Translations under genes and position numbers: made by a program
The notes under the pieces: generated by a model
The model's database searches: none
Told to the model about the DNA's origin: nothing
The model's input: the letters and a program-made list of their open reading frames with translations, nothing else
From: an uncultured Helicobacteraceae bacterium
GTDB taxonomy: Bacteria > Campylobacterota > Campylobacteria > Campylobacterales > Sulfurimonadaceae
Assembly: GCA_947311765.1 (NCBI GenBank)
Contig: CAMZLS010000081.1
Coordinates: 1-23,762 of the forward strand
Length of the DNA: 23,762 nucleotides
Reading direction: 5' to 3'
Shown here: in pieces, positions 1 to 23,762 of the stretch
Layout: every line of letters starts with the position of its first letter
Position numbering within the stretch: the first letter of the stretch is position 1

Positions 1-563
1 CAGGGTATATGAAAGTCTATCTAATGAATACCTATCAAGCAGATATGTCAGCCTTTGGTCTGGATGTTTTAGATGAGGGCAATGTAAAGGTTATTGCTGG
101 ATACTTTGGAGCTTTATGTATCTTTGCAGGAGCGGTTCTTCGTCCTGTCGGTGGAAATACTGCTGATAAAATCGGTGGTATCAAGTCTCTTTACTTTTTC
201 TACGGCTCAGTTGCGCTTCTTGTAGCACTGACAGCATTGGTACAATTACCATTTTTTGTAGCTATCTTTGTACTCTTTTTAATTATGGCAAACCTCGGAA
301 TGGCAAACGGTGCAGTTTTTCAACTTGTCCCACAACGCTTTGGAAAAGATATAGGAATTATGACTGGTCTTGTTGGTTGTGCTGGTGGTCTTGGTGGAAC
401 GGCTCTTATTAAAACGCTTGGCTGGTCTAAAGGCGAGTTTGGTGGCTATATGGAAGGCTTCTTAATCTTTTCCGCAGTTGTTATGGTTGCTATTATCGGA
501 CTTAGTTTGGTAAAAACTCGCTGGAGAACAACATGGGGTACAACTGCAGGTGGACGCATCTAA
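1..563 (+). CDS. MFS transporter, C-terminal fragment; the 5' end lies upstream of the window
   Basis: The frame is open from base 1. The 184 translated residues are mostly hydrophobic helices and carry the MFS loop motif G-x-x-x-D-K-I-G-G (RPVGGNTADKIGG). Substrate is not assignable; some resemblance to nitrate/nitrite or oxalate-formate type porters. Confidence 0.6.
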   Translation, partial: GYMKVYLMNTYQADMSAFGLDVLDEGNVKVIAGYFGALCIFAGAVLRPVGGNTADKIGGIKSLYFFYGSVALLVALTALVQLPFFVAIFVLFLIMANLGMANGAVFQLVPQRFGKDIGIMTGLVGCAGGLGGTALIKTLGWSKGEFGGYMEGFLIFSAVVMVAIIGLSLVKTRWRTTWGTTAGGRI

Positions 564-572
564 AACTTCTGT

Positions 573-598
573 CTTACATGTAAAGATTTACATGTAAG
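573..598. repeat. Inverted pair of the palindrome TTACATGTAA (CTTACATGTAAAGATTTACATGTAAG), between the MFS stop and the PP2C-kinase start; candidate terminator or operator
   Basis: Seen directly. Two exact TTACATGTAA copies at 574-583 and 588-597 form a 12-bp-arm hairpin with a 2-nt loop. It lies 10 nt after the stop at 563 and 33 nt before the ATG at 631. Confidence 0.7.
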
Positions 599-630
599 GA
601 TTTTGTTGTAATAATATTCAAAGGTTCTTT

Positions 631-2268
631 ATGCTTAAAATTCATGCTACTCAATTTGTTCTGCCAAAAGCTTCTGGTGTCAAGGGTGATGATGCCTGTA
701 AATATGAAATTATTGATAACGAACTCCTTATCGCAGTTCTTTGTGATGGAGTTGGAAGTGCCGCACGTGGTGGAGCAGCAGCGCGTCAAAGTGTAAAATT
801 TTTTACAGATCAGTTCAAAATTCGTCCTAAAAATTGGAGCATAGAGCAGACACTTATTACCTTCACAAAGCATATTAACCGTCTTCTTTTTAAAGAATCT
901 ATGACCCAATATGAACAGATAGAACTTCTAACGACACTTTGTGTTGCAGTTGTAGAAGGTGACAAGCTCTATACGCTCAATCTCGGCGATTCTCATATCT
1001 ATCTACAAAACAATAATGAACTCACACTCTTAAGCGTTGATCATGTTATGGATAAAGAAAATATGAGCCATGTTCTTACACAAGCATGTGGCTTAAGCGA
1101 AAATATTGATCCTGAAGTCAAAGTTACGGGTATTAAAAAGGGTGATCGACTTATACTTTGTAGTGATGGTGTTTACAATATAACAGACGACTCTTATCTT
1201 AACGAACAGATTTCAAAAGGTCTCAGCGCAAAACTTATTATTAAGTCTATTACAAAAGATTATAAAGACAATGAGCGTGATGATGCTTCTATGCAGATTT
1301 TTACTATTGAAGAATTAAGTCAAATATGTACACTCAAAAACCTCAATCTTCCTATTCCTGAAGAACTGAAAAAAGGTGATATCATAGATGGCTATGAACT
1401 TGTAGAACCGATGATGCAACATCGCCGTATCTGGAAAGTTCGCAAAAAAGAGACTATTCTTGTGATGAAATTTCCAATGAGCGCTGATGACGAACAATCT
1501 TTAGAAGAGTTTGTACGAGAAGCTTGGTATGCAAAGCAGATTCACCACCGCTCTTTTGGAAACGCATGGATACCTGAGAAGCGAACGTCACGCTATTACC
1601 TTATGGAACTTGTAGAGGGAAATAATTTAGAAACTTTTTTAAATAGCAAGCATCTCTCTATTGATAATGCTATCGCTCTAGCTAAATTTTTACATAAAGC
1701 AGAGGCACATCTGCTTCACTTAGGGCTTGTGCATGGTGATATAAAACCTGAAAATATTATTGTTTATAGTGAGGCTGATACGGCTAAAACAGTTTTTAAG
1801 ATGGTTGATTTTGGCTCTATTGTAGAGATTTTTTCTACTGATACACGAGCAGGAACACCAACATATCTGGCGCCAGAGCGTTTTAATGAAGCTAATATTA
1901 ACGAATCCACAGAAATTTTCTCTATCGGTGTCACGCTCTATTGGGCACTGACGAGAAAGTATCCTTACGGTGAAATAGAGCCTTTTCAAACACCATCTTT
2001 TAAACAGCCAAGGCCTCCAAGCCACTACAATAAAAATATTCCAGATTGGTTTGATTCCATCATTCTGCGTGCCATCGCGATAAACCCAAAAGAGCGTTAC
2101 GCCCACTATAGTGAATTTTTCTATGAGTTAAAATCTCCCGAAAATGTAAAGCCATTTTTTCGCAAAAATGCCCCTCTTCTTGAGCGAGACCCTCTTCTTT
2201 TTTATAAAACAGCTTTTTTTACGCTTTTAGGAATTGATGTGATAATTCTTATGTTGTTGATTTCTTAG
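631..2268 (+). CDS. Bifunctional PP2C-type Ser/Thr phosphatase / Hanks-type Ser/Thr protein kinase fusion with a C-terminal transmembrane anchor
   Basis: N-terminal half has PP2C motifs (LCDGVGSAARGG, LGDSHIY, LILCSDGVYN). C-terminal half has kinase motifs (VMK lysine, hinge E in YYLMELVEG, catalytic loop HGDIKPEN, DFG, TPTYLAPE). Last about 20 aa are hydrophobic (FFTLLGIDVIILMLLIS). SD AAGG lies 6 nt upstream of the ATG. Confidence 0.75.
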   Translation: MLKIHATQFVLPKASGVKGDDACKYEIIDNELLIAVLCDGVGSAARGGAAARQSVKFFTDQFKIRPKNWSIEQTLITFTKHINRLLFKESMTQYEQIELLTTLCVAVVEGDKLYTLNLGDSHIYLQNNNELTLLSVDHVMDKENMSHVLTQACGLSENIDPEVKVTGIKKGDRLILCSDGVYNITDDSYLNEQISKGLSAKLIIKSITKDYKDNERDDASMQIFTIEELSQICTLKNLNLPIPEELKKGDIIDGYELVEPMMQHRRIWKVRKKETILVMKFPMSADDEQSLEEFVREAWYAKQIHHRSFGNAWIPEKRTSRYYLMELVEGNNLETFLNSKHLSIDNAIALAKFLHKAEAHLLHLGLVHGDIKPENIIVYSEADTAKTVFKMVDFGSIVEIFSTDTRAGTPTYLAPERFNEANINESTEIFSIGVTLYWALTRKYPYGEIEPFQTPSFKQPRPPSHYNKNIPDWFDSIILRAIAINPKERYAHYSEFFYELKSPENVKPFFRKNAPLLERDPLLFYKTAFFTLLGIDVIILMLLIS

Positions 2269-2720
2269 CCTAAAATTTTATGATTACTATCTATATTTGT
2301 TATTTTAAGGTGATAATTGATACCCTTTTTAAAAGAAGAGCCTATTAAAGAAATTATCAAAAATAAAAATCAAATACCTACTGAAATTGATTACGACACA
2401 CCATCTTTCACAAGATATAAAACTAAATTTCCGAAAGATTGGTTGTCACTAAAAGAAACTTAGGTTAGTTTTGGCATGGGACGAATTAAGACAAGAGGAC
2501 TTGCTTGATGATTGTTTTTTATTATTAAAATTTGACAATGAAGAAGAATTTTTTTTGATGTAAAACCATATGTTTACATTCAATATAAAAATCCAAATAG
2601 CCACAGAGACACTCTCTTGCCAAAACCTACCTCTAAATCTCTTTTTTTATTGCTATAACCACAATATTGTAGTATATAATTATGGTTGCATCAGTAATTT
2701 TTCATTTAAATCCAAATAAA

Positions 2721-2750
2721 CTTGACAGATGAATTTTAAGTATTATACTA
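2721..2750 (+). promoter_or_regulatory. Possible sigma70-like promoter for the desaturase gene (TTGACA ... TATAAT-like)
   Basis: TTGACA at 2721-2726 is followed by AT-rich -10-like hexamers (TATACT/TATAAT) about 17-21 nt downstream. The region is very AT-rich, so many alternatives exist. Confidence 0.25.
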
Positions 2751-2794
2751 TATAATTATCCAATTATTAACAAAGCATTATATAAAGGATAGCG

Positions 2795-3949
2795 ATGGCA
2801 CATACATATACACCGTATGAAGATATAGACAAGGGGAAACTTCAAGAAGATATTGAAGCTATAAAAAAGAATTTAGACCCTGTAAATTGGGAAGATTTTC
2901 AACATTTACTCAAACTTGAACGCTGGGGAAGAGGCGCTACTTTGAGTGGATTTTTTATCATTTTTGTTATTAGCTTTTTAGAAATAAATAGTTTTGTATT
3001 TTGGTCTTTTGCTCTTATTGCAGCTATACTTATTGGTGTTGGAAATGTGGCAAGATGGGCAAATGTTACACACCCTATCTTGCATGGTGCTTACGATAAG
3101 GTGCCAAATATCCCTCACAAATATACAAAAGCGGGTTATGCGCGTGGTTGGAGACGTTTTATCCACTGGTCTGATTGGATTAAGCCTGAGGCTTGGGAAT
3201 ATGAGCACAATATCATGCACCACTACCATTTAGGTGAATTAGATGACCCTGATAATGTGGAAGCAAACCTCCAATGGCTTGTAAAATCTAAAATCCCAAT
3301 GTGGCTACGCTACGCTATCGTTTATGCTTTTGCAACAACATGGAAATATACTTATTACGCCCCAAATACTTTACGAATTTTAGAAAATAAAGAGCGTCGC
3401 AAACGCAAAGAGCCAGAAATATATGATTATGAGATGAGCCCTTTTACAAAAAATGGTTTAGAATTGTGGAAAAATTACTATCTTCCTTATGGAATTATCC
3501 AGTTTGTTATTCTTCCCTTTCTCTTCTTTCCACTTGGAATGGAAGCGGTACTCAACGCTTTTATTATCTTAGTCATGGCAGAAGTTTTTGCCAATCTTCA
3601 CTCCTTTTTAGTGATTGTTCCTAACCACTCTGCTGGAGATATCTATATGTTTAATGAACCACATAAATCTCAAGGTGAATTTTACCTCCGTCAAATTATG
3701 GGAAGCGTAAACTACAACACAGGAACTGACCTTATCGACTTTGCGCATGGCTTTTTAAACTATCAAATAGAGCATCACCTCTTCCCAAATATGCCACACA
3801 GCTTTTATCAAAAAATGCAACCTATCGTAAAAAATATTTGTAAAGAGCACAATCTTGAATACCGCCAAGAGAGCGTTTGGAGACGAATATACTTATCTAT
3901 CGAACTGATGGTTGGAAACTCAAAAGCATTGCGAGTAAATGGTGTCTAG
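2795..3949 (+). CDS. Membrane fatty-acid desaturase family protein (di-iron, His-box)
   Basis: Three His boxes are present (HGAYDK region, HNIMHHYH, QIEHHLFP). Multiple TM segments. The QIEHH third box is typical of front-end or sphingolipid-type desaturases. SD AAAGGAT precedes the ATG. Confidence 0.85.
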   Translation: MAHTYTPYEDIDKGKLQEDIEAIKKNLDPVNWEDFQHLLKLERWGRGATLSGFFIIFVISFLEINSFVFWSFALIAAILIGVGNVARWANVTHPILHGAYDKVPNIPHKYTKAGYARGWRRFIHWSDWIKPEAWEYEHNIMHHYHLGELDDPDNVEANLQWLVKSKIPMWLRYAIVYAFATTWKYTYYAPNTLRILENKERRKRKEPEIYDYEMSPFTKNGLELWKNYYLPYGIIQFVILPFLFFPLGMEAVLNAFIILVMAEVFANLHSFLVIVPNHSAGDIYMFNEPHKSQGEFYLRQIMGSVNYNTGTDLIDFAHGFLNYQIEHHLFPNMPHSFYQKMQPIVKNICKEHNLEYRQESVWRRIYLSIELMVGNSKALRVNGV

Positions 3950-4805
3950 TCAATTAGAGATGTTTCATAGTTTTTGTACGCAAAATCAGCCTAAAACTAT
4001 GCAAGAGGCCTTTGAAAGCTTCGCTGTTTTTGGCGGTATGGGTGTCAAGATAGATACCTCTAAACCTCTTTTGTACTCTATCAAAAAACATATCTTAGAT
4101 GAGTATCATTTTATTCATGGTAATATCATTGAAAAAACGCGAGGTGATAGCGTCTATCACTCTGTTTTAACGGGTCTTGCTATTGGTGATGCTCAAGCAC
4201 ACACTGCTCTTAAGCGTGCCAAACTCTCTGCGGATGATGGCAAACATGTTATCAATCAACTCTGTCATTTTGGACTTTTAGAGCGTGAAGTTTCACGAAA
4301 AATTTCACACTCTTGGGTTGAAGAGAATACTGTTTCTGATAAACTCCATTTTGTTAGCCCTTTTATGCGTTTTTGGTTTGGATTTGTTTCGCCACTTTTT
4401 AAGGGAATAGCTGAGGGAGATTATGAGGAGTTTGAAAAACGCTTTGAAAATCGAAAACAAGAGTTTATGGAACAAGCCTTTATACTATTATCACAAGACT
4501 TTATAAGAGAAAACTTCACAGACGATCCCATTGTCGAGATGGGAAGCTATTGGGATAAAAATATAGAGATAGATATCTTTGCCAAAACTACATCTGGCAA
4601 AATTATCGTAGGTTCTTGCAAATATACAAACTCTAAAATCAAAAAAAATCTTCTTAATAAACTCAAAGAAGATGCCTTACATGTAAAGATGGATGCTGAT
4701 ATCTTTATTTTAATATCAAAACAAGGCTTTTCTAATGAAGTAAAATTACTAAAAAGCGAAAGTCTTAAACTTTTTACTTTAAGAAACTTTAGAACTTCTC
4801 TGTAA
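3939..4805 (+). CDS. DUF234-like (restriction-endonuclease-fold) domain protein; resembles the C-terminal two thirds of archaeal-ATPase/DUF234 proteins but lacks a P-loop
   Basis: C-terminal segment SYWDKNIEIDIFAKTTSGKIIVGSCKY matches the DUF234 core pattern (EIDIva...gEcK). No Walker A motif. Overlaps the desaturase stop by 11 nt. An alternative ATG exists at 3960. Confidence 0.4.
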   Translation: MVSSQLEMFHSFCTQNQPKTMQEAFESFAVFGGMGVKIDTSKPLLYSIKKHILDEYHFIHGNIIEKTRGDSVYHSVLTGLAIGDAQAHTALKRAKLSADDGKHVINQLCHFGLLEREVSRKISHSWVEENTVSDKLHFVSPFMRFWFGFVSPLFKGIAEGDYEEFEKRFENRKQEFMEQAFILLSQDFIRENFTDDPIVEMGSYWDKNIEIDIFAKTTSGKIIVGSCKYTNSKIKKNLLNKLKEDALHVKMDADIFILISKQGFSNEVKLLKSESLKLFTLRNFRTSL

Positions 4806-4995
4806 CTACACTAGCAAATCCCTATGAATTTAAATATTTCAAGAAATAACTTTCTTGGCACTTATCTCTTTATTTGCCACTCTTTTTGGCTACAATACTA
4901 CCTAAAAAGAGTGAGGTACTTTTCTATGCCAAAATGGATACGCATAAGCGTTGGGTTTTTACTGCTTTATAGCGCACTGCTTATTACTGCTTGCG

Positions 4996-5874
4996 ATGGG
5001 ATTCGTCATGCCCTCTAAAAAAGAGTTTACAAGCGCTTCTCGTTACACTCCTGATAAGCAGAAAAAAAAGTTTGTCACTGCTACGCCTGCTTTAAGTGGG
5101 GTTTTGCTTCTGCTTGTCGGGGTGAATTATCTCTCTTTAAGTGTTCAGGCTTTGGCAAAGGCTGAGAGTTTTTACTTTATAAGCACCTTAGCGATTTTTG
5201 CCACCTATGTGCTTGCTTTTGTTCTGCTAAGACGTGGCTTGGCGCTTGAGAAGATTTATAATGACTCGAAATATGCTAAAGCACCAAAATATCCCCTTAA
5301 AACCATAGCTGGCTCACTTCTTGCTCTCTCTACGGTCTATAGCGCTAGCTTTGGTGAATATTCTCTTTTTCCTGCTTTAATGCTTGGATTGAGTGTGCTT
5401 TTGGGTTGGTATCTTTATTATGGTTTTGATCCGCGTGAAGATAAGATTGATGGGTATGAGACCTCAAAATCTGCAGAACGGATTATGAAACTCTTAATTC
5501 AGGCAAGAGAAGATATTGACGCTATCAAAAAAAATGCAACAGAGTTAGAGGGCGGAGACATTCAAGATGCGATAAATACTACCGCCTTAGCCTTTGAAAA
5601 GATGGTTAAACATATCGAAGAGGAGCCTGATGATTATGATAGGGCTCGAAAATATCTTGTCAGCTATCTTGGTGAAGTCAGACAGATGTGTGAAACCTTT
5701 GTCAAACTAGACAAGCGAGGCAAGTCAGAGAGTATGAAAACATCTTTTTTAGAGACCTTACATGTAAGCATTGAAAATCTCGATACACAGTACGAGAAGC
5801 TTTTAGATGAGGATATGGTGAGCTTGGATATCAAGCTTTCGGTGATGAAAAAACGACTACAAAATGAGGAGTAG
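4996..5874 (+). CDS. Membrane protein with N-terminal TM helices and a C-terminal coiled-coil domain; XpaC-like (5-bromo-4-chloroindolyl phosphate hydrolysis protein family), tentative
   Basis: The ORF is open from a TTG at 4951. The first ATG is 4996 and the next is 5008 (MPSKKEF). About 4 hydrophobic helices are followed by a charged helical C-terminus. It sits immediately 5' of a TelA-like gene, as in Bacillus xpaC-yaaN. The family call is from memory of that architecture. Confidence 0.4.
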   Translation: MGFVMPSKKEFTSASRYTPDKQKKKFVTATPALSGVLLLLVGVNYLSLSVQALAKAESFYFISTLAIFATYVLAFVLLRRGLALEKIYNDSKYAKAPKYPLKTIAGSLLALSTVYSASFGEYSLFPALMLGLSVLLGWYLYYGFDPREDKIDGYETSKSAERIMKLLIQAREDIDAIKKNATELEGGDIQDAINTTALAFEKMVKHIEEEPDDYDRARKYLVSYLGEVRQMCETFVKLDKRGKSESMKTSFLETLHVSIENLDTQYEKLLDEDMVSLDIKLSVMKKRLQNEE

Positions 5875-6979
5875 CATAGTGGAAATGAAACAAGAGTTAG
5901 AGAAAATAGAAGTTCAAGACGAGCACTCAGTAGGTGCTTTGGTAGAGAAGATAGATTTAAGTTCAAGCGCGTCTATTATCCATTTTGGAGCAGATGCCCA
6001 AGAGGAGTTGACGACAGTTTCATCGGCTATGCTTGAGGGCGTTAAGGGCAAAGATTTAGGAGAGGCTAGTGGACCGCTATTAAATATGATAGCGACTATC
6101 AAAGGTTTTGATGTTGCCGCGCTTGATCCAAATAAGAAGCTCAGTTTTTTTGACAAACTCTTAGGTCGCGCTAAGCCTCTTGTCATGTTTTTGGAAAAAT
6201 ATGAAGATACAAAAGAGCAGATAGAGGCGATAACAGATGAACTAGAGAAGCAAAAAGGGACACTCTTAAATGATATAGAATCTCTTGATCGCCTCTATGA
6301 TGCAAATCTCAACTATATTCATGAGCTAGAAAATTATATCGTCGCTGGTGGCAAGAAGATAGAGCATCTTGATAGCACAGAGATACCACTTTTAGAGACA
6401 AAAGCCACAGAGAGTGACAATATGCTTGAAGCCCAAGAGCTCAAAGACTTACGCGCTTCTCGTGATGATTTTGAGAGACGGGTACATGACTTGATGCTGA
6501 CTCGCCAAGTGGCACTGCAGGCACTTCCATCTATCCGCCTTGTTCAAGATAATGACAAAACCTTGATAAACAAGATAAACTCAACACTTGTAAATACCGT
6601 GCCACTATGGAAAAATCAACTCGCACAGACGATTACGATTTACAGAAATCAAAAAGCAGGTGGTGTGCTTAAAGAGGCGATGGACTTAACCAACGAGCTT
6701 TTAGAAGCCAATGCGAAAAACCTCAAAGAGGCAAATCGTCAGACGCGAGAACTTGCAGAGCGTGGTGTTTTTGATATAGAGAGTATTAAGCTTGCCAATA
6801 AGCTTCTTATTGAGACCATAGAAGATGGTATTATGATAGCTGATGAGGGCAAAAAAGCTCGTGCGAAAGCTGAAGCAGAACTAGTAGGTTTAGAACAAGA
6901 GCTCAAAGATGCTCTTGTAGCGACTCAGGTGCACAAAGAGCGTTTAGACAAATCAAAAGAGATAGCTAAGGAGGCGTAG
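5864..6979 (+). CDS. TelA-like toxic-anion-resistance family protein
   Basis: A 371-aa all-helical protein with a conserved N-terminal region (IIHFGADAQEEL ... ) and long coiled-coil stretches typical of the TelA/KlaA/YaaN family. It overlaps the upstream gene by 11 nt. Alternative starts lie at GTG 5879 or ATG 5885, after GAGGAG. Confidence 0.6.
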   Translation: MRSSIVEMKQELEKIEVQDEHSVGALVEKIDLSSSASIIHFGADAQEELTTVSSAMLEGVKGKDLGEASGPLLNMIATIKGFDVAALDPNKKLSFFDKLLGRAKPLVMFLEKYEDTKEQIEAITDELEKQKGTLLNDIESLDRLYDANLNYIHELENYIVAGGKKIEHLDSTEIPLLETKATESDNMLEAQELKDLRASRDDFERRVHDLMLTRQVALQALPSIRLVQDNDKTLINKINSTLVNTVPLWKNQLAQTITIYRNQKAGGVLKEAMDLTNELLEANAKNLKEANRQTRELAERGVFDIESIKLANKLLIETIEDGIMIADEGKKARAKAEAELVGLEQELKDALVATQVHKERLDKSKEIAKEA

Positions 6980-6980
6980 C

Positions 6981-8090
6981 ATGGGATTTTTTGATAAAAT
7001 AATGGGTGAGTTTATTGATGTTATTGAGTGGACTGATGGCTCCAATGATACGATGGTGTACCGTTTTGAGCGTTATGGCAATGAGATAAAGCATGGAGCA
7101 AAGCTGACTGTACGTGAGTCACAAGTGGCAGTTTTTGTCAACGAAGGGGAGATAGCAGATATCTTCGAGCCAGGCATCTATGAGCTAGAGACGCAAAATA
7201 TGCCGATAATGACAACACTTAATCACTGGGATCACGCTTTTAACAGCCCTTTTAAAGCGGAGGTCTATTTCTTTAATCTTCGCCGTTTTGTGGATCTTAA
7301 ATGGGGCACAAAAAACCCTCTTATGCTTCGAGATAAAGAGTTTGGACCTGTACGTATCCGCGCCTTTGGTACTTATGGTATCAAGATAGAAGAGCCTGAA
7401 ACTTTCTTAAAAGAGATAGTGGGAACTGATGGGTATTTTACTGTTGATGAGGTGAGCGACCAACTGCGAAATCTTATCGTTTCACGCTTTGCCACTATCG
7501 TAGGACAGGCAAATATCCCTATCTTGGACTTGGCTGCTAACTATGAGCAGATGAGTGAGTTTGTAGAGGAGAAAATCTCTCCAGAATTTAGTGCATATGG
7601 GCTGGAACTCACTAAACTTCTGATAGAAAATATCTCCCTCCCACCAAAAGTCGAAGAGGCACTCGATAAACGCACAGGCATGGGACTAACGGGCAACCTT
7701 GATGATTATCTCAAGTATCAAGCAGCCGAGGCTTTGAGCAGTTCAGGCTCAGGCAGCGGCGCAGCAGGTGATGCTATGGGTATGGGTATGGGTTTTGCAA
7801 TGGCACAGCAGATGGCAAACTCTTTAGGCGCGAACAACGCTTCACAGCCTCAATCGCACGCTACGCCGCCGCCACCACCAATTCCCAAAGCACAAACCTA
7901 CCACTTCGCTATAAACGGAGCATCCAAAGGCCCGATGACGATAGAGCAGATAAAAACAGCGATTCGTAGTGGGGAGATAGAAAAAGAGACTCTTGCGTGG
8001 CGCGAGGGGATGAGTGGCTGGGAGAAAGCGCAAGATGTAGATAATCTTAGCACTCTTTTCGGCTCTATGCCACCACCGATACCGAGCTAG
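6981..8090 (+). CDS. SPFH (band-7)-like domain protein with a C-terminal GYF-like DUF4339 domain; YdjI-like / COG4260 'virion core protein-like'
   Basis: N-terminus MGFFDKIMGEFIDVIEW...RESQVAVFVNEGEI...PGIYELET matches the YdjI-type SPFH family. It has a Gly/Ser/Met-rich linker and a PPPPP stretch. The C-terminal YHFAINGASKGPMTIEQIKTAIRSGEIEKETLAWREGMSGWEKAQDV is a DUF4339-type module. Start is 2 nt after the upstream stop. Confidence 0.65.
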   Translation: MGFFDKIMGEFIDVIEWTDGSNDTMVYRFERYGNEIKHGAKLTVRESQVAVFVNEGEIADIFEPGIYELETQNMPIMTTLNHWDHAFNSPFKAEVYFFNLRRFVDLKWGTKNPLMLRDKEFGPVRIRAFGTYGIKIEEPETFLKEIVGTDGYFTVDEVSDQLRNLIVSRFATIVGQANIPILDLAANYEQMSEFVEEKISPEFSAYGLELTKLLIENISLPPKVEEALDKRTGMGLTGNLDDYLKYQAAEALSSSGSGSGAAGDAMGMGMGFAMAQQMANSLGANNASQPQSHATPPPPPIPKAQTYHFAINGASKGPMTIEQIKTAIRSGEIEKETLAWREGMSGWEKAQDVDNLSTLFGSMPPPIPS

Positions 8091-8092
8091 TT

Positions 8093-9154
8093 ATGAAAAA
8101 AGAGTATATATTTCCTTGCGAGCAGTGTGGCGCGAAACTCAACTACTCCGTAGCTACTGGTGAGCTTACTTGCCCTTACTGTTCGCATGTAAATAAGATA
8201 GAGAGAGCTTTTTCTCAAGTTGTAGAGAAAGATTATGAAAAAGCACTCCAAGAGCTAAAAAATTTCAGTGAACATCCAAGTGAGATAACAAGCTCAAAAT
8301 GCCCGACTTGTGCGGCAACTTTTGAGTTAAGTGAAGATATCCACGCCTCAGAGTGCCCTTTTTGTGGCAGTGCAGTTGTCAATGAAGTCTCACGCTACAG
8401 ACCGATAAAACCCCAAGCACTGCTCCCTTTTGCCATAGATAAGAAAAAAGCAAAAATACTTTTCAAAGAGTGGCTCAAAGGGCGATGGTTTGCTCCAAAT
8501 AAACTCAAAGAGTATAGTGCAGAAGATAGTACCTTAGAGGGAATATTTGTGCCGTACTGGACCTATGATGCAGATACTCATAGCCGTTATAGTGGGCGTA
8601 GGGGTGATGCTTACTATGTGAGTGAGAGCTATACAGAAAATGGTGTAAGCAAAACAAGACGAGTTGAAAAGATACGCTGGAGTAGTGTCAGCGGAGAGTT
8701 AAGCAAAAATTTTGATGATGTTTTAGTGGTTGCTACGAATTCACAAACAAATGCTTCGTATAATTGGGATTTGAAAAACTTAGTCGATTATGATGAAGGA
8801 TTTTTAAGTGGCTATGAGAGTGAGGTCTATTCGGTAGAGCTAGATGATGGACTTAAAAGTGCTAAAACAACTATGACATATCACATACGAGAGGCAGTCA
8901 AACGCCAAATAGGAGGCGATAGACAAGAGATAAGCTCATTAAATAGCGACTTTTTCAATATCACTTTCAAGCATATACTCCTCCCAGTCTATGCCTCTGC
9001 TTTCAAGTTTGATGGAAAAGTATATAGCTATATCATCAATGGAAGAAATGGAGAGATAAGCGGAGAGAGACCATATAGTGTTATTAAGATAACTTTTGCG
9101 GTTCTTAGTGCTTTAGTTATAGGTGGTGCGATTTACTATTTTTCAAATCAATAA
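8093..9154 (+). CDS. Double zinc-ribbon protein with a C-terminal transmembrane anchor (YdjG-like partner of SPFH proteins, tentative)
   Basis: Two CxxC...CxxC ribbons (CEQCGAKL..CPYCSH; CPTCAATF..CPFCGS), a central domain, and the C-terminal helix VIKITFAVLSALVIGGAIYYF. Start is 3 nt after the upstream stop. Confidence 0.5.
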   Translation: MKKEYIFPCEQCGAKLNYSVATGELTCPYCSHVNKIERAFSQVVEKDYEKALQELKNFSEHPSEITSSKCPTCAATFELSEDIHASECPFCGSAVVNEVSRYRPIKPQALLPFAIDKKKAKILFKEWLKGRWFAPNKLKEYSAEDSTLEGIFVPYWTYDADTHSRYSGRRGDAYYVSESYTENGVSKTRRVEKIRWSSVSGELSKNFDDVLVVATNSQTNASYNWDLKNLVDYDEGFLSGYESEVYSVELDDGLKSAKTTMTYHIREAVKRQIGGDRQEISSLNSDFFNITFKHILLPVYASAFKFDGKVYSYIINGRNGEISGERPYSVIKITFAVLSALVIGGAIYYFSNQ

Positions 9155-10530
9155 TAAATCTTCATCTTTTCAGGATATGTTATCGTATAAATAACATTCA
9201 TCTTTTTACTTGTATTGCCTTTGATATCGGCTATGATGGTAAGCTTACCCGTTTTTGTATCATACTTATAAGGAAGATCTAGTTTTTCAAGGCTTACTTC
9301 TATCTCTTCTTGTGTTGAGAGTGGGATGCGTTCTGTGATGATAACTTTTTTATCTTTATCAGAACGATTTGTGAGAGTGAGTCTAAAGCCCTCTTTTTTA
9401 ACTCTTGCAGAGCTAAAGATACTCTTGTCTTGAGAAAACTCATGGATAGTCTCTTTTTTTGTTTCCATATCATAATCTATAGCAACATTGAGTAAAATCT
9501 TTGTACCATCCTTGCGAATTGGGGCATTTTCTATGAGTTGTCCTTTGTGACGTACCTTCCACTGTCGTGACTCTATGGTCTGTTTTGGAGTGAAACTTGC
9601 TGTTTTATATACATTGCTACTATTATAAGGGTGCCAAGTGAGTGTAGTGTTGATAGTGAGCTTTTCGCTATCAAGAGGAAGTTTTTTCTCTTTAGCATCT
9701 GAAGCGAGAGTAAGATTTTTGAGGTGGTAGCTTCGCGTCTCTAGTTTTTTTACATGGTAGCTATTTTCAGCAACAGGAGCAGGAGCCGCTGCCATTAGCA
9801 CCATATCTTGTCGCACAGCTCTTTTGGCTTTCATCTGTGCTTGTGCAATACGAATTTTTCTAGGATAAAACTGTGTTGGTGCGCTGATATAGCCTGCTGG
9901 TTTTGCAAAAAGTCTCACTTCTTCTGCCTCTATATCTATGCCAGAGGCATTGCTTAAAAGGAGTGAGTGTTGCAGTTTTGAGCTGTCCATATCCAAAAGA
10001 TATTCACTATGGAAGTAGAGTCCGCGGTTGATAGTGAGTTGTACTTTGGATTTTGGTATATCTGCATAAAAGAGAGGCTCTTTGCTTGGAGCATGTTTGG
10101 AAAACAGAGCACTTGCATTTTGTATCTCTTTTTGAAGATTTTGACTCTCTTGGGCTATTTTTGCCATACGTGAAGCGATTGTGCTTGCTGTTTTTATGGT
10201 ATTTTGAGCATCTATGTTTGTATCTGGAGCGTATTGGGAGATGATGGTATCTAAGATATTTTGCTCTTTTTTGAGTCTATCAAGCCTTACATGTAAGCCT
10301 TGTAGATGAGTGTATTGTGTGCATAGGCTACTCTTTGTCTTACAACTATTTCTTCTTATAAGCCCCAAGGAACCTTCTGAATTTTTAGCTTTTAAGTTTG
10401 TATTAAAACCTATAAAACTCTCTTTGGGTTCGTAGGTATAAAAACTTCTATCAGAGTAGATATCAAGAGATGAAGCAAGGAGTGCGATTTGACTTAGTGA
10501 TATGATGATAACTGAGAGGCGAAGTGACAT
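9148..10530 (-). CDS. Secreted/periplasmic protein of unknown function with a signal peptide and coiled coil; possibly a DUF4139/DUF4140 (MuiA-like) family member
   Basis: N-terminus MSLRLSVIIISLSQIALLASS is a signal peptide. 460 aa with long helical Q/K-rich stretches followed by a beta-rich C-terminal half. The family guess is weak. Convergent 7-nt overlap with the upstream + gene. Confidence 0.55.
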   Translation of the reverse strand: MSLRLSVIIISLSQIALLASSLDIYSDRSFYTYEPKESFIGFNTNLKAKNSEGSLGLIRRNSCKTKSSLCTQYTHLQGLHVRLDRLKKEQNILDTIISQYAPDTNIDAQNTIKTASTIASRMAKIAQESQNLQKEIQNASALFSKHAPSKEPLFYADIPKSKVQLTINRGLYFHSEYLLDMDSSKLQHSLLLSNASGIDIEAEEVRLFAKPAGYISAPTQFYPRKIRIAQAQMKAKRAVRQDMVLMAAAPAPVAENSYHVKKLETRSYHLKNLTLASDAKEKKLPLDSEKLTINTTLTWHPYNSSNVYKTASFTPKQTIESRQWKVRHKGQLIENAPIRKDGTKILLNVAIDYDMETKKETIHEFSQDKSIFSSARVKKEGFRLTLTNRSDKDKKVIITERIPLSTQEEIEVSLEKLDLPYKYDTKTGKLTIIADIKGNTSKKMNVIYTITYPEKMKIYY

Positions 10531-10582
10531 TATAATTTCCTTTAGAGTATAATACCCAATTATTTAATTTATAGGCAAGAAT

Positions 10583-12409
10583 ATGACAAAATTTCTACTC
10601 TACTCTTTTGTGCTCTTTTTTACATTTTTACAAACTCCACTCACCGCTGATGATATCTTTGGTGATTTTATCGCTAAACAGATAGAGATAGAGACACAGT
10701 TTTTAGATAAAAATATGACTTCTAGTAGTGTAGAAAAATTAATGAATGAGCAAAACCGTGATTATCGTACCTTTTTCTTGGCGCTTATCTCAAAAGATAT
10801 GGATGTTTTCAAAGGGACAAAAGATTATAAGCTTGCAGTCTCTACCCTAGAGAGACGCATGAAGATAAATAAACAACGCGGTAACACAAGAGCTTACCTT
10901 CGAGATAAGCTAAAACGAAATACTTATCTTCTTCTACAAAACATCAAAGAGACCTTTGAAGCAGTAAAAACTGCAACAAAGAGCAATACAAAAAAAGAGT
11001 TTGATAAGCGTATAGATTCCATTGTAGCCTCTCGCCATGAAAAAGATGAGACAATAGATATAAAAAAATATAATTTTCTTAAGCAAAGTGGTGATACAAG
11101 TGAAATGACACAAAAGATTCGTGCCAATTTTATCGAAAATCAGGCAGTTTTAAATATTCACAATATGATAAGTTCAGAGCTTGTACGCTTTAAATCACCT
11201 CTGTATGATGCTGTAAAACTCTCCTCTTTTGGCTTGGTATCGCTAGGGTATAAAATTAACACAAGCACATATGGAAGTAAACTCAATACTTATATCTCTT
11301 GGAGTGGTTTAGATAGTGCAAAAATTATTTTTATATTTTTCTTTTTACTTGTCTTGTATTTCGCTAGAAAATTGGTAGTTTTCCTCTCTGGTAAATTTTT
11401 GAAAAACTTTTTTGAAAAATCTGATGATATTAGTTTTATTATAAATAGTATCTCTGGTGTGGTAAGTCTTATTGTTATCGTTGTGAGTATTGATGTTGTG
11501 GTGAAGATATATGCAGGTTTTATGGATGCACCGTGGATACGTTTGAGTTTTAGTATCGCTTATACTGTCTTGATTACCTATCTTGTGCAAAAACTTATCA
11601 GCGCGGTAGCAACACTCAAGATAGAGCAGTTTAGGCGTTCAGAGTATCTGCGTCATGAGGTTATCAACCTTGCTATGCGTGTGCTCAATATTTTTATCTA
11701 TATCATCGGTTTAGTTGTGGTTTTAAATCTTTTTGATGTTGATTTAAGTGCTATCCTTTCTGGTCTTGGAATTGGTGGATTTGCCGTTGCTTTTGCGGCC
11801 AAAGATACTATTGCAAATTTCTTCGGTTCTGTCTCTATTTTGATGGGTGACCTTTTTGAACAAGGTGATTGGATAGCGGTAGATGGCTATGAGGGAACAG
11901 TCGTTGAAATTGGCTTACGCGCAACAACTATACGAACCTTTGACAATGCTATGATTGCCATTCCTAACTTTAAACTTGTGGATAATGGACTGAGAAATTG
12001 GAGCAAACGCCTTCTTGGTCGCCGTATCAAAATGCACATTGGTGTGACTTATGAGTCAGATTTTAAGGATATAAAAAAAGCTATTGATGAGATACGCCAG
12101 ATGTTAATCGAGCATAAAGATATAGCAAACTCAAATCAAGAAACACTCGCCCCAGAACGTTACGCCCGCTTAGTCTCAAGAGAAGACTATAGAGGTGTCA
12201 AGCGTACTATGCTTGTCTATATGGATAAATTTTCAGATTCAAGTATAGATATCTTGATTTACTGCTACTCTCGCTCTGTTGTCTGGAATGAGTGGTTAGC
12301 AACCAAAGAGGATGTAATGTATAAAATCGCAGAGATACTAGAGAAAAACAATCTCTCCTTTGCTTATCCTGCTCTAGCTATTCATCAAGTACAAGAGCAG
12401 TCTTTTTAA
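10583..12409 (+). CDS. mscS: Mechanosensitive ion channel, MscS family (large N-terminal periplasmic domain type)
   Basis: Signal-like N-terminus, multiple TM helices, and the MscS pore/beta-domain signature (GDWIAVDGYEGTVVEIGLRATTIRTFDNAMIAIPNFKLVDNGLRNWSK). Confidence 0.9.
   Translation: MTKFLLYSFVLFFTFLQTPLTADDIFGDFIAKQIEIETQFLDKNMTSSSVEKLMNEQNRDYRTFFLALISKDMDVFKGTKDYKLAVSTLERRMKINKQRGNTRAYLRDKLKRNTYLLLQNIKETFEAVKTATKSNTKKEFDKRIDSIVASRHEKDETIDIKKYNFLKQSGDTSEMTQKIRANFIENQAVLNIHNMISSELVRFKSPLYDAVKLSSFGLVSLGYKINTSTYGSKLNTYISWSGLDSAKIIFIFFFLLVLYFARKLVVFLSGKFLKNFFEKSDDISFIINSISGVVSLIVIVVSIDVVVKIYAGFMDAPWIRLSFSIAYTVLITYLVQKLISAVATLKIEQFRRSEYLRHEVINLAMRVLNIFIYIIGLVVVLNLFDVDLSAILSGLGIGGFAVAFAAKDTIANFFGSVSILMGDLFEQGDWIAVDGYEGTVVEIGLRATTIRTFDNAMIAIPNFKLVDNGLRNWSKRLLGRRIKMHIGVTYESDFKDIKKAIDEIRQMLIEHKDIANSNQETLAPERYARLVSREDYRGVKRTMLVYMDKFSDSSIDILIYCYSRSVVWNEWLATKEDVMYKIAEILEKNNLSFAYPALAIHQVQEQSF
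12329..12396 (+). repeat. Direct repeat copy 1 (inside the 3' end of mscS), 68 bp
   Basis: Identical except for 1 nt to 15537..15604. Confidence 0.85.
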
Positions 12410-12754
12410 ATAAATTTGTGTTGAATGCCTTTTTTATTCGACCATATTACATATACAACACCTAGCACCATACTTATTGCTATAAAAATTTCTAATAATT
12501 ATTTACCCATTTCTTGCCCCTTTTTATAGGGTTAAGCAAAAAGTGTTCTTGATACTGGAATGGGCTAGTAGATTTAATTATAGAATACACAATAAATAAA
12601 CTTAAGGCATTTTTTAAATCTTAAAAATGGCTATAAAGAAAACTAGCTACTTCTGGTTATTGAATTTGCAAGTGGCTCTTTAGTAATTAATAATATTAGT
12701 TATGTTAAAGTATTTATGTGATTTTATATCATAATAAATATATAAGGGGTTAAA

Positions 12755-14729
12755 ATGAAATCTACTAAAATGGGGGGGGGCACTTTTTGTCCTATTGATA
12801 TCATTGCAGTGTAATGCGATAGCTGATAACCAAAATGTACTTAATGCAAAAGCAAAAACTTTTGAGAATGTATCCTTAGATATCGCACAAAGAGATGTTT
12901 TTTTATTAGAGTTAAATGAAAAATATAAAGTTAAGGATGTTGCCAATAAAGTGTCCACAAAATTACTAAAAGTATTGTTGGATAATAAAACAATAAATAT
13001 AGCAGTTGACCTTTTTATTAGTGATGATGTAAATGATTTTACATATACAAAAAATAACAAATATATTAACGCACAAGCAACATATACTTTTAATTTAGAT
13101 ACTAACAAATCGTCATATACTTTAAATGGTGAAAAAAGTATTGATGATTCTATTGCTCAGTATATGGTTGCACAAGAGTTCTTTTTTGCAGAAAAAAAGA
13201 GACTTCGAGAAGAGAAGCGTCAGAAAAATATTAAAAAAATTACTTTAATTTTAAAAAATAATAAGAAAATAAACGCTTTATTAAGTTCTACGTCTGATTA
13301 TGTGAGCATTAATCTTGATAAACATGAACTAGCAAAGCTTCTTAAAGAGGCTGGAGATGCAATTAACGCATATGATATCCATAGTAAATTAACACCATCA
13401 AATACTGCTGCAGAGTGGGATAATAGTCGTAATGGATATTTACAAGGAGTTTCTATAACACAAATGCATGGAGTATGGAATGATTACTTTCCAAATACTA
13501 GAGGTGAAAATATTGCTATTTATTACTCAGATGCACATTGCCCCAATAATGGAAATGATTTGTATTATGGCTATGTTGCAACAACAGGAGCTTGCCAAGA
13601 AGTAGGAAACCTTAACGATGAGGACACAGGTGCAGGGTATCATACACGAATTATAACTGGAATTCTTAGTACAGTTGCTAATGAAGTGAATTTGCTTTGT
13701 AATGATCATGCTAGAGATAGCAGTGATGTAGATAGCCGTTTACCAACTGCTATGGGAAATATAAATATTGAAACATATAGTTTAAATAACTATAATGATA
13801 ATACCTTATCATACAAAAATATTGATGTTGCATTTGATCACCATGCATTTAATAATCGTACAATTCCAGTATTTGTATCAGCTGGTAATAAATTGGATGA
13901 ACTGAATCCAGACAATCACGTTTTATCTCCAGCAAAAGCTTTTAATATTACTACTGTAGGTTCGTACGGGAGAGATGCTGTAGCTGGTACTTTAAGTTGG
14001 TCGAACTTTTCAAGCAATGTTAATCCTGAGACTATAATTGGAAATAGGACTATTCAAAAACCTGAAGTGTCTGGACCAGGAGAACATTTCCATTGTGCTG
14101 ATATTGTAGGTGATGATAGTTGTCATGAACTCTTTAATGAAGATTCTGGAACAAGTTTTGCAACTCCATGGATTGCGGCTATGGCTGCAGATGCTATGTC
14201 TCGTGGGTCATACTGGAGAAGTAGTGCAGCTATGGTCAAAGCTTTAGTTATTTCTGGTGCTTCAGACCCAATTGCAGGTACAAGAGATGAAGTAGGTGAA
14301 GGTGGGGTTGATCTTTTTACAATGACTTGGCAAAATACTAATAGTGGTTATTGGTATGATGCAAATCCTTCAGAGCCATTTAGTGGTACTAATCCAAGCC
14401 AGTTTGATTATAATAACAACTGCTTTACTAATTGGCAAACTCAATTATATGATGGAAGAGATCAACGGATAGTTATTTCTTGGCTTAATGATATTACTAA
14501 TGCCACAACATTGAGTAATATACCAAATAGCTATAGCTTAGAACTGATTAACTCAAATGGTTCTGTTGTTGAAAGCACTTCAGAAGATACACAAGGGTAC
14601 CAAATTATAAATACTAATCAGCCCGCAGGACTTTATACTGTTAGGGTGTGTAAGCTTAGACAGAATTCCTCTCAACGTTTTGATATGGGATTTTCAGTAT
14701 CACAAAGGACAACTCAATGGTGGGATTAA
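12755..14729 (+). CDS. Subtilisin-like (S8 family) serine peptidase with a signal peptide. It is frameshifted at a G9 tract in this sequence (phase OFF); it is in frame with G8 or G11. The in-frame portion begins at TTG 12795
   Basis: SD AAGGGG (12744-12749) is 5 nt upstream of ATG 12755. With 9 G the reading MKSTKMGGGTFCPIDIIAV stops. Removing one G gives MKSTKMGGALFVLLISLQCNA|IADNQ..., a signal peptide continuous with the 644-aa ORF. S8 motifs: FVSAGNKLD (oxyanion Asn) and DSGTSFATPWIAAMAA (catalytic Ser). Confidence 0.7.
12772..12780 (+). repeat. Homopolymeric G9 tract (candidate slipped-strand phase-variation switch) in the 5' coding region of the S8 protease
   Basis: Seen directly. Nine consecutive G in a genome segment of about 33% GC. 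Confidence 0.9.
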
Positions 14730-15508
14730 TAAATTTTACAAGTAAGACACTTTTAAGTATTTTACTTTTTATAATTATTTTTTTAGTTTCTGGATGCGGT
14801 GAAGATACTAAGTCTTCTTGTTCAAATAACTCTAATCTTAGTCGTAATGATGCGGGATACTATGGAGAAGATGTATATTTTGGTGGTCATAAGATTTTGG
14901 GAATATGGAGAACTGGTTTGAACTACCAAGAAAATAATTTTTTTAATATAGATGGGACTATGATTTATGAACGTGGAAGAATATATCGAAAGGTTTATCC
15001 ACAATATGGTGTAAGCGAGGATGGTAATGTGCTAAATATTATTGATGAAAATAATAATACTGAACATTATATATATATAAAATCAAATACTAACTGCTTT
15101 AGTGTTCTTAAAAAATCAACACAAAAAGAAATACAGTTTTGTAAATACGAGACGTTAAGTTTTATTGATAACTCATTGAGAAAAAATACTGAACTTGGTT
15201 TTTTTGGTTACGCAACACTATTTGGGTATGAACGTATAGTAGGGTCATGGAAATATATCCCAATTAATGGTGCATATACAGAAATTTTTGATTTTAAAGA
15301 AGATGGTAGTGGCTTTAAAAGGGTAGTGACAATATATGGTGGAAAGGAAGAGCATATTCCATTTCATTATGGAGTTAGTCAAGATGGTAAAGAGCTAGAT
15401 CTTCAGATGGCAGATGATTCTATAGAAATATATCAACTTGTTAGCACATTTGAGGGTTGTTATAAAATGATACATCAAGATGTAGAATATAAATTATGCA
15501 AACCCTGA
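14717..15508 (+). CDS. Lipoprotein of unknown function
   Basis: Signal peptide plus lipobox (LLFIIIFLVSGC). The 13-nt overlap with the protease stop suggests translational coupling. No recognisable domain. Confidence 0.6.
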   Translation: MVGLINFTSKTLLSILLFIIIFLVSGCGEDTKSSCSNNSNLSRNDAGYYGEDVYFGGHKILGIWRTGLNYQENNFFNIDGTMIYERGRIYRKVYPQYGVSEDGNVLNIIDENNNTEHYIYIKSNTNCFSVLKKSTQKEIQFCKYETLSFIDNSLRKNTELGFFGYATLFGYERIVGSWKYIPINGAYTEIFDFKEDGSGFKRVVTIYGGKEEHIPFHYGVSQDGKELDLQMADDSIEIYQLVSTFEGCYKMIHQDVEYKLCKP

Positions 15509-15536
15509 TTTTTTCAGAGTTTATCTTAAAGCTATT

Positions 15537-15604
15537 GCAGAGATACTAGAGAAAAACAATCTCTCCTTCGCTTATCCTGCTCTAGCTATTCATCAAGTAC
15601 AAGA
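15537..15604 (+). repeat. Direct repeat copy 2 (displaced mscS 3' end remnant), 68 bp
   Basis: Matches 12329..12396 with one mismatch (T/C). In-frame remnant ...AIHQVQE then a stop. Confidence 0.85.
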
Positions 15605-15621
15605 ATAATTTAACAAACATT

Positions 15622-15661
15622 TACCTCTAAGGAGTACACTTCGCTTATCAATTTAGAGGTA
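15622..15661 (+). promoter_or_regulatory. Hairpin (9-bp stem TACCTCTAA / TTAGAGGTA, 22-nt loop) immediately upstream of moxR; the 3' arm contains the moxR SD (AGAGGT)
   Basis: The inverted repeat is seen directly. A perfect AAGGAG sits in the loop, 30 nt from the ATG. Function is unknown; it could be a terminator, an occluded RBS, or an att-core remnant. Confidence 0.35.
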
Positions 15662-15665
15662 TTAC

Positions 15666-16613
15666 ATGTATAAAAAAATAGAAGCAATAAAATCAGAAAT
15701 TTCAAAAGTAGTAGTTGGTCAAGATAAGATGATTGACGGATTATTAATCGGTCTTTTATGTGAAGGGCATATTCTTATAGAGGGTATTCCAGGTCTTGCT
15801 AAGACAACTACAGTTAAAGCACTTTCCGAGAGTTTGGGTCTTGGGTTTAAGCGTGTTCAGTTTACCCCTGACTTGTTGCCATCAGATATTTTAGGAGCAG
15901 AGATTTATGATCCTAAGAGTAATGAGTTTAAAATCAAACACGGTCCAATTTTTACAAACCTTCTCCTTGCAGATGAGATTAACCGTGCACCAGCAAAGGT
16001 ACAATCAGCACTGCTTGAAGTGATGCAAGAGCGTCAAGTGACTATTGGTGAAGAGAGTTTTAAACTTACTCCTCCATTTTTTGTTATGGCTACGCAAAAT
16101 CCAATAGAACAAGAGGGTGTCTATCAACTTCCAGAAGCGCAACTAGACCGTTTTATGATGAAGCTTAATATTGGCTATAACACGCAAGAAGAAGAGTTAG
16201 AGATAGCAAGACGTATCGCCAACAAACAGAGTGAAACAATAAAAGCTGTCGTAACACTCGAAGAGATTGAAGCACTCAAACAAGCAGTCTCTGAAGTGCA
16301 TGTAGATGAAGAGGTCGAAAAATACATTATTGAACTTGTTCAAGCTACGCGTAATCCTGAAAACTATGGTTTAAAAGAGATGAAAGAGCATATTCAGTTT
16401 GGTGCTTCTCCTCGTGTAAGTATTGATATGTTCAAGGCCGTTAAAGCGATGGCATATCTTCGTGGCAAAGATTTTGTAACACCTGTTGATATCGCTTATA
16501 TTGCCAAAGATATGATGCGCCACCGTATCGTTTTGAGCTATGAAGCAGAAGCAGAAGGTATCACAACTGACCAGATTATAGAAAATGTACTCAAAGCGGT
16601 GCCTATCCCCTAA
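15666..16613 (+). CDS. moxR: MoxR-family AAA+ ATPase
   Basis: Walker A GIPGLAKTT, Walker B LLADEINRA, sensor and arginine-finger regions. Canonical MoxR length (315 aa). Confidence 0.95.
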   Translation: MYKKIEAIKSEISKVVVGQDKMIDGLLIGLLCEGHILIEGIPGLAKTTTVKALSESLGLGFKRVQFTPDLLPSDILGAEIYDPKSNEFKIKHGPIFTNLLLADEINRAPAKVQSALLEVMQERQVTIGEESFKLTPPFFVMATQNPIEQEGVYQLPEAQLDRFMMKLNIGYNTQEEELEIARRIANKQSETIKAVVTLEEIEALKQAVSEVHVDEEVEKYIIELVQATRNPENYGLKEMKEHIQFGASPRVSIDMFKAVKAMAYLRGKDFVTPVDIAYIAKDMMRHRIVLSYEAEAEGITTDQIIENVLKAVPIP

Positions 16614-17443
16614 TGTCAAAGCTTCAAAAAATCCTTGTCCGCGCACGCCGACAAGTCTTTTCAGAGATGGTGGGAAACAATCCTTCTATCTTTCAAGGCG
16701 AGGGTTACGATTTTATCGAGATGCGTGAATACAATCACGGAGATGATATTCGCCATATTGATTGGAATGTTACCGCGAAGATGCAGCGTCCCTACATCAA
16801 AATTTTTCGTGAAGAGCGAGAGTTAAATGTAGTGATGGCATCTATGCTTAATGGTTCCGTTCACTTTGGAAGTAAGAAGTTCAAACAAGAGACTATTGCG
16901 GAGCTTGTTGCGCTGCTTAGTTTCTCAGTTTTACGCAATGGCGACTTGTTGAGTCACTATATCTTTGCTGATAAGATGTATCAAAATGATAAGCCTAGTA
17001 AAAAGATGTTTGCAGTGCAAAAGTATGTAGAGTCTATTTTAGAATTTGATGCTTTAAATAAAAAAGCAGATTATAAAATGATGGCAGACACTCTCTATAA
17101 ACGTCTTAAAAGAAAATCACTGCTTATTATCATAGGTGACTTTTTCGAGATACCTGATTTTCGTCTTTTGGCGAAAAAACATGAAGTTATTGCGGTAATT
17201 GTTCGTGATAAATTAGAAGAAAATCCTCCAGTGATGGGTTTTAGCTCACTAAGTGATCCAGAATCAGGGCAGATGCTAGAGGGTGATTTTAACCGCAGTA
17301 GTGTAAATGCTTATGCGCAAAAAGTGGCAGAGCATGACCGTAAACTGTTTGAGCGTTTTCGTAAAGATCAGGTACATTTTACAAAAATATATACAGACGA
17401 TGTAGCAAGTGTGAAGCTCCGTCGTCTCTTTGAGGGGAGATAA
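16613..17443 (+). CDS. DUF58 domain protein (MoxR partner, VWA-like)
   Basis: DUF58 signature GDDIRHIDWNVTAKMQRPYIKIFREERELNVVM. TAATG stop/start overlap with moxR. Confidence 0.85.
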   Translation: MSKLQKILVRARRQVFSEMVGNNPSIFQGEGYDFIEMREYNHGDDIRHIDWNVTAKMQRPYIKIFREERELNVVMASMLNGSVHFGSKKFKQETIAELVALLSFSVLRNGDLLSHYIFADKMYQNDKPSKKMFAVQKYVESILEFDALNKKADYKMMADTLYKRLKRKSLLIIIGDFFEIPDFRLLAKKHEVIAVIVRDKLEENPPVMGFSSLSDPESGQMLEGDFNRSSVNAYAQKVAEHDRKLFERFRKDQVHFTKIYTDDVASVKLRRLFEGR

Positions 17444-17887
17444 ATGGATATTTCAAAATTACCAAAATTACCACTCTCTAAGCCACTTCCTAGTGCTCCT
17501 GATATTCCTTTGCATGATATCAAGCCACTTGTAGAGATAAGTGATTATTCACTCTATTATCTCTCGGCTCTTATTGCTCTAGGTCTTATTATTCTTTTAG
17601 CCCTTGCATTTTTCGCTTGGAGGTATTGGAGTCAAAAAAATCGTTACACCACTCGAAAAGAGCACTTCGAGCGTTTACAAAATATAGATTTTTCTCATCC
17701 CAAAAATGCAGCCTATGCTATCACAAAATATGGCTATACCTTTTCTCAAGATGGAGAGCGTCAGCATGAGACATATGAGAATCTTTTATCACGCTTAGCC
17801 CCTTACAAATATAAAAAATCAGTTGATGCTATAGACGATGAGGCTAAGGGCTATTTTAATATTTATCTGGAGATGATTGATGTTTGA
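17444..17887 (+). CDS. Small single-pass membrane protein (position equivalent to the DUF4381-type gene of Bat operons)
   Basis: Pro-rich N-terminus, then the TM helix YYLSALIALGLIILLALAFFAW. Begins 1 nt after the upstream stop. Confidence 0.5.
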   Translation: MDISKLPKLPLSKPLPSAPDIPLHDIKPLVEISDYSLYYLSALIALGLIILLALAFFAWRYWSQKNRYTTRKEHFERLQNIDFSHPKNAAYAITKYGYTFSQDGERQHETYENLLSRLAPYKYKKSVDAIDDEAKGYFNIYLEMIDV

Positions 17888-18806
17888 TGGTCTCTATTTT
17901 GAATTTCCAAAGATAGTGTTTGTTATTGGGTTTTTTATCGCTTGTGAGAGTCTATGTAAGATGCGTTTAAGCTCTATCTACTTCCCGCATACCACACAGT
18001 TTACAAAAAAAACTATGGCACAGTCAAAGCTTCTTTTTATACTCAAGTGGCTCGGAATTGTTATGATGATTCTAGCCTTAATGTCTCCAGTTAAAGATGA
18101 AGAGGTGATGCTTGACCCACAAGAGGGTTATGATATTGCCTTGGTTCTTGATGTGAGTCAGTCTATGAGTGCGCAAGGGTTTGATCCGAATAATCCTCGG
18201 GCAAATCGTTTTGATGTGGTGAAGTCAATTGTAGGAGATTTTATCAAAGAGCGAAACAACGATAACCTTGGTTTGGTTGTGTTTGGACTGTACTCTTTTG
18301 TAGCTTCACCTTTAACGTATGATCAAAAGATTTTAAGTCGCATTCTTAAGCAACTCTATATAGGAATGGCAGGAAGATACACAGCACTTTATGAAGCTAT
18401 TGCCCAGAGCGTCAATCTCTTAAAAGATTCTAAGGCTAAAAGTAAAATCGCTATCTTACTTACTGATGGACATAATACCTCAGGGGGGAAAATTCCACTT
18501 GATATTGCTATAGAACTTGCAAAAAAAGAGGGTGTAAAAATTTATCCAATCGGCATAGGTGCAAGAGGTGAATATAATGCTGAGGTTCTAAACACCATAG
18601 CCAAAGAGACGGGTGGAGTAGCTTTTGGTGCACATAGTGCAGAGCAGTTAAAAGAGGTATATCTTAAAATTGATGAGCTTGAAAAATCAGAGATAGAGCG
18701 CGAGAGTTATAACTACTTGCATTACTATTACTTATATCCGCTCTTTTTAGGATTTCTATCACTTTTGGCTTTTGTTTATCTACGAAATAAGAAGGGGTGG
18801 TTATGA
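17877..18806 (+). CDS. batA: VWA domain membrane protein, BatA-like
   Basis: N-terminal TM helices and a VWA MIDAS motif (ALVLDVSQSMS ... LLTDGHNTSGG). C-terminal TM. 11-nt overlap with the upstream gene. Confidence 0.8.
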   Translation: MMFDGLYFEFPKIVFVIGFFIACESLCKMRLSSIYFPHTTQFTKKTMAQSKLLFILKWLGIVMMILALMSPVKDEEVMLDPQEGYDIALVLDVSQSMSAQGFDPNNPRANRFDVVKSIVGDFIKERNNDNLGLVVFGLYSFVASPLTYDQKILSRILKQLYIGMAGRYTALYEAIAQSVNLLKDSKAKSKIAILLTDGHNTSGGKIPLDIAIELAKKEGVKIYPIGIGARGEYNAEVLNTIAKETGGVAFGAHSAEQLKEVYLKIDELEKSEIERESYNYLHYYYLYPLFLGFLSLLAFVYLRNKKGWL

Positions 18807-20662
18807 GTTTTTTACATCCTGAGTTTCTCTATCTGATGCTACCAGCATTGACAATTTTGTTCTTTTTCCTTATTTCAGGAGAAGAAGAACACAATAAATA
18901 CTTCTCTCAAGAAGTTTTACAAAAGCTACAAGTTCATAGCAATACCTTAACTATGCGTGCGAGAAATGCCCTGTTTTTTATTATGTTTGCTCTGATAATT
19001 ATCGCCTTAGCGCAACCTGTTATCGAAGATGGCAAGGTGAAAGTCAAGGCAAAAAGTTCAGATATTATGGTTGCCTTGGATATTTCTGACTCTATGTTGG
19101 CACAAGATGTCTATCCTACACGACTTGAGGCAGCAAAGAAAAAGGTGCTTGACCTGCTTAAGTCTTCACCTCAAGAGCGTATAGGTGTGATGGCATTTGC
19201 AAAAGATGCCTATCTTGTTTCACCTTTGAGTTTCGATCATAGAGCGGTGCGTTTTTTACTTAAACAAGTCAGTACAGGCTCTATCACAGGAAAAGGAACA
19301 GACTTTATAAGACTGCTCACTTCTGCAAAAGGGGCACTCAGTGAAGATGATAATCGTTATCTGCTTATTTTAACTGATGGTGCGGATAAGCAGGATTTTT
19401 CTGAAGAGATTGCACTAGCAAAAAAAGAGGGAATCCGTATCTTTATCTTAGGTGTAGGAACGCCTCAAGGCGCGCCAATTAAGCTCAAAGATGGTTTATT
19501 TATTAAGCAGCATGACAAGATTATCGTAAGTAAGCTCAATAGTGCAATTAAGGAGTTAGCCCTACAAACTGGCGGTGCATATATCGAGTCAGTAACAAGC
19601 TCTGATGATATAAAAGCTATGCTTCGTGAGATTCAAGCCAAGACTGAAAAGCGTGAATTAAAAGAGGAAGAAGTGACACTATATATCGCTCTATTTTATT
19701 ATCCATTGGGTTTAGCTATGTTCTTGTTTTTGATAGCTACTTCATCTATGAGCAAGCGTGAAAGGCTTGTTATGCCACATGCTTTTGTCTTGTTGCTTTT
19801 GGGCTTACATGTAAGCGATGCTCAGGCTGGATTATTGGATTTTCAAATGCTAGAAAATGCCAAGACGAGTTATGAAAGTGAAGATTTTAATAAGAGTTCT
19901 AAGCTCTATGGCGAGTATCTTCAGTCACATAATACCCCTCAAAGTCACTACAACTTAGCAAATGCAGATTATCAAAGGGGTAACTACAAAGCTGCGGCTG
20001 TGGGGTATGAGCAGGTGCATAGTAAAGATAAAGAGTTAGAGTTTAAAGCCTTGCATAATCTTGGAAACTCTTGCTACATGCAAGGTGACCTAGAATCTTT
20101 AAAAAAAGCAGTTGAGTCGTATAAAAAAGCATTAAAAATACACGATGACTCTGACACTAAAGATAACATGAAAAAAGCTCAAAAGAAATTAGAAAAAATA
20201 AAAAAAGAAGAGCAATATAAAGATGATAAAAATGGAGATAAAAATCTAAAAAAAGACAAAAATGGTGACAAAAAGAAATCTGAAAAAGATAAAAATGGTG
20301 ACCAAAAAGAGAAAGATCAGAAAAATCAAGATCAAAAAGATGGTGAAAAACAAGAAGATAAAAAGTCCAAATCTGATGAGCAAAAAGATAAGGGCAAAAA
20401 AGAGTCAAATCAGAACAAAGAACAAAAAGATAAAGAACAAGAGAAGAGGAAAGAGCAAGAGAAAGCTTCTCAAAAATCTGAAGAAAAGAAAAAAGAGCAA
20501 GCTAAACAAGCACAAGCTGCTCAGCAAGAAGACCCCGAAAAAATGAGTGAGCGAGAAGCCCAAAAATGGTTAAAGATGCTCAATGCAAAACCAAGAGAGC
20601 ATCTGTACCAGCTCAATAATGAACAAAGAAAAAAGAGAGATGAAAATGAAAAGCCTTGGTAA
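18797..20662 (+). CDS. batB: VWA + TPR domain membrane protein (BatB/BatC-like fusion) with a long K/D/E-rich low-complexity C-terminal tail
   Basis: TM N-terminus, MIDAS motif (MVALDISDSMLA ... ILTDGADKQD), a second TM, and TPR-like repeats (YNLANADYQRGNYKAAAVGYEQ; LHNLGNSCYMQGDLESLKKAVESYKKA). About 180 aa of KDKNGDK/KEQEK repeats follow. Confidence 0.8.
   Translation: MVMSFLHPEFLYLMLPALTILFFFLISGEEEHNKYFSQEVLQKLQVHSNTLTMRARNALFFIMFALIIIALAQPVIEDGKVKVKAKSSDIMVALDISDSMLAQDVYPTRLEAAKKKVLDLLKSSPQERIGVMAFAKDAYLVSPLSFDHRAVRFLLKQVSTGSITGKGTDFIRLLTSAKGALSEDDNRYLLILTDGADKQDFSEEIALAKKEGIRIFILGVGTPQGAPIKLKDGLFIKQHDKIIVSKLNSAIKELALQTGGAYIESVTSSDDIKAMLREIQAKTEKRELKEEEVTLYIALFYYPLGLAMFLFLIATSSMSKRERLVMPHAFVLLLLGLHVSDAQAGLLDFQMLENAKTSYESEDFNKSSKLYGEYLQSHNTPQSHYNLANADYQRGNYKAAAVGYEQVHSKDKELEFKALHNLGNSCYMQGDLESLKKAVESYKKALKIHDDSDTKDNMKKAQKKLEKIKKEEQYKDDKNGDKNLKKDKNGDKKKSEKDKNGDQKEKDQKNQDQKDGEKQEDKKSKSDEQKDKGKKESNQNKEQKDKEQEKRKEQEKASQKSEEKKKEQAKQAQAAQQEDPEKMSEREAQKWLKMLNAKPREHLYQLNNEQRKKRDENEKPW
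20224..20302 (+). repeat. Imperfect tandem repeat (about 31-33 nt period; GAYAAAAATGGWGAY core) encoding DKNGDK units in the BatB/C-like tail
   Basis: Three copies of GATAAAAATGGAGAT / GACAAAAATGGTGAC / GATAAAAATGGTGAC, at 20224, 20255 and 20288. Confidence 0.6.
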
Positions 20663-22109
20663 AATATTAATTTTAATTGCAGCAGTCTATTCTAGCGTAC
20701 AAGCTGGCGTAAGAGCCGAGCTGAGTCGCGACACTGTAAGCTTAGGTGAGACAGTAATCCTGCGCTTACATGTAGATGCCAACAGAGTCGAAGAGCCTGT
20801 TGTCTCAAAACTGTGTGGAGTAAAGATACTTTCACGTTCACATAGCGCCAATATGCAAATAGTAAATGGAAACTACACAAAAACGCAAGTTTTTAGCTAC
20901 AGTTTTAACCCTATGGCTACATGTAAGATTGAGCCTATCAAAGTGAAGATAGATGGAAAAGATGTTTTTACTCAAGAGTTATCACTCACAGTAAAACCGA
21001 TGAGTATCTCTAAGGATTCTCCTTTTGTCTTAACTATGGAGAGTGAAAAATCGAGCGTTTATGTTGGAGAGCCTTTTAAGCTTACAATAAAACTCAAGCA
21101 ACGCCATAATGCCCAAGCTGTAGATTCAAAATTTGCAGCACCTCTTTTGAAAAACTTTTGGATAAAAGCACAAGAACAAGGCAAGCGTTATGAAGAGGGT
21201 GATTATAGTGTGACAGAAGTGACTTATATTGTTGCCGCGCAAAAGAGTGGGGTGCAACATATTGGGCGTGCCCAGTTGCAAGTTGCACAGCGTGCTCACT
21301 CACAAGATGCTTGGGGTCAATGGTTTCCGCGACTACAATGGCGAAGCTTTTTTACAAATGAACTTGATATAGAGGCGAAGGCACTCCCAAGAGGTGTCAA
21401 TCTAGTAGGTGATTTTAAAATAGCAGCACTCTTAGACAAGAATGAAACAGCTCCAAATGATGCGGTAAATCTAACACTTCAGCTTTCAGGTAGTGGAAAT
21501 TTTGAAGATGTTGGCTCCTTGAAGCCTTTTATTAATGGTGTCAATATTTTTGAAGAAGATGCCGTGATTCAAGGCGCTATAAAAGATGGAACTTATAGTG
21601 GTATTTGGCAACAAAAAATGGCATTTGTATCAGAACATGACTATACAATACCACCTATACAAGTCAAATATTTTAACCCTAAAACAGAAAAAATTGTCAC
21701 TATCAGTACACAAGCCTTACATGTAAAGATAAAAGGTAAAGCAAGAAAAAAAGAAAAAGCTCTTAAAATTGAACGAAGTGATGAGCAAAATTCTTTTGTA
21801 AAAGACGAAGCAAAATCAGTCTCTTTAGGACCTAGCTATCTTTGGCTTATCGGCTTAATTGTTGGGATGCTGATTGGTGTATTTATAATGCTTATTCCAT
21901 GGAAACGCTTTGTGAAAGAGGAGGATACTTTCAAAAGTGTCAATATTCGTGATGAAAAATCGGTATTGAACTTTCTTCTCAATTTTATAAATGATAGAGA
22001 AGTTTTCGAGATGGTAAAACTTCTTGAAGAAAAAATTTATGAGGGAAAAAGTATTACAATTGATAAAAAGCAACTTAAAATATTATTAAAGCGCTTACAT
22101 GTAAAGTGA
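20640..22109 (+). CDS. batD: BatD-like protein (signal peptide, large periplasmic domain, C-terminal TM plus cytoplasmic tail)
   Basis: The ORF is open from 20583, but the signal peptide MKMKSLGKILILIAAVYSSVQA begins at ATG 20640/20646, after AAGAGAGA. C-terminal TM LWLIGLIVGMLIGVFIMLIPW. It sits in the Bat operon context; the family call is by architecture and position. Confidence 0.6.
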   Translation: MKMKSLGKILILIAAVYSSVQAGVRAELSRDTVSLGETVILRLHVDANRVEEPVVSKLCGVKILSRSHSANMQIVNGNYTKTQVFSYSFNPMATCKIEPIKVKIDGKDVFTQELSLTVKPMSISKDSPFVLTMESEKSSVYVGEPFKLTIKLKQRHNAQAVDSKFAAPLLKNFWIKAQEQGKRYEEGDYSVTEVTYIVAAQKSGVQHIGRAQLQVAQRAHSQDAWGQWFPRLQWRSFFTNELDIEAKALPRGVNLVGDFKIAALLDKNETAPNDAVNLTLQLSGSGNFEDVGSLKPFINGVNIFEEDAVIQGAIKDGTYSGIWQQKMAFVSEHDYTIPPIQVKYFNPKTEKIVTISTQALHVKIKGKARKKEKALKIERSDEQNSFVKDEAKSVSLGPSYLWLIGLIVGMLIGVFIMLIPWKRFVKEEDTFKSVNIRDEKSVLNFLLNFINDREVFEMVKLLEEKIYEGKSITIDKKQLKILLKRLHVK

Positions 22110-22144
22110 TCTAATATAGGCAATTTAAAAAGATTAAAAATACT

Positions 22145-22165
22145 AAAGGATAATAATTTTCCTTT
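22145..22165. promoter_or_regulatory. 21-bp near-perfect palindrome AAAGGATAAT-A-ATTTTCCTTT, 50 nt upstream of the desulforubrerythrin gene; candidate Fur/PerR-family operator
   Basis: 9 of 10 arm positions are complementary. The AT-rich ATAAT-type half-sites resemble Fur-family boxes. The downstream genes (rubrerythrin, tpx) are typical peroxide-stress regulon members. Confidence 0.35.
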
Positions 22166-22213
22166 AAGTTTGCATAGTGTATATTTCCCCTATCAAACAA
22201 AAAGGAAGTTATT

Positions 22214-22867
22214 ATGAGACAGTACGAAAGTTATAAATGTGCTAAATGTGGCAATGTCGTTGAAGTATCAAATGTTGGTGGTGGAACACTTGTCTGTTGT
22301 GAGCAAGAGATGGAGTGTATCACTGACAATCTTACCTTAGTAAACTTATTAAAAGCCTTCGCTGGTGAATCTCAAGCACGCAATAAATATGAATACTTCG
22401 CAAAAGTAGCACAAAAAGAGGGCTTTCGTGATATCGCTGATCATTTCCAACGCGCGGCAAATAATGAAAAAACACATGCCAAGCTAGAACTTGCCTTACA
22501 TAATGTTATGCTTGATGGTGAGAAATTTGGTAACACTCTTGAAAATTTAAAAGCAGCAATGGCTGGTGAAAGTTATGAAAATGTAACCATGTATCCTGAC
22601 TTTGCAGCAGTTGCAAAAGAGGAGGGGCATAACGAAGCTGCTCGTCTTTTCAAAGCTATCGGTAAAATCGAAATAGAGCATGAAAATATGTTTAAAGCCT
22701 TGATAGAACGCCTTGAAAGTGGCAATGAGTATCTCAGTGAAAATGACGAAGAGGAATGGATTTGTGAGGTATGTGGTCATGTGCATCGCGGTAAAAAACC
22801 ACCTACAATATGTCCTGTTTGTAAACATCCTGAAGAATATTTTTCAAGACAAAACTCTCGTAAATAG
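22214..22867 (+). CDS. rrc: Desulforubrerythrin (desulforedoxin-like N-domain + rubrerythrin four-helix-bundle + C-terminal rubredoxin-like domain)
   Basis: N-terminal CAKCGN...LVCCEQEM (Dx-type Cys4). Ferritin-like di-iron motifs (AGESQARNKYEYFAK, ExxH repeats). C-terminal CEVCGHVH...CPVCKHPEEYF. Same architecture as Campylobacter jejuni Rrc. SD AAAGGAAG. Confidence 0.85.
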   Translation: MRQYESYKCAKCGNVVEVSNVGGGTLVCCEQEMECITDNLTLVNLLKAFAGESQARNKYEYFAKVAQKEGFRDIADHFQRAANNEKTHAKLELALHNVMLDGEKFGNTLENLKAAMAGESYENVTMYPDFAAVAKEEGHNEAARLFKAIGKIEIEHENMFKALIERLESGNEYLSENDEEEWICEVCGHVHRGKKPPTICPVCKHPEEYFSRQNSRK

Positions 22868-22903
22868 TGTATAATATTTCCACTTTTATTTAAGGGAGTG
22901 TAA

Positions 22904-23413
22904 ATGGATACAACAATGTTTAAAGGTACGACAGTTCATCTTGAAGGCGAAAGCCTCAATGTAGGAGATGAAGCACCTATCGTTACAGCAATAGGAACAG
23001 ATTTAGCAGATGTAAAAATTGGCGGTGTTTCGGATAAGATTCAGCTTATCGTGACTGTACCATCTCTTGATACAGGCACATGCGCAGCAGAAACGCGCCG
23101 TTTTAATAGTGATGTTAATGATTTAGACATCTGTGAAACGACGGTTGTTTCCATGGATCTTCCTTTTGCATCGGATCGTTTTTGCACAACGGAGGGTATT
23201 GCTAACCTTAGTGTAGTTTCTGATTATCTTGACAAAGAGGTGAGCCGCACCTATGGTGTTTTAATGACTGATGGGCTTCTTAAGGGCTTGAGTGCACGAG
23301 CTGTTTTTGTTATCAATCGTAATGGTGAAATTGTCTATAAAGAGATAGTAGCAGAAGTGACAGATGAGCCCAATTATGAAGCAGCTCTAGAAGCTATTAA
23401 AGAGGCACGCTAA
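22904..23413 (+). CDS. tpx: Thiol peroxidase (Tpx-type atypical 2-Cys peroxiredoxin)
   Basis: Tpx signature around the peroxidatic Cys (TVPSLDTGTCAAE) and the resolving Cys region (DRFCTTEG). SD AAGGGAG. A possible -10 TATAAT lies at 22870-22875. Confidence 0.9.
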   Translation: MDTTMFKGTTVHLEGESLNVGDEAPIVTAIGTDLADVKIGGVSDKIQLIVTVPSLDTGTCAAETRRFNSDVNDLDICETTVVSMDLPFASDRFCTTEGIANLSVVSDYLDKEVSRTYGVLMTDGLLKGLSARAVFVINRNGEIVYKEIVAEVTDEPNYEAALEAIKEAR

Positions 23414-23416
23414 TCC

Positions 23417-23445
23417 AATAAATAGTCTTTGTAAGACTATTTATT
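23417..23445 (+). terminator. Rho-independent terminator-like hairpin after tpx (AATAAATAGTCTT tgta AAGACTATTTATT)
   Basis: Perfect 13-bp inverted repeat with a 4-nt loop, starting 4 nt after the tpx stop and followed by a pyrimidine/T-rich stretch. The stem is AT-rich, so its strength is modest. Confidence 0.5.
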
Positions 23446-23687
23446 GTCTCCTTACTTTCATCATTTTAATTCCTTTTTTTATAACTGAAATTTCTTTTAG
23501 TGTAATTTACCCCAATGGTGTCACCAATTGGACACATTGGGATGTATTGAGTTCAAGCTGCGTGATTTGTTGATTGAGGGACGAACCCTCTCACCATATT
23601 GTTACTGTCGGAGGGAAATTAATTCACTGAAGGAAGCATACTTCATCGGTAGTTTGTTTACGTTCATCACACTTGAGATTCCCCCTT

Positions 23688-23699
23688 CCCCCCCCCCCC
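23688..23699 (+). repeat. Homopolymeric C12 tract (preceded by C5TT), non-coding
   Basis: Seen directly. Twelve consecutive C, about 60 nt from the window end. No ORF spans it. Confidence 0.9.
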
Positions 23700-23762
23700 A
23701 CCACTAATTTTGGGATTTCTTATAATTTAATAAATCCTCCACATCTAATAATGAAGAGGCTC

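What the first reader, a model, noticed from the sequence alone, without database searches (positions are those of the whole stretch)
573..22104. Strongly over-represented palindromic 10-mer TTACATGTAA (core CTTACATGTAARG), always in the same codon phase, encoding Leu-His-Val
Exact TTACATGTAA copies lie at 574, 588, 4677, 5758, 10287, 19805, 21717 and 22095. Near copies (9/10) lie at 20767, 20923 and 15662.
- Expected count: from the base composition, this 10-mer should occur about 0.1 times in 23.8 kb. Finding 8 copies is roughly 80-fold enrichment.
- Codon phase: all six exact intragenic copies are read as TTA-CAT-GTA, giving Leu-His-Val. The near copy at 20767 does the same. Every LHV tripeptide in the window (7 of them) is made by this motif. 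Selection therefore seems to act on the DNA word rather than the protein.
- Longer identical contexts: the 16-mer CAAGCCTTACATGTAA is identical at 10281 and 21711. CGCTTACATGTAAGCG at 19802 is a perfect 16-bp palindrome.
- Intergenic pair: the one intergenic occurrence is an inverted pair that forms a hairpin.
This pattern (enriched short word, phase-biased inside genes, inverted pairs between genes) is what DNA-uptake-sequence-like elements, or sites for an abundant dimeric DNA-binding protein, look like. Neither is described for this kind of genome as far as I know. ACATGT also falls in the RCATGY/ACATGT restriction-site class, but R-M targets are usually depleted, not enriched.
Basis: seen in the sequence. 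Interest (0 to 1): 0.75.

Follow-up and report, generated by a model that had tools for sequence, protein, structure and literature searches.

The report
Hyper-abundant palindromic DNA word, Sulfurimonadaceae
A 10-14 bp palindrome, (G/C)(C/T)TTACATGTAA(A/G)(G/C), occurs about once every 3 kb in this sulfur-oxidising Campylobacterota bacterium and its relatives, hundreds of times more often than chance, and is kept at the same gene positions across deep divergence, so it resembles the DNA-uptake sequences of Neisseria and the HIP1 palindrome of cyanobacteria, neither of which I found described for this group.

Summary
TTACATGTAA occurs 8 times in 23.8 kb, against 0.02-0.05 expected. The window is a complete MAG contig from a Sulfurimonadaceae-like Campylobacterota bacterium.

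- **Density in relatives.** Seven relatives found through protein homology carry 43 copies in 127 kb (0.34/kb), across GC 33-55%. About 400 kb from other Sulfurimonas and Sulfurovum loci carries one copy.
- **Selection on DNA.** 39 of 42 Leu-His-Val tripeptides are coded TTA-CAT-GTA, including in a genome where TTA makes up 4% of Leu codons.
- **Site conservation.** Sites are conserved at orthologous positions 10-50 times more often than background 10-mers.
- **Origin.** Copies arise by substitution. Flanks beyond +/-2 bp are random, so this is not a larger repeat.
- **Codon phase.** The "always LHV" phase is largely trivial. One frame contains TAA and the other needs Cys. Other lineages use Leu-Thr-Cys-Lys almost as often.
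- **Pairs.** Close pairs form terminator-like hairpins after genes, 7 observed against 1.15 expected.

Best reading: a HIP1/DUS-like genomic word read as duplex DNA by a dimeric protein and maintained by biased uptake, recombination or repair. The protein that reads it is unidentified, and I found no literature on this word.

The parts
574..583 (.). Exact copy 1. Intergenic, 10 bp after the stop of the MFS transporter gene (9-563). It forms the 5' arm of the hairpin.
588..597 (.). Exact copy 2. Intergenic, it forms the 3' arm of the hairpin. It overlaps a promoter-like -35 element (TTTACA, 17-nt spacer, AATAAT) upstream of the PP2C/kinase gene.
572..609 (+). Terminator-like hairpin built from copies 1 and 2. 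It has a 12-bp stem, the loop AGAU and the tail AUUUUGUUGU.
   Evidence: terminator scan.: -14.5 kcal/mol, z = -2.77.
4677..4686 (+). Exact copy 3, inside the DUF234 protein gene (3939-4805). Read Leu-His-Val (..DALHVKM..).
5758..5767 (+). Exact copy 4, inside the Halogen_Hydrol-family gene (4951-5874). Read LHV (..ETLHVSI..). Flanked as CCTTACATGTAAGC.
10287..10296 (-). Exact copy 5, inside the DUF4139 gene on the minus strand (9148-10530). Read LHV on that strand (..QGLHVRL..). The orthologous site is also present in L261.
19803..19816 (+). Exact copy 6 within the perfect 14-bp palindrome GCTTACATGTAAGC, inside BatB (18797-20662). Read LHV (..LGLHVSD..). The orthologous site is conserved in L260, L261 and L268.
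20766..20775 (+). 9/10 copy TTACATGTAG in BatD, read LHV (..LRLHVDA..). At the same position it is an exact copy in L261 and L003, and the same 9/10 form in L260.
20917..20926 (+). 9/10 copy CTACATGTAA in BatD, read Ala-Thr-Cys-Lys. It uses a Cys that is conserved across BatD homologues.
21717..21726 (+). Exact copy 7 in BatD, read LHV (..QALHVKI..). The orthologous copy is present in L260, L261, L264, L268 and, as a 9/10 copy, in L003.
22095..22104 (+). Exact copy 8 at the extreme C-terminus of BatD (..KRLHVK*). In L260 and L261 a second copy follows 15-16 bp downstream and makes a hairpin across the stop codon.
15662..15671 (+). 9/10 copy TTACATGTAT whose ATG is the MoxR start codon. The core TACATGTAT is conserved at the same place in L260 and L261. 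Membership of the motif family is uncertain.

Best explanation
**Shown.** The window carries a lineage-specific, hyper-abundant palindromic genomic word with consensus (S)(Y)TTACATGTAA(R)(S) and a strict 8-bp core TACATGTA. It is present about once per 3 kb. By extrapolation that is roughly 700-850 copies per 2-2.5 Mb genome. It occurs in a clade of Sulfurimonadaceae-like Campylobacterota whose GC content ranges from 33 to 55%. Copies are made by point substitutions, including amino-acid changes, at protein positions that tolerate them. Once present, they are kept at orthologous positions far longer than the surrounding sequence.

**Inferred.** A sharply defined perfect palindrome that works in both coding frames and in non-coding DNA is most simply read as duplex DNA by a homodimeric sequence-specific protein. 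I propose that it is a self-DNA tag of the DUS/USS/HIP1 type:
1. DNA fragments carrying the word, possibly only when methylated at the inner CATG/ACATGT, are preferentially taken up or recombined during natural transformation.
2. That bias acts as a molecular drive. It spreads and restores copies wherever the encoded protein can bear Leu-His-Val or Leu-Thr-Cys-Lys.
3. Adjacent pairs are recruited as terminator hairpins after genes.
For: **Enrichment**
- 8 observed against 0.03 expected, and 0.02-0.05 under Markov orders 1-3.
- Relatives found by protein homology, not by the motif: L260 4 copies in 11.6 kb; L261 8 in 21.5 kb; L262 7 in 21.5 kb; L264 7 in 21.5 kb (GC 0.52, 0.009 expected); L268 10 in 21.5 kb (GC 0.55, 0.005 expected); L003 4 in 16.4 kb; L001 3 in 12.8 kb.
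- Pooled, these give 43 copies in 126.7 kb, or 0.34/kb. Control Campylobacterota loci hold 1 copy in 399 kb.

**DNA-level constraint**
- LHV tripeptides are 6-10 times over-represented, and 39 of 42 are coded TTACATGTA. In L264, P(TTA-CAT-GTA | LHV) is 0.004.
- Orthologous-site conservation against background 10-mers: window-L261 4/4 vs 0.107; L262-L264 4/6 vs 0.038; L261-L268 3/5 vs 0.013.
- Codons inside the motif against the same codons outside it: TTA 3/5 vs 3/135 and GTA 3/5 vs 8/98 (L261-L268).

**Sharp specificity**
- There are 77 exact copies. One-off variants at positions 2-5 stay at background level. Only the outermost position is relaxed (CTACATGTAA 15 vs 0 in controls).

**Origin**
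- Copies arise by substitution. There are no indels at the sites, and motif-free relatives have unrelated sequence there, matching 2-5 of 10 bases.

**Both frames and non-coding DNA**
- Both coding frames and non-coding DNA are used across lineages: LHV 35, LTCK 27, non-coding 22. Density in non-coding DNA is about twice that in coding DNA (approximate gene calls).

**DUS-like pairs**
- 7 adjacent pairs lie 14-28 bp apart, against 1.15 expected. All fold into hairpins of -12.7 to -21.2 kcal/mol. Most lie just after gene ends, and one (L217) lies between two genes.

**Analogy**
- HIP1 shows the same over-representation and site conservation (PMC5861425). Recent preprints report that it enhances natural transformation in a methylation-dependent way (10.1101/2024.09.10.611283; 10.64898/2026.06.24.733823).
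- Uptake sequences are known to sit in terminator stems (PMC1852404).
Against: - No reader protein, methyltransferase or competence gene was linked to the word. None lies in the window. A crude catalytic-motif scan of motif-rich loci found nothing credible.
- Classical DUS/USS are asymmetric, and this word is a perfect palindrome.
- Natural transformation has not been shown for these organisms. Only metagenome-assembled genomes carry the word. The cultured Sulfurimonas sp. HSL3-2 and HSL1-2 have 1 and 0 copies in 21.8 kb each.
- The distribution is patchy. L002 (sister of L003 in the MoxR tree) and L269 have none. That fits a transferable determinant such as a methyltransferase at least as well as an uptake receptor.
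- All counts come from loci of 10-24 kb and not from whole genomes.
- Site conservation is also predicted by a repair-bias ratchet and by direct selection on binding sites.
Confidence: 0.4

Rival explanations
1. Methyltransferase-linked repair ratchet, following Elhai's model for HIP1. An orphan or R-M methyltransferase modifies the inner CATG/ACATGT. A methyl-directed or very-short-patch-like repair activity converts near-cognate mismatches into the full word. The word accumulates and is restored without being an uptake signal. It may serve strand discrimination in repair or replication, or it may have no function.
For: - The palindrome has an R-M-like inner core. The specificity is sharp and only the outermost position is relaxed.
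- The distribution among close relatives is patchy, as expected for a horizontally mobile methyltransferase.
- Copies arise by substitution.
- HIP-type words in cyanobacteria co-occur with cognate methyltransferases (PMC4390886).
- In the window, L001 and L003, 26 of 27 ACATGT sites lie inside TACATGTA.
Against: - No methyltransferase was identified.
- One-off variants at inner positions are at background level, not depleted.
- In other motif-rich loci, ACATGT outside the word is not depleted (24 in 184 kb, against 14-19 in controls).
- A 10-14 bp specificity is longer than typical type II targets.
- The model does not by itself explain the paired hairpins after genes.
Confidence: 0.22
2. Binding sites for an abundant dimeric nucleoid-associated or chromosome-organising protein. 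Known analogues are the Noc, SlmA and MatP sites, which are also palindromes that lie inside genes. Selection would act on the chromosomal distribution of sites.
For: - The word is a palindrome that occurs inside genes on either strand.
- It is conserved across a wide GC range.
- Xu et al. favoured a chromosome-structure role for HIP1 on the basis of its periodicity (PMC5861425).
Against: - From general knowledge, a density of 0.34/kb is 10-100 times that of known Noc, SlmA, MatP or parS site sets.
- If selection acted on the distribution, individual sites should turn over. Here 50-100% of sites persist at exactly orthologous positions between genomes with only 60-76% nucleotide identity.
- No candidate protein is known.
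Confidence: 0.15
3. A Chi-like recombination signal, or a protective signal for a nuclease such as AddAB, that acts after DNA entry and not at uptake.
For: - From general knowledge, the density is in the range of Chi sites.
- One of the two mechanisms proposed for HIP1 in 10.1101/2024.09.10.611283 is Chi-like.
Against: From general knowledge, known Chi sequences are asymmetric and strand-skewed. A palindrome cannot carry polarity. There is no direct evidence.
Confidence: 0.08
4. A protein-level or RNA-level feature. Candidates are a selected Leu-His-Val peptide motif, a translational signal in the codon triplet TTA-CAT-GTA, or primarily a terminator or RNA hairpin element.
For: All coding copies in the window, L001, L003 and L011 are in the LHV frame. 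Pairs form hairpins after genes.
Against: - The LTCK frame is used 27 times against 35 for LHV elsewhere, and 22 copies are non-coding.
- The LHV positions are variable in motif-free homologues (LNI, LDI, LKV and others).
- The codon choice is fixed against genomic codon usage.
- Single copies cannot form a stable hairpin, and most copies are single and intragenic.
- The window has no Rfam match.
Confidence: 0.03
5. A chance cluster, an assembly artefact, or a fragment of a larger dispersed repeat, MITE or IS.
For: None beyond the small size of the window.
Against: - None of 100 shuffles reaches 8 copies.
- The same density recurs in independent assemblies from NCBI, JGI and Logan.
- Flanks are random beyond +/-2 bp.
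- Copies are in frame and aligned without gaps to homologues.
Confidence: 0.01

Closest known systems
HIP1 (Highly Iterated Palindrome 1, GCGATCGC) and other HIP words of cyanobacteria
   Same: - A short perfect palindrome, sometimes extended palindromically at the flanks.
- Over-represented 15-300-fold or more.
- Present in coding and non-coding DNA.
- Generated by substitutions.
- Conserved at orthologous sites beyond control words and beyond codon preference.
- Patchy loss within the clade.
- Function unresolved, with recent evidence pointing to transformation.

Sources: PMC4390886, PMC5861425, 10.1101/2024.09.10.611283, 10.64898/2026.06.24.733823.
   Different: - An unrelated, AT-rich sequence (80% A+T in the 10-mer) in a different phylum, Campylobacterota.
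- A longer strict core: an 8-10 bp core and a 12-14 bp consensus.
- One reading frame is excluded by TAA, so only two frames are used.
- Close pairs are used as terminator-like hairpins.
- No cognate methyltransferase is known.
- Density is 0.34/kb, at the low end of HIP1 (0.3-2.7/kb).
DNA uptake sequences: DUS of Neisseriaceae (GCCGTCTGAA core) and USS of Pasteurellaceae (AAGTGCGGT core)
   Same: - Hundreds to thousands of copies per genome, about one per 1-3 kb.
- Intragenic copies sit in preferred reading frames at tolerant protein positions.
- Inverted pairs form terminators after genes (PMC1852404).
- Shared by related species and absent from neighbouring lineages.
- Maintained by a drive and not by benefit at each site (general knowledge of Redfield's molecular-drive model).
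   Different: DUS and USS are asymmetric, and this word is a perfect palindrome. Uptake specificity and its receptor (ComP in Neisseria) are shown experimentally there and are untested here. To my knowledge and in the searches run, no uptake sequence has been described in Campylobacterota. From my own knowledge, Campylobacter jejuni instead discriminates by RAATTY methylation.
Type II restriction-modification targets containing CATG/ACATGT (for example NlaIII/M.HpyAI CATG, PciI ACATGT, NspI RCATGY)
   Same: A palindromic word with such a hexamer at its centre. Campylobacterota are rich in such systems (general knowledge).
   Different: R-M targets are normally avoided, and ACATGT is about 2.5-fold under-represented in motif-free relatives (17 vs 46 and 20 vs 46 expected). 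Here the word is enriched 150-2000-fold, and its specificity extends to 10-14 bp.

Membership tests
Highly iterated palindromes (HIP class, defined by HIP1) | A short perfect palindrome that is the top over-represented word of its length. | tested here: met
   TTACATGTAA is the commonest 10-mer and the commonest palindromic 10-mer in the window. TACATGTA is the commonest palindromic 8-mer and the third commonest 8-mer overall.
Highly iterated palindromes (HIP class, defined by HIP1) | Genome-wide observed/expected ratio of tens to hundreds. | tested here: inconclusive
   Observed/expected is about 150-350 in the window and about 270 pooled over 127 kb from 7 relatives. No whole genome could be read, because the window is the whole contig.
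Highly iterated palindromes (HIP class, defined by HIP1) | Orthologous-site conservation above control words, not explained by codon preference. | tested here: met
Highly iterated palindromes (HIP class, defined by HIP1) | Enriched in all usable reading frames and in non-coding DNA. | tested here: met
   LHV 35, LTCK 27, non-coding 22. The third frame contains TAA. In the window's own clade nearly all copies are in the LHV frame.
Highly iterated palindromes (HIP class, defined by HIP1) | A cognate, usually orphan, DNA methyltransferase recognising an inner sequence. | not testable with these tools
   No whole genomes or methylomes were available. There is none in the window.
HIP1 proper | Sequence GCGATCGC or a derivative, in a cyanobacterial genome. 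| tested here: not met
   The sequence is different, and the host is Campylobacterota.
DNA uptake sequences (DUS/USS) | About one copy per 1-3 kb, shared by a clade and absent from neighbouring lineages. | tested here: met
   0.34/kb in 8 genomes, against 1 copy in 399 kb of other Campylobacterota loci.
DNA uptake sequences (DUS/USS) | Inverted pairs forming terminator hairpins after genes. | tested here: met
   7 close pairs against 1.15 expected. Hairpins of -12.7 to -21.2 kcal/mol.
DNA uptake sequences (DUS/USS) | An asymmetric motif that occurs in two orientations. | tested here: not met
   The word is a perfect palindrome.
DNA uptake sequences (DUS/USS) | Preferential uptake of motif-bearing DNA by the competence machinery. 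| not testable with these tools
   This needs an experiment.
Dispersed repeat, MITE, REP or IS fragment | Conserved sequence extending beyond the short word, usually intergenic. | tested here: not met
   There is no information beyond positions -1 and -2. About 75% of copies are intragenic and in frame.
Restriction-modification target | Avoidance of the recognition site in the host genome. | tested here: not met
   The word is enriched, not avoided.
Transcription-factor operator | Sites concentrated in promoter regions. | tested here: not met
   Most copies are intragenic. One conserved copy lies in the divergent PDH/BamA promoter region.

The most novel reading that the evidence does not exclude
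TTACATGTAA would be the first DNA-uptake or self-recognition sequence found in Campylobacterota. It would be a palindromic, probably methylation-dependent tag read by a dimeric receptor during natural transformation. It would be the functional counterpart of cyanobacterial HIP1, evolved independently, with a molecular drive strong enough to hold an 80% A+T word at about 0.4/kb in genomes of 55% GC.
Probability: 0.33. Interest if true: 0.85.

Novelty: new variant of a known kind. Interest (0 to 1): 0.68.

Why it matters
Hyper-abundant genomic words are rare. They are understood mechanistically in only two families, Neisseriaceae and Pasteurellaceae. HIP1 has stayed an open question for 30 years.

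An independent palindromic example, in an ecologically dominant group of vent and sediment sulfur oxidisers, would help in four ways:
1. It shows that the HIP phenomenon is not peculiar to cyanobacteria.
2. It offers a natural comparative design. Motif-rich and motif-free sister lineages, and genomes from 33 to 55% GC, can be compared to find the gene that reads the word.
3. It bears on gene flow and species boundaries in these communities.
4. It gives a practical handle for making these hard-to-manipulate bacteria transformable, by adding the word to donor DNA and methylating it, as was done for HIP1.

It is also a compact marker for binning contigs of this clade.

Tried and rejected
- **Source contig.** Four window proteins taken from my own ORF starts were not on record. 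The BatD search then showed that the window is the whole 23,762-bp contig, so a genome-wide count was impossible.
- **Viral contigs, motif pairs.** The scan for pairs found mostly tight three-site arrays in unrelated phages (GC 0.44-0.52). These look like operators and I judged them irrelevant.
- **Viral contigs, 14-mer.** The scan found 51 loci with no extra copy in 446 kb. There is no enrichment in IMG/VR viruses.
- **Methyltransferase hunt.** A catalytic-motif regex plus Pfam over motif-rich loci gave only false hits, namely MoxR and HPPK.
- **ACATGT depletion.** The idea that ACATGT outside the word is depleted, as a restriction signature, held in the window, L001 and L003 (1 of 27 ACATGT sites outside the word). 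It did not hold in other motif-rich loci, so I dropped it as general evidence.
- **Organism names.** Cluster look-up gave none.
- **Cultured carrier.** Sulfurimonas sp. HSL3-2 and HSL1-2 are not enriched.
- **Rfam.** No family matched the window.
- **Literature.** Searches for the word, for ACATGT methylomes, for Sulfurimonas uptake sequences or competence, and for over-represented palindromes in Campylobacterota returned nothing relevant.

Full report
**1. The observation**

- Dinucleotide-preserving shuffles give a mean of 0.03 and never more than 1.
- Markov models of order 1-3 give 0.02-0.05, whether or not the copies are masked.
- The word is the most frequent 10-mer in the window. Its core TACATGTA (11 copies) is the most frequent palindromic 8-mer.
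- Shuffling synonymous codons within each gene, which keeps every protein including its seven Leu-His-Val tripeptides, gives 0.30 copies on average and at most 4 in 2000 trials. Six copies are observed in coding sequence.
- LHV itself occurs 7 times against 0.84 expected. All seven are coded TTA-CAT-GTA, although those codons hold 25%, 68% and 30% of their families.

There are minor errors in the finding.
- The 9/10 copies are at 20766, 20917, 15662 and 14736.
- 19802-19817 is GGCTTACATGTAAGCG. The perfect palindrome is the 14-mer at 19803-19816.

**2. What organism, and is it more than this window?**

The genes are ordinary chromosomal ones: an MFS transporter, a PP2C/kinase, a desaturase, TelA, an SPFH protein, MscS, an S8 peptidase, the MoxR-DUF58-BatA-BatB-BatD operon, rubrerythrin and Tpx. 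There is no methyltransferase, restriction enzyme or mobile-element gene.

The closest genomes are Sulfurimonadaceae/'Helicobacteraceae' MAGs, with MoxR up to 83% identical. I used relatives instead.

| Locus | How found | GC | Copies / length |
|---|---|---|---|
| L003 | one of 37 Campylobacterota MoxR loci | 0.38 | 4 exact (+4 CTTACATGTAG) / 16.4 kb |
| L001 | one of 37 Campylobacterota MoxR loci | 0.44 | 3 / 12.8 kb |
| L260 | BatD homologue, 82% identity | 0.34 | 4 / 11.6 kb |
| L261 | BatD homologue, 65% | 0.34 | 8 / 21.5 kb |
| L262 | BatD homologue, 56% | 0.42 | 7 / 21.5 kb |
| L264 | BatD homologue, 56% | 0.52 | 7 / 21.5 kb |
| L268 | BatD homologue, 50% | 0.55 | 10 / 21.5 kb (0.005 expected) |
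| L269 | BatD homologue, 44% | 0.46 | 0 / 11.6 kb |

- The other MoxR loci together hold one copy in about 400 kb, and 700 kb of distant phyla holds one.
- Pooled, the relatives that were found through a protein and not through the motif hold 43 copies in 126.7 kb. That is 0.34/kb, identical to the window.

- 25 of them hold further copies, up to 7 in 11-12 kb.
- One such contig is Sulfurimonadaceae/'Thiovulaceae' by AclA, 98% identical to a named MAG.
- Another is Campylobacterales by polyphosphate kinase.
- A third shares an 83%-identical protein segment with a Sulfurovum MAG.
- Cultured Sulfurimonas sp. HSL3-2 and HSL1-2, whose AclA is 95% and 91% identical to that of the motif-rich contig, have 1 and 0 copies in 21.8 kb.

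The trait is therefore real and old, and it is widespread but patchy within Campylobacterales.

**3. Anatomy of the word**

- Flanks carry information only at -1 (C > T) and -2 (C or G). Beyond that they are random. The word is therefore (S)(Y)TTACATGTAA(R)(S), an independent 10-14 bp palindrome.
- In 237 kb of motif-rich sequence there are 77 exact copies. One-off variants at positions 2-5 are at control level. Only the outermost base is relaxed: CTACATGTAA/TTACATGTAG occurs 15 times against 0 in controls. This specificity is as sharp as that of a sequence-specific DNA-binding or DNA-modifying protein.

**4. Codon phase**

The palindrome reads the same on both strands.
- One frame is xCT-TAC-ATG-TAA, which contains a stop and is impossible inside genes.
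- One frame is CTT-ACA-TGT-AAG (Leu-Thr-Cys-Lys).
- One frame is TTA-CAT-GTA-A (Leu-His-Val).

Cys makes up 0.8% of residues here. On composition alone, roughly nine in ten coding copies are expected in the LHV frame.

In the window, L001, L003 and L011 all exact (10/10) coding copies are LHV. In the wider clade a few are Leu-Thr-Cys. In the metagenomic loci the split is 35 LHV, 27 LTCK and 22 non-coding. The phase lock is therefore a by-product of coding constraints and not a clue to mechanism.

**5. Selection acts on DNA**

*Codon choice.* Across seven genomes, LHV is 6-10 times over-represented and 39 of 42 LHV are coded TTACATGTA. In L264, TTA is 4% of Leu codons and the chance of TTA-CAT-GTA given LHV is 0.004, yet 6 of 8 LHV use it.

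*How copies arise.*
- In BatB and BatD alignments the LHV columns are variable in motif-free relatives (LNI, LDI, LKV, IPI and others), with no indel at most sites.
- The orthologous DNA in motif-free genomes matches only 2-5 of 10 bases.
- Copies are therefore built by several substitutions, some of which change amino acids.

*Site conservation*.

| Genome pair | Nucleotide identity | Motif sites conserved | Background 10-mers conserved |
|---|---|---|---|
| window-L261 | 76% | 4 of 4 | 10.7% |
| L262-L264 | 65% | 4 of 6 | 3.8% |
| L261-L268 | 60% | 3 of 5 | 1.3% |
| window-L268 | 60% | 2 of 3 | 1.5% |

The same codons are conserved far more often inside the word than outside it. For L261-L268, TTA is conserved 3/5 inside against 3/135 outside, and GTA 3/5 against 8/98. 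These are the tests by which HIP1 was argued to be under selection (PMC5861425), and they give the same result here.

**6. Pairs and hairpins**

Adjacent copies 14-28 bp apart occur 7 times against 1.15 expected, and no pair lies between 28 and 123 bp apart.
- The window pair (574/588) lies 10 bp after the stop of the MFS gene. It folds into a 12-bp stem with a 4-nt loop followed by AUUUUGUUGU (-14.5 kcal/mol, z = -2.8). It is the only terminator-like site in that interval.
- Pairs in L196 (after aclA), L251, L260 and L261 (across the BatD stop codon), L268 and L217 fold likewise, at -12.7 to -21.2 kcal/mol.
- Non-coding density is roughly twice coding density (with approximate gene calls).

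This is the arrangement known for Neisseria DUS in terminators (PMC1852404).

**7. Mechanism**

*Shown.* The word is hyper-abundant, lineage-restricted, sharply defined and palindromic. It is created by substitution and held in place at the DNA level, against codon usage and against a shift to 55% GC.

*Inferred.* Such a word is read as duplex DNA by a dimeric protein.
- Individual sites persist at orthologous positions, although each can contribute only about one part in several hundred to any genome-wide function.
- That persistence is best explained by a restoring drive and not by selection on each site.
- The two known kinds of drive are biased uptake and recombination of tagged DNA (DUS/USS, and as now proposed for HIP1) and a methyl-directed repair ratchet (Elhai).

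I rank the uptake/recombination tag first (0.40), for three reasons.
- The pairs form terminators, as DUS pairs do.
- The same word is shared by lineages of very different GC content.
- There is recent experimental evidence for HIP1.

The repair ratchet comes second (0.22). It is favoured by the patchy distribution, which suggests a transferable methyltransferase.

A site for a nucleoid-organising protein (0.15) fits the palindrome. It does not fit the density or the site-level persistence. A Chi-like role (0.08) is hard to reconcile with a palindrome. Protein-level, RNA-level and artefact explanations are excluded and by the independent assemblies.

**8. Comparison with what is known**

The word works like a HIP or DUS word.
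- It meets the HIP-class criteria I could test: palindrome, top word of its length, local observed/expected above 100, both usable frames plus non-coding DNA, and site conservation not due to codons.
- It is not HIP1. The sequence and phylum differ, and the cognate methyltransferase criterion is untestable here.
- It meets the DUS/USS criteria of density, clade restriction, tolerant coding positions and terminator pairs. It fails the asymmetry criterion, and uptake is untested.
- It is not an R-M target in the usual sense. It is enriched, whereas ACATGT is about 2.5-fold depleted in motif-free relatives.

I found no paper mentioning the word, its 12-mer form, an ACATGT methylome in this group, or uptake sequences or competence in Sulfurimonas.

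**9. Verdict**

The DNA-word interpretation is right, the codon-phase argument is mostly trivial, and the function remains inferred. This is a new variant of a known kind of genomic feature, with good prospects for finding its reader by comparing motif-rich and motif-free sister genomes.

Noticed in passing
window 12326-12396 and 15534-15604 (segment 12397-15604): A 71-nt direct repeat, 97% identical, duplicates the 3' end of the MscS gene. The two copies bracket a 3.2-kb low-GC segment (0.31-0.32) holding an S8 peptidase and a lipoprotein-like gene. In relative L261 the DUF4139 gene is followed directly by MoxR, so the S8 peptidase segment is absent there. It looks like a recent insertion, and it carries no copy of the palindrome.
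   Followed up: partly
L261 14458, L262 13267, L264 13911, L268 15315: A single copy of the word is conserved in the divergent intergenic region between the prephenate dehydrogenase and BamA genes in four genomes. The neighbouring bases (..GTTAnAAAGCCTTGAT) are conserved in at least three of them. This may be a regulatory use of the word.
   Followed up: no
window 15662-15671; L260 5040; L261 4976: The ATG inside a 9/10 copy (TTACATGTAT) is the MoxR start codon. The core TACATGTAT is kept at the same place in two relatives.
   Followed up: no
L260 8108, L261 8042, L262 8000, L264 8012, L268 8107: The 8-bp core also appears without motif-like flanks, as TAT-TAC-ATG-TAY. It encodes a conserved Tyr-Tyr-Met-Tyr near the BatA C-terminus, where the window has Leu in place of Met. 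This is a protein-driven coincidence that inflates counts of the 8-mer core.
   Followed up: no
viral loci L085, L100, L104, L106, L108, L109, L123, L125: Phage contigs of GC 0.40-0.52 carry three TTACATGTAA copies spaced 10-64 bp apart (mostly 20-40 bp). These look like operator arrays for a phage repressor and seem unrelated to the genomic word.
   Followed up: no
L274, L305, L316 (IMG/VR contig 3300020042_006565, 55 kb): This is the only 'viral' contig with three copies of the 14-mer GCTTACATGTAAGC. It may be a prophage or a misclassified host region from a motif-rich lineage. All other viral hits are single copies, with no extra copy in 446 kb.
   Followed up: no
L215 3502-3860 (coral metagenome Ga0126338): Four copies at an exact 116-bp period with identical flanks. 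This is a tandem satellite repeat, probably eukaryotic, and unrelated to the bacterial word. I excluded it from the statistics.
   Followed up: no
L262 1-733: A phage-integrase gene lies at the edge of the motif-rich locus of GCA_050292295.1, next to a second VWA/Bat-like gene set.
   Followed up: no
window 18797-20662 (BatB), residues ~470-600: The BatB C-terminal half holds a long, highly charged Lys/Glu/Asp/Gln-rich low-complexity tract. It accounts for the strong AT skew of 0.41 at 20-21 kb.
   Followed up: no

What the first reader, a model, noticed from the sequence alone, without database searches (positions are those of the whole stretch)
631..2268. Single polypeptide combining a PP2C phosphatase and a Hanks Ser/Thr kinase, tail-anchored in the membrane
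Both domains keep their catalytic signatures: metal-binding Asp residues in the PP2C part; Lys, catalytic-loop Asp (HGDIKPEN), DFG and APE in the kinase part. Opposing activities on one chain with a C-terminal TM anchor imply a self-resetting signalling switch. The neighbourhood (transporter upstream, desaturase downstream) shows no obvious FHA-domain or substrate partner. The inverted TTACATGTAA pair sits in its 5' region.
Basis: partly seen in the sequence, partly recalled or inferred. Interest (0 to 1): 0.6.

Follow-up and report, generated by a model that had tools for sequence, protein, structure and literature searches.

The report
Membrane-anchored phosphatase-kinase beside nitrate transporter
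The gene really encodes one membrane-anchored protein with an apparently intact protein phosphatase and protein kinase, but it belongs to a widespread, already annotated and still uncharacterised bacterial family that usually sits right after a nitrate/nitrite transporter gene, which is therefore its likeliest target.

Summary
ORF 631-2268 (+) encodes 545 aa: an N-terminal PP2C phosphatase (Pfam PF13672, E 5e-18), a Hanks-type kinase (PF00069, E 3e-24) and a C-terminal hydrophobic helix. All PP2C metal-binding Asp and all kinase catalytic residues are conserved across the family. The exception is the Gly-rich loop, which the whole family lacks.

It is not new. More than 3000 full-length homologues keep the fusion. 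NCBI names them "bifunctional protein-serine/threonine kinase/phosphatase". The architecture was reported in 2005 (Pseudomonas PA1782 type) and, in the papers I could search, nobody has characterised it.

A NarK-family nitrate/nitrite transporter gene lies immediately upstream here and in Sulfuricurvum, Beta- and Gammaproteobacteria, usually inside nas/nirBD clusters. These transporters share an invariant cytoplasmic tail, RWRTTWG. In an unbiased metagenome scan, 31 of 42 such transporter genes had this kinase gene nearby.

My best reading, which is inferred and not shown, is reversible Ser/Thr phosphorylation of the transporter. This resembles plant NRT2.1 Ser501 and the PP2C CEPH.

The TTACATGTAA pair forms a terminator-like hairpin. 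The palindrome itself is over-represented across the window (8 sites against 0.03 expected) and remains unexplained.

The parts
3..563 (+). 3' part (about 186 codons) of a NarK-family nitrate/nitrite MFS transporter gene, cut off by the window start
   Evidence: Pfam MFS_1. The best NCBIfam hit is TIGR00886 NarK family, E 5.6e-19 on the fragment. The full-length gene of the 82%-identity relative L001 and the Sulfuricurvum transporter L004 give E 6e-68 and 9e-74, which is below the curated cut-off (230-249 against 311.7 bits).
519..539 (+). Codons for RWRTTWG in the transporter's cytoplasmic C-terminal tail (VKTRWRTTWGTTAGGRI*). This is the candidate phospho-acceptor motif.
   Evidence: The motif is identical in the transporter genes that sit next to this kinase family in Campylobacterota, Pseudomonas, Methylomonas and three Betaproteobacteria, although the transporters are only about 45% identical overall.
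572..609 (+). Terminator-like hairpin. The 12-bp stem is built from two TTACATGTAA palindromes (574-583 and 588-597) around an AGAT loop, followed by ATTTTGTTGT.
   Evidence: Terminator scan. RNA fold gives -14.5 kcal/mol, z = -2.7, with 1 of 200 shuffles folding as well.
587..615 (+). Promoter-like site for the kinase gene (TTTACA, 17 nt spacer, AATAAT, with TG). The TTTTGTTGTAAT stretch at 601-612 aligns with TTTTGCTAYAAT in relatives.
   Evidence: Promoter scan. The same extended -10-like box is kept upstream of the kinase ATG in L001, L209 and L210, even where the upstream gene differs.
631..2268 (+). Gene for the 545-aa bifunctional PP2C phosphatase / Hanks Ser/Thr kinase (PA1782-type family)
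631..1314 (+). PP2C (PPM) phosphatase domain, aa 1-228. Metal ligands are D21, D39/G40, D120, D179/G180 and D217.
   Evidence: Pfam PF13672. The best solved relative is tPphA, E 7e-10, with D39~D34, D120~D119 and D179~D193. Foldseek gives a target-normalised TM-score of 0.83 to tPphA. Residue invariance is shown.
1393..2145 (+). Hanks-type kinase domain, aa 255-505: K280, E297, H368-G-D370, K372, N375, D393-F-G395, A414-P-E416, R489. No Gly-rich loop.
   Evidence: Pfam PF00069. PDB sequence matches to Stk1 and PknB. Foldseek gives a target-normalised TM-score of 0.82 to PknB.
2191..2265 (+). C-terminal hydrophobic helix (aa 521-545) acting as a tail anchor. It is preceded by the conserved PLLERDP...(Y/W)K juxtamembrane motif.
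   Evidence: Hydropathy. AF2 helix 521-544 with pLDDT above 90. A hydrophobic C-terminus is present in 98% of 347 family members.
2795..3949 (+). FA_desaturase-family membrane protein. It is the downstream neighbour only in close (genus-level) relatives.
   Evidence: Pfam PF00487. It follows the kinase gene in L001, L209 and L210 (71-90% identical) but not in any more distant locus.

Best explanation
Shown: the gene encodes a tail-anchored, cytoplasm-facing enzyme of the PA1782-type "bifunctional protein-serine/threonine kinase/phosphatase" family. It has an N-terminal PP2C domain, a Hanks kinase domain with a non-canonical glycine-free nucleotide-binding loop, and one C-terminal transmembrane helix.

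Inferred: it belongs functionally to the nitrate/nitrite uptake module. The anchor holds both activities at the inner membrane next to the NarK-family transporter encoded just upstream. The kinase domain would phosphorylate a cytoplasmic Ser/Thr site of that transporter. The best candidate is the invariant C-terminal tail RWRTTWG. The PP2C domain would remove the phosphate. Transport activity would then be set by the kinase-to-phosphatase ratio of one protein rather than by two separately expressed enzymes.

The input signal is unknown. A cytoplasmic nitrogen-status cue is likely, because the protein has no periplasmic domain.
For: Identity and architecture:
- Domain matches.
- Catalytic residues are invariant in relatives down to 24% identity.
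- The AF2 model has pLDDT 88.6.
- Foldseek gives target-normalised TM-scores of 0.82 to PknB and 0.83 to tPphA.
- The hydrophobic tail is family-wide.

Linkage to the transporter:
- A NarK-family MFS gene lies directly upstream on the same strand in the window and in the 82% relative L001-3.
- In Sulfuricurvum L004/5 the transporter stop codon abuts the kinase ATG, and nitrite reductase and siroheme genes lie nearby.
- Pseudomonas L006 has nasS-nasT-nasA-kinase-nirB-nasC.
- In Pseudomonas L007 a NarK homologue lies directly upstream on the same strand.
- Colwellia L011 has nirB-nirD-NarK-kinase.
- All three betaproteobacterial loci looked up have the pair inside nirBD/nasC clusters.
- The pair is divergently adjacent in Methylomonas L010.
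- An unbiased scan for RWRTTWG codons found 48 genuine NarK tails. Of the 42 with at least 600 nt downstream, 29 had the kinase gene downstream on the same strand (26 within 220 nt) and 2 had it elsewhere in the locus.

The tail: it is invariant across phyla although the transporters are only about 45% identical.

Literature:
- Pseudomonas sp. UW4 has nasST-nasA-ppkB-nasDEC (PMC3596284).
- Plant NRT2.1 belongs to the same transporter family. It is switched off by C-terminal Ser501 phosphorylation and switched on by the PP2C CEPH (PMC10944928).
Against: - No biochemical or genetic data exist for any family member. PA1782 was still "predicted" in 2024 (PMC11197903).
- The two closest relatives, L209 (89% identical) and L210 (80%), lack a NarK gene next to the kinase.
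- Two family loci, L008 (next to an Amt ammonium transporter) and L009, also lack it.
- 11 of 42 RWRTTWG-tail transporter genes have no kinase gene in the available downstream DNA. The tail therefore cannot exist only for an adjacent kinase.
- Colwellia's NarK partner lacks the RWRTTWG tail.
- In this window a terminator-like hairpin and a separate promoter-like site lie between the two genes, so they need not be co-transcribed.
- The missing Gly-rich loop leaves some doubt about ATP binding.
Confidence: 0.5

Rival explanations
1. It regulates nitrogen assimilation, but the substrate is not the transporter. The kinase/phosphatase would act on another component, such as the NasT/NasS antiterminator pair, nitrate or nitrite reductase, or a PII-type signal protein. 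The adjacency to NarK would only reflect membership of the nas regulon.
For: - The gene sits within whole nas/nirBD clusters.
- One family member lies next to an Amt ammonium transporter instead (L008).
- The closest solved PP2C by sequence and fold is tPphA, the phosphatase of phosphorylated PII.
- RWRTTWG-tail transporter genes also occur without an adjacent kinase gene.
Against: - The only neighbour kept across Campylobacterota, Beta- and Gammaproteobacteria is the transporter gene, almost always directly upstream. The other nas genes vary in presence and order.
- Membrane anchoring fits a membrane substrate better than a soluble one.
- The similarity to tPphA is only slightly better than to other bacterial PP2Cs.
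Confidence: 0.22
2. One reading: a self-resetting switch. The kinase autophosphorylates and the fused PP2C dephosphorylates it, giving a timed pulse. The downstream target is unknown and unrelated to the neighbouring genes.
For: - Both domains look catalytically competent and sit on one chain.
- By general knowledge, many Hanks kinases autophosphorylate and are reset by a cognate PP2C (PknB/PstP, Stk1/Stp1).
- The activation segment contains Ser/Thr (S401, T402, T404, T409).
Against: - This clade has HGD, not HRD (17 of 50 and 35 of 86 family members sampled). By general knowledge, non-RD kinases usually do not need activation-loop phosphorylation.
- The model ignores the strong conserved synteny with NarK.
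- A futile self-cycle gives no obvious output.
Confidence: 0.13
3. In this genus the functional partner is the downstream FA_desaturase-family membrane protein, so the enzyme controls membrane lipids, and the NarK adjacency is incidental.
For: The desaturase gene follows the kinase gene in all four genus-level relatives (window, L001, L209, L210), including the two that lack NarK upstream.
Against: - The pairing is absent in every more distant family locus. It is therefore explained by recent common ancestry; the desaturases are 71-90% identical.
- Each of the two genes has its own promoter-like region.
- In the window a 526-nt spacer separates them, against about 80 nt in relatives.
Confidence: 0.08
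4. The kinase domain is a pseudokinase or scaffold because it lacks the GxGxxG loop, or the gene is a PD-T4-6-like anti-phage kinase.
For: - There is no Gly-rich loop, and the Pfam match starts at profile position 22.
- PADLOC PD-T4-6 models hit with E 2e-34.
Against: - K280, E297, D370, N375, D393 and G395 are invariant or nearly so across the family. That pattern is not expected in a pseudokinase.
- The PADLOC hits cover only the generic kinase core (aa 270-505), with scores similar to PknB models.
- The genomic context is nitrogen assimilation, not a defence island.
Confidence: 0.05

Closest known systems
PA1782 / PpkB-type "bifunctional protein-serine/threonine kinase/phosphatase" (the PP2C + STYK architecture of Krupa & Srinivasan 2005, PMC1262709)
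   Same: - Same colinear architecture: PP2C, then kinase, then a C-terminal hydrophobic helix.
- Full-length homology to the Pseudomonas loci (28-29% identity over aa 26-544, E about 1e-60).
- Same upstream NarK/NasA gene (PMC3596284).
- NCBI gives this name to relatives that are 64-82% identical.
   Different: The Campylobacterota clade has HGD/DFG where Beta- and Gammaproteobacteria have HRD/DLG. It also has GDD instead of NED in PP2C motif 1, and a shorter activation segment. No member has been characterised, so the function is not defined by the family.
Separate Hanks kinase / PP2C pairs: PknB-PstP (M. tuberculosis), Stk1-Stp1 (Staphylococcus, Streptococcus), PrkC-PrpC (B. subtilis)
   Same: Same two folds and catalytic residues. 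Both systems use opposing Ser/Thr phosphorylation chemistry at the membrane.
   Different: - Those systems are two polypeptides.
- Their kinase has a mid-chain TM segment and extracellular PASTA sensor domains, plus a normal Gly-rich loop.
- Here the NCBIfam equivalog scores are far below cut-off (108.6 against 450 for PknB/Stk1; 99.3 against 230 for Stp1).
- There is no extracytoplasmic domain at all.
Plant NRT2.1 control by C-terminal Ser501 phosphorylation and the PP2C phosphatase CEPH
   Same: The proposed target, NarK, is described by general knowledge as belonging to the same transporter family (nitrate/nitrite porters) as NRT2.1. Both cases involve a regulatory site in the cytoplasmic C-terminal tail and a PP2C as the eraser (PMC10944928).
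   Different: This is an analogy only. The tail sequences are unrelated, the plant kinase and phosphatase are separate soluble proteins, and nothing has been demonstrated for the bacterial system.
tPphA / PphA, the cyanobacterial PP2C that dephosphorylates PII
   Same: It is the best solved relative of the phosphatase domain by sequence (E 7e-10) and by fold (target-normalised TM-score 0.83). It is also a nitrogen-regulation enzyme.
   Different: It is a single-domain soluble protein, only about 18-19% identical in the structural alignment. Other bacterial PP2Cs score almost as well.

Membership tests
PP2C / PPM phosphatase (Pfam PF13672 PP2C_2) | Profile match above the curated threshold | tested here: met
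   65.8 bits against a cut-off of 24, aa 15-184
PP2C / PPM phosphatase (Pfam PF13672 PP2C_2) | Metal-coordinating Asp residues of motifs 1, 2, 8 and 11, plus the third-metal Asp of motif 5 | tested here: met
   D21, D39-G40, D179-G180, D217 and D120 are invariant or at least 98% conserved in 50 diverse relatives. D39, D120 and D179 align with tPphA D34, D119 and D193.
PP2C / PPM phosphatase (Pfam PF13672 PP2C_2) | PP2C beta-sandwich fold | tested here: met
   The AF2 model matches tPphA, Stp1 and PstP with target-normalised TM-scores of 0.76-0.84.
PP2C / PPM phosphatase (Pfam PF13672 PP2C_2) | Mn2+/Mg2+-dependent phospho-Ser/Thr phosphatase activity | not testable with these tools
   Needs an enzyme assay
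Hanks-type (eukaryote-like) Ser/Thr protein kinase (Pfam PF00069) | Profile match above the curated threshold | tested here: met
   86.3 bits against a cut-off of 31.7, aa 272-490
Hanks-type (eukaryote-like) Ser/Thr protein kinase (Pfam PF00069) | Catalytic residues: beta3 Lys, alphaC Glu, HxD...N catalytic loop, DxG, APE, subdomain XI Arg | tested here: met
   K280, E297, H368/D370/K372/N375, D393/G395, A414-P-E416 and R489 are each at least 92% conserved across the family.
Hanks-type (eukaryote-like) Ser/Thr protein kinase (Pfam PF00069) | Glycine-rich nucleotide-binding loop GxGxxG (subdomain I) | tested here: not met
   The sequence is VEPMMQHRRIWKV. Columns aligned to aa 256-269 have no Gly in 69 of 86 members and one Gly in 17 of 86. 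The Pfam match begins at profile position 22. The AF2 model still predicts the beta1-beta2-beta3 strands (255-260, 267-272, 275-280).
Hanks-type (eukaryote-like) Ser/Thr protein kinase (Pfam PF00069) | Bilobal kinase fold | tested here: met
   Target-normalised TM-score 0.82 to the PknB catalytic domain 2fum
PA1782-type bifunctional kinase/phosphatase family | Colinear full-length homology (PP2C, kinase, C-terminal helix) to named members | tested here: met
   The listed relatives and most are full length at 540-600 aa. Pseudomonas loci match over aa 26-544. NCBI gives this name to relatives that are 64-82% identical.
PA1782-type bifunctional kinase/phosphatase family | Gene lies directly downstream of a NarK/NasA-type transporter gene | tested here: met
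   Window 3-563. The same arrangement is seen in L001, L004, L006, L007, L011 and L086-L088. It is not universal: it is absent in L008, L009, L209 and L210.
Stk1/PknB PASTA kinase and Stp1/IreP phosphatase (NCBIfam equivalogs) | Score above the equivalog cut-off and presence of PASTA domains | tested here: not met
   108.6 against 450 bits, and 99.3 against 230 bits. No PASTA domain and no extracytoplasmic region.
Tail-anchored membrane protein | A single hydrophobic helix within about 25 residues of the C-terminus, no N-terminal signal or TM segment, and basic residues on the cytoplasmic side | tested here: met
   The last 19 aa have a Kyte-Doolittle mean of 2.34, while the best segment elsewhere scores 1.35. 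AF2 predicts helix 521-544. Basic residues precede the helix (FFRKNAPLLERDPLLFYK). No dedicated TM predictor or insertion assay was available.
PD-T4-6 anti-phage kinase (PADLOC) | Match over the whole model, in a defence-island context | tested here: inconclusive
   E 1.7e-34, but only over the generic kinase core, aa 283-505. The neighbours are transport, stress and nitrogen-assimilation genes.

The most novel reading that the evidence does not exclude
Bacterial NarK/NasA nitrate transporters are gated after translation by a dedicated tail-anchored kinase-phosphatase that writes and erases phosphate on the invariant cytoplasmic tail RWRTTWG. This would be a prokaryotic counterpart of the plant NRT2.1 Ser501/CEPH switch. 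It could also be the long-sought mechanism for rapid, for example ammonium-triggered, shut-off of nitrate uptake in Proteobacteria and Campylobacterota.
Probability: 0.3. Interest if true: 0.65.

Novelty: new member of a known kind. Interest (0 to 1): 0.4.

Why it matters
As a sequence feature it is ordinary: one more member of a large, already named family whose fusion architecture was described in 2005.

The value lies in the functional lead. No member, including P. aeruginosa PA1782, has been characterised. Three observations point to a specific experiment that is cheap to run in Pseudomonas:
- The synteny with NarK-type transporters holds across phyla.
- The enzyme is membrane-anchored.
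- The transporter tail carries an invariant Thr-Thr motif.

A positive result would show Ser/Thr phosphorylation controlling a bacterial nutrient transporter. It would also link bacterial and plant nitrate-uptake regulation, which matters for nitrogen cycling by sulfur-oxidising Campylobacterota, Accumulibacter and pseudomonads.

Tried and rejected
- **Profile-guided genome scan.** The scan with the 50-sequence alignment failed because no stretch was conserved enough. Only L006-L011 were used as clear family members. The more distant full-length matches L014, L020, L021 and L059 (24-28% identity, mostly Acidobacteriota) were not examined further. Kinase-to-NarK linkage therefore rests on about 14 loci plus the reverse scan.
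- **Family-specific model.** NCBIfam has none; only sub-threshold Stk1, Stp1 and MAD6 hits appeared.
- **RNA families.** Rfam found no known RNA family in 1-3000.
- **Fold search.** The AlphaFold database library (afdb50) was unavailable, so no full-length structural match to PA1782 could be shown.
- **Literature.** Two paper queries failed on syntax. Searches for experimental work on PA1782/ppkB or a nitrate-linked PP2C-kinase found only genome-annotation mentions. A search for TTACATGTAA found nothing relevant.
- **Defence-system reading.** Rejected: the PADLOC hits cover only the generic kinase core.
- **Frameshift or split-gene idea.** Rejected.
- **Desaturase as conserved partner.** Rejected beyond genus level.
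- **AF2 docking of the NarK tail onto the kinase.** Not attempted.
Full report

Yes. The window carries an uninterrupted ORF at 631..2268 on the + strand. It has an ATG start, encodes 545 aa, and is preceded by AAAGG at 620-624. Pfam places PP2C_2 (PF13672) on aa 15-184 (E 5e-18, 65.8 bits, cut-off 24). It places Pkinase (PF00069) on aa 272-490 (E 2.9e-24, 86.3 bits, cut-off 31.7).

The last 19 residues are the only strongly hydrophobic stretch (Kyte-Doolittle mean 2.34, against 1.35 for the next best).

An AlphaFold2 model built on 86 relatives is confident (mean pLDDT 88.6, pTM 0.69). It shows a PP2C-type sandwich at 1-228, a linker, a bilobal kinase at 255-505 and a terminal helix at 521-544. 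Foldseek against the PDB gives PknB (target-normalised TM-score 0.82) for one half. For the other half it gives the bacterial PP2Cs tPphA, Stp1 and PstP (0.76-0.84).

**2. Are both halves likely to be active?**

I aligned 50 full-length relatives that are 24-63% identical to the window protein. Conservation was as follows:

| Domain | Residues | Conservation |
|---|---|---|
| PP2C | D21, D120, D179, G180 | invariant |
| PP2C | D39, G40, D217 | 98% |
| Kinase | H368, D370, G395, R489 | invariant |
| Kinase | K280, E297, N375, P415, E416 | 98% |
| Kinase | D393 | 96% |
| Kinase | A414 | 94% |
| Kinase | K372 | 92% |

D39, D120 and D179 align with the metal ligands D34, D119 and D193 of tPphA, the closest solved PP2C by sequence (E 7e-10). 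This pattern argues for two working active sites.

The glycine-rich loop is absent in the whole family. The sequence here is VEPMMQHRRIWKV, and the columns aligned to aa 256-269 hold no Gly in 69 of 86 members and one Gly in the rest. Accordingly the Pfam kinase match starts only at profile position 22.

The window's clade also has HGD rather than HRD, so it is a non-RD kinase, and DFG where Beta- and Gammaproteobacteria have DLG.

**3. Is the fusion unusual?**

No. The word-indexed protein search returned more than 3000 hits. The best 120 were all 543-562 aa with both domains, and several carry the NCBI name "bifunctional protein-serine/threonine kinase/phosphatase" (Sulfurimonas, Sulfuricurvum, Arcobacter).

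An exhaustive HMMER search of 1.8 billion cluster representatives found 283 clusters at E below 1e-30. Most are 540-600 aa and match from about residue 30 to 540. A profile search recovered the same architecture in Accumulibacter, Sulfuriferula, Zoogloea, Herminiimonas and others.

A hydrophobic C-terminus is present in 98% of 347 members, with a median of 2 residues after it.

Krupa and Srinivasan reported the PP2C-plus-kinase architecture in P. aeruginosa, P. putida and D. radiodurans in 2005 and called it uncharacterised (PMC1262709). In 2021 and 2024 PA1782 was still listed only as a predicted kinase (PMC8560001, PMC11197903). The halves are therefore not normally separate genes, and this protein is a new member of a known but unstudied family. 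The window probably comes from a Sulfurimonas-like Campylobacterota genome (37% GC; names).

**4. What is it linked to?**

The upstream ORF (3-563, cut by the window edge) is the C-terminal part of an MFS protein whose best NCBIfam match is the NarK nitrate/nitrite family. Full-length versions in relatives give E 6e-68 to 9e-74, although they score below the curated cut-off.

The same gene lies directly upstream, on the same strand, in these loci:
- The 82% relative L001-3, with a NasC-like molybdoenzyme divergently upstream.
- Sulfuricurvum L004/5, where the transporter stop codon abuts the kinase ATG and nitrite reductase and siroheme genes are nearby.
- Pseudomonas L006, with nasS-nasT-nasA-kinase-nirB-nasC.
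- Pseudomonas L007, where a NarK homologue lies directly upstream.
- Colwellia L011, with nirB-nirD-NarK-kinase. Here the transporter scores above the NarK cut-off.
- All three betaproteobacterial loci I looked up.

In Methylomonas the pair is divergent. The Pseudomonas sp. UW4 genome paper lists nasST-nasA-ppkB-nasDEC-cobA and speculates about transporter phosphorylation (PMC3596284).

There are exceptions. An alphaproteobacterial member sits next to an Amt ammonium transporter, and Pseudomaricurvus has none. The two closest relatives of the window protein (89% and 80% identical) have MrpF or LspA upstream instead.

**5. A candidate target site**

The kinase-linked transporters are only about 45% identical between phyla. 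Even so, all end in VK-x-RWRTTWG-x(5-8)-[RK][IV]. By established MFS topology (12 TM segments, both termini cytoplasmic) this tail faces the cytoplasm, as do the catalytic domains of a tail-anchored enzyme.

To test the link without bias I scanned metagenome contigs for the codons of RWRTTWG:
- 120 stretches were returned, and 48 were genuine NarK tails.
- 42 of those had at least 600 nt of downstream sequence.
- 29 of the 42 carried the PP2C-kinase gene downstream on the same strand, 26 of them within 220 nt.
- 2 carried it elsewhere in the locus.
- 11 had none.

The link is strong (about 74%) but not obligatory, and the Colwellia-type NarK lacks the tail. The tail is therefore a lead, not a proof.

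**6. Most likely mechanism**

The steps below are inferred, not shown. The C-terminal helix tethers both activities to the inner membrane beside the transporter. The kinase phosphorylates a cytoplasmic Ser/Thr, and the two invariant Thr of the tail are the best candidates. The PP2C domain reverses this. Having writer and eraser on one chain makes the output depend on their activity ratio rather than on expression levels. By general knowledge, the nitrogen-regulation enzymes GlnD and GlnE work in this way.

The protein has no extracytoplasmic domain, so the input must be cytoplasmic or come from the transporter itself. The family-specific invariant block PYGEIEPFQTPxF...P.W in the C-lobe may be a docking or regulatory surface.

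The closest worked-out parallel is plant NRT2.1, a member of the same transporter family. C-terminal Ser501 phosphorylation inactivates it and the PP2C CEPH reactivates it (PMC10944928).

Rival readings are these:
- Another nas component or PII is the substrate.
It is weakened by the non-RD catalytic loop and ignores the synteny.
- A genus-specific link to the downstream desaturase. That gene is conserved only in the four closest genomes.
- A pseudokinase. This is contradicted by the invariant catalytic residues.
- A PD-T4-6-like defence kinase. The PADLOC hits cover only the generic kinase core.

**7. The TTACATGTAA pair**

The two copies (574-583 and 588-597) form a 12-bp stem with an AGAT loop, followed by ATTTTGTTGT. 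The fold gives -14.5 kcal/mol with z = -2.7. This is a terminator-like structure 9 nt after the transporter stop codon.

A promoter-like site overlaps it (587-615). A TTTTG(C/T)T(A/G)(Y)AAT box is kept upstream of the kinase ATG in L001, L209 and L210, whatever the upstream gene is. In this lineage the kinase gene therefore probably has its own promoter.

The palindrome is not specific to this gene:
- It occurs 8 times in the window against 0.03 expected. Six of the eight sites lie inside ORFs.
- It occurs 6 times in the 21.6-kb relative L001 against 0.03 expected, and twice each in L209 and L210.
- It is absent from Sulfuricurvum and proteobacterial loci.
- Copies lie just upstream of the kinase ATG in the window, L209 and L001, with a one-mismatch copy in L210. 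Copies lie just after the kinase stop codon in L001 and L210.

I cannot decide between a regulator's operator, a DNA-uptake-like or methylation-related genome signature, and something else.

**8. Verdict**

It is wrong on novelty and on the absence of a partner, and the "self-resetting" idea is speculative. The feature is a new member of a known, uncharacterised family. The transporter-phosphorylation hypothesis is the part worth testing.

Noticed in passing
window 574, 588, 4677, 5758, 10287, 19805, 21717, 22095 (exact); 14736, 15662, 20766, 20917 (one mismatch); also L001 4494, 7013, 8106, 9975, 11640, 14887; L209 579, 4245; L210 10902, 20185: The 10-bp palindrome TTACATGTAA is over-represented several hundred-fold in this lineage: 8 sites against 0.03 expected in the window, and 6 against 0.03 in L001. 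Six of the eight window sites lie inside ORFs, always read as TTA-CAT-GTA (Leu-His-Val). Window sites carry a 5' C (CTTACATGTAA), whereas L001 sites carry a 5' T. All 12 ACATGT hexamers in the window lie within these 12 exact or one-mismatch sites. The motif is absent from Sulfuricurvum and proteobacterial loci. It may be a DNA-uptake-like, methylation-related or global-regulator motif, and is unexplained.
   Followed up: partly
window 519-563; L001 9501, L004 9956, L006 5861, L007 5852, L010 4469, L086 6896, L087 6799, L088 6858: NarK/NasA-type transporters from three phylum- or class-level groups share an invariant C-terminal tail VK.RWRTTWG...[RK][IV]*, despite only about 45% overall identity. 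I did not search the papers for this tail motif, so I do not know whether it has been described.
   Followed up: yes
window 2269-2794: The spacer between the kinase stop codon and the desaturase ATG is 526 nt here but only 77-81 nt in L001, L209 and L210. The last 80 nt or so, the desaturase promoter region, match L209. About 445 nt of AT-rich DNA has therefore been inserted. It holds only ORFs of 51 aa or less and no Rfam match.
   Followed up: partly
window 601-615; L209 about 590-602; L210 about 9215-9227; L001 about 9955-9967: A conserved extended -10-like box (TTTTGCTAYAAT; TTTTGTTGTAAT in the window) lies upstream of the kinase gene in four related genomes, regardless of which gene lies upstream. 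This suggests the gene has its own promoter.
   Followed up: partly
window 4951-9154: A cluster of Halogen_Hydrol (XpaC-like), TelA, an SPFH/Band-7 protein with a GYF_2 domain, and a zinc-ribbon protein. It looks like a toxic-anion or membrane-stress module.
   Followed up: no
window 15666-23413: A Bat/aerotolerance-like operon (MoxR AAA_3, DUF58, an unknown gene, VWA, VWA-TPR, BatD), followed by a desulfoferrodoxin-N/rubrerythrin fusion and a peroxiredoxin. A subtilase-like ORF precedes it at 12795-14729.
   Followed up: no
L001 4171-8042 (- strand); L088 1302-5333: Next to the NarK-kinase pair sits a NasC/formate-dehydrogenase-like molybdopterin subunit, together with a 526-612 aa protein that fuses a 4Fe-4S (Fer4_11) domain to a DmsC-like membrane anchor. 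This is an unusual membrane-anchored partner for what looks like an assimilatory-type nitrate reductase.
   Followed up: no
L008 3578-7566: An alphaproteobacterial family member lies divergently next to an Amt ammonium transporter instead of NarK. This hints that the family may serve nitrogen transporters more generally.
   Followed up: no

What the first reader, a model, noticed from the sequence alone, without database searches (positions are those of the whole stretch)
4926..9154. Compact four-gene membrane-stress-like module: XpaC-like + TelA-like + SPFH/DUF4339 (YdjI-like) + double Zn-ribbon membrane protein
The four genes overlap or are separated by at most 3 nt, consistent with one operon.
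- Known associations: TelA with XpaC-like proteins, and YdjI-type SPFH proteins with Zn-ribbon partners, are each linked to envelope or toxic-anion stress (Ter/Psp-associated systems in Firmicutes).
- Here the two pairs are fused into a single cluster in a Campylobacterota-like background, without PspA, TerB/C/D or other usual partners.
This could be a distinct membrane-repair or toxic-anion module. Its ligand and function would be uncharacterised.
Basis: partly seen in the sequence, partly recalled or inferred. Interest (0 to 1): 0.6.

Follow-up and report, generated by a model that had tools for sequence, protein, structure and literature searches.

The report
Conserved TelA–SPFH membrane-stress operon
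This is a real, tightly packed operon of five genes, not four. It joins two membrane-stress gene pairs known separately from Bacillus (XpaC/TelA and the SPFH/YdjG pair). It recurs in the same order in many Proteobacteria, so it is a widespread but undescribed variant of known envelope-stress systems rather than a one-off oddity.

Summary
Four co-directional genes encode:
- an XpaC-like 4-TM protein (5008..5874)
- TelA (5864/5879..6979)
- a soluble SPFH Band_7_1 + GYF_2 protein (6981..8090)
- a tail-anchored protein with two Zn-ribbons and a PepSY/YpeB-like core (8093..9154)

All Pfam assignments pass their cut-offs except the Zn-ribbons, which are supported by eight invariant cysteines. This ORF is conserved upstream of XpaC-like genes in Campylobacterota, Gamma- and Alphaproteobacteria.

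Gene 4 is a YdjG/SamG-family protein. hhalign gives 99.9% to an Enterococcus protein that lies between an SPFH gene and a TPM (YdjH-like) gene.

The order XpaC–TelA–SPFH–YdjG-like recurs in 51 of 80 genome loci sampled (Granulosicoccaceae, Thiotrichaceae, Rhodobacterales). SPFH–YdjG-like alone occurs in at least six further phyla. No PspA, TPM or TerB/C/D gene is in the window.

Best reading: a PspA-independent sub-membrane stress/homeostasis complex in which the SPFH/YdjG platform is coupled to XpaC/TelA. Function is inferred, not shown. I rate it a new variant of a known kind, of moderate interest.

The parts
4891..4896 (+). -10-like promoter hexamer TACAAT, within GGCTACAATAC
   Evidence: A GCTAtAATA-type element aligns 25-45 nt upstream of the small ORF's ATG in all five Campylobacterota-type loci, although the flanking sequence is unrelated. 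This is a consensus match only; there are no transcription data.
4926..5018 (+). 30-aa small membrane peptide MPKWIRISVGFLLLYSALLITACDGIRHAL. It has a basic N-terminus and one TM helix. A lipobox-like ITAC is present, but its Cys is not universally conserved. This is the first cistron.
   Evidence: An SD-like AGTGAGG lies at 4910-4916. The ORF is conserved with synonymous changes in L084, L085, L086 and L092. Positional equivalents are found in Gamma- and Alphaproteobacteria: 29 of 54 loci match a strict pattern, against 0 of 2200 random positions. It has no Pfam family and is rarely annotated.
5008..5874 (+). XpaC-like membrane protein, 288 aa. It has about 4 TM helices (residues 24-139) and a cytoplasmic helical domain of about 150 aa.
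   Evidence: PF10112 scores 67.3 bits against a cut-off of 29.8. The start at ATG 5008 gives the same length as the orthologs in L084 and L086, with the same 11-nt overlap with the small ORF.
5864..6979 (+). TelA (toxic anion resistance family), soluble. The longest ORF starts at ATG 5864. The probable start is GTG 5879 (366 aa), preceded by GAGGAG.
   Evidence: PF05816 scores 343.6 bits. It is 52-55% identical to the Gamma- and Alphaproteobacterial orthologs in the same cluster. The AF2 model has a long helical hairpin (105-183 / 187-266) plus a helix at 305-370. The start was judged by homology to L086.
6981..8090 (+). Soluble SPFH protein. Band_7_1 (nt 7056-7685), Gly/Met-rich linker (7746-7829), PPPPPIP (7866-7886), GYF_2 (7899-8048), C-terminal PPPIP (8070-8084).
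   Evidence: PF13421 scores 333 bits and PF14237 61.6 bits. There is no TM segment. PPPxP motifs flank GYF_2 in 72 of 72 orthologs.
8093..9154 (+). YdjG/SamG-family tail-anchored protein. Zn-ribbon 1 (nt 8117-8182), Zn-ribbon 2 (8300-8365), conserved alpha+beta core (8411-9073), TM helix (9074-9145).

Best explanation
The block 4891..9154 is one operon of five cistrons. It most likely encodes a PspA-independent complex on the cytoplasmic face of the inner membrane that monitors or stabilises a stressed membrane.

**Shown from sequence**
- Three products are membrane-anchored: the 30-aa one-TM peptide; XpaC-like (about 4 TM plus a cytoplasmic helical domain); and the YdjG-like protein (two cytoplasmic Zn-ribbons, two PepSY/YpeB-like alpha+beta units, and a C-terminal TM tail anchor).
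- Two products are soluble: TelA, an elongated helical bundle, and the SPFH-GYF protein.

**Inferred from B. subtilis PspA-YdjGHI/SamGHI work**
- The YdjG-like anchor recruits the soluble SPFH protein to the membrane, where it oligomerises into a scaffold.
- The invariant PPPxP-GYF-PPPxP tail may provide intra- or inter-subunit proline-motif binding.

**Inferred from E. faecium and Listeria genetics**
- XpaC positions or restrains TelA, and TelA is the component that acts on membrane or phospholipid organisation.

**Inferred from the conserved gene fusion**
- The SPFH/YdjG platform works together with XpaC/TelA. XpaC/TelA occupies the position that PspA plus the TPM protein YdjH hold in Firmicutes.
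For: - Domain content.
- Tight or overlapping junctions, and topology.
- A shared -10-like element upstream of the first cistron.
- Same order and strand in 51 of 80 genome loci (16 compact; 35 with DUF2927 inserted), plus L084, L085, L086 and L091.
- Bridging variants: TelA-SPFH-ZnR (L002) and XpaC-TelA-SPFH (L092).
- The block keeps its boundaries while the flanks differ among Campylobacterota-type contigs.
- SPFH-YdjG-like dyads in Kiritimatiellota, Planctomycetota, Lentisphaeria, Bacteroidota, Armatimonadota, Geobacter, Actinomycetota and Bacillota.
- Gene 4 belongs to the YdjG family; PMC11237479.
- YdjG and YdjH are needed for membrane localisation of YdjI and PspA: PMC8581546. SamI restrains SamGH: bioRxiv 10.64898/2026.02.06.704340.
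- xpaC-yaaN and pspA-ydjGHI are both in the sigma-W regulon: PMC3498285.
- The E. faecium xpaC deletion phenotype (daptomycin binding, phospholipid microdomains) needs an intact telA: PMC6811118.
- Listeria telA affects nisin tolerance: cited in PMC12791056.
Against: - No experiment exists for any Gram-negative or Campylobacterota version. Co-transcription and physical interactions are untested.
- Each pair also occurs alone, so joint function is not obligatory.
- YdjH (TPM) is the partner that contacted YdjI and PspA in B. subtilis two-hybrid assays, and it is absent here. Recruitment of SPFH by the YdjG-like protein alone is therefore an extrapolation.
- TelA shows no sequence relationship to PspA (hhalign probability <1%). 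Its fold matches are generic helical bundles, with no ESCRT-III among the top 60.
- The genome sample was the 80 best tblastn matches, not a random sample.
Confidence: 0.55

Rival explanations
1. Two independent two-gene modules (XpaC-TelA and SPFH-YdjG-like) merely sit next to each other. They share a promoter for economy but do not form one machine or pathway.
For: SPFH-ZnR dyads are common without TelA or XpaC (15+ loci). XpaC-TelA pairs exist without SPFH/ZnR in Bacillota (PMC3498285, PMC6811118, PMC12791056). In Rhodobacterales, DUF2927 is inserted between the pairs, and the wider SPFH-ZnR spacing in some loci suggests further genes there.
Against: The same order and strand are kept across two phyla and three classes in more than 50 loci. 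The TelA-to-SPFH gap is 1 nt here. Variants that lose one outer gene keep the TelA-SPFH junction (L002, L092). Both operons are co-regulated by sigma-W in B. subtilis (PMC3498285).
Confidence: 0.2
2. A toxic-anion or metal-handling (Ter-type) resistance module. TelA, with XpaC, deals with tellurite-like oxyanions or metal export, and the SPFH/ZnR proteins organise a transporter.
For: TelA is named for tellurite resistance, and its PHROG annotation is 'tellurite resistance'. A TerC gene lies directly upstream in 9 Rhodobacterales loci, 8 of them co-directional. TerC proteins handle Mn/metalation (PMC10550928).
Against: The window has no TerB, TerC or TerD, no transporter and no reductase, and nor do the compact Gamma or Campylobacterota versions. 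No Mn riboswitch or other Rfam element is present. The reported TelA phenotypes in Firmicutes are mainly towards membrane and cell-wall-active agents, with only a 2-fold tellurite effect (PMC12791056, PMC6811118).
Confidence: 0.1
3. A membrane stress sensor that signals to gene expression, rather than an effector. The YdjG-like Zn-ribbons, together with the membrane subunits, would transmit a signal that the SPFH protein holds in check, as proposed for SamI/SamGH.
For: The 2026 preprint proposes that SamI restrains SamGH signalling (10.64898/2026.02.06.704340). Popp et al. note that the YdjG Zn-ribbon type can bind DNA (PMC9239133). A Comamonas ortholog of the SPFH protein carries an HTH_17 domain in place of GYF_2.
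Against: No transcription factor, kinase or sigma/anti-sigma gene is conserved next to the cluster. The Zn-ribbons are tethered to the membrane by a tail anchor. This reading is compatible with, and partly overlaps, the best explanation.
Confidence: 0.1
4. An anti-phage defence or abortive-infection cassette carried on mobile DNA.
For: On a Vibrio plasmid, the SPFH-ZnR dyad lies near a TIR-domain gene and a gene annotated 'TRAFs-binding domain-containing protein'. The block sits in different genomic contexts in related contigs. Its GC content (0.40-0.46) is higher than that of the flanks (0.30-0.38).
Against: There are no PADLOC matches beyond a sub-threshold LmuB fragment. Phage matches are few and distant, mostly on short unannotated contigs. 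Most neighbours are housekeeping genes, and no integrase or transposase flanks the block in the window.
Confidence: 0.03

Closest known systems
B. subtilis pspA-ydjGHI (pspA-samGHI) operon
   Same: Both have a soluble Band_7_1 SPFH protein with a low-complexity linker and a small C-terminal adaptor domain. Both have a partner with two Zn-ribbons, a YpeB/PepSY-like core and a C-terminal TM. Both are operonic. In B. subtilis the setting is envelope stress under sigma-W.
   Different: No PspA and no TPM-domain YdjH here. The SPFH C-terminus is GYF_2 flanked by PPPxP motifs, not a Zn-ribbon. The gene order differs. XpaC, TelA and a 30-aa peptide are added.
xpaC-yaaN (xpaC-telA) two-gene operons of Bacillota (B. 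subtilis, Listeria lmo1966-1967, E. faecium)
   Same: An XpaC-like membrane protein sits directly upstream of a soluble TelA-family protein. The literature links these operons to sigma-W, nisin, daptomycin and membrane phenotypes.
   Different: Here the pair is fused to the SPFH/YdjG-like dyad and preceded by a conserved small TM peptide. The host is Campylobacterota-type (Gram-negative).
RK2 kilA/klaABC (TelA = KlaB) and Ter (terZABCDE) tellurite-resistance determinants
   Same: They contain a TelA-family protein (PF05816). In some Rhodobacterales relatives a TerC gene is adjacent.
   Different: No KlaA or TelB, and no TerB, TerD or TerZ. The window has no TerC. There is no evidence of a link to oxyanions.
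SPFH-partner operons (FloT-YuaF/NfeD, QmcA-YbbJ, HflK/C-FtsH)
   Same: An SPFH scaffold is encoded next to a dedicated membrane partner.
   Different: The SPFH protein here has no TM or hairpin of its own. The partner is a Zn-ribbon/PepSY-like tail-anchored protein, not an NfeD protein or a protease.
Myxococcus GltJ GYF domain (PDB 7z3c; NCBIfam NF033761)
   Same: The C-terminal GYF_2 domain and the neighbouring proline-rich linker resemble the GltJ region (E 3.5e-08 to the GltJ model; E 1.7e-4 to 7z3c).
   Different: Only the adaptor domain is shared. The score of 33 bits is far below the 450-bit cut-off, and no gliding machinery is present.

Membership tests
TelA / toxic anion resistance family (PF05816) | Full-length match to the TelA profile above the gathering score | tested here: met
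   343.6 bits against a cut-off of 30; residues 25-351 cover profile positions 3-330 of 332. Homologs are named 'toxic anion resistance protein' or YaaN.
XpaC (PF10112, Halogen_Hydrol) | Match to the profile above the gathering score, with N-terminal TM helices and a position directly upstream of telA | tested here: met
   67.3 bits against a cut-off of 29.8. About 4 TM segments. The gene is adjacent to TelA.
YdjI/SamI-type SPFH proteins | Band_7_1 SPFH domain with no membrane anchor of its own | tested here: met
   PF13421 scores 333 bits. No hydrophobic segment is found. It is 24% identical (E 3e-13) to the Enterococcus SPFH protein encoded next to the YdjG-like and TPM genes.
YdjI/SamI-type SPFH proteins | C-terminal Zn-finger or Zn-ribbon after a low-complexity linker, as in B. 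subtilis YdjI | tested here: not met
   The linker is present, but the C-terminal domain is GYF_2 (61.6 bits) flanked by PPPxP motifs. The Enterococcus ortholog has a double Zn-ribbon.
YdjG/SamG family | Two N-terminal Zn-ribbons | tested here: met
   There are four CxxC motifs, and all 8 Cys are invariant in 45 sequences. Zn-ribbon profile hits are sub-threshold.
YdjG/SamG family | Central YpeB-related / NTF2-like alpha+beta domain (Ravi et al. 2024) | tested here: inconclusive
YdjG/SamG family | C-terminal TM segment, and an SPFH gene as neighbour | tested here: met
   The TM helix is at residues 328-351. An SPFH gene lies directly upstream here and in most loci.
YdjG/SamG family | Sequence homology to Firmicutes members | tested here: met
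   hhalign gives 99.9% (E 5.6e-36) over 323 columns to the Enterococcus gallinarum protein that lies between the SPFH and TPM genes. The B. subtilis YdjG sequence itself was not available. Its primer-derived N-terminus MIISYKCPNC (PMC8581546) fits the same Zn-ribbon start.
Psp (phage shock protein) system | A PspA/IM30 family protein in the locus | tested here: not met
   No PspA Pfam hit on any window ORF. TelA against PspA gives hhalign probability <1%.
Psp-YdjGHI system | TPM-domain membrane protein (YdjH) | tested here: not met
   No TPM_phosphatase hit in the window. The domain is present in the Enterococcus version.
Ter tellurite-resistance system | TerB, TerC or TerD genes in the locus | tested here: not met
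   None in the window. TerC is adjacent only in 9 Rhodobacterales loci.
Known anti-phage defence systems (PADLOC-DB v2) | Match of any component to a defence-system model | tested here: not met
   The only match is a 13.4-bit partial hit of gene 4 to LmuB, at E 0.0055.

The most novel reading that the evidence does not exclude
The SPFH(Band_7_1)-YdjG-like dyad is an ancient, pan-bacterial sub-membrane platform that docks interchangeable effector pairs: PspA + TPM/YdjH in Bacillota, and XpaC + TelA + a previously unrecognised family of roughly 30-aa TM peptides in Proteobacteria and Campylobacterota. On this reading TelA, whose mechanism has been unclear since its discovery as a 'tellurite resistance' protein, is a PspA-analogous (not homologous) membrane-protecting or membrane-remodelling helical-bundle effector. 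XpaC would hold it in check, and the SPFH scaffold would deliver it to damaged membrane.
Probability: 0.3. Interest if true: 0.65.

Novelty: new variant of a known kind. Interest (0 to 1): 0.45.

Why it matters
TelA/XpaC and YdjI/YdjG (SamI/SamG) are each linked to resistance against membrane-active antibiotics and to envelope stress in Gram-positive bacteria, but neither has a known mechanism.

Many Proteobacteria and Campylobacterota hard-wire the two pairs into one operon, without PspA. This gives a concrete, testable hypothesis that the pairs act together. It also offers Gram-negative model clusters, for example in culturable Rhodobacterales (Ruegeria, Leisingera, Roseovarius), in which to test it.

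The analysis also found three features that annotation has missed or left unexplained:
- a conserved small membrane peptide upstream of the XpaC-like gene
- an invariant PPPxP-GYF-PPPxP tail on the SPFH protein
- a very large YdjG-like family (about 2,500 clusters at 50% identity) whose core has no Pfam model

Tried and rejected
2. **XpaC's cytoplasmic domain related to TelA or PspA: rejected.** Probability is about 0.2% in each comparison.
3. **A proline-rich N-terminal extension of the YdjG-like protein as the general ligand of the partner's GYF domain: rejected as general.** Only 15 of 59 extended homologs have PP or PxP, and the window protein has no extension.
4. **A frameshifted or pseudogenised XpaC gene as the explanation for the 4926 start: rejected.** The 30-aa ORF and its 11-nt overlap are conserved in relatives.
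5. **The small peptide as an obligatory lipoprotein: not supported.** The Cys is missing in L085, L005, L017 and most Rhodobacterales.
6. **A riboswitch or leader RNA: none found.** No Rfam match.
7. **A defence system or phage origin: no support**.
8. **Solved-structure relatives by sequence.** None for TelA or the core of gene 4. Only the GYF domain of the SPFH protein matched a structure, 7z3c.
9. **Things that could not be done.** The exact gene-4 protein was not on record. The AFDB Foldseek library was unavailable. The 2012 Ter-system comparative genomics paper (Anantharaman, Iyer and Aravind) could not be read, so an earlier mention of a TelA-Band-7 linkage cannot be excluded.
10. **Literature searches** for TelA/XpaC together with SPFH, Band-7 or YdjG found no description of this cluster.


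Full report
**1. What is in the sequence**

The region holds co-directional ORFs on the + strand. Pfam scans give these results:

| Gene | Coordinates | Pfam result |
|---|---|---|
| XpaC-like | ORF 4951..5874 | PF10112 (XpaC/Halogen_Hydrol), 67.3 bits, cut-off 29.8 |
| TelA | 5864..6979 | PF05816, 343.6 bits |
| SPFH | 6981..8090 | PF13421 Band_7_1 333 bits; PF01145 60 bits; PF14237 GYF_2 (formerly DUF4339) 61.6 bits |
| Zn-ribbon protein | 8093..9154 | only sub-threshold Zn-ribbon hits |

Gene 4 carries four CxxC motifs. All eight cysteines are invariant in a 45-sequence alignment, and one C-terminal TM helix lies at residues 328-351. TelA and the SPFH protein have no hydrophobic segment. 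The XpaC-like protein has about four TM segments followed by a helical tail of about 150 aa.

Junctions are tight:
- TelA to SPFH: 1 nt.
- SPFH to ZnR: 2 nt.
- XpaC to TelA: an 11-nt overlap if TelA starts at ATG 5864. More likely it is a 4-nt gap with a start at GTG 5879. That start has a GAGGAG Shine-Dalgarno sequence and gives the same N-terminus and the same length (366 aa) as the 88%-identical ortholog in L086.

The rest of the 23.7-kb window encodes an MFS fragment, a PP2C-kinase fusion, a fatty-acid desaturase, DUF234, DUF4139 (convergent), MscS, a subtilase, a MoxR-DUF58-VWA-BatD operon, rubrerythrin and a redoxin. There is no PspA, TPM or TerB/C/D gene. No tRNA or Rfam element is present.

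**2. A correction: there is a fifth gene**

It opens a 30-aa ORF (4926..5018, MPKWIRISVGFLLLYSALLITACDGIRHAL) preceded by AGTGAGG. This ORF overlaps by 11 nt an in-frame ATG at 5008, which yields a 288-aa XpaC-like protein.

Evidence that the small ORF is real:
- Gene calls in related contigs show the same arrangement, a 30-aa gene overlapping a 288- or 299-aa XpaC gene by 11 nt (L084 and L085). The same ORF is also present, though not called as a gene, in L086 and L092.
- The four peptides first compared differ by 6-13 synonymous and 6-12 non-synonymous codons, while keeping the pattern M-P-x-W-[IL]-R-x-x-V-G-F-[hydrophobic run].
- A profile of them picks up weak hits at exactly the same place, on the + strand at the 5' end of the XpaC gene, in about ten gammaproteobacterial loci.
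- Direct inspection shows equivalent 27-29-aa ORFs (longer in a few loci) in Granulosicoccaceae and Thiotrichaceae (MPKALQRVIGFFILLATVGMLSCQAL..) and in Rhodobacterales (MSxTGLQKLAFFLLVLLILYVSV.GG.).
- A strict pattern is met in 29 of 54 testable loci, against 0 of 2,200 random positions in the same DNA. This is an undercount, because the window's own peptide fails the pattern.
- The peptide has no Pfam family. It is called as a gene in only 3 of 8 exact look-ups, never with a name, and not in the window's own record.
- The Cys that makes it look like a lipoprotein signal peptide is not universally conserved, so I read it as a small single-pass membrane protein.
- A GCTAtAATA-type -10 element (window TACAAT, 4891-4896) aligns 25-45 nt upstream of the peptide's ATG in all five Campylobacterota-type loci, within otherwise unrelated flanks. 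This fits the peptide being the first cistron.

**3. Gene 4 is a YdjG/SamG-family protein**

- Size and spread. Gene 4 has more than 3,700 homologs in the 90%-clustered database, spread over several phyla. A profile search of the 50%-clustered library finds 2,469 representative clusters at E<=1e-30 and 6,769 at E<=1e-10. No Pfam model covers its conserved core.
- Firmicutes homolog. A tblastn search of annotated plasmids found a homolog in Enterococcus gallinarum (25% identity over 96% of the query). It is encoded between a Band_7_1 SPFH gene that ends in a double Zn-ribbon and a TPM-domain gene. That is the YdjI/YdjG/YdjH set.
- Homology. Profile-to-sequence comparison gives 99.9% probability, E 5.6e-36, over 323 columns. 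BLASTP gives E 7e-32. The SPFH proteins of the two clusters are also homologous (E 3e-13).
- What I could not do. I could not obtain the B. subtilis YdjG sequence itself. Its primer-derived N-terminus (MIISYKCPNC; PMC8581546) fits the same start.

**4. Co-conservation**

One scan of species-representative genomes with the gene-4 profile returned the 80 best loci. This is a sample biased towards close relatives, and oddly it contained no Campylobacterota. phmmer with the window's proteins against all ORFs of these loci gave:

| Architecture (same order and strand) | Loci | Lineage |
|---|---|---|
| XpaC-TelA-SPFH-ZnR, compact | 16 | Granulosicoccaceae, Thiotrichaceae and other Gammaproteobacteria |
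| XpaC-TelA-DUF2927-SPFH-ZnR | 35 | Rhodobacterales |

- Of the 35 Rhodobacterales loci, 9 have a TerC gene just upstream (8 co-directional), and 3 have a duplicated XpaC.
- SPFH-ZnR alone occurs in Kiritimatiellota, Planctomycetota, Lentisphaeria, Bacteroidota, Armatimonadota and Geobacter. It also occurs on Tsukamurella, Comamonas and Vibrio plasmids.
- In five loci with full upstream sequence, the ZnR gene has no SPFH neighbour (L022, L048, L050, L058, L073).
- Closer relatives fetched by exact-protein look-up show the full block with the small ORF in L084, L085 and L086, and in a 5.1-Mb genome (L091). L002 has TelA-SPFH-ZnR without XpaC. L092 has peptide-XpaC-TelA-SPFH without ZnR.
- The flanks of these blocks all differ, apart from DUF4139/MscS in L086. 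The block therefore behaves as a discrete unit.
- Identity to the window's proteins in Gamma and Alpha clusters is 24-32% (XpaC), 52-55% (TelA), 55-65% (SPFH) and 43-50% (ZnR).
- No locus gave a PspA hit.

**5. Other anatomy**

- All 72 full-length SPFH orthologs carry a PPPxP motif just before GYF_2 and another at the extreme C-terminus (window nt 7866-7886 and 8070-8084). A Gly/Met-rich linker precedes the first motif.
- GYF domains bind proline-rich peptides. That is established for eukaryotic GYF domains and is my inference here. On that basis this is a built-in candidate ligand pair, either for oligomerisation or for auto-inhibition.
- The adaptor domain at the SPFH C-terminus varies by lineage: GYF_2 in most, HTH_17 in Comamonas, and a double Zn-ribbon in Enterococcus and B. 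subtilis (PMC8581546).

**6. Mechanism**

Experimental anchors come only from Bacillota:
- YdjG and YdjH are required for membrane foci of the soluble YdjI, and through it of PspA (PMC8581546).
- SamI (YdjI) is proposed to restrain SamGH (bioRxiv 10.64898/2026.02.06.704340).
- xpaC-yaaN and pspA-ydjGHI both belong to the sigma-W regulon (PMC3498285).
- In E. faecium, deleting xpaC, but not telA or both genes, lowers the daptomycin MIC 8-fold and redistributes phospholipid microdomains. The phenotype therefore needs an intact TelA (PMC6811118).
- Listeria telA mutants are more nisin-sensitive (cited in PMC12791056).

Combining these with the topology and the conserved fusion, I propose a sub-membrane complex:
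- The tail-anchored YdjG-like protein recruits the SPFH-GYF scaffold.
- XpaC, perhaps together with the small peptide, holds TelA.
- The two halves cooperate in sensing or stabilising a perturbed membrane.
- XpaC/TelA stands where PspA/YdjH stands in Firmicutes.

Only the parts list, the topology and the co-conservation are shown. Every interaction and the physiological role are inferred. I put 0.55 on this. The remainder is split as follows: 0.2 on two adjacent but independent modules; 0.1 on a toxic-anion or metal role; 0.1 on a mainly signalling role, which overlaps the main reading; and 0.03 on defence.

**7. Comparison, novelty and verdict**

The components are members of known families: TelA, XpaC, Band_7_1 SPFH and YdjG-like. 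The system is not a Psp system, because it has no PspA and no TPM protein. It is not a Ter system, because it has no TerB/C/D.

I found no paper that describes the XpaC-TelA-SPFH-YdjG-like cluster or the small peptide. Ravi et al. 2024 mention the YdjG/band-7 coupling only for Firmicutes with PspA. I could not read the 2012 Ter-system survey, so an earlier mention cannot be excluded.

I classify the finding as a new variant of a known kind. It is widespread and well supported as a conserved operon, and it is useful because it gives TelA a testable context. It is not categorically new, and there is no functional evidence here. Interest 0.45.

Noticed in passing
window 4926..5018 (+); also L084 4858..4950, L085 4784..4876, L086 362..454, L092 6053..6148: A conserved, mostly unannotated 27-30-aa single-TM peptide gene overlaps the start of XpaC-like genes. 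Equivalents are present in Gamma- and Alphaproteobacteria.
   Followed up: yes
window 7866..7886 and 8070..8084 (+): PPPxP motifs lie on both sides of the GYF_2 domain of the SPFH protein. They are present in 72 of 72 orthologs, with one always at the extreme C-terminus, and may be a built-in GYF ligand pair.
   Followed up: partly
window 9148..10530 (-) and 10583..12409 (+): A DUF4139 (MuiA-like) gene converges on the Zn-ribbon gene and overlaps it by 7 nt, and an MscS-family channel gene follows. The same two neighbours occur in L086. A DUF4139 gene lies three genes from the SPFH-ZnR dyad on a Comamonas plasmid (L089). An MscS gene lies upstream of the dyad in Poriferisphaera (L037). This may be a weak link to membrane tension, or it may be coincidence.
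   Followed up: partly
window 2795..3949 and 3939..4805 (+): A fatty-acid desaturase gene overlaps a DUF234-only gene by 11 nt, on the same strand just upstream of the module. The DUF234 protein has no ATPase domain. A membrane-lipid enzyme next to a membrane-stress operon is suggestive, but the pairing is not conserved in relatives.
   Followed up: no
L020-L083 (Rhodobacterales loci), e.g. L066 1608..2495 and 4797..5708: In Rhodobacterales a DUF2927 gene is inserted between TelA and SPFH in 35 loci. A TerC gene sits directly upstream of the peptide/XpaC genes in 9 loci, and XpaC is duplicated in 3 loci.
   Followed up: partly
window 5001..8500: The GC content of the module (0.40-0.46) is higher than that of the flanks (0.30-0.38). 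The block also sits in different genomic contexts in related contigs. Both points are compatible with lateral movement of the cassette. TelA is 52-55% identical to its gammaproteobacterial orthologs.
   Followed up: no
window 631..2268 (+): A single ORF fuses a PP2C-type phosphatase domain (N-terminal) to a Ser/Thr protein kinase domain (C-terminal).
   Followed up: no
window 15666..22109 (+); AT-skew peak 19500..21000: A MoxR(AAA_3)-DUF58-DUF4381-VWA-VWA/TPR-BatD 'Bat' operon. The VWA/TPR protein ends in a long Lys/Glu/Asp/Gln-rich low-complexity tail containing a 33-nt tandem repeat (20242..20310). This tail explains the AT-skew peak.
   Followed up: partly
L089 4591..5691 (Comamonas plasmid): The SPFH ortholog there carries an HTH_17 DNA-binding domain in place of GYF_2. 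The C-terminal adaptor of this SPFH subfamily is therefore swapped between lineages (GYF_2, HTH or double Zn-ribbon).
   Followed up: no

What the first reader, a model, noticed from the sequence alone, without database searches (positions are those of the whole stretch)
12329..15604. Islet flanked by a 68-bp direct duplication of the mscS 3' end (att-like), with no integrase
The last 68 bp of the MscS-family gene (12329-12396) recur with a single mismatch at 15537-15604, just upstream of the moxR promoter region. The second copy still encodes the MscS C-terminal peptide. The 3.1 kb between the copies (S8 protease, lipoprotein, an AT-rich leader with the G9 tract) therefore looks inserted by a site-specific event that regenerated the gene end. 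That is typical of integrative elements, but here no recombinase is left. This suggests a decayed or trans-mobilised element, or a recombination module targeting gene 3' ends.
Basis: seen in the sequence. Interest (0 to 1): 0.7.

Follow-up and report, generated by a model that had tools for sequence, protein, structure and literature searches.

The report
Recombinase-less gene cassette at mscS end
A 3.1-kb foreign two-gene cassette (a switchable secreted protease plus a lipoprotein) sits at the very end of a channel gene between two copies of that gene's last 71 bases; close relatives have the empty site, so it is a real insertion, of a known but mechanistically unresolved type, and it carries no recombinase.

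Summary
A 71-nt direct repeat (12326-12396 / 15534-15604, 2 mismatches; 68 nt with 1 mismatch as reported) flanks 3,137 nt. Three independent contigs of ~98%-identical strains have the exact empty site: mscS ending QVQE*, one copy of the 71-mer, then moxR. The cargo is an AT-poorer-in-GC (31.5% vs 37.7%) operon: an S8 peptidase whose signal peptide is out of frame at a G9 tract (G8 restores it), plus a lipoprotein. Homologous modules elsewhere lie beside a Tn7-like transposon, between IS copies, or near a tRNA gene. No recombinase or transposase, terminal inverted repeats or tRNA are present in the contig. The repeat core occurs nowhere else in the collections searched. No recombinase lies near mscS in 79 other loci. 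A second, unrelated insert flanked by a 43-nt duplication of the mscS end exists in Sulfuricurvum. In both cases the repeat stops within 1 nt of the stop codon. Best reading: one crossover between the chromosomal mscS end and a copy of it on incoming DNA, probably by host recombination ('insertion with long target duplication'). A trans-acting integrase (CIME-like) is the main rival. It is a new member of a known kind, of moderate interest.

The parts
10583..12409 (+). mscS-family mechanosensitive channel gene (608 aa), the target gene; ends QVQEQSF* instead of the QVQE* seen in empty-site strains
   Evidence: Pfam MS_channel_1st/2nd/3rd; 97% identical to the 605-aa P0001
12326..12396 (+). Direct repeat copy 1 (attL-like): the last 71 nt of the mscS coding sequence, identical to the single copy in the empty-site contigs
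12397..12754 (+). Left end of the insert: 13 nt that extend mscS by QSF* (12397-12409), then an AT-rich non-coding leader upstream of the protease gene; no similarity to any other locus, no Rfam family
12772..12780 (+). G9 homopolymer just after the ATGs at 12755 and 12770. G9 stops the ATG frame at 12812-12814. G8 fuses a signal peptide (MKSTKMGGALFVLLISLQC...) to the protease, so this is a probable phase-variation switch, OFF as assembled
12755..14729 (+). S8 (subtilase) peptidase gene, frameshifted at the G9 tract (mechanical ORF 12795-14729); His (YHTRI) and Ser (GTSFATP) motifs are present
   Evidence: Pfam Peptidase_S8 E=3.9e-17; homologs P0122-P0131; motifs
14717..15508 (+). Lipoprotein gene (263 aa, lipobox LVSGC) overlapping the protease stop by 13 nt; conserved partner of the protease in other loci (41-43% identity)
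   Evidence: no family hit
15509..15533 (+). Right end of the insert: only 25 nt between the lipoprotein stop and copy 2; part of a hairpin (15499-15523)
15534..15604 (+). Direct repeat copy 2 (attR-like): displaced mscS 3' end with two synonymous-type differences (15536 T, 15569 C), followed by the native TAA (15605-15607) and the native intergenic sequence
15623..15660 (+). Native hairpin (ACCTCTAA...TTAGAGGT) between the mscS end and moxR; its right arm overlaps the moxR ribosome-binding site; present in the empty-site strains
   Evidence: sequence
15666..16613 (+). moxR (AAA_3 ATPase), first gene of the moxR-DUF58-batA-batB-batD operon; the right flank of the insertion

Best explanation
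A horizontally acquired, non-autonomous two-gene cassette (a phase-variable secreted S8 protease plus its lipoprotein partner) entered the chromosome at the extreme 3' end of mscS. It did so by one reciprocal crossover between the chromosomal mscS end and a copy of about 71 nt of that end carried on the incoming DNA. The incoming DNA was either circular or acted as a one-ended homologous anchor with an illegitimate second joint. A single crossover of this kind duplicates the shared segment. It leaves mscS intact (plus 3 codons) on the left and a displaced, silent copy of its end in front of moxR on the right. No recombinase is encoded in cis. I consider host homologous recombination acting on DNA taken up from a related strain the most likely catalyst. 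That places the event in the class described in epsilon-proteobacteria as 'insertion with long target duplication'. The 71-nt repeats now allow precise loss, or amplification, by recombination between them. SHOWN: the insertion polymorphism, the exact junctions, the foreign composition, the absence of mobility genes, and the association of the cargo with mobile elements elsewhere. INFERRED: that the incoming DNA carried its own mscS end, the single-crossover geometry, and the enzyme.
For: (1) Exact empty site in three independent contigs. Window 2113-12396 matches L001 1-10288 (97.9%) and window 15534-17035 matches L001 10218-11719 (98.9%), overlapping on one 71-mer. (2) The two copies look like two alleles of a functional gene end. 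Both differences are synonymous third-codon positions. Copy 1 equals the empty-site allele, while copy 2 differs from it at about the local strain divergence of 3-4%. (3) The repeat stops 1 nt before the mscS stop codon. The independent Sulfuricurvum case (L086/L098, perfect 43-nt repeat, unrelated 855-nt cargo) stops 1 nt after it. This is expected if the homology is a carried copy of coding sequence, and not expected for random staggered breaks. (4) No integrase, transposase, terminal inverted repeats or tRNA in the window. No recombinase at E<=10 in 4,429 ORFs of 1.13 Mb, with a positive control at 3.6e-56. No integrase family among the 25 most frequent Pfam families of the 131 ORFs downstream of mscS. 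(5) The core 41-mer is found only in the empty-site contig in JGI metagenomes and in no viral contig; the islet has no plasmid or phage match. (6) The cargo is foreign: GC 31.5% vs 37.7%, the lowest of all 3,137-nt windows, and GC3 0.17-0.19 vs 0.29-0.44. The module is cargo-like elsewhere: beside a Tn7-like tnsA/tnsB/tniB/tniQ set, between two IS copies, and near tRNA-Leu. (7) Experimental precedent: a single crossover of a circle carrying a partial gene end gives 109-950-bp duplications without a site-specific recombinase (PMC3240628). The same anatomy is catalogued in H. pylori, Campylobacter and other competent bacteria (PMC2853133).
Against: The origin of the first junction, exactly at the stop codon, is not explained by homologous recombination alone; it only moves the question to the donor. 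Two insertions at the same gene end in two genera hint at targeting (1 of 79 other mscS ends vs 0 comparable events elsewhere in ~1.1 Mb; about p=0.07), which favours a site-specific system. Natural competence of this organism is not shown. No donor arrangement (mscS...QSF* followed by the cassette without a second repeat) was found. With only two mismatches, the allele argument is weak (roughly p=0.06-0.11).
Confidence: 0.5

Rival explanations
1. Site-specific integration by a tyrosine recombinase supplied in trans or since lost. On this reading the islet is a decayed or hitch-hiking integrative element (CIME-like), the 71-mer is its att core, and the element-borne copy of the core is kept by selection because it restores the mscS reading frame.
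For: The repeat ends at the stop codon in both the window and the Sulfuricurvum case, which is the classic gene-end-restoring design. The mismatches are synonymous. Differences lie in the left part of the repeat, with a perfect block next to the stop codon in both cases. The same gene end is used twice. CIMEs with intact attL/attR and no integrase are an established class (PMC6323972).
Against: No integrase in the window, none near 79 other mscS loci, and none in the Sulfuricurvum contigs. The core is not found on any other element in JGI metagenomes or viral contigs. The two cores share no sequence, so one recombinase could not serve both. Only 25 nt separate the cargo from copy 2, leaving little room for arm-type sites. 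No inverted-repeat core architecture was recognised. The rest of the genome could not be searched.
Confidence: 0.3
2. Target-site duplication from two staggered breaks 71 nt apart, or two independent illegitimate joints, with foreign linear DNA captured between them. This is the break-repair model proposed for restriction-modification genes. Both copies would then derive from the recipient.
For: The anatomy meets the published criteria for insertion with long target duplication except for the cargo type. There are no mobility genes and no element ends.
Against: Both copies should be identical at birth, yet they differ at two synonymous sites while copy 1 equals the allele of other strains. The right boundary falls within 1 nt of the stop codon in two independent cases, about (3/60)^2 by chance over the permissive zone. 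The cargo has no nuclease or RM genes to make the breaks.
Confidence: 0.1
3. The arrangement is old or ancestral (an ancient segmental duplication), and the 'empty' strains are deletion derivatives produced by recombination between the repeats.
For: Recombination between 71-nt repeats would regenerate exactly the empty site. Polarity cannot be set with an outgroup, because mscS-moxR adjacency exists only in this species-level group.
Against: The repeats are 97% identical, not diverged. The cargo has a strongly deviant composition and is associated with mobile elements elsewhere. A duplication of a gene end still requires an insertion event at some point, so this changes the timing and not the mechanism.
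Confidence: 0.05
4. Metagenome assembly artefact: a separate molecule sharing the 71-mer was threaded into the chromosome path.
For: The window is a whole MAG contig (23,762-nt contig), and no reads are available. The islet is a singleton in the databases.
Against: The two copies differ at two positions, so they are not one collapsed graph node. The longest shared exact block is 35 nt, shorter than the final k of common metagenome assemblers (own knowledge). A 3.2-kb circle without a replication gene is implausible as a free replicon.
Confidence: 0.03

Closest known systems
'Insertion with long target duplication' (Nobusato et al. 2000; Furuta et al. 2010, PMC2853133), described for restriction-modification genes in H. 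pylori, Campylobacter, Haemophilus, Neisseria and others
   Same: A small insert (<20 kb) absent from a close relative; a direct repeat >30 bp that aligns with a single copy in the empty genome; no other mobility genes; an epsilon-proteobacterial host; repeats that can overlap a gene's 3' end.
   Different: The cargo is not an RM system, so the proposed dependence on RM-made double-strand breaks cannot apply. Here the repeat ends at the stop codon, and the copies look like two alleles.
Campbell-type single-crossover integration of a circle carrying a partial gene end (experimental: PMC3240628, E. coli lacZ end, duplications of 109-950 bp)
   Same: It produces an insert flanked by a direct duplication of the gene-end fragment, without a site-specific recombinase. 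The left edge of the repeat is where the carried fragment starts, and the right edge is where homology stops.
   Different: The homology here is shorter (71 nt). The natural source of the circle or fragment is unknown, and the event is inferred, not observed.
CIMEs (cis-mobilizable elements): att-flanked remnants of integrative elements without integrase (PMC6323972; e.g. elements at the 3' end of fda in Streptococcus thermophilus, from my own knowledge)
   Same: Direct repeats of a gene 3' end flank a small cargo with no recombination or transfer genes.
   Different: No cognate integrase-bearing element with this core was found in any collection searched. att function is untested.
Prophages that integrate into protein-gene 3' ends and carry a substitute end (e14 and phage 21 in icd of E. 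coli; own knowledge)
   Same: An element-side copy of the gene end keeps the ORF intact. The displaced native end remains as a pseudo-3' end with mostly synonymous differences.
   Different: Those elements encode their integrase next to the att site. This islet has none and is only 3.1 kb.
Homopolymer-controlled contingency (phase-variable) genes of Campylobacter and Helicobacter (own knowledge)
   Same: A poly-G tract directly after the start codon of a surface or secreted protein gene, where a one-base change switches the frame.
   Different: Length variation in the population was not observed here, and the host is a vent-type Sulfurimonas-like bacterium.

Membership tests
Insertion with long target duplication (Furuta 2010 criteria) | Insert absent in a closely related genome, with both flanks aligned | tested here: met
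   L001-L003 empty site; flanks 97.9% and 98.9% identical
Insertion with long target duplication (Furuta 2010 criteria) | Flanking direct repeat >30 bp that aligns with a single copy in the empty genome | tested here: met
   71 nt, 69/71; single copy at L001 10218-10288
Insertion with long target duplication (Furuta 2010 criteria) | Insert <20 kb with no other mobile-element genes | tested here: met
   3,137 nt; Pfam on all ORFs and a recombinase search were negative
Insertion with long target duplication (Furuta 2010 criteria) | Insert contains restriction and modification genes | tested here: not met
   The cargo is an S8 peptidase plus a lipoprotein
CIME / decayed integrative element | attL and attR direct repeats flanking a cargo that lacks integration and transfer genes | tested here: met
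   Structure only; att activity was not tested
CIME / decayed integrative element | A cognate integrase-bearing element that uses the same att core | tested here: inconclusive
   The core occurs only in the empty-site contig (JGI metagenomes) and in no viral contig. No integrase near 79 mscS loci. The rest of the source genome is not available
CIME / decayed integrative element | Recombinase-dependent excision to a circle with regeneration of attB | not testable with these tools
   Needs reads or PCR
Integrase-mediated island/prophage at a gene 3' end | Tyrosine or serine recombinase gene inside the element next to an att site | tested here: not met
Integrase-mediated island/prophage at a gene 3' end | The identity block runs from the crossover to the end of the target gene so that the ORF is preserved | tested here: met
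   The repeat ends 1 nt before the stop codon; mscS is intact plus 3 codons
Tn7-like transposon insertion | tnsA/B/C plus tniQ, TnsB-binding terminal repeats with TGT...ACA ends, 5-bp target duplication | tested here: not met
   None in the window. A homologous cargo module does lie beside a Tn7-like set in L004-L006
IS / composite transposon | Transposase, terminal inverted repeats, short target duplication | tested here: not met
   In L007/L008 the homologous module is bounded by IS inverted repeats
Phase-variable contingency gene | Homopolymer in the 5' coding region whose length change restores or breaks the frame | tested here: met
   G9 gives a stop at 12812-12814; G8 gives a signal peptide fused to the protease
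Phase-variable contingency gene | Tract-length heterogeneity within a population | not testable with these tools
   Needs reads

The most novel reading that the evidence does not exclude
The 3' end of this MscS-family gene is a dedicated landing site in vent and subsurface Campylobacterota for a class of recombinase-less cassettes. Each cassette carries a copy of the gene's last codons up to the stop codon, and they are moved by an unidentified trans-acting or host-encoded system. That would be a gene-end-targeting cassette system distinct from integrons, Tn7-like elements and classical integrases. The evidence does not exclude it: two unrelated cargos in two genera, both with repeats ending at the stop codon, and no recombinase within reach.
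Probability: 0.12. Interest if true: 0.7.

Novelty: new member of a known kind. Interest (0 to 1): 0.35.

Why it matters
This is a clean natural example, with the empty site in hand, of a gene cassette entering a chromosome with a long duplication of a gene end and without any mobility gene. The cargo is not a restriction-modification system. That argues the 'insertion with long target duplication' pattern known from Helicobacter and Campylobacter does not depend on RM-made breaks, and that it extends to chemolithotrophic Sulfurimonas-like bacteria. The stop-codon-precise repeat boundary, seen twice, narrows the mechanism to recombination with a carried copy of the gene end. The case also shows how a phase-variable surface-protease module moves between Tn7-like, IS-bounded and 'naked' contexts.

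Tried and rejected
Exact look-ups of the window's MscS, MoxR and the annotated protease found no record, and the cluster look-up gave no accession or organism name. Plasmid and phage nucleotide searches of the islet gave no match. Rfam on 12000-16000 gave nothing. Defence (PADLOC) and NCBIfam scans of the cargo gave only weak generic subtilase hits far below cut-off and nothing for the lipoprotein. I looked for long target duplications around the homologous S8 modules in L004-L014: none. The 34-nt repeat in L012 is better explained as a remnant of a tandem partner-gene paralog, as seen in L013/L014. I looked for conserved islet ends across loci: nucleotide similarity starts only inside the protease gene. 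I tried to set polarity with outgroups, but mscS is not followed by moxR in any of 79 more distant loci. I looked for an empty site for the Sulfuricurvum case, but all four assemblies are occupied or end inside the insert. A suspected transposase remnant after the L010 protease was not supported by Pfam, and no tRNA-end repeat was found there. A Tn7 or IS origin of the window's insertion was rejected for lack of ends, short duplications or transposase genes.
Full report
OBSERVATION. The window contains a 71-nt direct repeat at 12326-12396 and 15534-15604 with two mismatches. No such match is expected by chance (0.00 in 100 shuffles). Copy 1 is the end of a 608-aa MscS-family gene (10583-12409; Pfam MS_channel_1st/2nd/3rd). 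Copy 2 lies 61 nt upstream of moxR (15666-16613, AAA_3). In the mscS frame it still reads ...IAEILEKNNLSFAYPALAIHQVQE followed by TAA. Between the copies are 3,137 nt: a 358-nt AT-rich leader, an S8 peptidase gene and a lipoprotein gene. The window has no tRNA gene and no integrase or transposase. All other ORFs are ordinary chromosomal genes: an MFS fragment, a PP2C-kinase, a desaturase, DUF234, TelA, SPFH, a zinc-ribbon protein, DUF4139, the moxR-DUF58-batA-batB-batD operon, rubrerythrin and a peroxiredoxin.

IT IS AN INSERTION, AND THE EMPTY SITE EXISTS. The closest MscS in the protein collection (P0001, 97% identity) is 605 aa long and ends QVQE*, three residues shorter than the window's QVQEQSF*. 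It is encoded on three independent contigs (JGI 3300026510, ENA ERZ27262649, Logan SRR7968110), all with the same upstream genes and with moxR starting 57 nt after mscS. Window 2113-12396 aligns to L001 1-10288 at 97.9%, and window 15534-17035 aligns to L001 10218-11719 at 98.9%. The two alignments overlap on a single 71-mer. Base by base, the single copy is identical to window copy 1 and runs into the flank of copy 2 (GAATAATTTAAC...). The window diverges after 12396 into GCAGTCTTTTTAA.... The event is therefore a 3,208-nt gain: 3,137 nt plus one repeat unit. Its left joint is one base before the mscS stop codon, so mscS keeps all 605 codons and gains three.

THE CARGO. The islet has 31.5% GC against 37.7% for the rest of the contig, lower than any other 3,137-nt window (minimum 34.4%). 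GC3 is 0.19 and 0.17 for its two genes against 0.29-0.44 for neighbouring genes. The protease has S8 His and Ser motifs. Its true start is the ATG at 12755. With the assembled G9 tract (12772-12780) that frame stops after 19 codons. With G8 it reads MKSTKMGGALFVLLISLQCNAIADN..., a signal peptide in frame with the protease. So the gene is OFF as assembled and looks phase-variable. The 263-aa partner has a lipobox and is 41-43% identical to the genes that follow the protease homologs elsewhere, so the two genes form a conserved module. Homologs are few (18 proteins; the next best is 71% identical), and their contexts are telling. In L004-L006 the module sits next to tniQ-tniB-tnsB-tnsA of a Tn7-like element. 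In L007/L008 it is bounded by the terminal inverted repeats of two IS copies, and the protease there is split at an A9 tract. In L010 a tRNA-Leu gene lies about 490 nt downstream. In L009, L012 and L013 it is in unrelated chromosomal neighbourhoods. None of these copies has a long target duplication around it. The module is a travelling cargo, and the way it is inserted in the window is not a property of the module.

WHAT IS NOT THERE. There are no terminal inverted repeats at the islet ends, no Rfam family, and no plasmid or phage similarity. A 41-nt core of the repeat occurs in JGI metagenome contigs only in the empty-site contig already found, and in no viral contig. In 79 further mscS loci from species-representative genomes, the 131 ORFs downstream of mscS show no integrase family among the 25 most frequent Pfam families. 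A direct search with XerD, lambda Int and gamma-delta resolvase against all 4,429 ORFs of the window and all loci (1.13 Mb) found nothing even at E<=10, whereas a control XerC scored 3.6e-56. mscS is followed by moxR only in the window's own species-level group. In 62-66% relatives it is followed by a conserved 131-aa gene, an rsmD-like gene (Pfam Cons_hypoth95) and flgI. Outgroups therefore cannot set polarity, and the downstream side of mscS is a synteny breakpoint.

CLUES TO THE MECHANISM. (a) The two mismatches (15536, 15569) are both synonymous third-codon positions in the mscS frame. Copy 1 and the 44 nt before it are identical to the empty-site strains, although mscS differs from them by about 4% in its last third. 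Copy 2 differs at 2 of 71 positions, roughly the background rate. The copies thus look like two alleles of a functional gene end, which implies that the incoming DNA brought its own copy. The statistics are weak (about 0.06-0.11). (b) The repeat ends one base before the stop codon. (c) A scan of all 79 loci for a second copy of the mscS end found one more case. In a Sulfuricurvum MAG (L086, also L098), a perfect 43-nt repeat covers the last codons of mscS, the stop codon and one more base. It extends leftwards imperfectly to about 54 nt and flanks 855 nt carrying a 102-aa ORF and a weak AbiEii-like fragment, again without a recombinase. A self-comparison of all 1.13 Mb found no other recombinase-less repeat pair of this kind. 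The only other hits are IS-related multi-copy repeats in L079. No empty site was found for the Sulfuricurvum case; four of four assemblies are occupied or end inside the insert. Two independent repeats ending within one base of the same gene's stop codon are hard to reconcile with random staggered breaks. They are expected if recombination took place between the chromosomal gene end and a carried copy of coding sequence.

EXPLANATION. The geometry I consider best supported is one reciprocal crossover between the chromosomal mscS end and about 71 nt of mscS end on the incoming molecule. A single crossover duplicates the shared segment on both sides of the cargo. The left edge of the repeat marks where the carried fragment begins, and the right edge marks where homology ends. 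This outcome has been obtained experimentally without a site-specific recombinase: circles carrying part of the lacZ end gave 109-950-bp duplications (PMC3240628). [quoted passage not shown] I favour host recombination on incoming DNA (confidence 0.5) for three reasons: no recombinase is found anywhere within reach, the two cores are unrelated in sequence, and the cargos are unrelated. The main rival (0.3) is a trans-acting or lost integrase, making the islet a CIME-like remnant (PMC6323972). The stop-codon boundary, the perfect block next to the stop codon and the reuse of the same gene end speak for it. The absence of any cognate element, and the mere 25 nt between the cargo and copy 2, speak against it. 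Staggered-break duplication (0.1), an ancestral arrangement with deletion in the relatives (0.05) and an assembly artefact (0.03) are less likely, for the reasons given under the rivals.

COMPARISON AND NOVELTY. The islet meets three of the four published criteria for insertion with long target duplication and fails the fourth, RM cargo. It has the structure of a CIME, but the cognate integrase element could not be found. It is not a Tn7-like or IS insertion. I rate it a new member of a known kind. The non-RM cargo, the stop-codon-precise boundary and the second case in another genus are the points of interest. They leave a small chance (about 0.12) that the mscS end is a dedicated landing site for an unrecognised cassette system.

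LIMITS. The window is a whole MAG contig without reads. The rest of the genome, the organism's competence, and the tract-length and excision states in the population could not be examined.

Noticed in passing
window 12755-12814 (G9 at 12772-12780): The S8 protease start is decoupled from its body by a G9 tract. G8 (or G11) would restore a signal peptide in frame, so this is a probable phase-variable contingency gene, OFF as assembled.
   Followed up: partly
L007 2002-2010 (also L008 401-409): The 71%-identical protease homolog is split into 87-aa and 564-aa ORFs at an A9 tract, and A8 would restore the frame. This is either a second homopolymer switch in the family or a sequencing error.
   Followed up: partly
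L086 5036-5078 and 5934-5976 (also L098 7187/8085): Second case of an insert flanked by a duplicated mscS 3' end, in Sulfuricurvum: a perfect 43-nt repeat including the stop codon, around 855 nt with a 102-aa ORF and a weak AbiEii-like fragment. L099 carries a longer variant of the insert. No empty site was found.
   Followed up: yes
window 574, 588, 4677, 5758, 10287, 19805, 21717, 22095: The palindrome CTTACATGTAAG (core TTACATGTAA) occurs 8 times (<=1 mismatch) against 0.05 expected, in genes and between them, and never in the islet. It is enriched (0.1-0.3 per kb) only in the window's clade and absent from 75 of the 101 sequences searched. It could be a DNA-uptake-sequence-like motif or a regulator site.
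   Followed up: partly
window 23688-23699: C12 homopolymer (preceded by CCCCCTT) near the contig end, in a region with no long ORF as assembled; possibly another phase-variable promoter or 5' region.
   Followed up: no
L004 10001-17690 (also L005, L006): The S8-lipoprotein module lies in the cargo position next to tniQ-tniB-tnsB-tnsA of a Tn7-like element. An Abi_alpha gene and an IS200-type Y1 transposase gene are nearby.
   Followed up: partly
L012 8944-8977 and 10016-10049: A 34-nt direct repeat (91%) spans the protease end and lipoprotein start and recurs just after the lipoprotein gene. It is probably the remnant of a tandem partner-gene paralog (L013/L014 have two tandem partner genes), but formally it is another gene-end duplication.
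   Followed up: partly
window 16052-16196 vs L002: One empty-site contig (L002) matches the window closely up to 16047, then diverges sharply inside moxR (37 differences in about 135 nt). This looks like a recombination mosaic among strains. There is also a hypervariable patch in mscS at 11035-11091 (17 differences in 57 nt against all three contigs).
   Followed up: no
window 15623-15660: A conserved hairpin (ACCTCTAA...TTAGAGGT) lies between the native mscS end and moxR. Its right arm overlaps the moxR ribosome-binding site, so it may be an mscS terminator or a translational control element of moxR.
   Followed up: no
L017-L026 downstream of mscS: In the 62-66% relatives mscS is followed by a 131-aa gene, an rsmD-like gene and flgI/flgK, not by moxR. 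The downstream side of mscS is a synteny breakpoint in this clade.
   Followed up: partly

What the first reader, a model, noticed from the sequence alone, without database searches (positions are those of the whole stretch)
12744..12830. Phase-variable (contingency) subtilase: G9 tract between the SD-linked ATG and the body of an S8 protease gene
A strong SD (AAGGGG) and the ATG at 12755 open a reading frame that, with the observed 9 G's, terminates after 19 codons. With 8 or 11 G's it encodes a classic signal peptide, MKSTKMGGALFVLLISLQCNA, fused in frame to the 644-aa S8 peptidase. A G9 run is highly improbable by chance at about 33% GC. Poly-G/C tracts are the known slipped-strand phase-variation mechanism in Campylobacter and Helicobacter. 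A secreted protease toggled ON/OFF by tract length, carried on an inserted islet together with a translationally coupled lipoprotein, would be an unusual contingency locus.
Basis: partly seen in the sequence, partly recalled or inferred. Interest (0 to 1): 0.8.

Follow-up and report, generated by a model that had tools for sequence, protein, structure and literature searches.

The report
Poly-G switch on secreted protease gene
A run of nine G's sits between the start codon and the body of a secreted-protease gene in an environmental Sulfurimonas-like bacterium and currently keeps the gene switched off; relatives of the gene carry similar slippery repeats at the same place, so this is very probably a reversible on/off mutation switch of a known kind, found in an unexpected host.

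Summary
G9 lies at 12772-12780. From the SD-linked ATG (12755) the frame stops after 19 codons. G8 or G11 gives MKSTKMGG(G)ALFVLLISLQCNA fused to an intact 644-codon S8 subtilase.

- The family is rare: 10 hits among 5.8 billion proteins.
- Five of 11 distinct members carry a simple repeat in the signal-peptide coding region: G9 here, G10/G8, G8, C7 and (TC)6.
- A sixth member is split by an A9 run further into the gene.
- Two 3.15-kb contigs from different samples are 99.9% identical and differ only in the tract, G10 versus G8. Both are OFF; G9 would be ON.
- Twenty-four other A/T runs of 7-8 nt in the window lie inside unbroken ORFs, so general homopolymer error is unlikely.

The host is a Sulfurimonadaceae (Campylobacterota).

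The protease gene and a lipoprotein gene that overlaps it by 13 nt form a 3.2-kb islet. A 71-nt duplication of the mscS 3' end brackets the islet.

The mechanism is classical slipped-strand phase variation. Meningococcal NalP is a precedent for a phase-variable subtilase. I rate this a new member of a known kind in an unexpected, free-living lineage. Switching at this particular tract has not been shown.

The parts
12744..12749 (+). Shine-Dalgarno-like AAGGGG, 5 nt upstream of the ATG at 12755
   Evidence: Read directly from the sequence.
12755..12814 (+). Leader ORF in the OFF (G9) state: ATG 12755, 19 codons (MKSTKMGGGTFCPIDIIAV), TAA 12812-12814. In the ON state (G8/G11) this ATG is the true start of the protease precursor.
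12772..12780 (+). G9 homopolymer, the proposed slipped-strand switch. It lies between the charged n-region (MKSTKM) and the hydrophobic core (ALFVLLISL) of the signal peptide.
   Evidence: 0 expected by chance; ON at 8 and 11; OFF at 6, 7, 9, 10 and 12.
12795..14729 (+). Body of the S8 subtilase ORF: 644 codons from the first TTG, annotated from TTG 12804. Catalytic residues are Asp 13530-13532, His 13641-13643, oxyanion Asn 13887-13889 and Ser 14154-14156. The predicted signal-peptidase I site is CNA/IAD, after the GCG codon at 12816-12818.
   Evidence: The cleavage site is inferred from the -3/-1 rule, not computed by a dedicated predictor.
14717..15508 (+). Partner gene of 263 aa encoding a lipoprotein (signal peptide ...IIIFLVSGC). 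Its start, ATGGTGGGATTAA, overlaps the protease stop by 13 nt, and its own AAAGGA lies 7 nt upstream. The protein has an internally duplicated domain.
   Evidence: Partner homologues: 38-43% identical over the aligned parts in L001 and L003, weakly similar in L009. No Pfam family.
12326..12396 (+). Left copy of the 71-nt direct repeat, which is the 3' end of the mscS-family ORF (10583-12409). It marks the left boundary of the islet.
15534..15604 (+). Right copy of the 71-nt direct repeat (97% identical). It is a relic of the original mscS 3' end (...CAAGAATAA) and marks the right boundary of the islet.

Best explanation
The G9 run is a hypermutable simple-sequence repeat that acts as a translational ON/OFF switch (a contingency locus) for a Sec-exported S8 subtilase. 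The gene is carried with a lipoprotein gene on a 3.2-kb accessory islet in a Sulfurimonadaceae genome. Shown: the tract separates the only SD-linked ATG from the protease frame. G9 and G10 end translation after 19 and 14 codons. G8 or G11 fuses a canonical signal peptide to an otherwise intact protease with a conserved catalytic apparatus. Inferred: slipped-strand mispairing at replication adds or removes G's at high frequency. This is as measured for G8-G11 tracts in Campylobacter jejuni, a phylum relative that lacks MutS1/MutL/MutH mismatch repair. A population would then always hold a minority in the opposite state. The sequenced majority state is OFF. In that state no exported protease is made, because any product started at TTG 12795 or 12804 lacks a signal peptide. 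Expression of the overlapping lipoprotein gene is probably lowered through loss of translational coupling and polarity. That gene does keep its own SD, so this effect is likely partial. The biological pay-off is unknown. My guess is bet-hedging over a costly or exposed extracellular protease, for example a public-good cost or phage or predator recognition.
For: (a) Frame logic. (b) G9 is not a chance feature: 0 of 100 shuffles contained one. In 428 kb of Campylobacterota loci there are 10 G/C runs of 7 or more and none of 9 or more. (c) All homologues with a complete N-terminus have signal peptides, so export is the ancestral state. (d) Repeats recur at the same functional place in a very small family (10 hits in 5.8 billion proteins). 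L094 has G10 between MFLKYM and SLILVTLLAC: OFF, and ON at 6, 9 or 12. L099 has G8: OFF. L009, L010 and L011 have G8 at the end of the signal peptide: ON. L006 has C7 before the hydrophobic core. L092 has (TC)6 in the hydrophobic core: ON. L001 and L002 have an A9 frameshift about 250 nt into the gene: OFF. In every one of these homologue contigs the tract in the protease 5' region is the only G/C run of 7 or more on the contig. (e) Length polymorphism: L094 and L099 come from different sequencing runs and are 99.9% identical over 3155 nt. They differ by one substitution and the 2-nt tract difference. (f) There is no nucleotide similarity between family members upstream of about codon 50, so the repeats arose repeatedly. 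That argues for selection for switchability. (g) The gene shows no other lesion: 644 open codons at 37% GC, with Asp, His, Asn and Ser conserved. (h) The assembly is not generally noisy at homopolymers: 24 A/T runs of 7-8 nt lie inside unbroken ORFs. (i) Literature: poly-G/C of 7 or more is the accepted cut-off for phase-variable tracts in Campylobacter, and all tracts of 8 or more vary in strain NCTC 11168 (PMC6321876). The modal tract length in C. jejuni is nine, and G8/G9 reporters switch at high rates (PMC3401435).
Against: No second copy of this allele exists in any searched collection, so length variation of this particular tract has not been seen. The window is one 23.8-kb draft or MAG contig with no read data, and a one-base miscount in a G9 run cannot be excluded. 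The G10/G8 difference in the homologue comes from automatic short-read assemblies and could in principle be an assembly artefact; neither length is ON. Three of the four G/C-tract alleles are OFF with respect to the SD-linked ATG, which would also fit decay of a dispensable mobile gene. Miller et al. 2007 (PMC2147049) reported that Sulfurimonas denitrificans lacks hypervariable G:C tracts, and the Campylobacterota loci sampled here hold only 10 G/C runs of 7 or more in 428 kb, none of 9 or more. The mismatch-repair status of this organism could not be tested. No expression data exist.
Confidence: 0.72

Rival explanations
1. Plain pseudogene. A one-off +1 insertion in a mutation-prone run has inactivated a dispensable, horizontally acquired protease gene. 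The tract is a mutational hotspot but not an evolved or used switch, and the gene is on its way to decay.
For: The gene sits on a small accessory islet. Homologues lie next to transposases and a Tn7-like module. Several family members are also OFF: L094, L099, L001 and L002.
Against: There is no second lesion in 644 codons at 37% GC, and all catalytic residues are kept. In every OFF homologue the only lesion is likewise the repeat itself, and a one-step length change restores the full ORF. Repeats of different composition (G, C, TC) recur in the non-homologous 5' ends of family members, which random decay does not predict.
Confidence: 0.1
2. Sequencing or assembly miscount. The true sequence is G8 (or a G8-majority mixture) and the gene is simply intact and ON in this organism. 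The frameshift is an artefact of consensus calling in a long G run.
For: The window is a single draft contig. Long G runs are the hardest homopolymers for short-read and long-read platforms. The contig ends 63 nt after another long run, C12, which suggests assemblers struggled with such tracts.
Against: Twenty-four A/T runs of 7-8 nt in the window are in frame inside long ORFs, so there is no general homopolymer noise. OFF lengths are seen independently in homologues from other data sets: an identical A9 in two fetched contigs of five on record, and G10 and G8. Even if the count is wrong, the tract itself remains and would still be hypermutable, so this rival changes the current state and not the nature of the locus.
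Confidence: 0.1
3. Recoding rather than mutation. The G9 allele is expressed constitutively at some level. Either RNA polymerase slips on the G run and makes some G8 or G11 transcripts, or ribosomes shift +1 on GGG-G. On this reading the DNA frameshift is tolerated and is not a switch.
For: Transcriptional slippage on long homopolymers is established (my own knowledge; no paper was consulted for this), and the A9 homologue L001 has such a run. The S8 frame is +1 relative to the ATG frame, so a one-base deletion in the RNA or a +1 shift would rescue it.
Against: Documented efficient slippage concerns A/T runs of about 9 or more, and G runs are poorer substrates (own knowledge, not tested). There is no stimulatory element, rare codon or stop next to the run. 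No Rfam element was found in the window. The productive shift is +1 or -2, not the -1 that a G GGG GGG heptamer would favour. Different family members need different corrections (-1 nt, +1 nt, one dinucleotide unit), which fits DNA-level slippage better than a conserved recoding signal.
Confidence: 0.05
4. The protein is made from the internal TTG (12795 or 12804), as in the public annotation, and works without a signal peptide. The upstream ATG and G9 are then irrelevant.
For: Gene callers chose TTG 12804 (P0001).
Against: No SD-like sequence precedes either TTG. These products lack any hydrophobic N-terminal core. Every complete homologue has a signal peptide. The strong SD-ATG 40 nt upstream would be left to encode a 19-aa peptide. 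An unsecreted subtilase precursor has no obvious role.
Confidence: 0.03

Closest known systems
Poly-G/C contingency genes of Campylobacter jejuni and Helicobacter (for example cj1139 with G8 and cj0031 with G9; the 'phasome')
   Same: Same phylum. Same repeat type and length: the modal tract in C. jejuni is G9 (PMC3401435). The tract lies inside the 5' part of an ORF, so a length change of 1 nt toggles between a full-length and a truncated product. It exceeds the 7-or-more cut-off used to call phase-variable genes (PMC6321876).
   Different: The host is an environmental Sulfurimonadaceae, not a host-associated pathogen. The one Sulfurimonas genome examined in the literature was reported to lack such tracts (PMC2147049). 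The target is a secreted protease. A text search of the Campylobacter phasome paper found no mention of a protease. The genes known to be phase-variable in Campylobacter are mostly surface-glycan, flagellar-modification and restriction-modification genes (own knowledge). No switching has been measured here.
NalP (AspA) of Neisseria meningitidis, a phase-variable autotransporter protease
   Same: It is a secreted serine protease. That it belongs to the S8 subtilisin family and is lipidated is my own knowledge; the paper text consulted does not contain the word subtilisin. Its expression is switched by a homopolymeric poly-C tract in the coding sequence, and it is ON only at 7, 10 or 13 C, as confirmed by immunoblot (PMC3723659). 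It shows that phase variation of an extracellular protease is a real and used strategy.
   Different: NalP is a type Va autotransporter with a C-terminal beta-barrel. The protein here has only a Peptidase_S8 Pfam match and no autotransporter domain. It has a long N-terminal region of about 230 aa and a family-specific C-terminal region of about 130 aa, and it is paired with a separate lipoprotein gene. There is no detectable close sequence relationship: the best PDB sequence hits are Bacillus subtilases covering about 100 residues. The phylum and ecology also differ.
Homopolymer frameshifts rescued by transcriptional slippage (endosymbiont poly-A tracts and similar cases)
   Same: A homopolymer in a coding region disrupts the frame, and the gene is otherwise intact. 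This is relevant above all to the A9 allele in L001 and L002.
   Different: Those cases involve long A/T runs and RNA-level heterogeneity. Here the tracts are mostly G/C or TC, differ in length at the DNA level between samples, and need different corrections in different family members.

Membership tests
SSR-mediated translational phase-variable gene (contingency locus) | A simple-sequence repeat at or above the length known to be hypermutable (poly-G/C of 7 or more) | tested here: met
   G9 at 12772-12780. The cut-off is taken from PMC6321876.
SSR-mediated translational phase-variable gene (contingency locus) | The repeat lies within the reading frame, so unit changes alternate between a full-length and a truncated product | tested here: met
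   In-silico lengths 6-12: 657 or 658 aa at 8 and 11, and 13-20 aa otherwise.
SSR-mediated translational phase-variable gene (contingency locus) | Repeat length differs between cells, isolates or samples while the flanks stay the same | tested here: inconclusive
   Not testable for this allele, since only one copy is in the databases. Met for the 50%-identical homologue: G10 in L094 against G8 in L099, with 99.9% identity otherwise. Invariant G8 in three contigs of another homologue, L009-L011.
SSR-mediated translational phase-variable gene (contingency locus) | High-frequency, reversible ON/OFF switching of expression | not testable with these tools
   This needs a culture or reads: fluctuation or reporter assays, and immunoblots of G8 against G9 clones.
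SSR-mediated translational phase-variable gene (contingency locus) | The host background permits slippage (no MutS1/MutL/MutH mismatch repair) | not testable with these tools
   Only 23.8 kb of the genome is available. Epsilonproteobacteria are reported to lack MutL and MutH and to have MutS2 only (PMC2147049). The window is Sulfurimonadaceae by MoxR similarity.
Peptidase S8 (subtilase) | A match to the family profile above the curated threshold | tested here: met
   PF00082 at 62.9 bits against a cut-off of 21.8, E 4e-17. It covers only profile positions 110-274. PDB subtilases are hit over about 100 residues.
Peptidase S8 (subtilase) | Catalytic Asp, His and Ser in that order, plus the oxyanion-hole Asn | tested here: met
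   P0001 numbering: YYSD243A, YH280TRIITG, SAGN362 and GTS451FATP. His, Asn and Ser are invariant and Asp is present in 9 of 10 family members.
Peptidase S8 (subtilase) | Subtilisin alpha/beta fold | tested here: inconclusive
   The AlphaFold model built from the 10-sequence alignment is poor (mean pLDDT 48.7, catalytic region below 50). No fold search was run on it.
NalP-type autotransporter protease | A C-terminal autotransporter beta-barrel translocator domain | tested here: not met
   Only Peptidase_S8 is found by Pfam. The C-terminal 130 aa or so are a family-specific region conserved among the homologues. The protein works like NalP with respect to switching but is not a member of that family.
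Programmed frameshift or transcriptional-slippage recoding site | A conserved slippery motif with a stimulatory element that yields the productive frame | tested here: not met
   The productive shift is +1 or -2. No Rfam element was found. The tract type, position and required correction differ between homologues.

The most novel reading that the evidence does not exclude
A rare, mobile protease-lipoprotein cassette family in environmental, apparently free-living bacteria has repeatedly and independently acquired simple-sequence repeats (G, C, TC and perhaps A) in the signal-peptide coding region. Only the window's host has been identified, as a Sulfurimonadaceae. On this reading, contingency-locus bet-hedging is not confined to host-associated pathogens. 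It also governs secretion of an extracellular enzyme in a group for which the one genome examined in the literature lacked hypervariable tracts. The window's second tract, C12 in a putative promoter, would then point to a wider 'phasome' in this organism.
Probability: 0.45. Interest if true: 0.65.

Novelty: new member of a known kind. Interest (0 to 1): 0.55.

Why it matters
Homopolymer-driven phase variation is textbook biology for Campylobacter, Helicobacter, Neisseria and Haemophilus. It is usually explained by immune evasion and host adaptation. Here the same device sits on a secreted protease in a Sulfurimonas-like environmental bacterium, and several relatives of the gene carry comparable repeats at the same functional spot. 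If the switch is real, it gives a concrete and testable case of stochastic ON/OFF control outside a host setting. It also raises the question of what fluctuating pressure acts on an extracellular protease there; candidates are phage or predator recognition, the cost of a public good, and surface attachment. On the practical side, it shows that gene callers mis-annotate such loci: they produce truncated or TTG-started proteins without signal peptides. It also shows that metagenome consensus sequences often record the OFF state.

Tried and rejected
1. Other copies of this allele, to see tract variation directly. The repaired protein found only the window's own product at 100% identity. Exact look-ups of P0001, the partner protein and the MscS protein found no other contig. 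The genome-contig scan with the protein found nothing. Metagenome and viral scans with the family alignment gave only two distant loci and none, respectively. The search of the plasmids collection found no match.
2. Structure. The AlphaFold model from the 10-sequence alignment was too poor to use (pLDDT 48.7).
3. Function of the partner lipoprotein. No Pfam family passes threshold; there is only a sub-threshold DUF5640 similarity. The word-indexed search found no homologue beyond the protein itself. Its role remains unknown.
4. Regulatory RNA, tRNA or att-type features around the islet. There were no Rfam hits and no tRNA. The promoter and terminator scans were no better than shuffles.
5. Conserved islet ends in homologous loci. 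Nucleotide similarity is confined to the coding regions.
6. Taxonomy of the homologue-bearing contigs. It could not be established with the tools left; only their GC content of 34-46% is known.
7. The profile search of 1.84 billion representatives added about 20 full-length distant family members. Some have SWGG or SGG in the signal peptide and several lack one. Their DNA could not be fetched because the look-ups were exhausted, so these count only as hints.
8. The idea that the tract is a generic assembly artefact was rejected. Other homopolymers in the window are in frame, and a one-step length change restores a complete signal peptide plus 644 codons.
Full report
OBSERVATION

The window reads AAGGGG (12744-12749), TTAAA, then ATG (12755) AAA TCT ACT AAA ATG, followed by a run of nine G's at 12772-12780. 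From ATG 12755 the frame gives MKSTKMGGGTFCPIDIIAV and stops at TAA 12812-12814. The long ORF lies in the +1 frame. That frame is closed upstream by TGA at 12756, and its first possible start is TTG 12795. The public annotation starts at TTG 12804, giving P0001 of 641 aa beginning MQCNA.

I rebuilt the region with 6 to 12 G's.
- Lengths 8 and 11 give 657 and 658 aa, starting MKSTKMGG(G)ALFVLLISLQCNA-IADNQ.
- Every other length gives 13-20 aa.

The ON N-terminus has the three parts of a Sec signal peptide: a charged n-region, a 9-residue hydrophobic core (mean Kyte-Doolittle 3.08), and a small-x-small C-N-A site. The TTG-started products have no hydrophobic core. None of 100 dinucleotide-preserving shuffles of the window contained a G9.

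WHAT THE GENE IS

The protein matches Pfam Peptidase_S8 at 62.9 bits against a cut-off of 21.8. It keeps Asp243, His280, Asn362 and Ser451 (P0001 numbering) in the motifs YYSDA, YHTRIITG, SAGN and GTSFATP. His, Asn and Ser are invariant across the family, and Asp is present in 9 of 10 members. The nearest solved structures by sequence are Bacillus subtilases, aligned over only about 100 residues.

The family is very small. There are 10 hits in 5.8 billion clustered proteins. A profile search of 1.84 billion representatives gives 67 hits at or below 1e-30, of which about 20 are further full-length matches. All homologues with a complete N-terminus start with a signal peptide, so export is the ancestral state. 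An AlphaFold model from the shallow alignment was too poor to use (pLDDT 48.7).

HOST AND CONTEXT

The window is a complete 23,762-nt NCBI contig. Its MoxR ATPase (15666-16613) is 83% identical to that of a 'Helicobacteraceae bacterium' MAG. It is 73-80% identical to most of the Sulfurimonas and Sulfurimonadaceae MAGs (two match at 83% and 71%) and 58-72% identical to the remaining Campylobacterota hits such as Sulfurovum. The host is therefore a Sulfurimonadaceae (Campylobacterota).

The MoxR-DUF58-BatA/B operon is syntenic in these relatives, but none has the MscS, protease or lipoprotein genes upstream of it. A 71-nt direct repeat, 97% identical, lies at 12326-12396 and 15534-15604. The left copy is the 3' end of the mscS-family ORF, and the right copy lies just after the lipoprotein gene. 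The repeat brackets a 3.2-kb insertion, so the 'islet' is real. The right copy preserves what looks like the original gene end (...CAAGAATAA).

The second islet gene (14717-15508) overlaps the protease stop by 13 nt (ATGGTGGGATTAA). This junction is conserved in L001 and L003. The gene encodes a lipoprotein (...LVSGC) with an internal duplication. Where enough downstream sequence is present, homologues are likewise followed by a lipoprotein gene, of one of two unrelated types. Some homologues lie next to a DDE transposase or a Tn7-like tnsABC-tniQ module. The unit behaves as mobile cargo.

COMPARATIVE EVIDENCE FOR A SWITCH

I fetched the DNA of the homologues and examined their 5' ends.

| Locus (protein, identity to the window) | Repeat | Position | State as assembled |
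|---|---|---|---|
| window | G9 | between n-region and hydrophobic core | OFF |
| L094 (P0007, 50%) | G10 | between MFLKYM and SLILVTLLAC, after AAAAGGGAAAAC-ATG TTT TTA AAA TAT ATG | OFF; ON at 6, 9 or 12 |
| L099 (same gene, another sequencing run) | G8 | same | OFF |
| L009, L010, L011 (P0009, 37%; one ENA metagenome contig and two NCBI MAGs) | G8 | end of the signal peptide (...SVSWGG-IFEK) | ON |
| L006 (P0005, 53%) | C7 | just before the hydrophobic core | in frame with a distal ATG that has no SD; the SD-linked ATG (AAAGGAAAAAAC-ATG) needs C5 or C8 |
| L092 (36%) | (TC)6 | inside the hydrophobic core | ON |
| L001, L002 (P0002, 71%) | A9 | about 250 nt into the gene | OFF; splits the gene into 87 + 564 aa; ON at A8 or A11 |

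L094 and L099 are 99.9% identical over 3155 nt. They differ by one substitution and the 2-nt tract gap.

Four members have no such repeat: L003, L095, L007 and L098. So 5 of 11 distinct family members have a repeat in the roughly 75-nt signal-peptide region.

The background in 428 kb of Campylobacterota loci is 10 G/C runs of 7 or more, none of 9 or more, and one dinucleotide repeat of 6 or more units. In each of the homologue contigs that carry one (L006, L009-L011, L094) the tract in the protease 5' end is the only G/C run of 7 or more on the contig. In the window the only other such run is C12.

From that background I expect about 0.02 such runs in the pooled signal-peptide regions, against 4 or 5 observed. 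This expectation is my own arithmetic.

Nucleotide similarity between family members does not extend into the 5' ends, and the repeats differ in type and exact position. They therefore look independently acquired. That pattern is what selection for switchability predicts. Random decay and sequencing error do not predict it.

IS THE G9 COUNT AN ARTEFACT?

I cannot see reads, so a one-base miscount is possible. Three points bear on it.
- Twenty-four A/T runs of 7-8 nt lie in frame within long ORFs, and about 93% of the window is coding. There is no general homopolymer noise.
- The existence of the tract is not in doubt, because a one-step change recreates a full signal peptide joined to 644 codons.
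- If the true majority length were G8, the locus would be the same device caught in the ON state.

MECHANISM

Shown: the geometry of the switch, the intactness of the gene, the recurrence of repeats in the family, and one length polymorphism in a homologue.

Inferred from established knowledge:
- Slipped-strand mispairing changes tract length at high rates in Campylobacterota that lack MutL and MutH and have only MutS2 (PMC2147049).
- In C. jejuni the modal tract is G9, and G8/G9 reporters switch at high rates (PMC3401435).
- Tracts of 7 or more are treated as phase-variable, and all tracts of 8 or more vary in NCTC 11168 (PMC6321876).

Inferred without a test:
- Sec export, with cleavage after CNA.
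- Reduced expression of the overlapping lipoprotein gene in the OFF state, through lost coupling and polarity. That gene has its own AAAGGA, so the effect is probably partial.
- The ecological benefit.

RIVALS

- Pseudogene (0.10). It is disfavoured by the absence of any second lesion, and by the fact that in every OFF homologue a single-step change restores the ORF.
- Miscount (0.10). This was discussed above.
- Transcriptional slippage or +1 frameshifting (0.05). There is no stimulatory context and no Rfam element. The productive shift is +1 or -2. Family members need different corrections.
- Translation from the internal TTG (0.03). There is no SD and no signal peptide, unlike all complete homologues.

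COMPARISON WITH KNOWN SYSTEMS

By mechanism this is a standard translational contingency locus of the Campylobacter/Helicobacter type. A phase-variable secreted protease is not unprecedented. NalP of N. meningitidis is ON only at 7, 10 or 13 C's (PMC3723659). The present protein is not a NalP-type autotransporter, because it has no beta-barrel domain.

Four things are new:
- the host lineage: the only Sulfurimonas genome discussed in the literature was reported to lack hypervariable G:C tracts, together with Arcobacter and Wolinella (PMC2147049);
- the target, a mobile protease-lipoprotein cassette of unknown role;
- the family-wide, apparently convergent placement of different repeats in the signal-peptide region;
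- the lack of prior reports: full-text searches combining Sulfurimonas with homopolymeric tracts or phase variation found no relevant paper.

VERDICT

I classify it as a new member of a known kind and rate its interest as moderate (0.55). It is a clean and testable example of a contingency switch in a non-host-associated Campylobacterota, not a new mechanism.

Noticed in passing
window 23688-23699 (context 23680-23762): A second long tract, C12, lies in intergenic DNA 63 nt from the contig end. It ends 21 nt upstream of a TATAAT box (23721-23726) and about 52 nt upstream of an ATG AAG AGG CTC (23751) that runs off the contig. It may be a promoter-located (transcriptional) phase-variable tract for an unseen gene. 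It may also be why the assembly stops here.
   Followed up: partly
window 12326-12396 and 15534-15604: A 71-nt direct repeat (97% identical) duplicates the 3' end of the mscS-family gene. It brackets the 3.2-kb protease-lipoprotein islet. No integrase or transposase lies inside, so the way the islet was inserted is unknown.
   Followed up: partly
L094 45-54 and L099 45-52: The same homologous gene appears in two sequencing runs (ERR15087767 and ERR15087772). The contigs are 99.9% identical but carry G10 and G8. Both are OFF, and G9 would give MFLKYMGGGSLILVTLLAC..., a possible lipobox.
   Followed up: yes
L006 8001-8070: The C7 tract sits between two alternative starts in different frames. C7 puts a distal ATG without an SD in frame, giving a long N-terminus. 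C8 or C5 puts the SD-linked ATG in frame, giving a classic signal peptide. Two of the three length classes therefore give a full-length protein with different N-termini.
   Followed up: partly
L092 1364-1375: A (TC)6 dinucleotide repeat lies inside the hydrophobic core of the signal peptide of a 36%-identical family member. It is in frame as assembled, and a change of one unit truncates the product to 17-24 aa.
   Followed up: yes
L001 2002-2010 and L002 404-412: The closest homologue (71% identical) is split into 87 + 564 aa by an A9 run, and A8 or A11 restores 643 or 644 aa. The A9 length is identical in the two contigs fetched (L001 from an ENA assembly and L002 from a Logan assembly), and five contigs carrying the gene are on record. 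A DDE transposase lies directly upstream in L001. This could be phase variation, transcriptional slippage or decay.
   Followed up: partly
P0024, P0025 and P0014, P0020, P0021, P0026, P0028: Distant family members from the profile search show SWGG or SGG in the signal peptide, as in the G8-bearing P0009. Others start without any signal peptide. These may be further tracts or OFF alleles. Their DNA could not be fetched.
   Followed up: no
window 4926-5018 and 4951-5874: A short ORF encodes a lipoprotein-type signal peptide (MPKWIRISVGFLLLYSALLITAC...). It overlaps, in another frame, the start of a 307-aa ORF that matches Pfam Halogen_Hydrol (PF10112). No long repeat is present. It is unclear whether this is a frameshift, two genes or chance.
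   Followed up: no
L024 2697, 3442 and 4294: A 7.6-kb contig of a 'Helicobacteraceae' MAG related to the window's host holds three G/C runs of 7-8 nt in or near the BatA/B-like paralogues upstream of MoxR. Some relatives may carry more such tracts than others.
   Followed up: no
window 631-9154: A PP2C phosphatase-Ser/Thr kinase fusion (631-2268) is followed by six ORFs, most of them without family assignment. They include a GltJ-like protein (6981-8090), a zinc-ribbon protein (8093-9154) and a region of raised GC content (0.46 at 7000-8500). It looks like a signalling or envelope gene cluster of unknown function.
   Followed up: no

Follow-up and report, generated by a model that had tools for sequence, protein, structure and literature searches.

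Contig, gene content and the conserved side of the tpx locus

The window analysed in this study is a stretch of 23,762 nucleotides that represents one entire contig: identical copies of its Tpx and of its subtilase were each found on a single NCBI contig, 23,762 bp long, which ends inside the segment starting at position 23514. The gene content is Sulfurimonas-like and includes, by Pfam assignment, a BatD-family protein, rubrerythrin and the thiol peroxidase Tpx; the source is a Sulfurimonas-like metagenome-assembled genome (MAG). The Tpx is at most 83% identical to those of the nearest species-level genomes, and its exact sequence occurs on this one contig only and is absent from the gene-position index. 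Upstream of tpx, a 621-aa TPR/Bat-like protein (ORF 18797-20662) has a long low-complexity tail rich in K, E, D and Q (KDKNGDK..., EKKKEQ...) encoded at about 20150-20560, the 3' part of the ORF, in which the AT skew reaches 0.72; the 3' end of this ORF overlaps the listed start of the BatD-like ORF 20583-22109.

The stop codon of tpx is directly followed by a perfect, terminator-like 14-bp hairpin (23416-23446; inverted repeat I1, 100% complementary), which belongs to the conserved side of the locus, lies outside the orphan segment described below and is also present in relatives whose Tpx is 89-98% identical. In the window and in these relatives (L164 and L171-L175), the AT-rich hairpin ATAAATAGTCTT...AAGACTATTTAT has a constant stem and a variable loop. 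Since it lies between convergent genes in the relatives, it is probably a bidirectional terminator. The hairpin is followed by an AT-rich spacer (23447-23513) that ends in TTTACCCC and is still common to relatives with 98% identical Tpx; over 23414-23513 the GC content is 0.25.

A breakpoint downstream of tpx

Four independent contigs from close relatives were available for comparison (L081, L161, L162 and L163, from JGI, ENA and Logan, and including JGI Ga0256840_1002301, a 21.6-kb ENA contig and a Logan contig). Their Tpx is 98% identical to that of the window, and their DNA is colinear with it at 98.2% identity from 21838 (21226 in the ENA contig) to 23513, as in the BLAST alignment with L081 over 21838-23513; beyond this point the sequences are unrelated in four of four. 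At the breakpoint (23513..23514), the shared TTTACCCC is followed by AATGGTG in the window and by TTGTTTTCTCC in all four contigs. The exact junction could be anywhere within 23509-23513, because CCCC is common to both sides. Since the four contigs are colinear up to 23513 and then diverge, the last 249 nt of the contig (23514-23762) are, on this sequence comparison, strain-specific DNA rather than a conserved leader.

In the relatives with 98% identical Tpx, tpx is followed by 270 nt of AT-rich spacer, a 94-aa ORF without a Pfam match, and a group-4 NiFe-hydrogenase-like operon, with TTGTTTTCTCCTTTTTATATG on the hydrogenase side. Neither the 94-aa ORF nor the hydrogenase-like gene set is at that position in the window, where the contig end reads ...CCACATCTAATAATGAAGAGGCTC. 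This whole stretch spans 1847-5125 in L081 and 2459-5737 in L161; its hydrogenase-like set consists of Oxidored_q6, Complex1_30kDa, Complex1_49kDa/NiFeSe and 4Fe-4S proteins, with genes for HypA, a GltD-like oxidoreductase, a TetR regulator and a molybdopterin oxidoreductase behind it.

Across a wider set of loci (L001-L031 and L164-L177), the rubrerythrin-tpx pair is conserved, while downstream of tpx only the immediate hairpin is. The next gene differs by lineage and may encode GroEL, a sensor kinase, prephenate dehydrogenase, a 152-aa convergent ORF or the hydrogenase operon. Judged by gene order, the site downstream of tpx is a recurrent synteny breakpoint in Sulfurimonadaceae, and no relative examined carries the orphan segment. 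Two further candidates were set aside. The end of contig L170, 97 nt after tpx, was considered as an independent break at the same site; in this contig, however, divergence sets in immediately behind the stop codon, and it is uninformative. An invertible segment was rejected, as no reverse-complement copy is present in the 10 kb downstream in the relatives.

Composition, homology and coding signal of the orphan segment

The first 187 nt of the strain-specific DNA (23514-23700) have a GC content of 0.46, compared to 0.21-0.34 in seven other intergenic regions of the contig. The earlier note had described local GC as clearly higher than in the surrounding DNA; this is correct with respect to non-coding DNA, but not with respect to coding windows, which reach 0.475 and include the value of the segment in their range. 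Stop codons interrupt five of the six frames of 23514-23700, and no homologue was found. There is no DNA copy of the segment in the rest of the window or in 177 fetched loci (1.84 Mb), and phage and plasmid collections searched in a distant mode gave no match. Exact searches were also negative, both for the hairpin in metagenome contigs and for four sub-patterns of the segment in viral contigs, and a six-frame concatenated query had no match at E<=10 against 5.8 billion protein clusters. Two weak tblastx matches to an Fe-S oxidoreductase gene (in L119 and L019) are G-rich and non-colinear and were judged spurious.

The same region had been reported as free of ORFs, which is inexact. A 59-codon ORF that begins at a TTG and lacks a Shine-Dalgarno (SD) sequence (ORF59; 23528-23707, plus strand) reads through a run of twelve cytosines, C12, as PPSPPPHH* and stops at 23705-23707. 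In addition, the frame opened by ATG 23751, which the earlier note correctly described as running off the contig end, is open back to 23632. ORF59 has no homologue among 1.84 billion representatives. Its codon-usage score (-0.08) is below that of all 215 genuine in-frame windows of the contig (mean 0.46) and above that of 98.8% of off-frame windows, and its coding status is doubtful. The segment is thus an orphan of non-coding appearance.

One explanation for these properties is an assembly artefact, in which the last 249 nt would be a chimeric tip or a minor-strain path, and no real genome would have them beside tpx. The terminal piece of the contig coincides exactly with the segment, no other assembly supports the segment, and the exact Tpx is on one contig only and missing from the gene-position index, all of which are compatible with such an origin. 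However, DNA taken at random from another genome would in most cases encode protein and find protein homologues, so the non-coding appearance of the orphan argues against a random chimera. Moreover, C12 is too short for a poly-G k-mer hub, no adapter, phage or plasmid match was found, variability downstream of tpx is real in nature, and a comparable tract inside a gene of the same contig (described below) indicates that such tracts are genuine in this genome. An artefact is considered improbable.

RNA structure and RNA families

The earlier note had proposed that the segment carries several strong inverted repeats and looks like a structured ncRNA or a 5' leader. The sequences on which this was based are all present at the coordinates given here: a hairpin with nested palindromes, the repeat GAGGGacgaaCCCTC, CCCCCTT followed by C12, and ATG 23751. 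The hairpin (23510-23541) pairs CCCCAATGGTGTC with GACACATTGGG, contains the nested palindromes CCAATTGG and GGTGTCACC, and has 11 bp, one bulge and an 8-nt loop. It spans the breakpoint; in its left arm, 4 nt come from the conserved flank and 9 nt from the orphan DNA. The minimum free energy (MFE) of a 40-nt window around it is -15.3 kcal/mol on the plus strand and -16.4 on the minus strand, and in a local hairpin scan it was matched by 3.5-7.5% of 200 shuffles, which is marginal. The small hairpin GAGGGacgaaCCCTC (23576-23590; GAGGG-acgaa-CCCTC) is at chance level: when the junction hairpin is left out, a fraction of 0.84-0.87 of shuffles does as well as the local hairpins that include GAGGG/CCCTC. 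This small hairpin was flagged as weakly terminator-like on the plus strand (TGAGGGACGAACCCTCTCA + CCATATTGTT), with a poor T tail.

For the 206-nt region as a whole, the MFE does not differ from that of dinucleotide shuffles (z -0.08 on the plus strand and +0.54 on the minus strand), so there is no excess folding energy, and with only the junction hairpin being marginal the description of several strong inverted repeats was overstated. No relevant Rfam match was obtained for the region at E<=10 or for the whole window at gathering score; the best Rfam 15 hit scored 20 bits, the gathering score being 55.8, and was to the tpx terminator, outside the orphan segment. ARAGORN detected no tRNA or tmRNA. 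An Rfam search and RNA folding were the checks suggested in the earlier note, and both went against its reading: neither a family match nor folding energy beyond that of shuffles was found, and the segment is absent from relatives with 98% identical Tpx. The view that the GC-rich region is a recognisable or conserved structured RNA is not supported.

A related explanation is that the segment is a structured ncRNA or cis-regulatory leader, or the non-coding end of a mobile element with a guide or bridge-type RNA (IS110/IS1111-like or IS200/IS605-like), with the breakpoint as the element end. In bridge RNAs of IS110 elements, the LTG has the same sequence as the top strand across the left target and the core, while the RTG is complementary to the core plus right target (PMC11208160). 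The layout of the segment resembles the left end of IS110-family elements (PMC11208160), having an insertion-like junction without an obvious terminal inverted repeat, then about 237-240 nt without a convincing gene and with GC above that of intergenic DNA, and then a possible ATG; the hairpin at the very end of the segment is marginally non-random. Unlike these elements, the segment has ordinary folding energy on both strands (z close to 0), no visible recombinase, the contig ending 12 nt after the candidate ATG, and no second copy in the window, the 177 loci or the other collections searched. Rfam is also silent at E<=10. Candidate guides were compared with the empty site of the relatives, for which the exact position of the core is uncertain, and matched at 6/9 and 5/9 positions in the plus orientation and at 6/9 and 7/9 in the minus orientation, which is at chance in both (shuffle p 0.22-1.0). 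The geometry of IS608-type elements (a TTAC target and a hairpin about 19 nt inside) and the core sites of integron attC were checked by eye and do not fit. This explanation is regarded as very unlikely.

A more specific form of it would have 23514 as the end of an undescribed mobile or integrative element whose GC-rich end of about 190 nt makes a regulatory or guide-type RNA, with the hairpin across the junction and with C12 toggling the first gene. This form is also considered very unlikely; if true, it would mean a mobile element with its own contingency switch in a free-living, vent-type Sulfurimonas. The case also calls for caution, in that a GC-rich, palindrome-bearing contig end looked like an RNA, yet proved to be an orphan junction without a measurable structural signal.

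Long G/C tracts and the subtilase gene

The C12 homopolymer (23688-23699 on the plus strand, G12 on the minus strand), preceded by CCCCCTT, is a candidate slipped-strand (contingency) tract. The window has only two G/C runs of at least 7 nt, C12 and a G9 tract at 12772-12780. Related Campylobacterota loci, 1.26 Mb in all, contain 208 G/C runs of 5 and 27 of 6, but none of 7 or more. C12 is far beyond chance and is the only clearly non-random element of the region, and it has one property of simple-sequence contingency loci, a homopolymer far longer than the genomic background.

The G9 tract is located within 12756-12813, at codons 7-9 after ATG 12756, in front of a gene for a subtilase (12795-14729; Peptidase_S8). 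The ATG is preceded by AAGGGG, an SD sequence, and followed by AAA TCT ACT AAA ATG and the nine guanines. With G9, the frame from ATG 12756 stops at 12813; with G8, it would read MKSTKMGGALFVLLISLQCNAIADN... into the 644-aa Peptidase_S8 ORF and restore a signal peptide (MKSTKMGGALFVLLISLQCNAIA) comparable to those of full-length homologues. The subtilase as called in the contig starts with MQCNAIA and lacks a signal peptide, whereas all full-length homologues begin with one; homologues are few, with only 10 among 5.8 billion clusters. A change in the length of G9 would therefore alter the expression of an identifiable gene, the placement typical of a contingency locus. On the sequence, the gene appears to encode a secreted protease that is phase-variable and switched OFF, or else to contain a one-base homopolymer miscall. 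Under either reading, G9 indicates that long G/C tracts are genuine features of the accessory genes of this genome.

An interruption was also seen in an orthologue of this subtilase with 71% identity, which is split into ORFs of 87 aa and 564 aa by a +1 frameshift at an A9 run (L168 2002-2010, also in L169). A8 would restore ...DVNYKKNDKY... in these sequences. The split gene calls were recorded on five contigs, and in L168 a DDE transposase adjoins the split gene.

Placement of C12 relative to a possible downstream gene

The sequence between C12 and the contig end contains an AT-rich dyad of 25 nt (GGATTTCTTA / TAATAAATCC; 23713-23737, plus strand, inverted repeat I5), and within it the only consensus -10 hexamer, TATAAT at 23721-23726. 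This hexamer is 21 nt after C12 and 24 nt before ATG 23751, a possible start of a downstream gene (23751-23762, plus strand; ATG AAG AGG CTC, MKRL...) that is open to the contig end and has no SD upstream. C12 is 51 nt upstream of the ATG and is read through by ORF59, and the target gene would be beyond the contig. The earlier note had suggested a promoter with spacing set by the poly-C tract, a mechanism at odds with the geometry. A single hexamer resembles TTGACA, namely TTGAGA at 23673; it is upstream of C12 and would leave a spacer of 42 nt to TATAAT, so the tract is not situated between -35 and -10 elements at a spacing near 17 nt; a sigma-70 scan of 23514-23762 called no promoter pair. 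From its position, it is possible that C12 belongs to the upstream promoter region of the next gene. That it is a phase-variable tract is plausible, with circumstantial support from G9 on the same contig and from the absence of such runs in relatives.

The explanation favored here, tentatively and with a probability of about 0.4, is that the segment is the edge of strain-specific DNA and that C12, being prone to slippage, switches transcription of the gene starting at the contig edge. The first 249 nt of this accessory or rearranged DNA begin at 23514, where gene order after tpx varies, and the contig ends inside it. C12 would be a hypermutable simple repeat subject to slipped-strand mispairing, of the type found in Campylobacterota contingency switches, and would be in the upstream promoter region of a gene starting at or beyond ATG 23751, roughly from -45 to -34 relative to the presumed transcription start. 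With a change in tract length, upstream promoter DNA would be phased or occupied differently with respect to the -10 element, and expression of the gene would rise or fall. Heterogeneity of C12 length in the sampled population would also be the likeliest reason that the assembly stopped 63 nt later. Several observations count against a promoter switch: ATG 23751 is without an SD, no sigma-70 promoter was called, C12 is outside a -35/-10 spacer, and ORF59 runs through the tract. AT-rich upstream DNA is the norm for Campylobacterota promoters, which would make one with C12 in that place unusual. The GC content of 0.46 over 187 nt and the hairpin straddling the junction are left without explanation by the favored reading.

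If C12 acts on translation instead of transcription, then the region described as ORF-free would hold the beginning of an accessory gene that is currently switched OFF, as in an intragenic contingency switch. The frame arithmetic from the six-frame translation fits: C11 or C14 would fuse ORF59 to the ATG-23751 frame that runs off the contig, or alternatively an ORF from TTG 23673 would carry C12 as codons 6-9. G9 would act in this way at codons 7-9 on the same contig, and ORF59, a listed ORF, scores above nearly all off-frame windows in codon usage. Against this, neither TTG (23528 or 23673) is preceded by an SD, an ATG or a GTG, and no credible start codon with a ribosome-binding site is found ahead of C12; the codon usage of ORF59 falls short of every genuine in-frame window, homologues were found for no frame, and chance alone would leave about 60-70 codons open within 249 nt with an estimated probability of about 0.05-0.1, so that such a frame is only mildly unexpected. 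A translational switch is considered unlikely.

The tract could also have no function. In that case, the 187-nt GC-rich stretch would be what is left, after decay, of DNA that was foreign or once coding and that a rearrangement or insertion had brought to the site; C12 would be carried along neutrally, even if unstable. The orphan segment is at a synteny breakpoint, stop codons interrupt nearly all of its frames, it gives no signal as RNA or protein, and its GC content is like that of coding or foreign DNA and unlike that of local intergenic DNA. The tract itself is harder to accommodate, as the neutral origin or persistence of C12 is unlikely where 1.26 Mb contains no run of 7 or more, and it adjoins a perfect -10 hexamer and a possible gene start. 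A functionless remnant is likewise considered unlikely.

Comparison with known phase-variable tracts

In Campylobacter and Helicobacter, G/C tracts of about 8-15 nt serve as phase-variation switches, and to our knowledge both genera lack MutL/MutH/MutS1 mismatch repair. The poly-G/C contingency tracts of these genera are the closest known kind for C12. The contig belongs to the same phylum as Campylobacter jejuni and Helicobacter pylori, the length of C12 is within the typical range, and its rarity relative to background is extreme; the sister tract G9 breaks the frame in the first codons of a secreted protein, and both tracts are in accessory DNA. Unlike the tracts of the two pathogens, C12 is not demonstrably inside a gene and is known from one sequence, and the host is an environmental, Sulfurimonas-like bacterium rather than a host-associated pathogen.

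A milder and more probable version of the mobile-element reading above is that accessory genes of environmental Sulfurimonadaceae carry poly-G/C contingency loci in the manner of their pathogenic relatives, which is about as likely as not. If C12 and G9 are true switches, such loci would not be confined to host-associated Campylobacter and Helicobacter, and they would act on accessory genes, such as those for a secreted subtilase and a neighbor of tpx, in free-living chemolithotrophic relatives. This would bear on how populations diversify their surface or secreted functions, for example against phages or in niche switching.

Promoter-region poly-C switches are found in opc of Neisseria meningitidis and in fim2 and fim3 of Bordetella pertussis. 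C12 differs from these in ending 21 nt before TATAAT, in having neither an identifiable activator site nor a -35 partner, and in the 42-nt spacer to its TTGACA-like hexamer. The resemblance is one of analogy: a run of about 12-15 cytosines closely precedes a -10 hexamer and falls within or close to the -35 position, so that its length could tune transcription.
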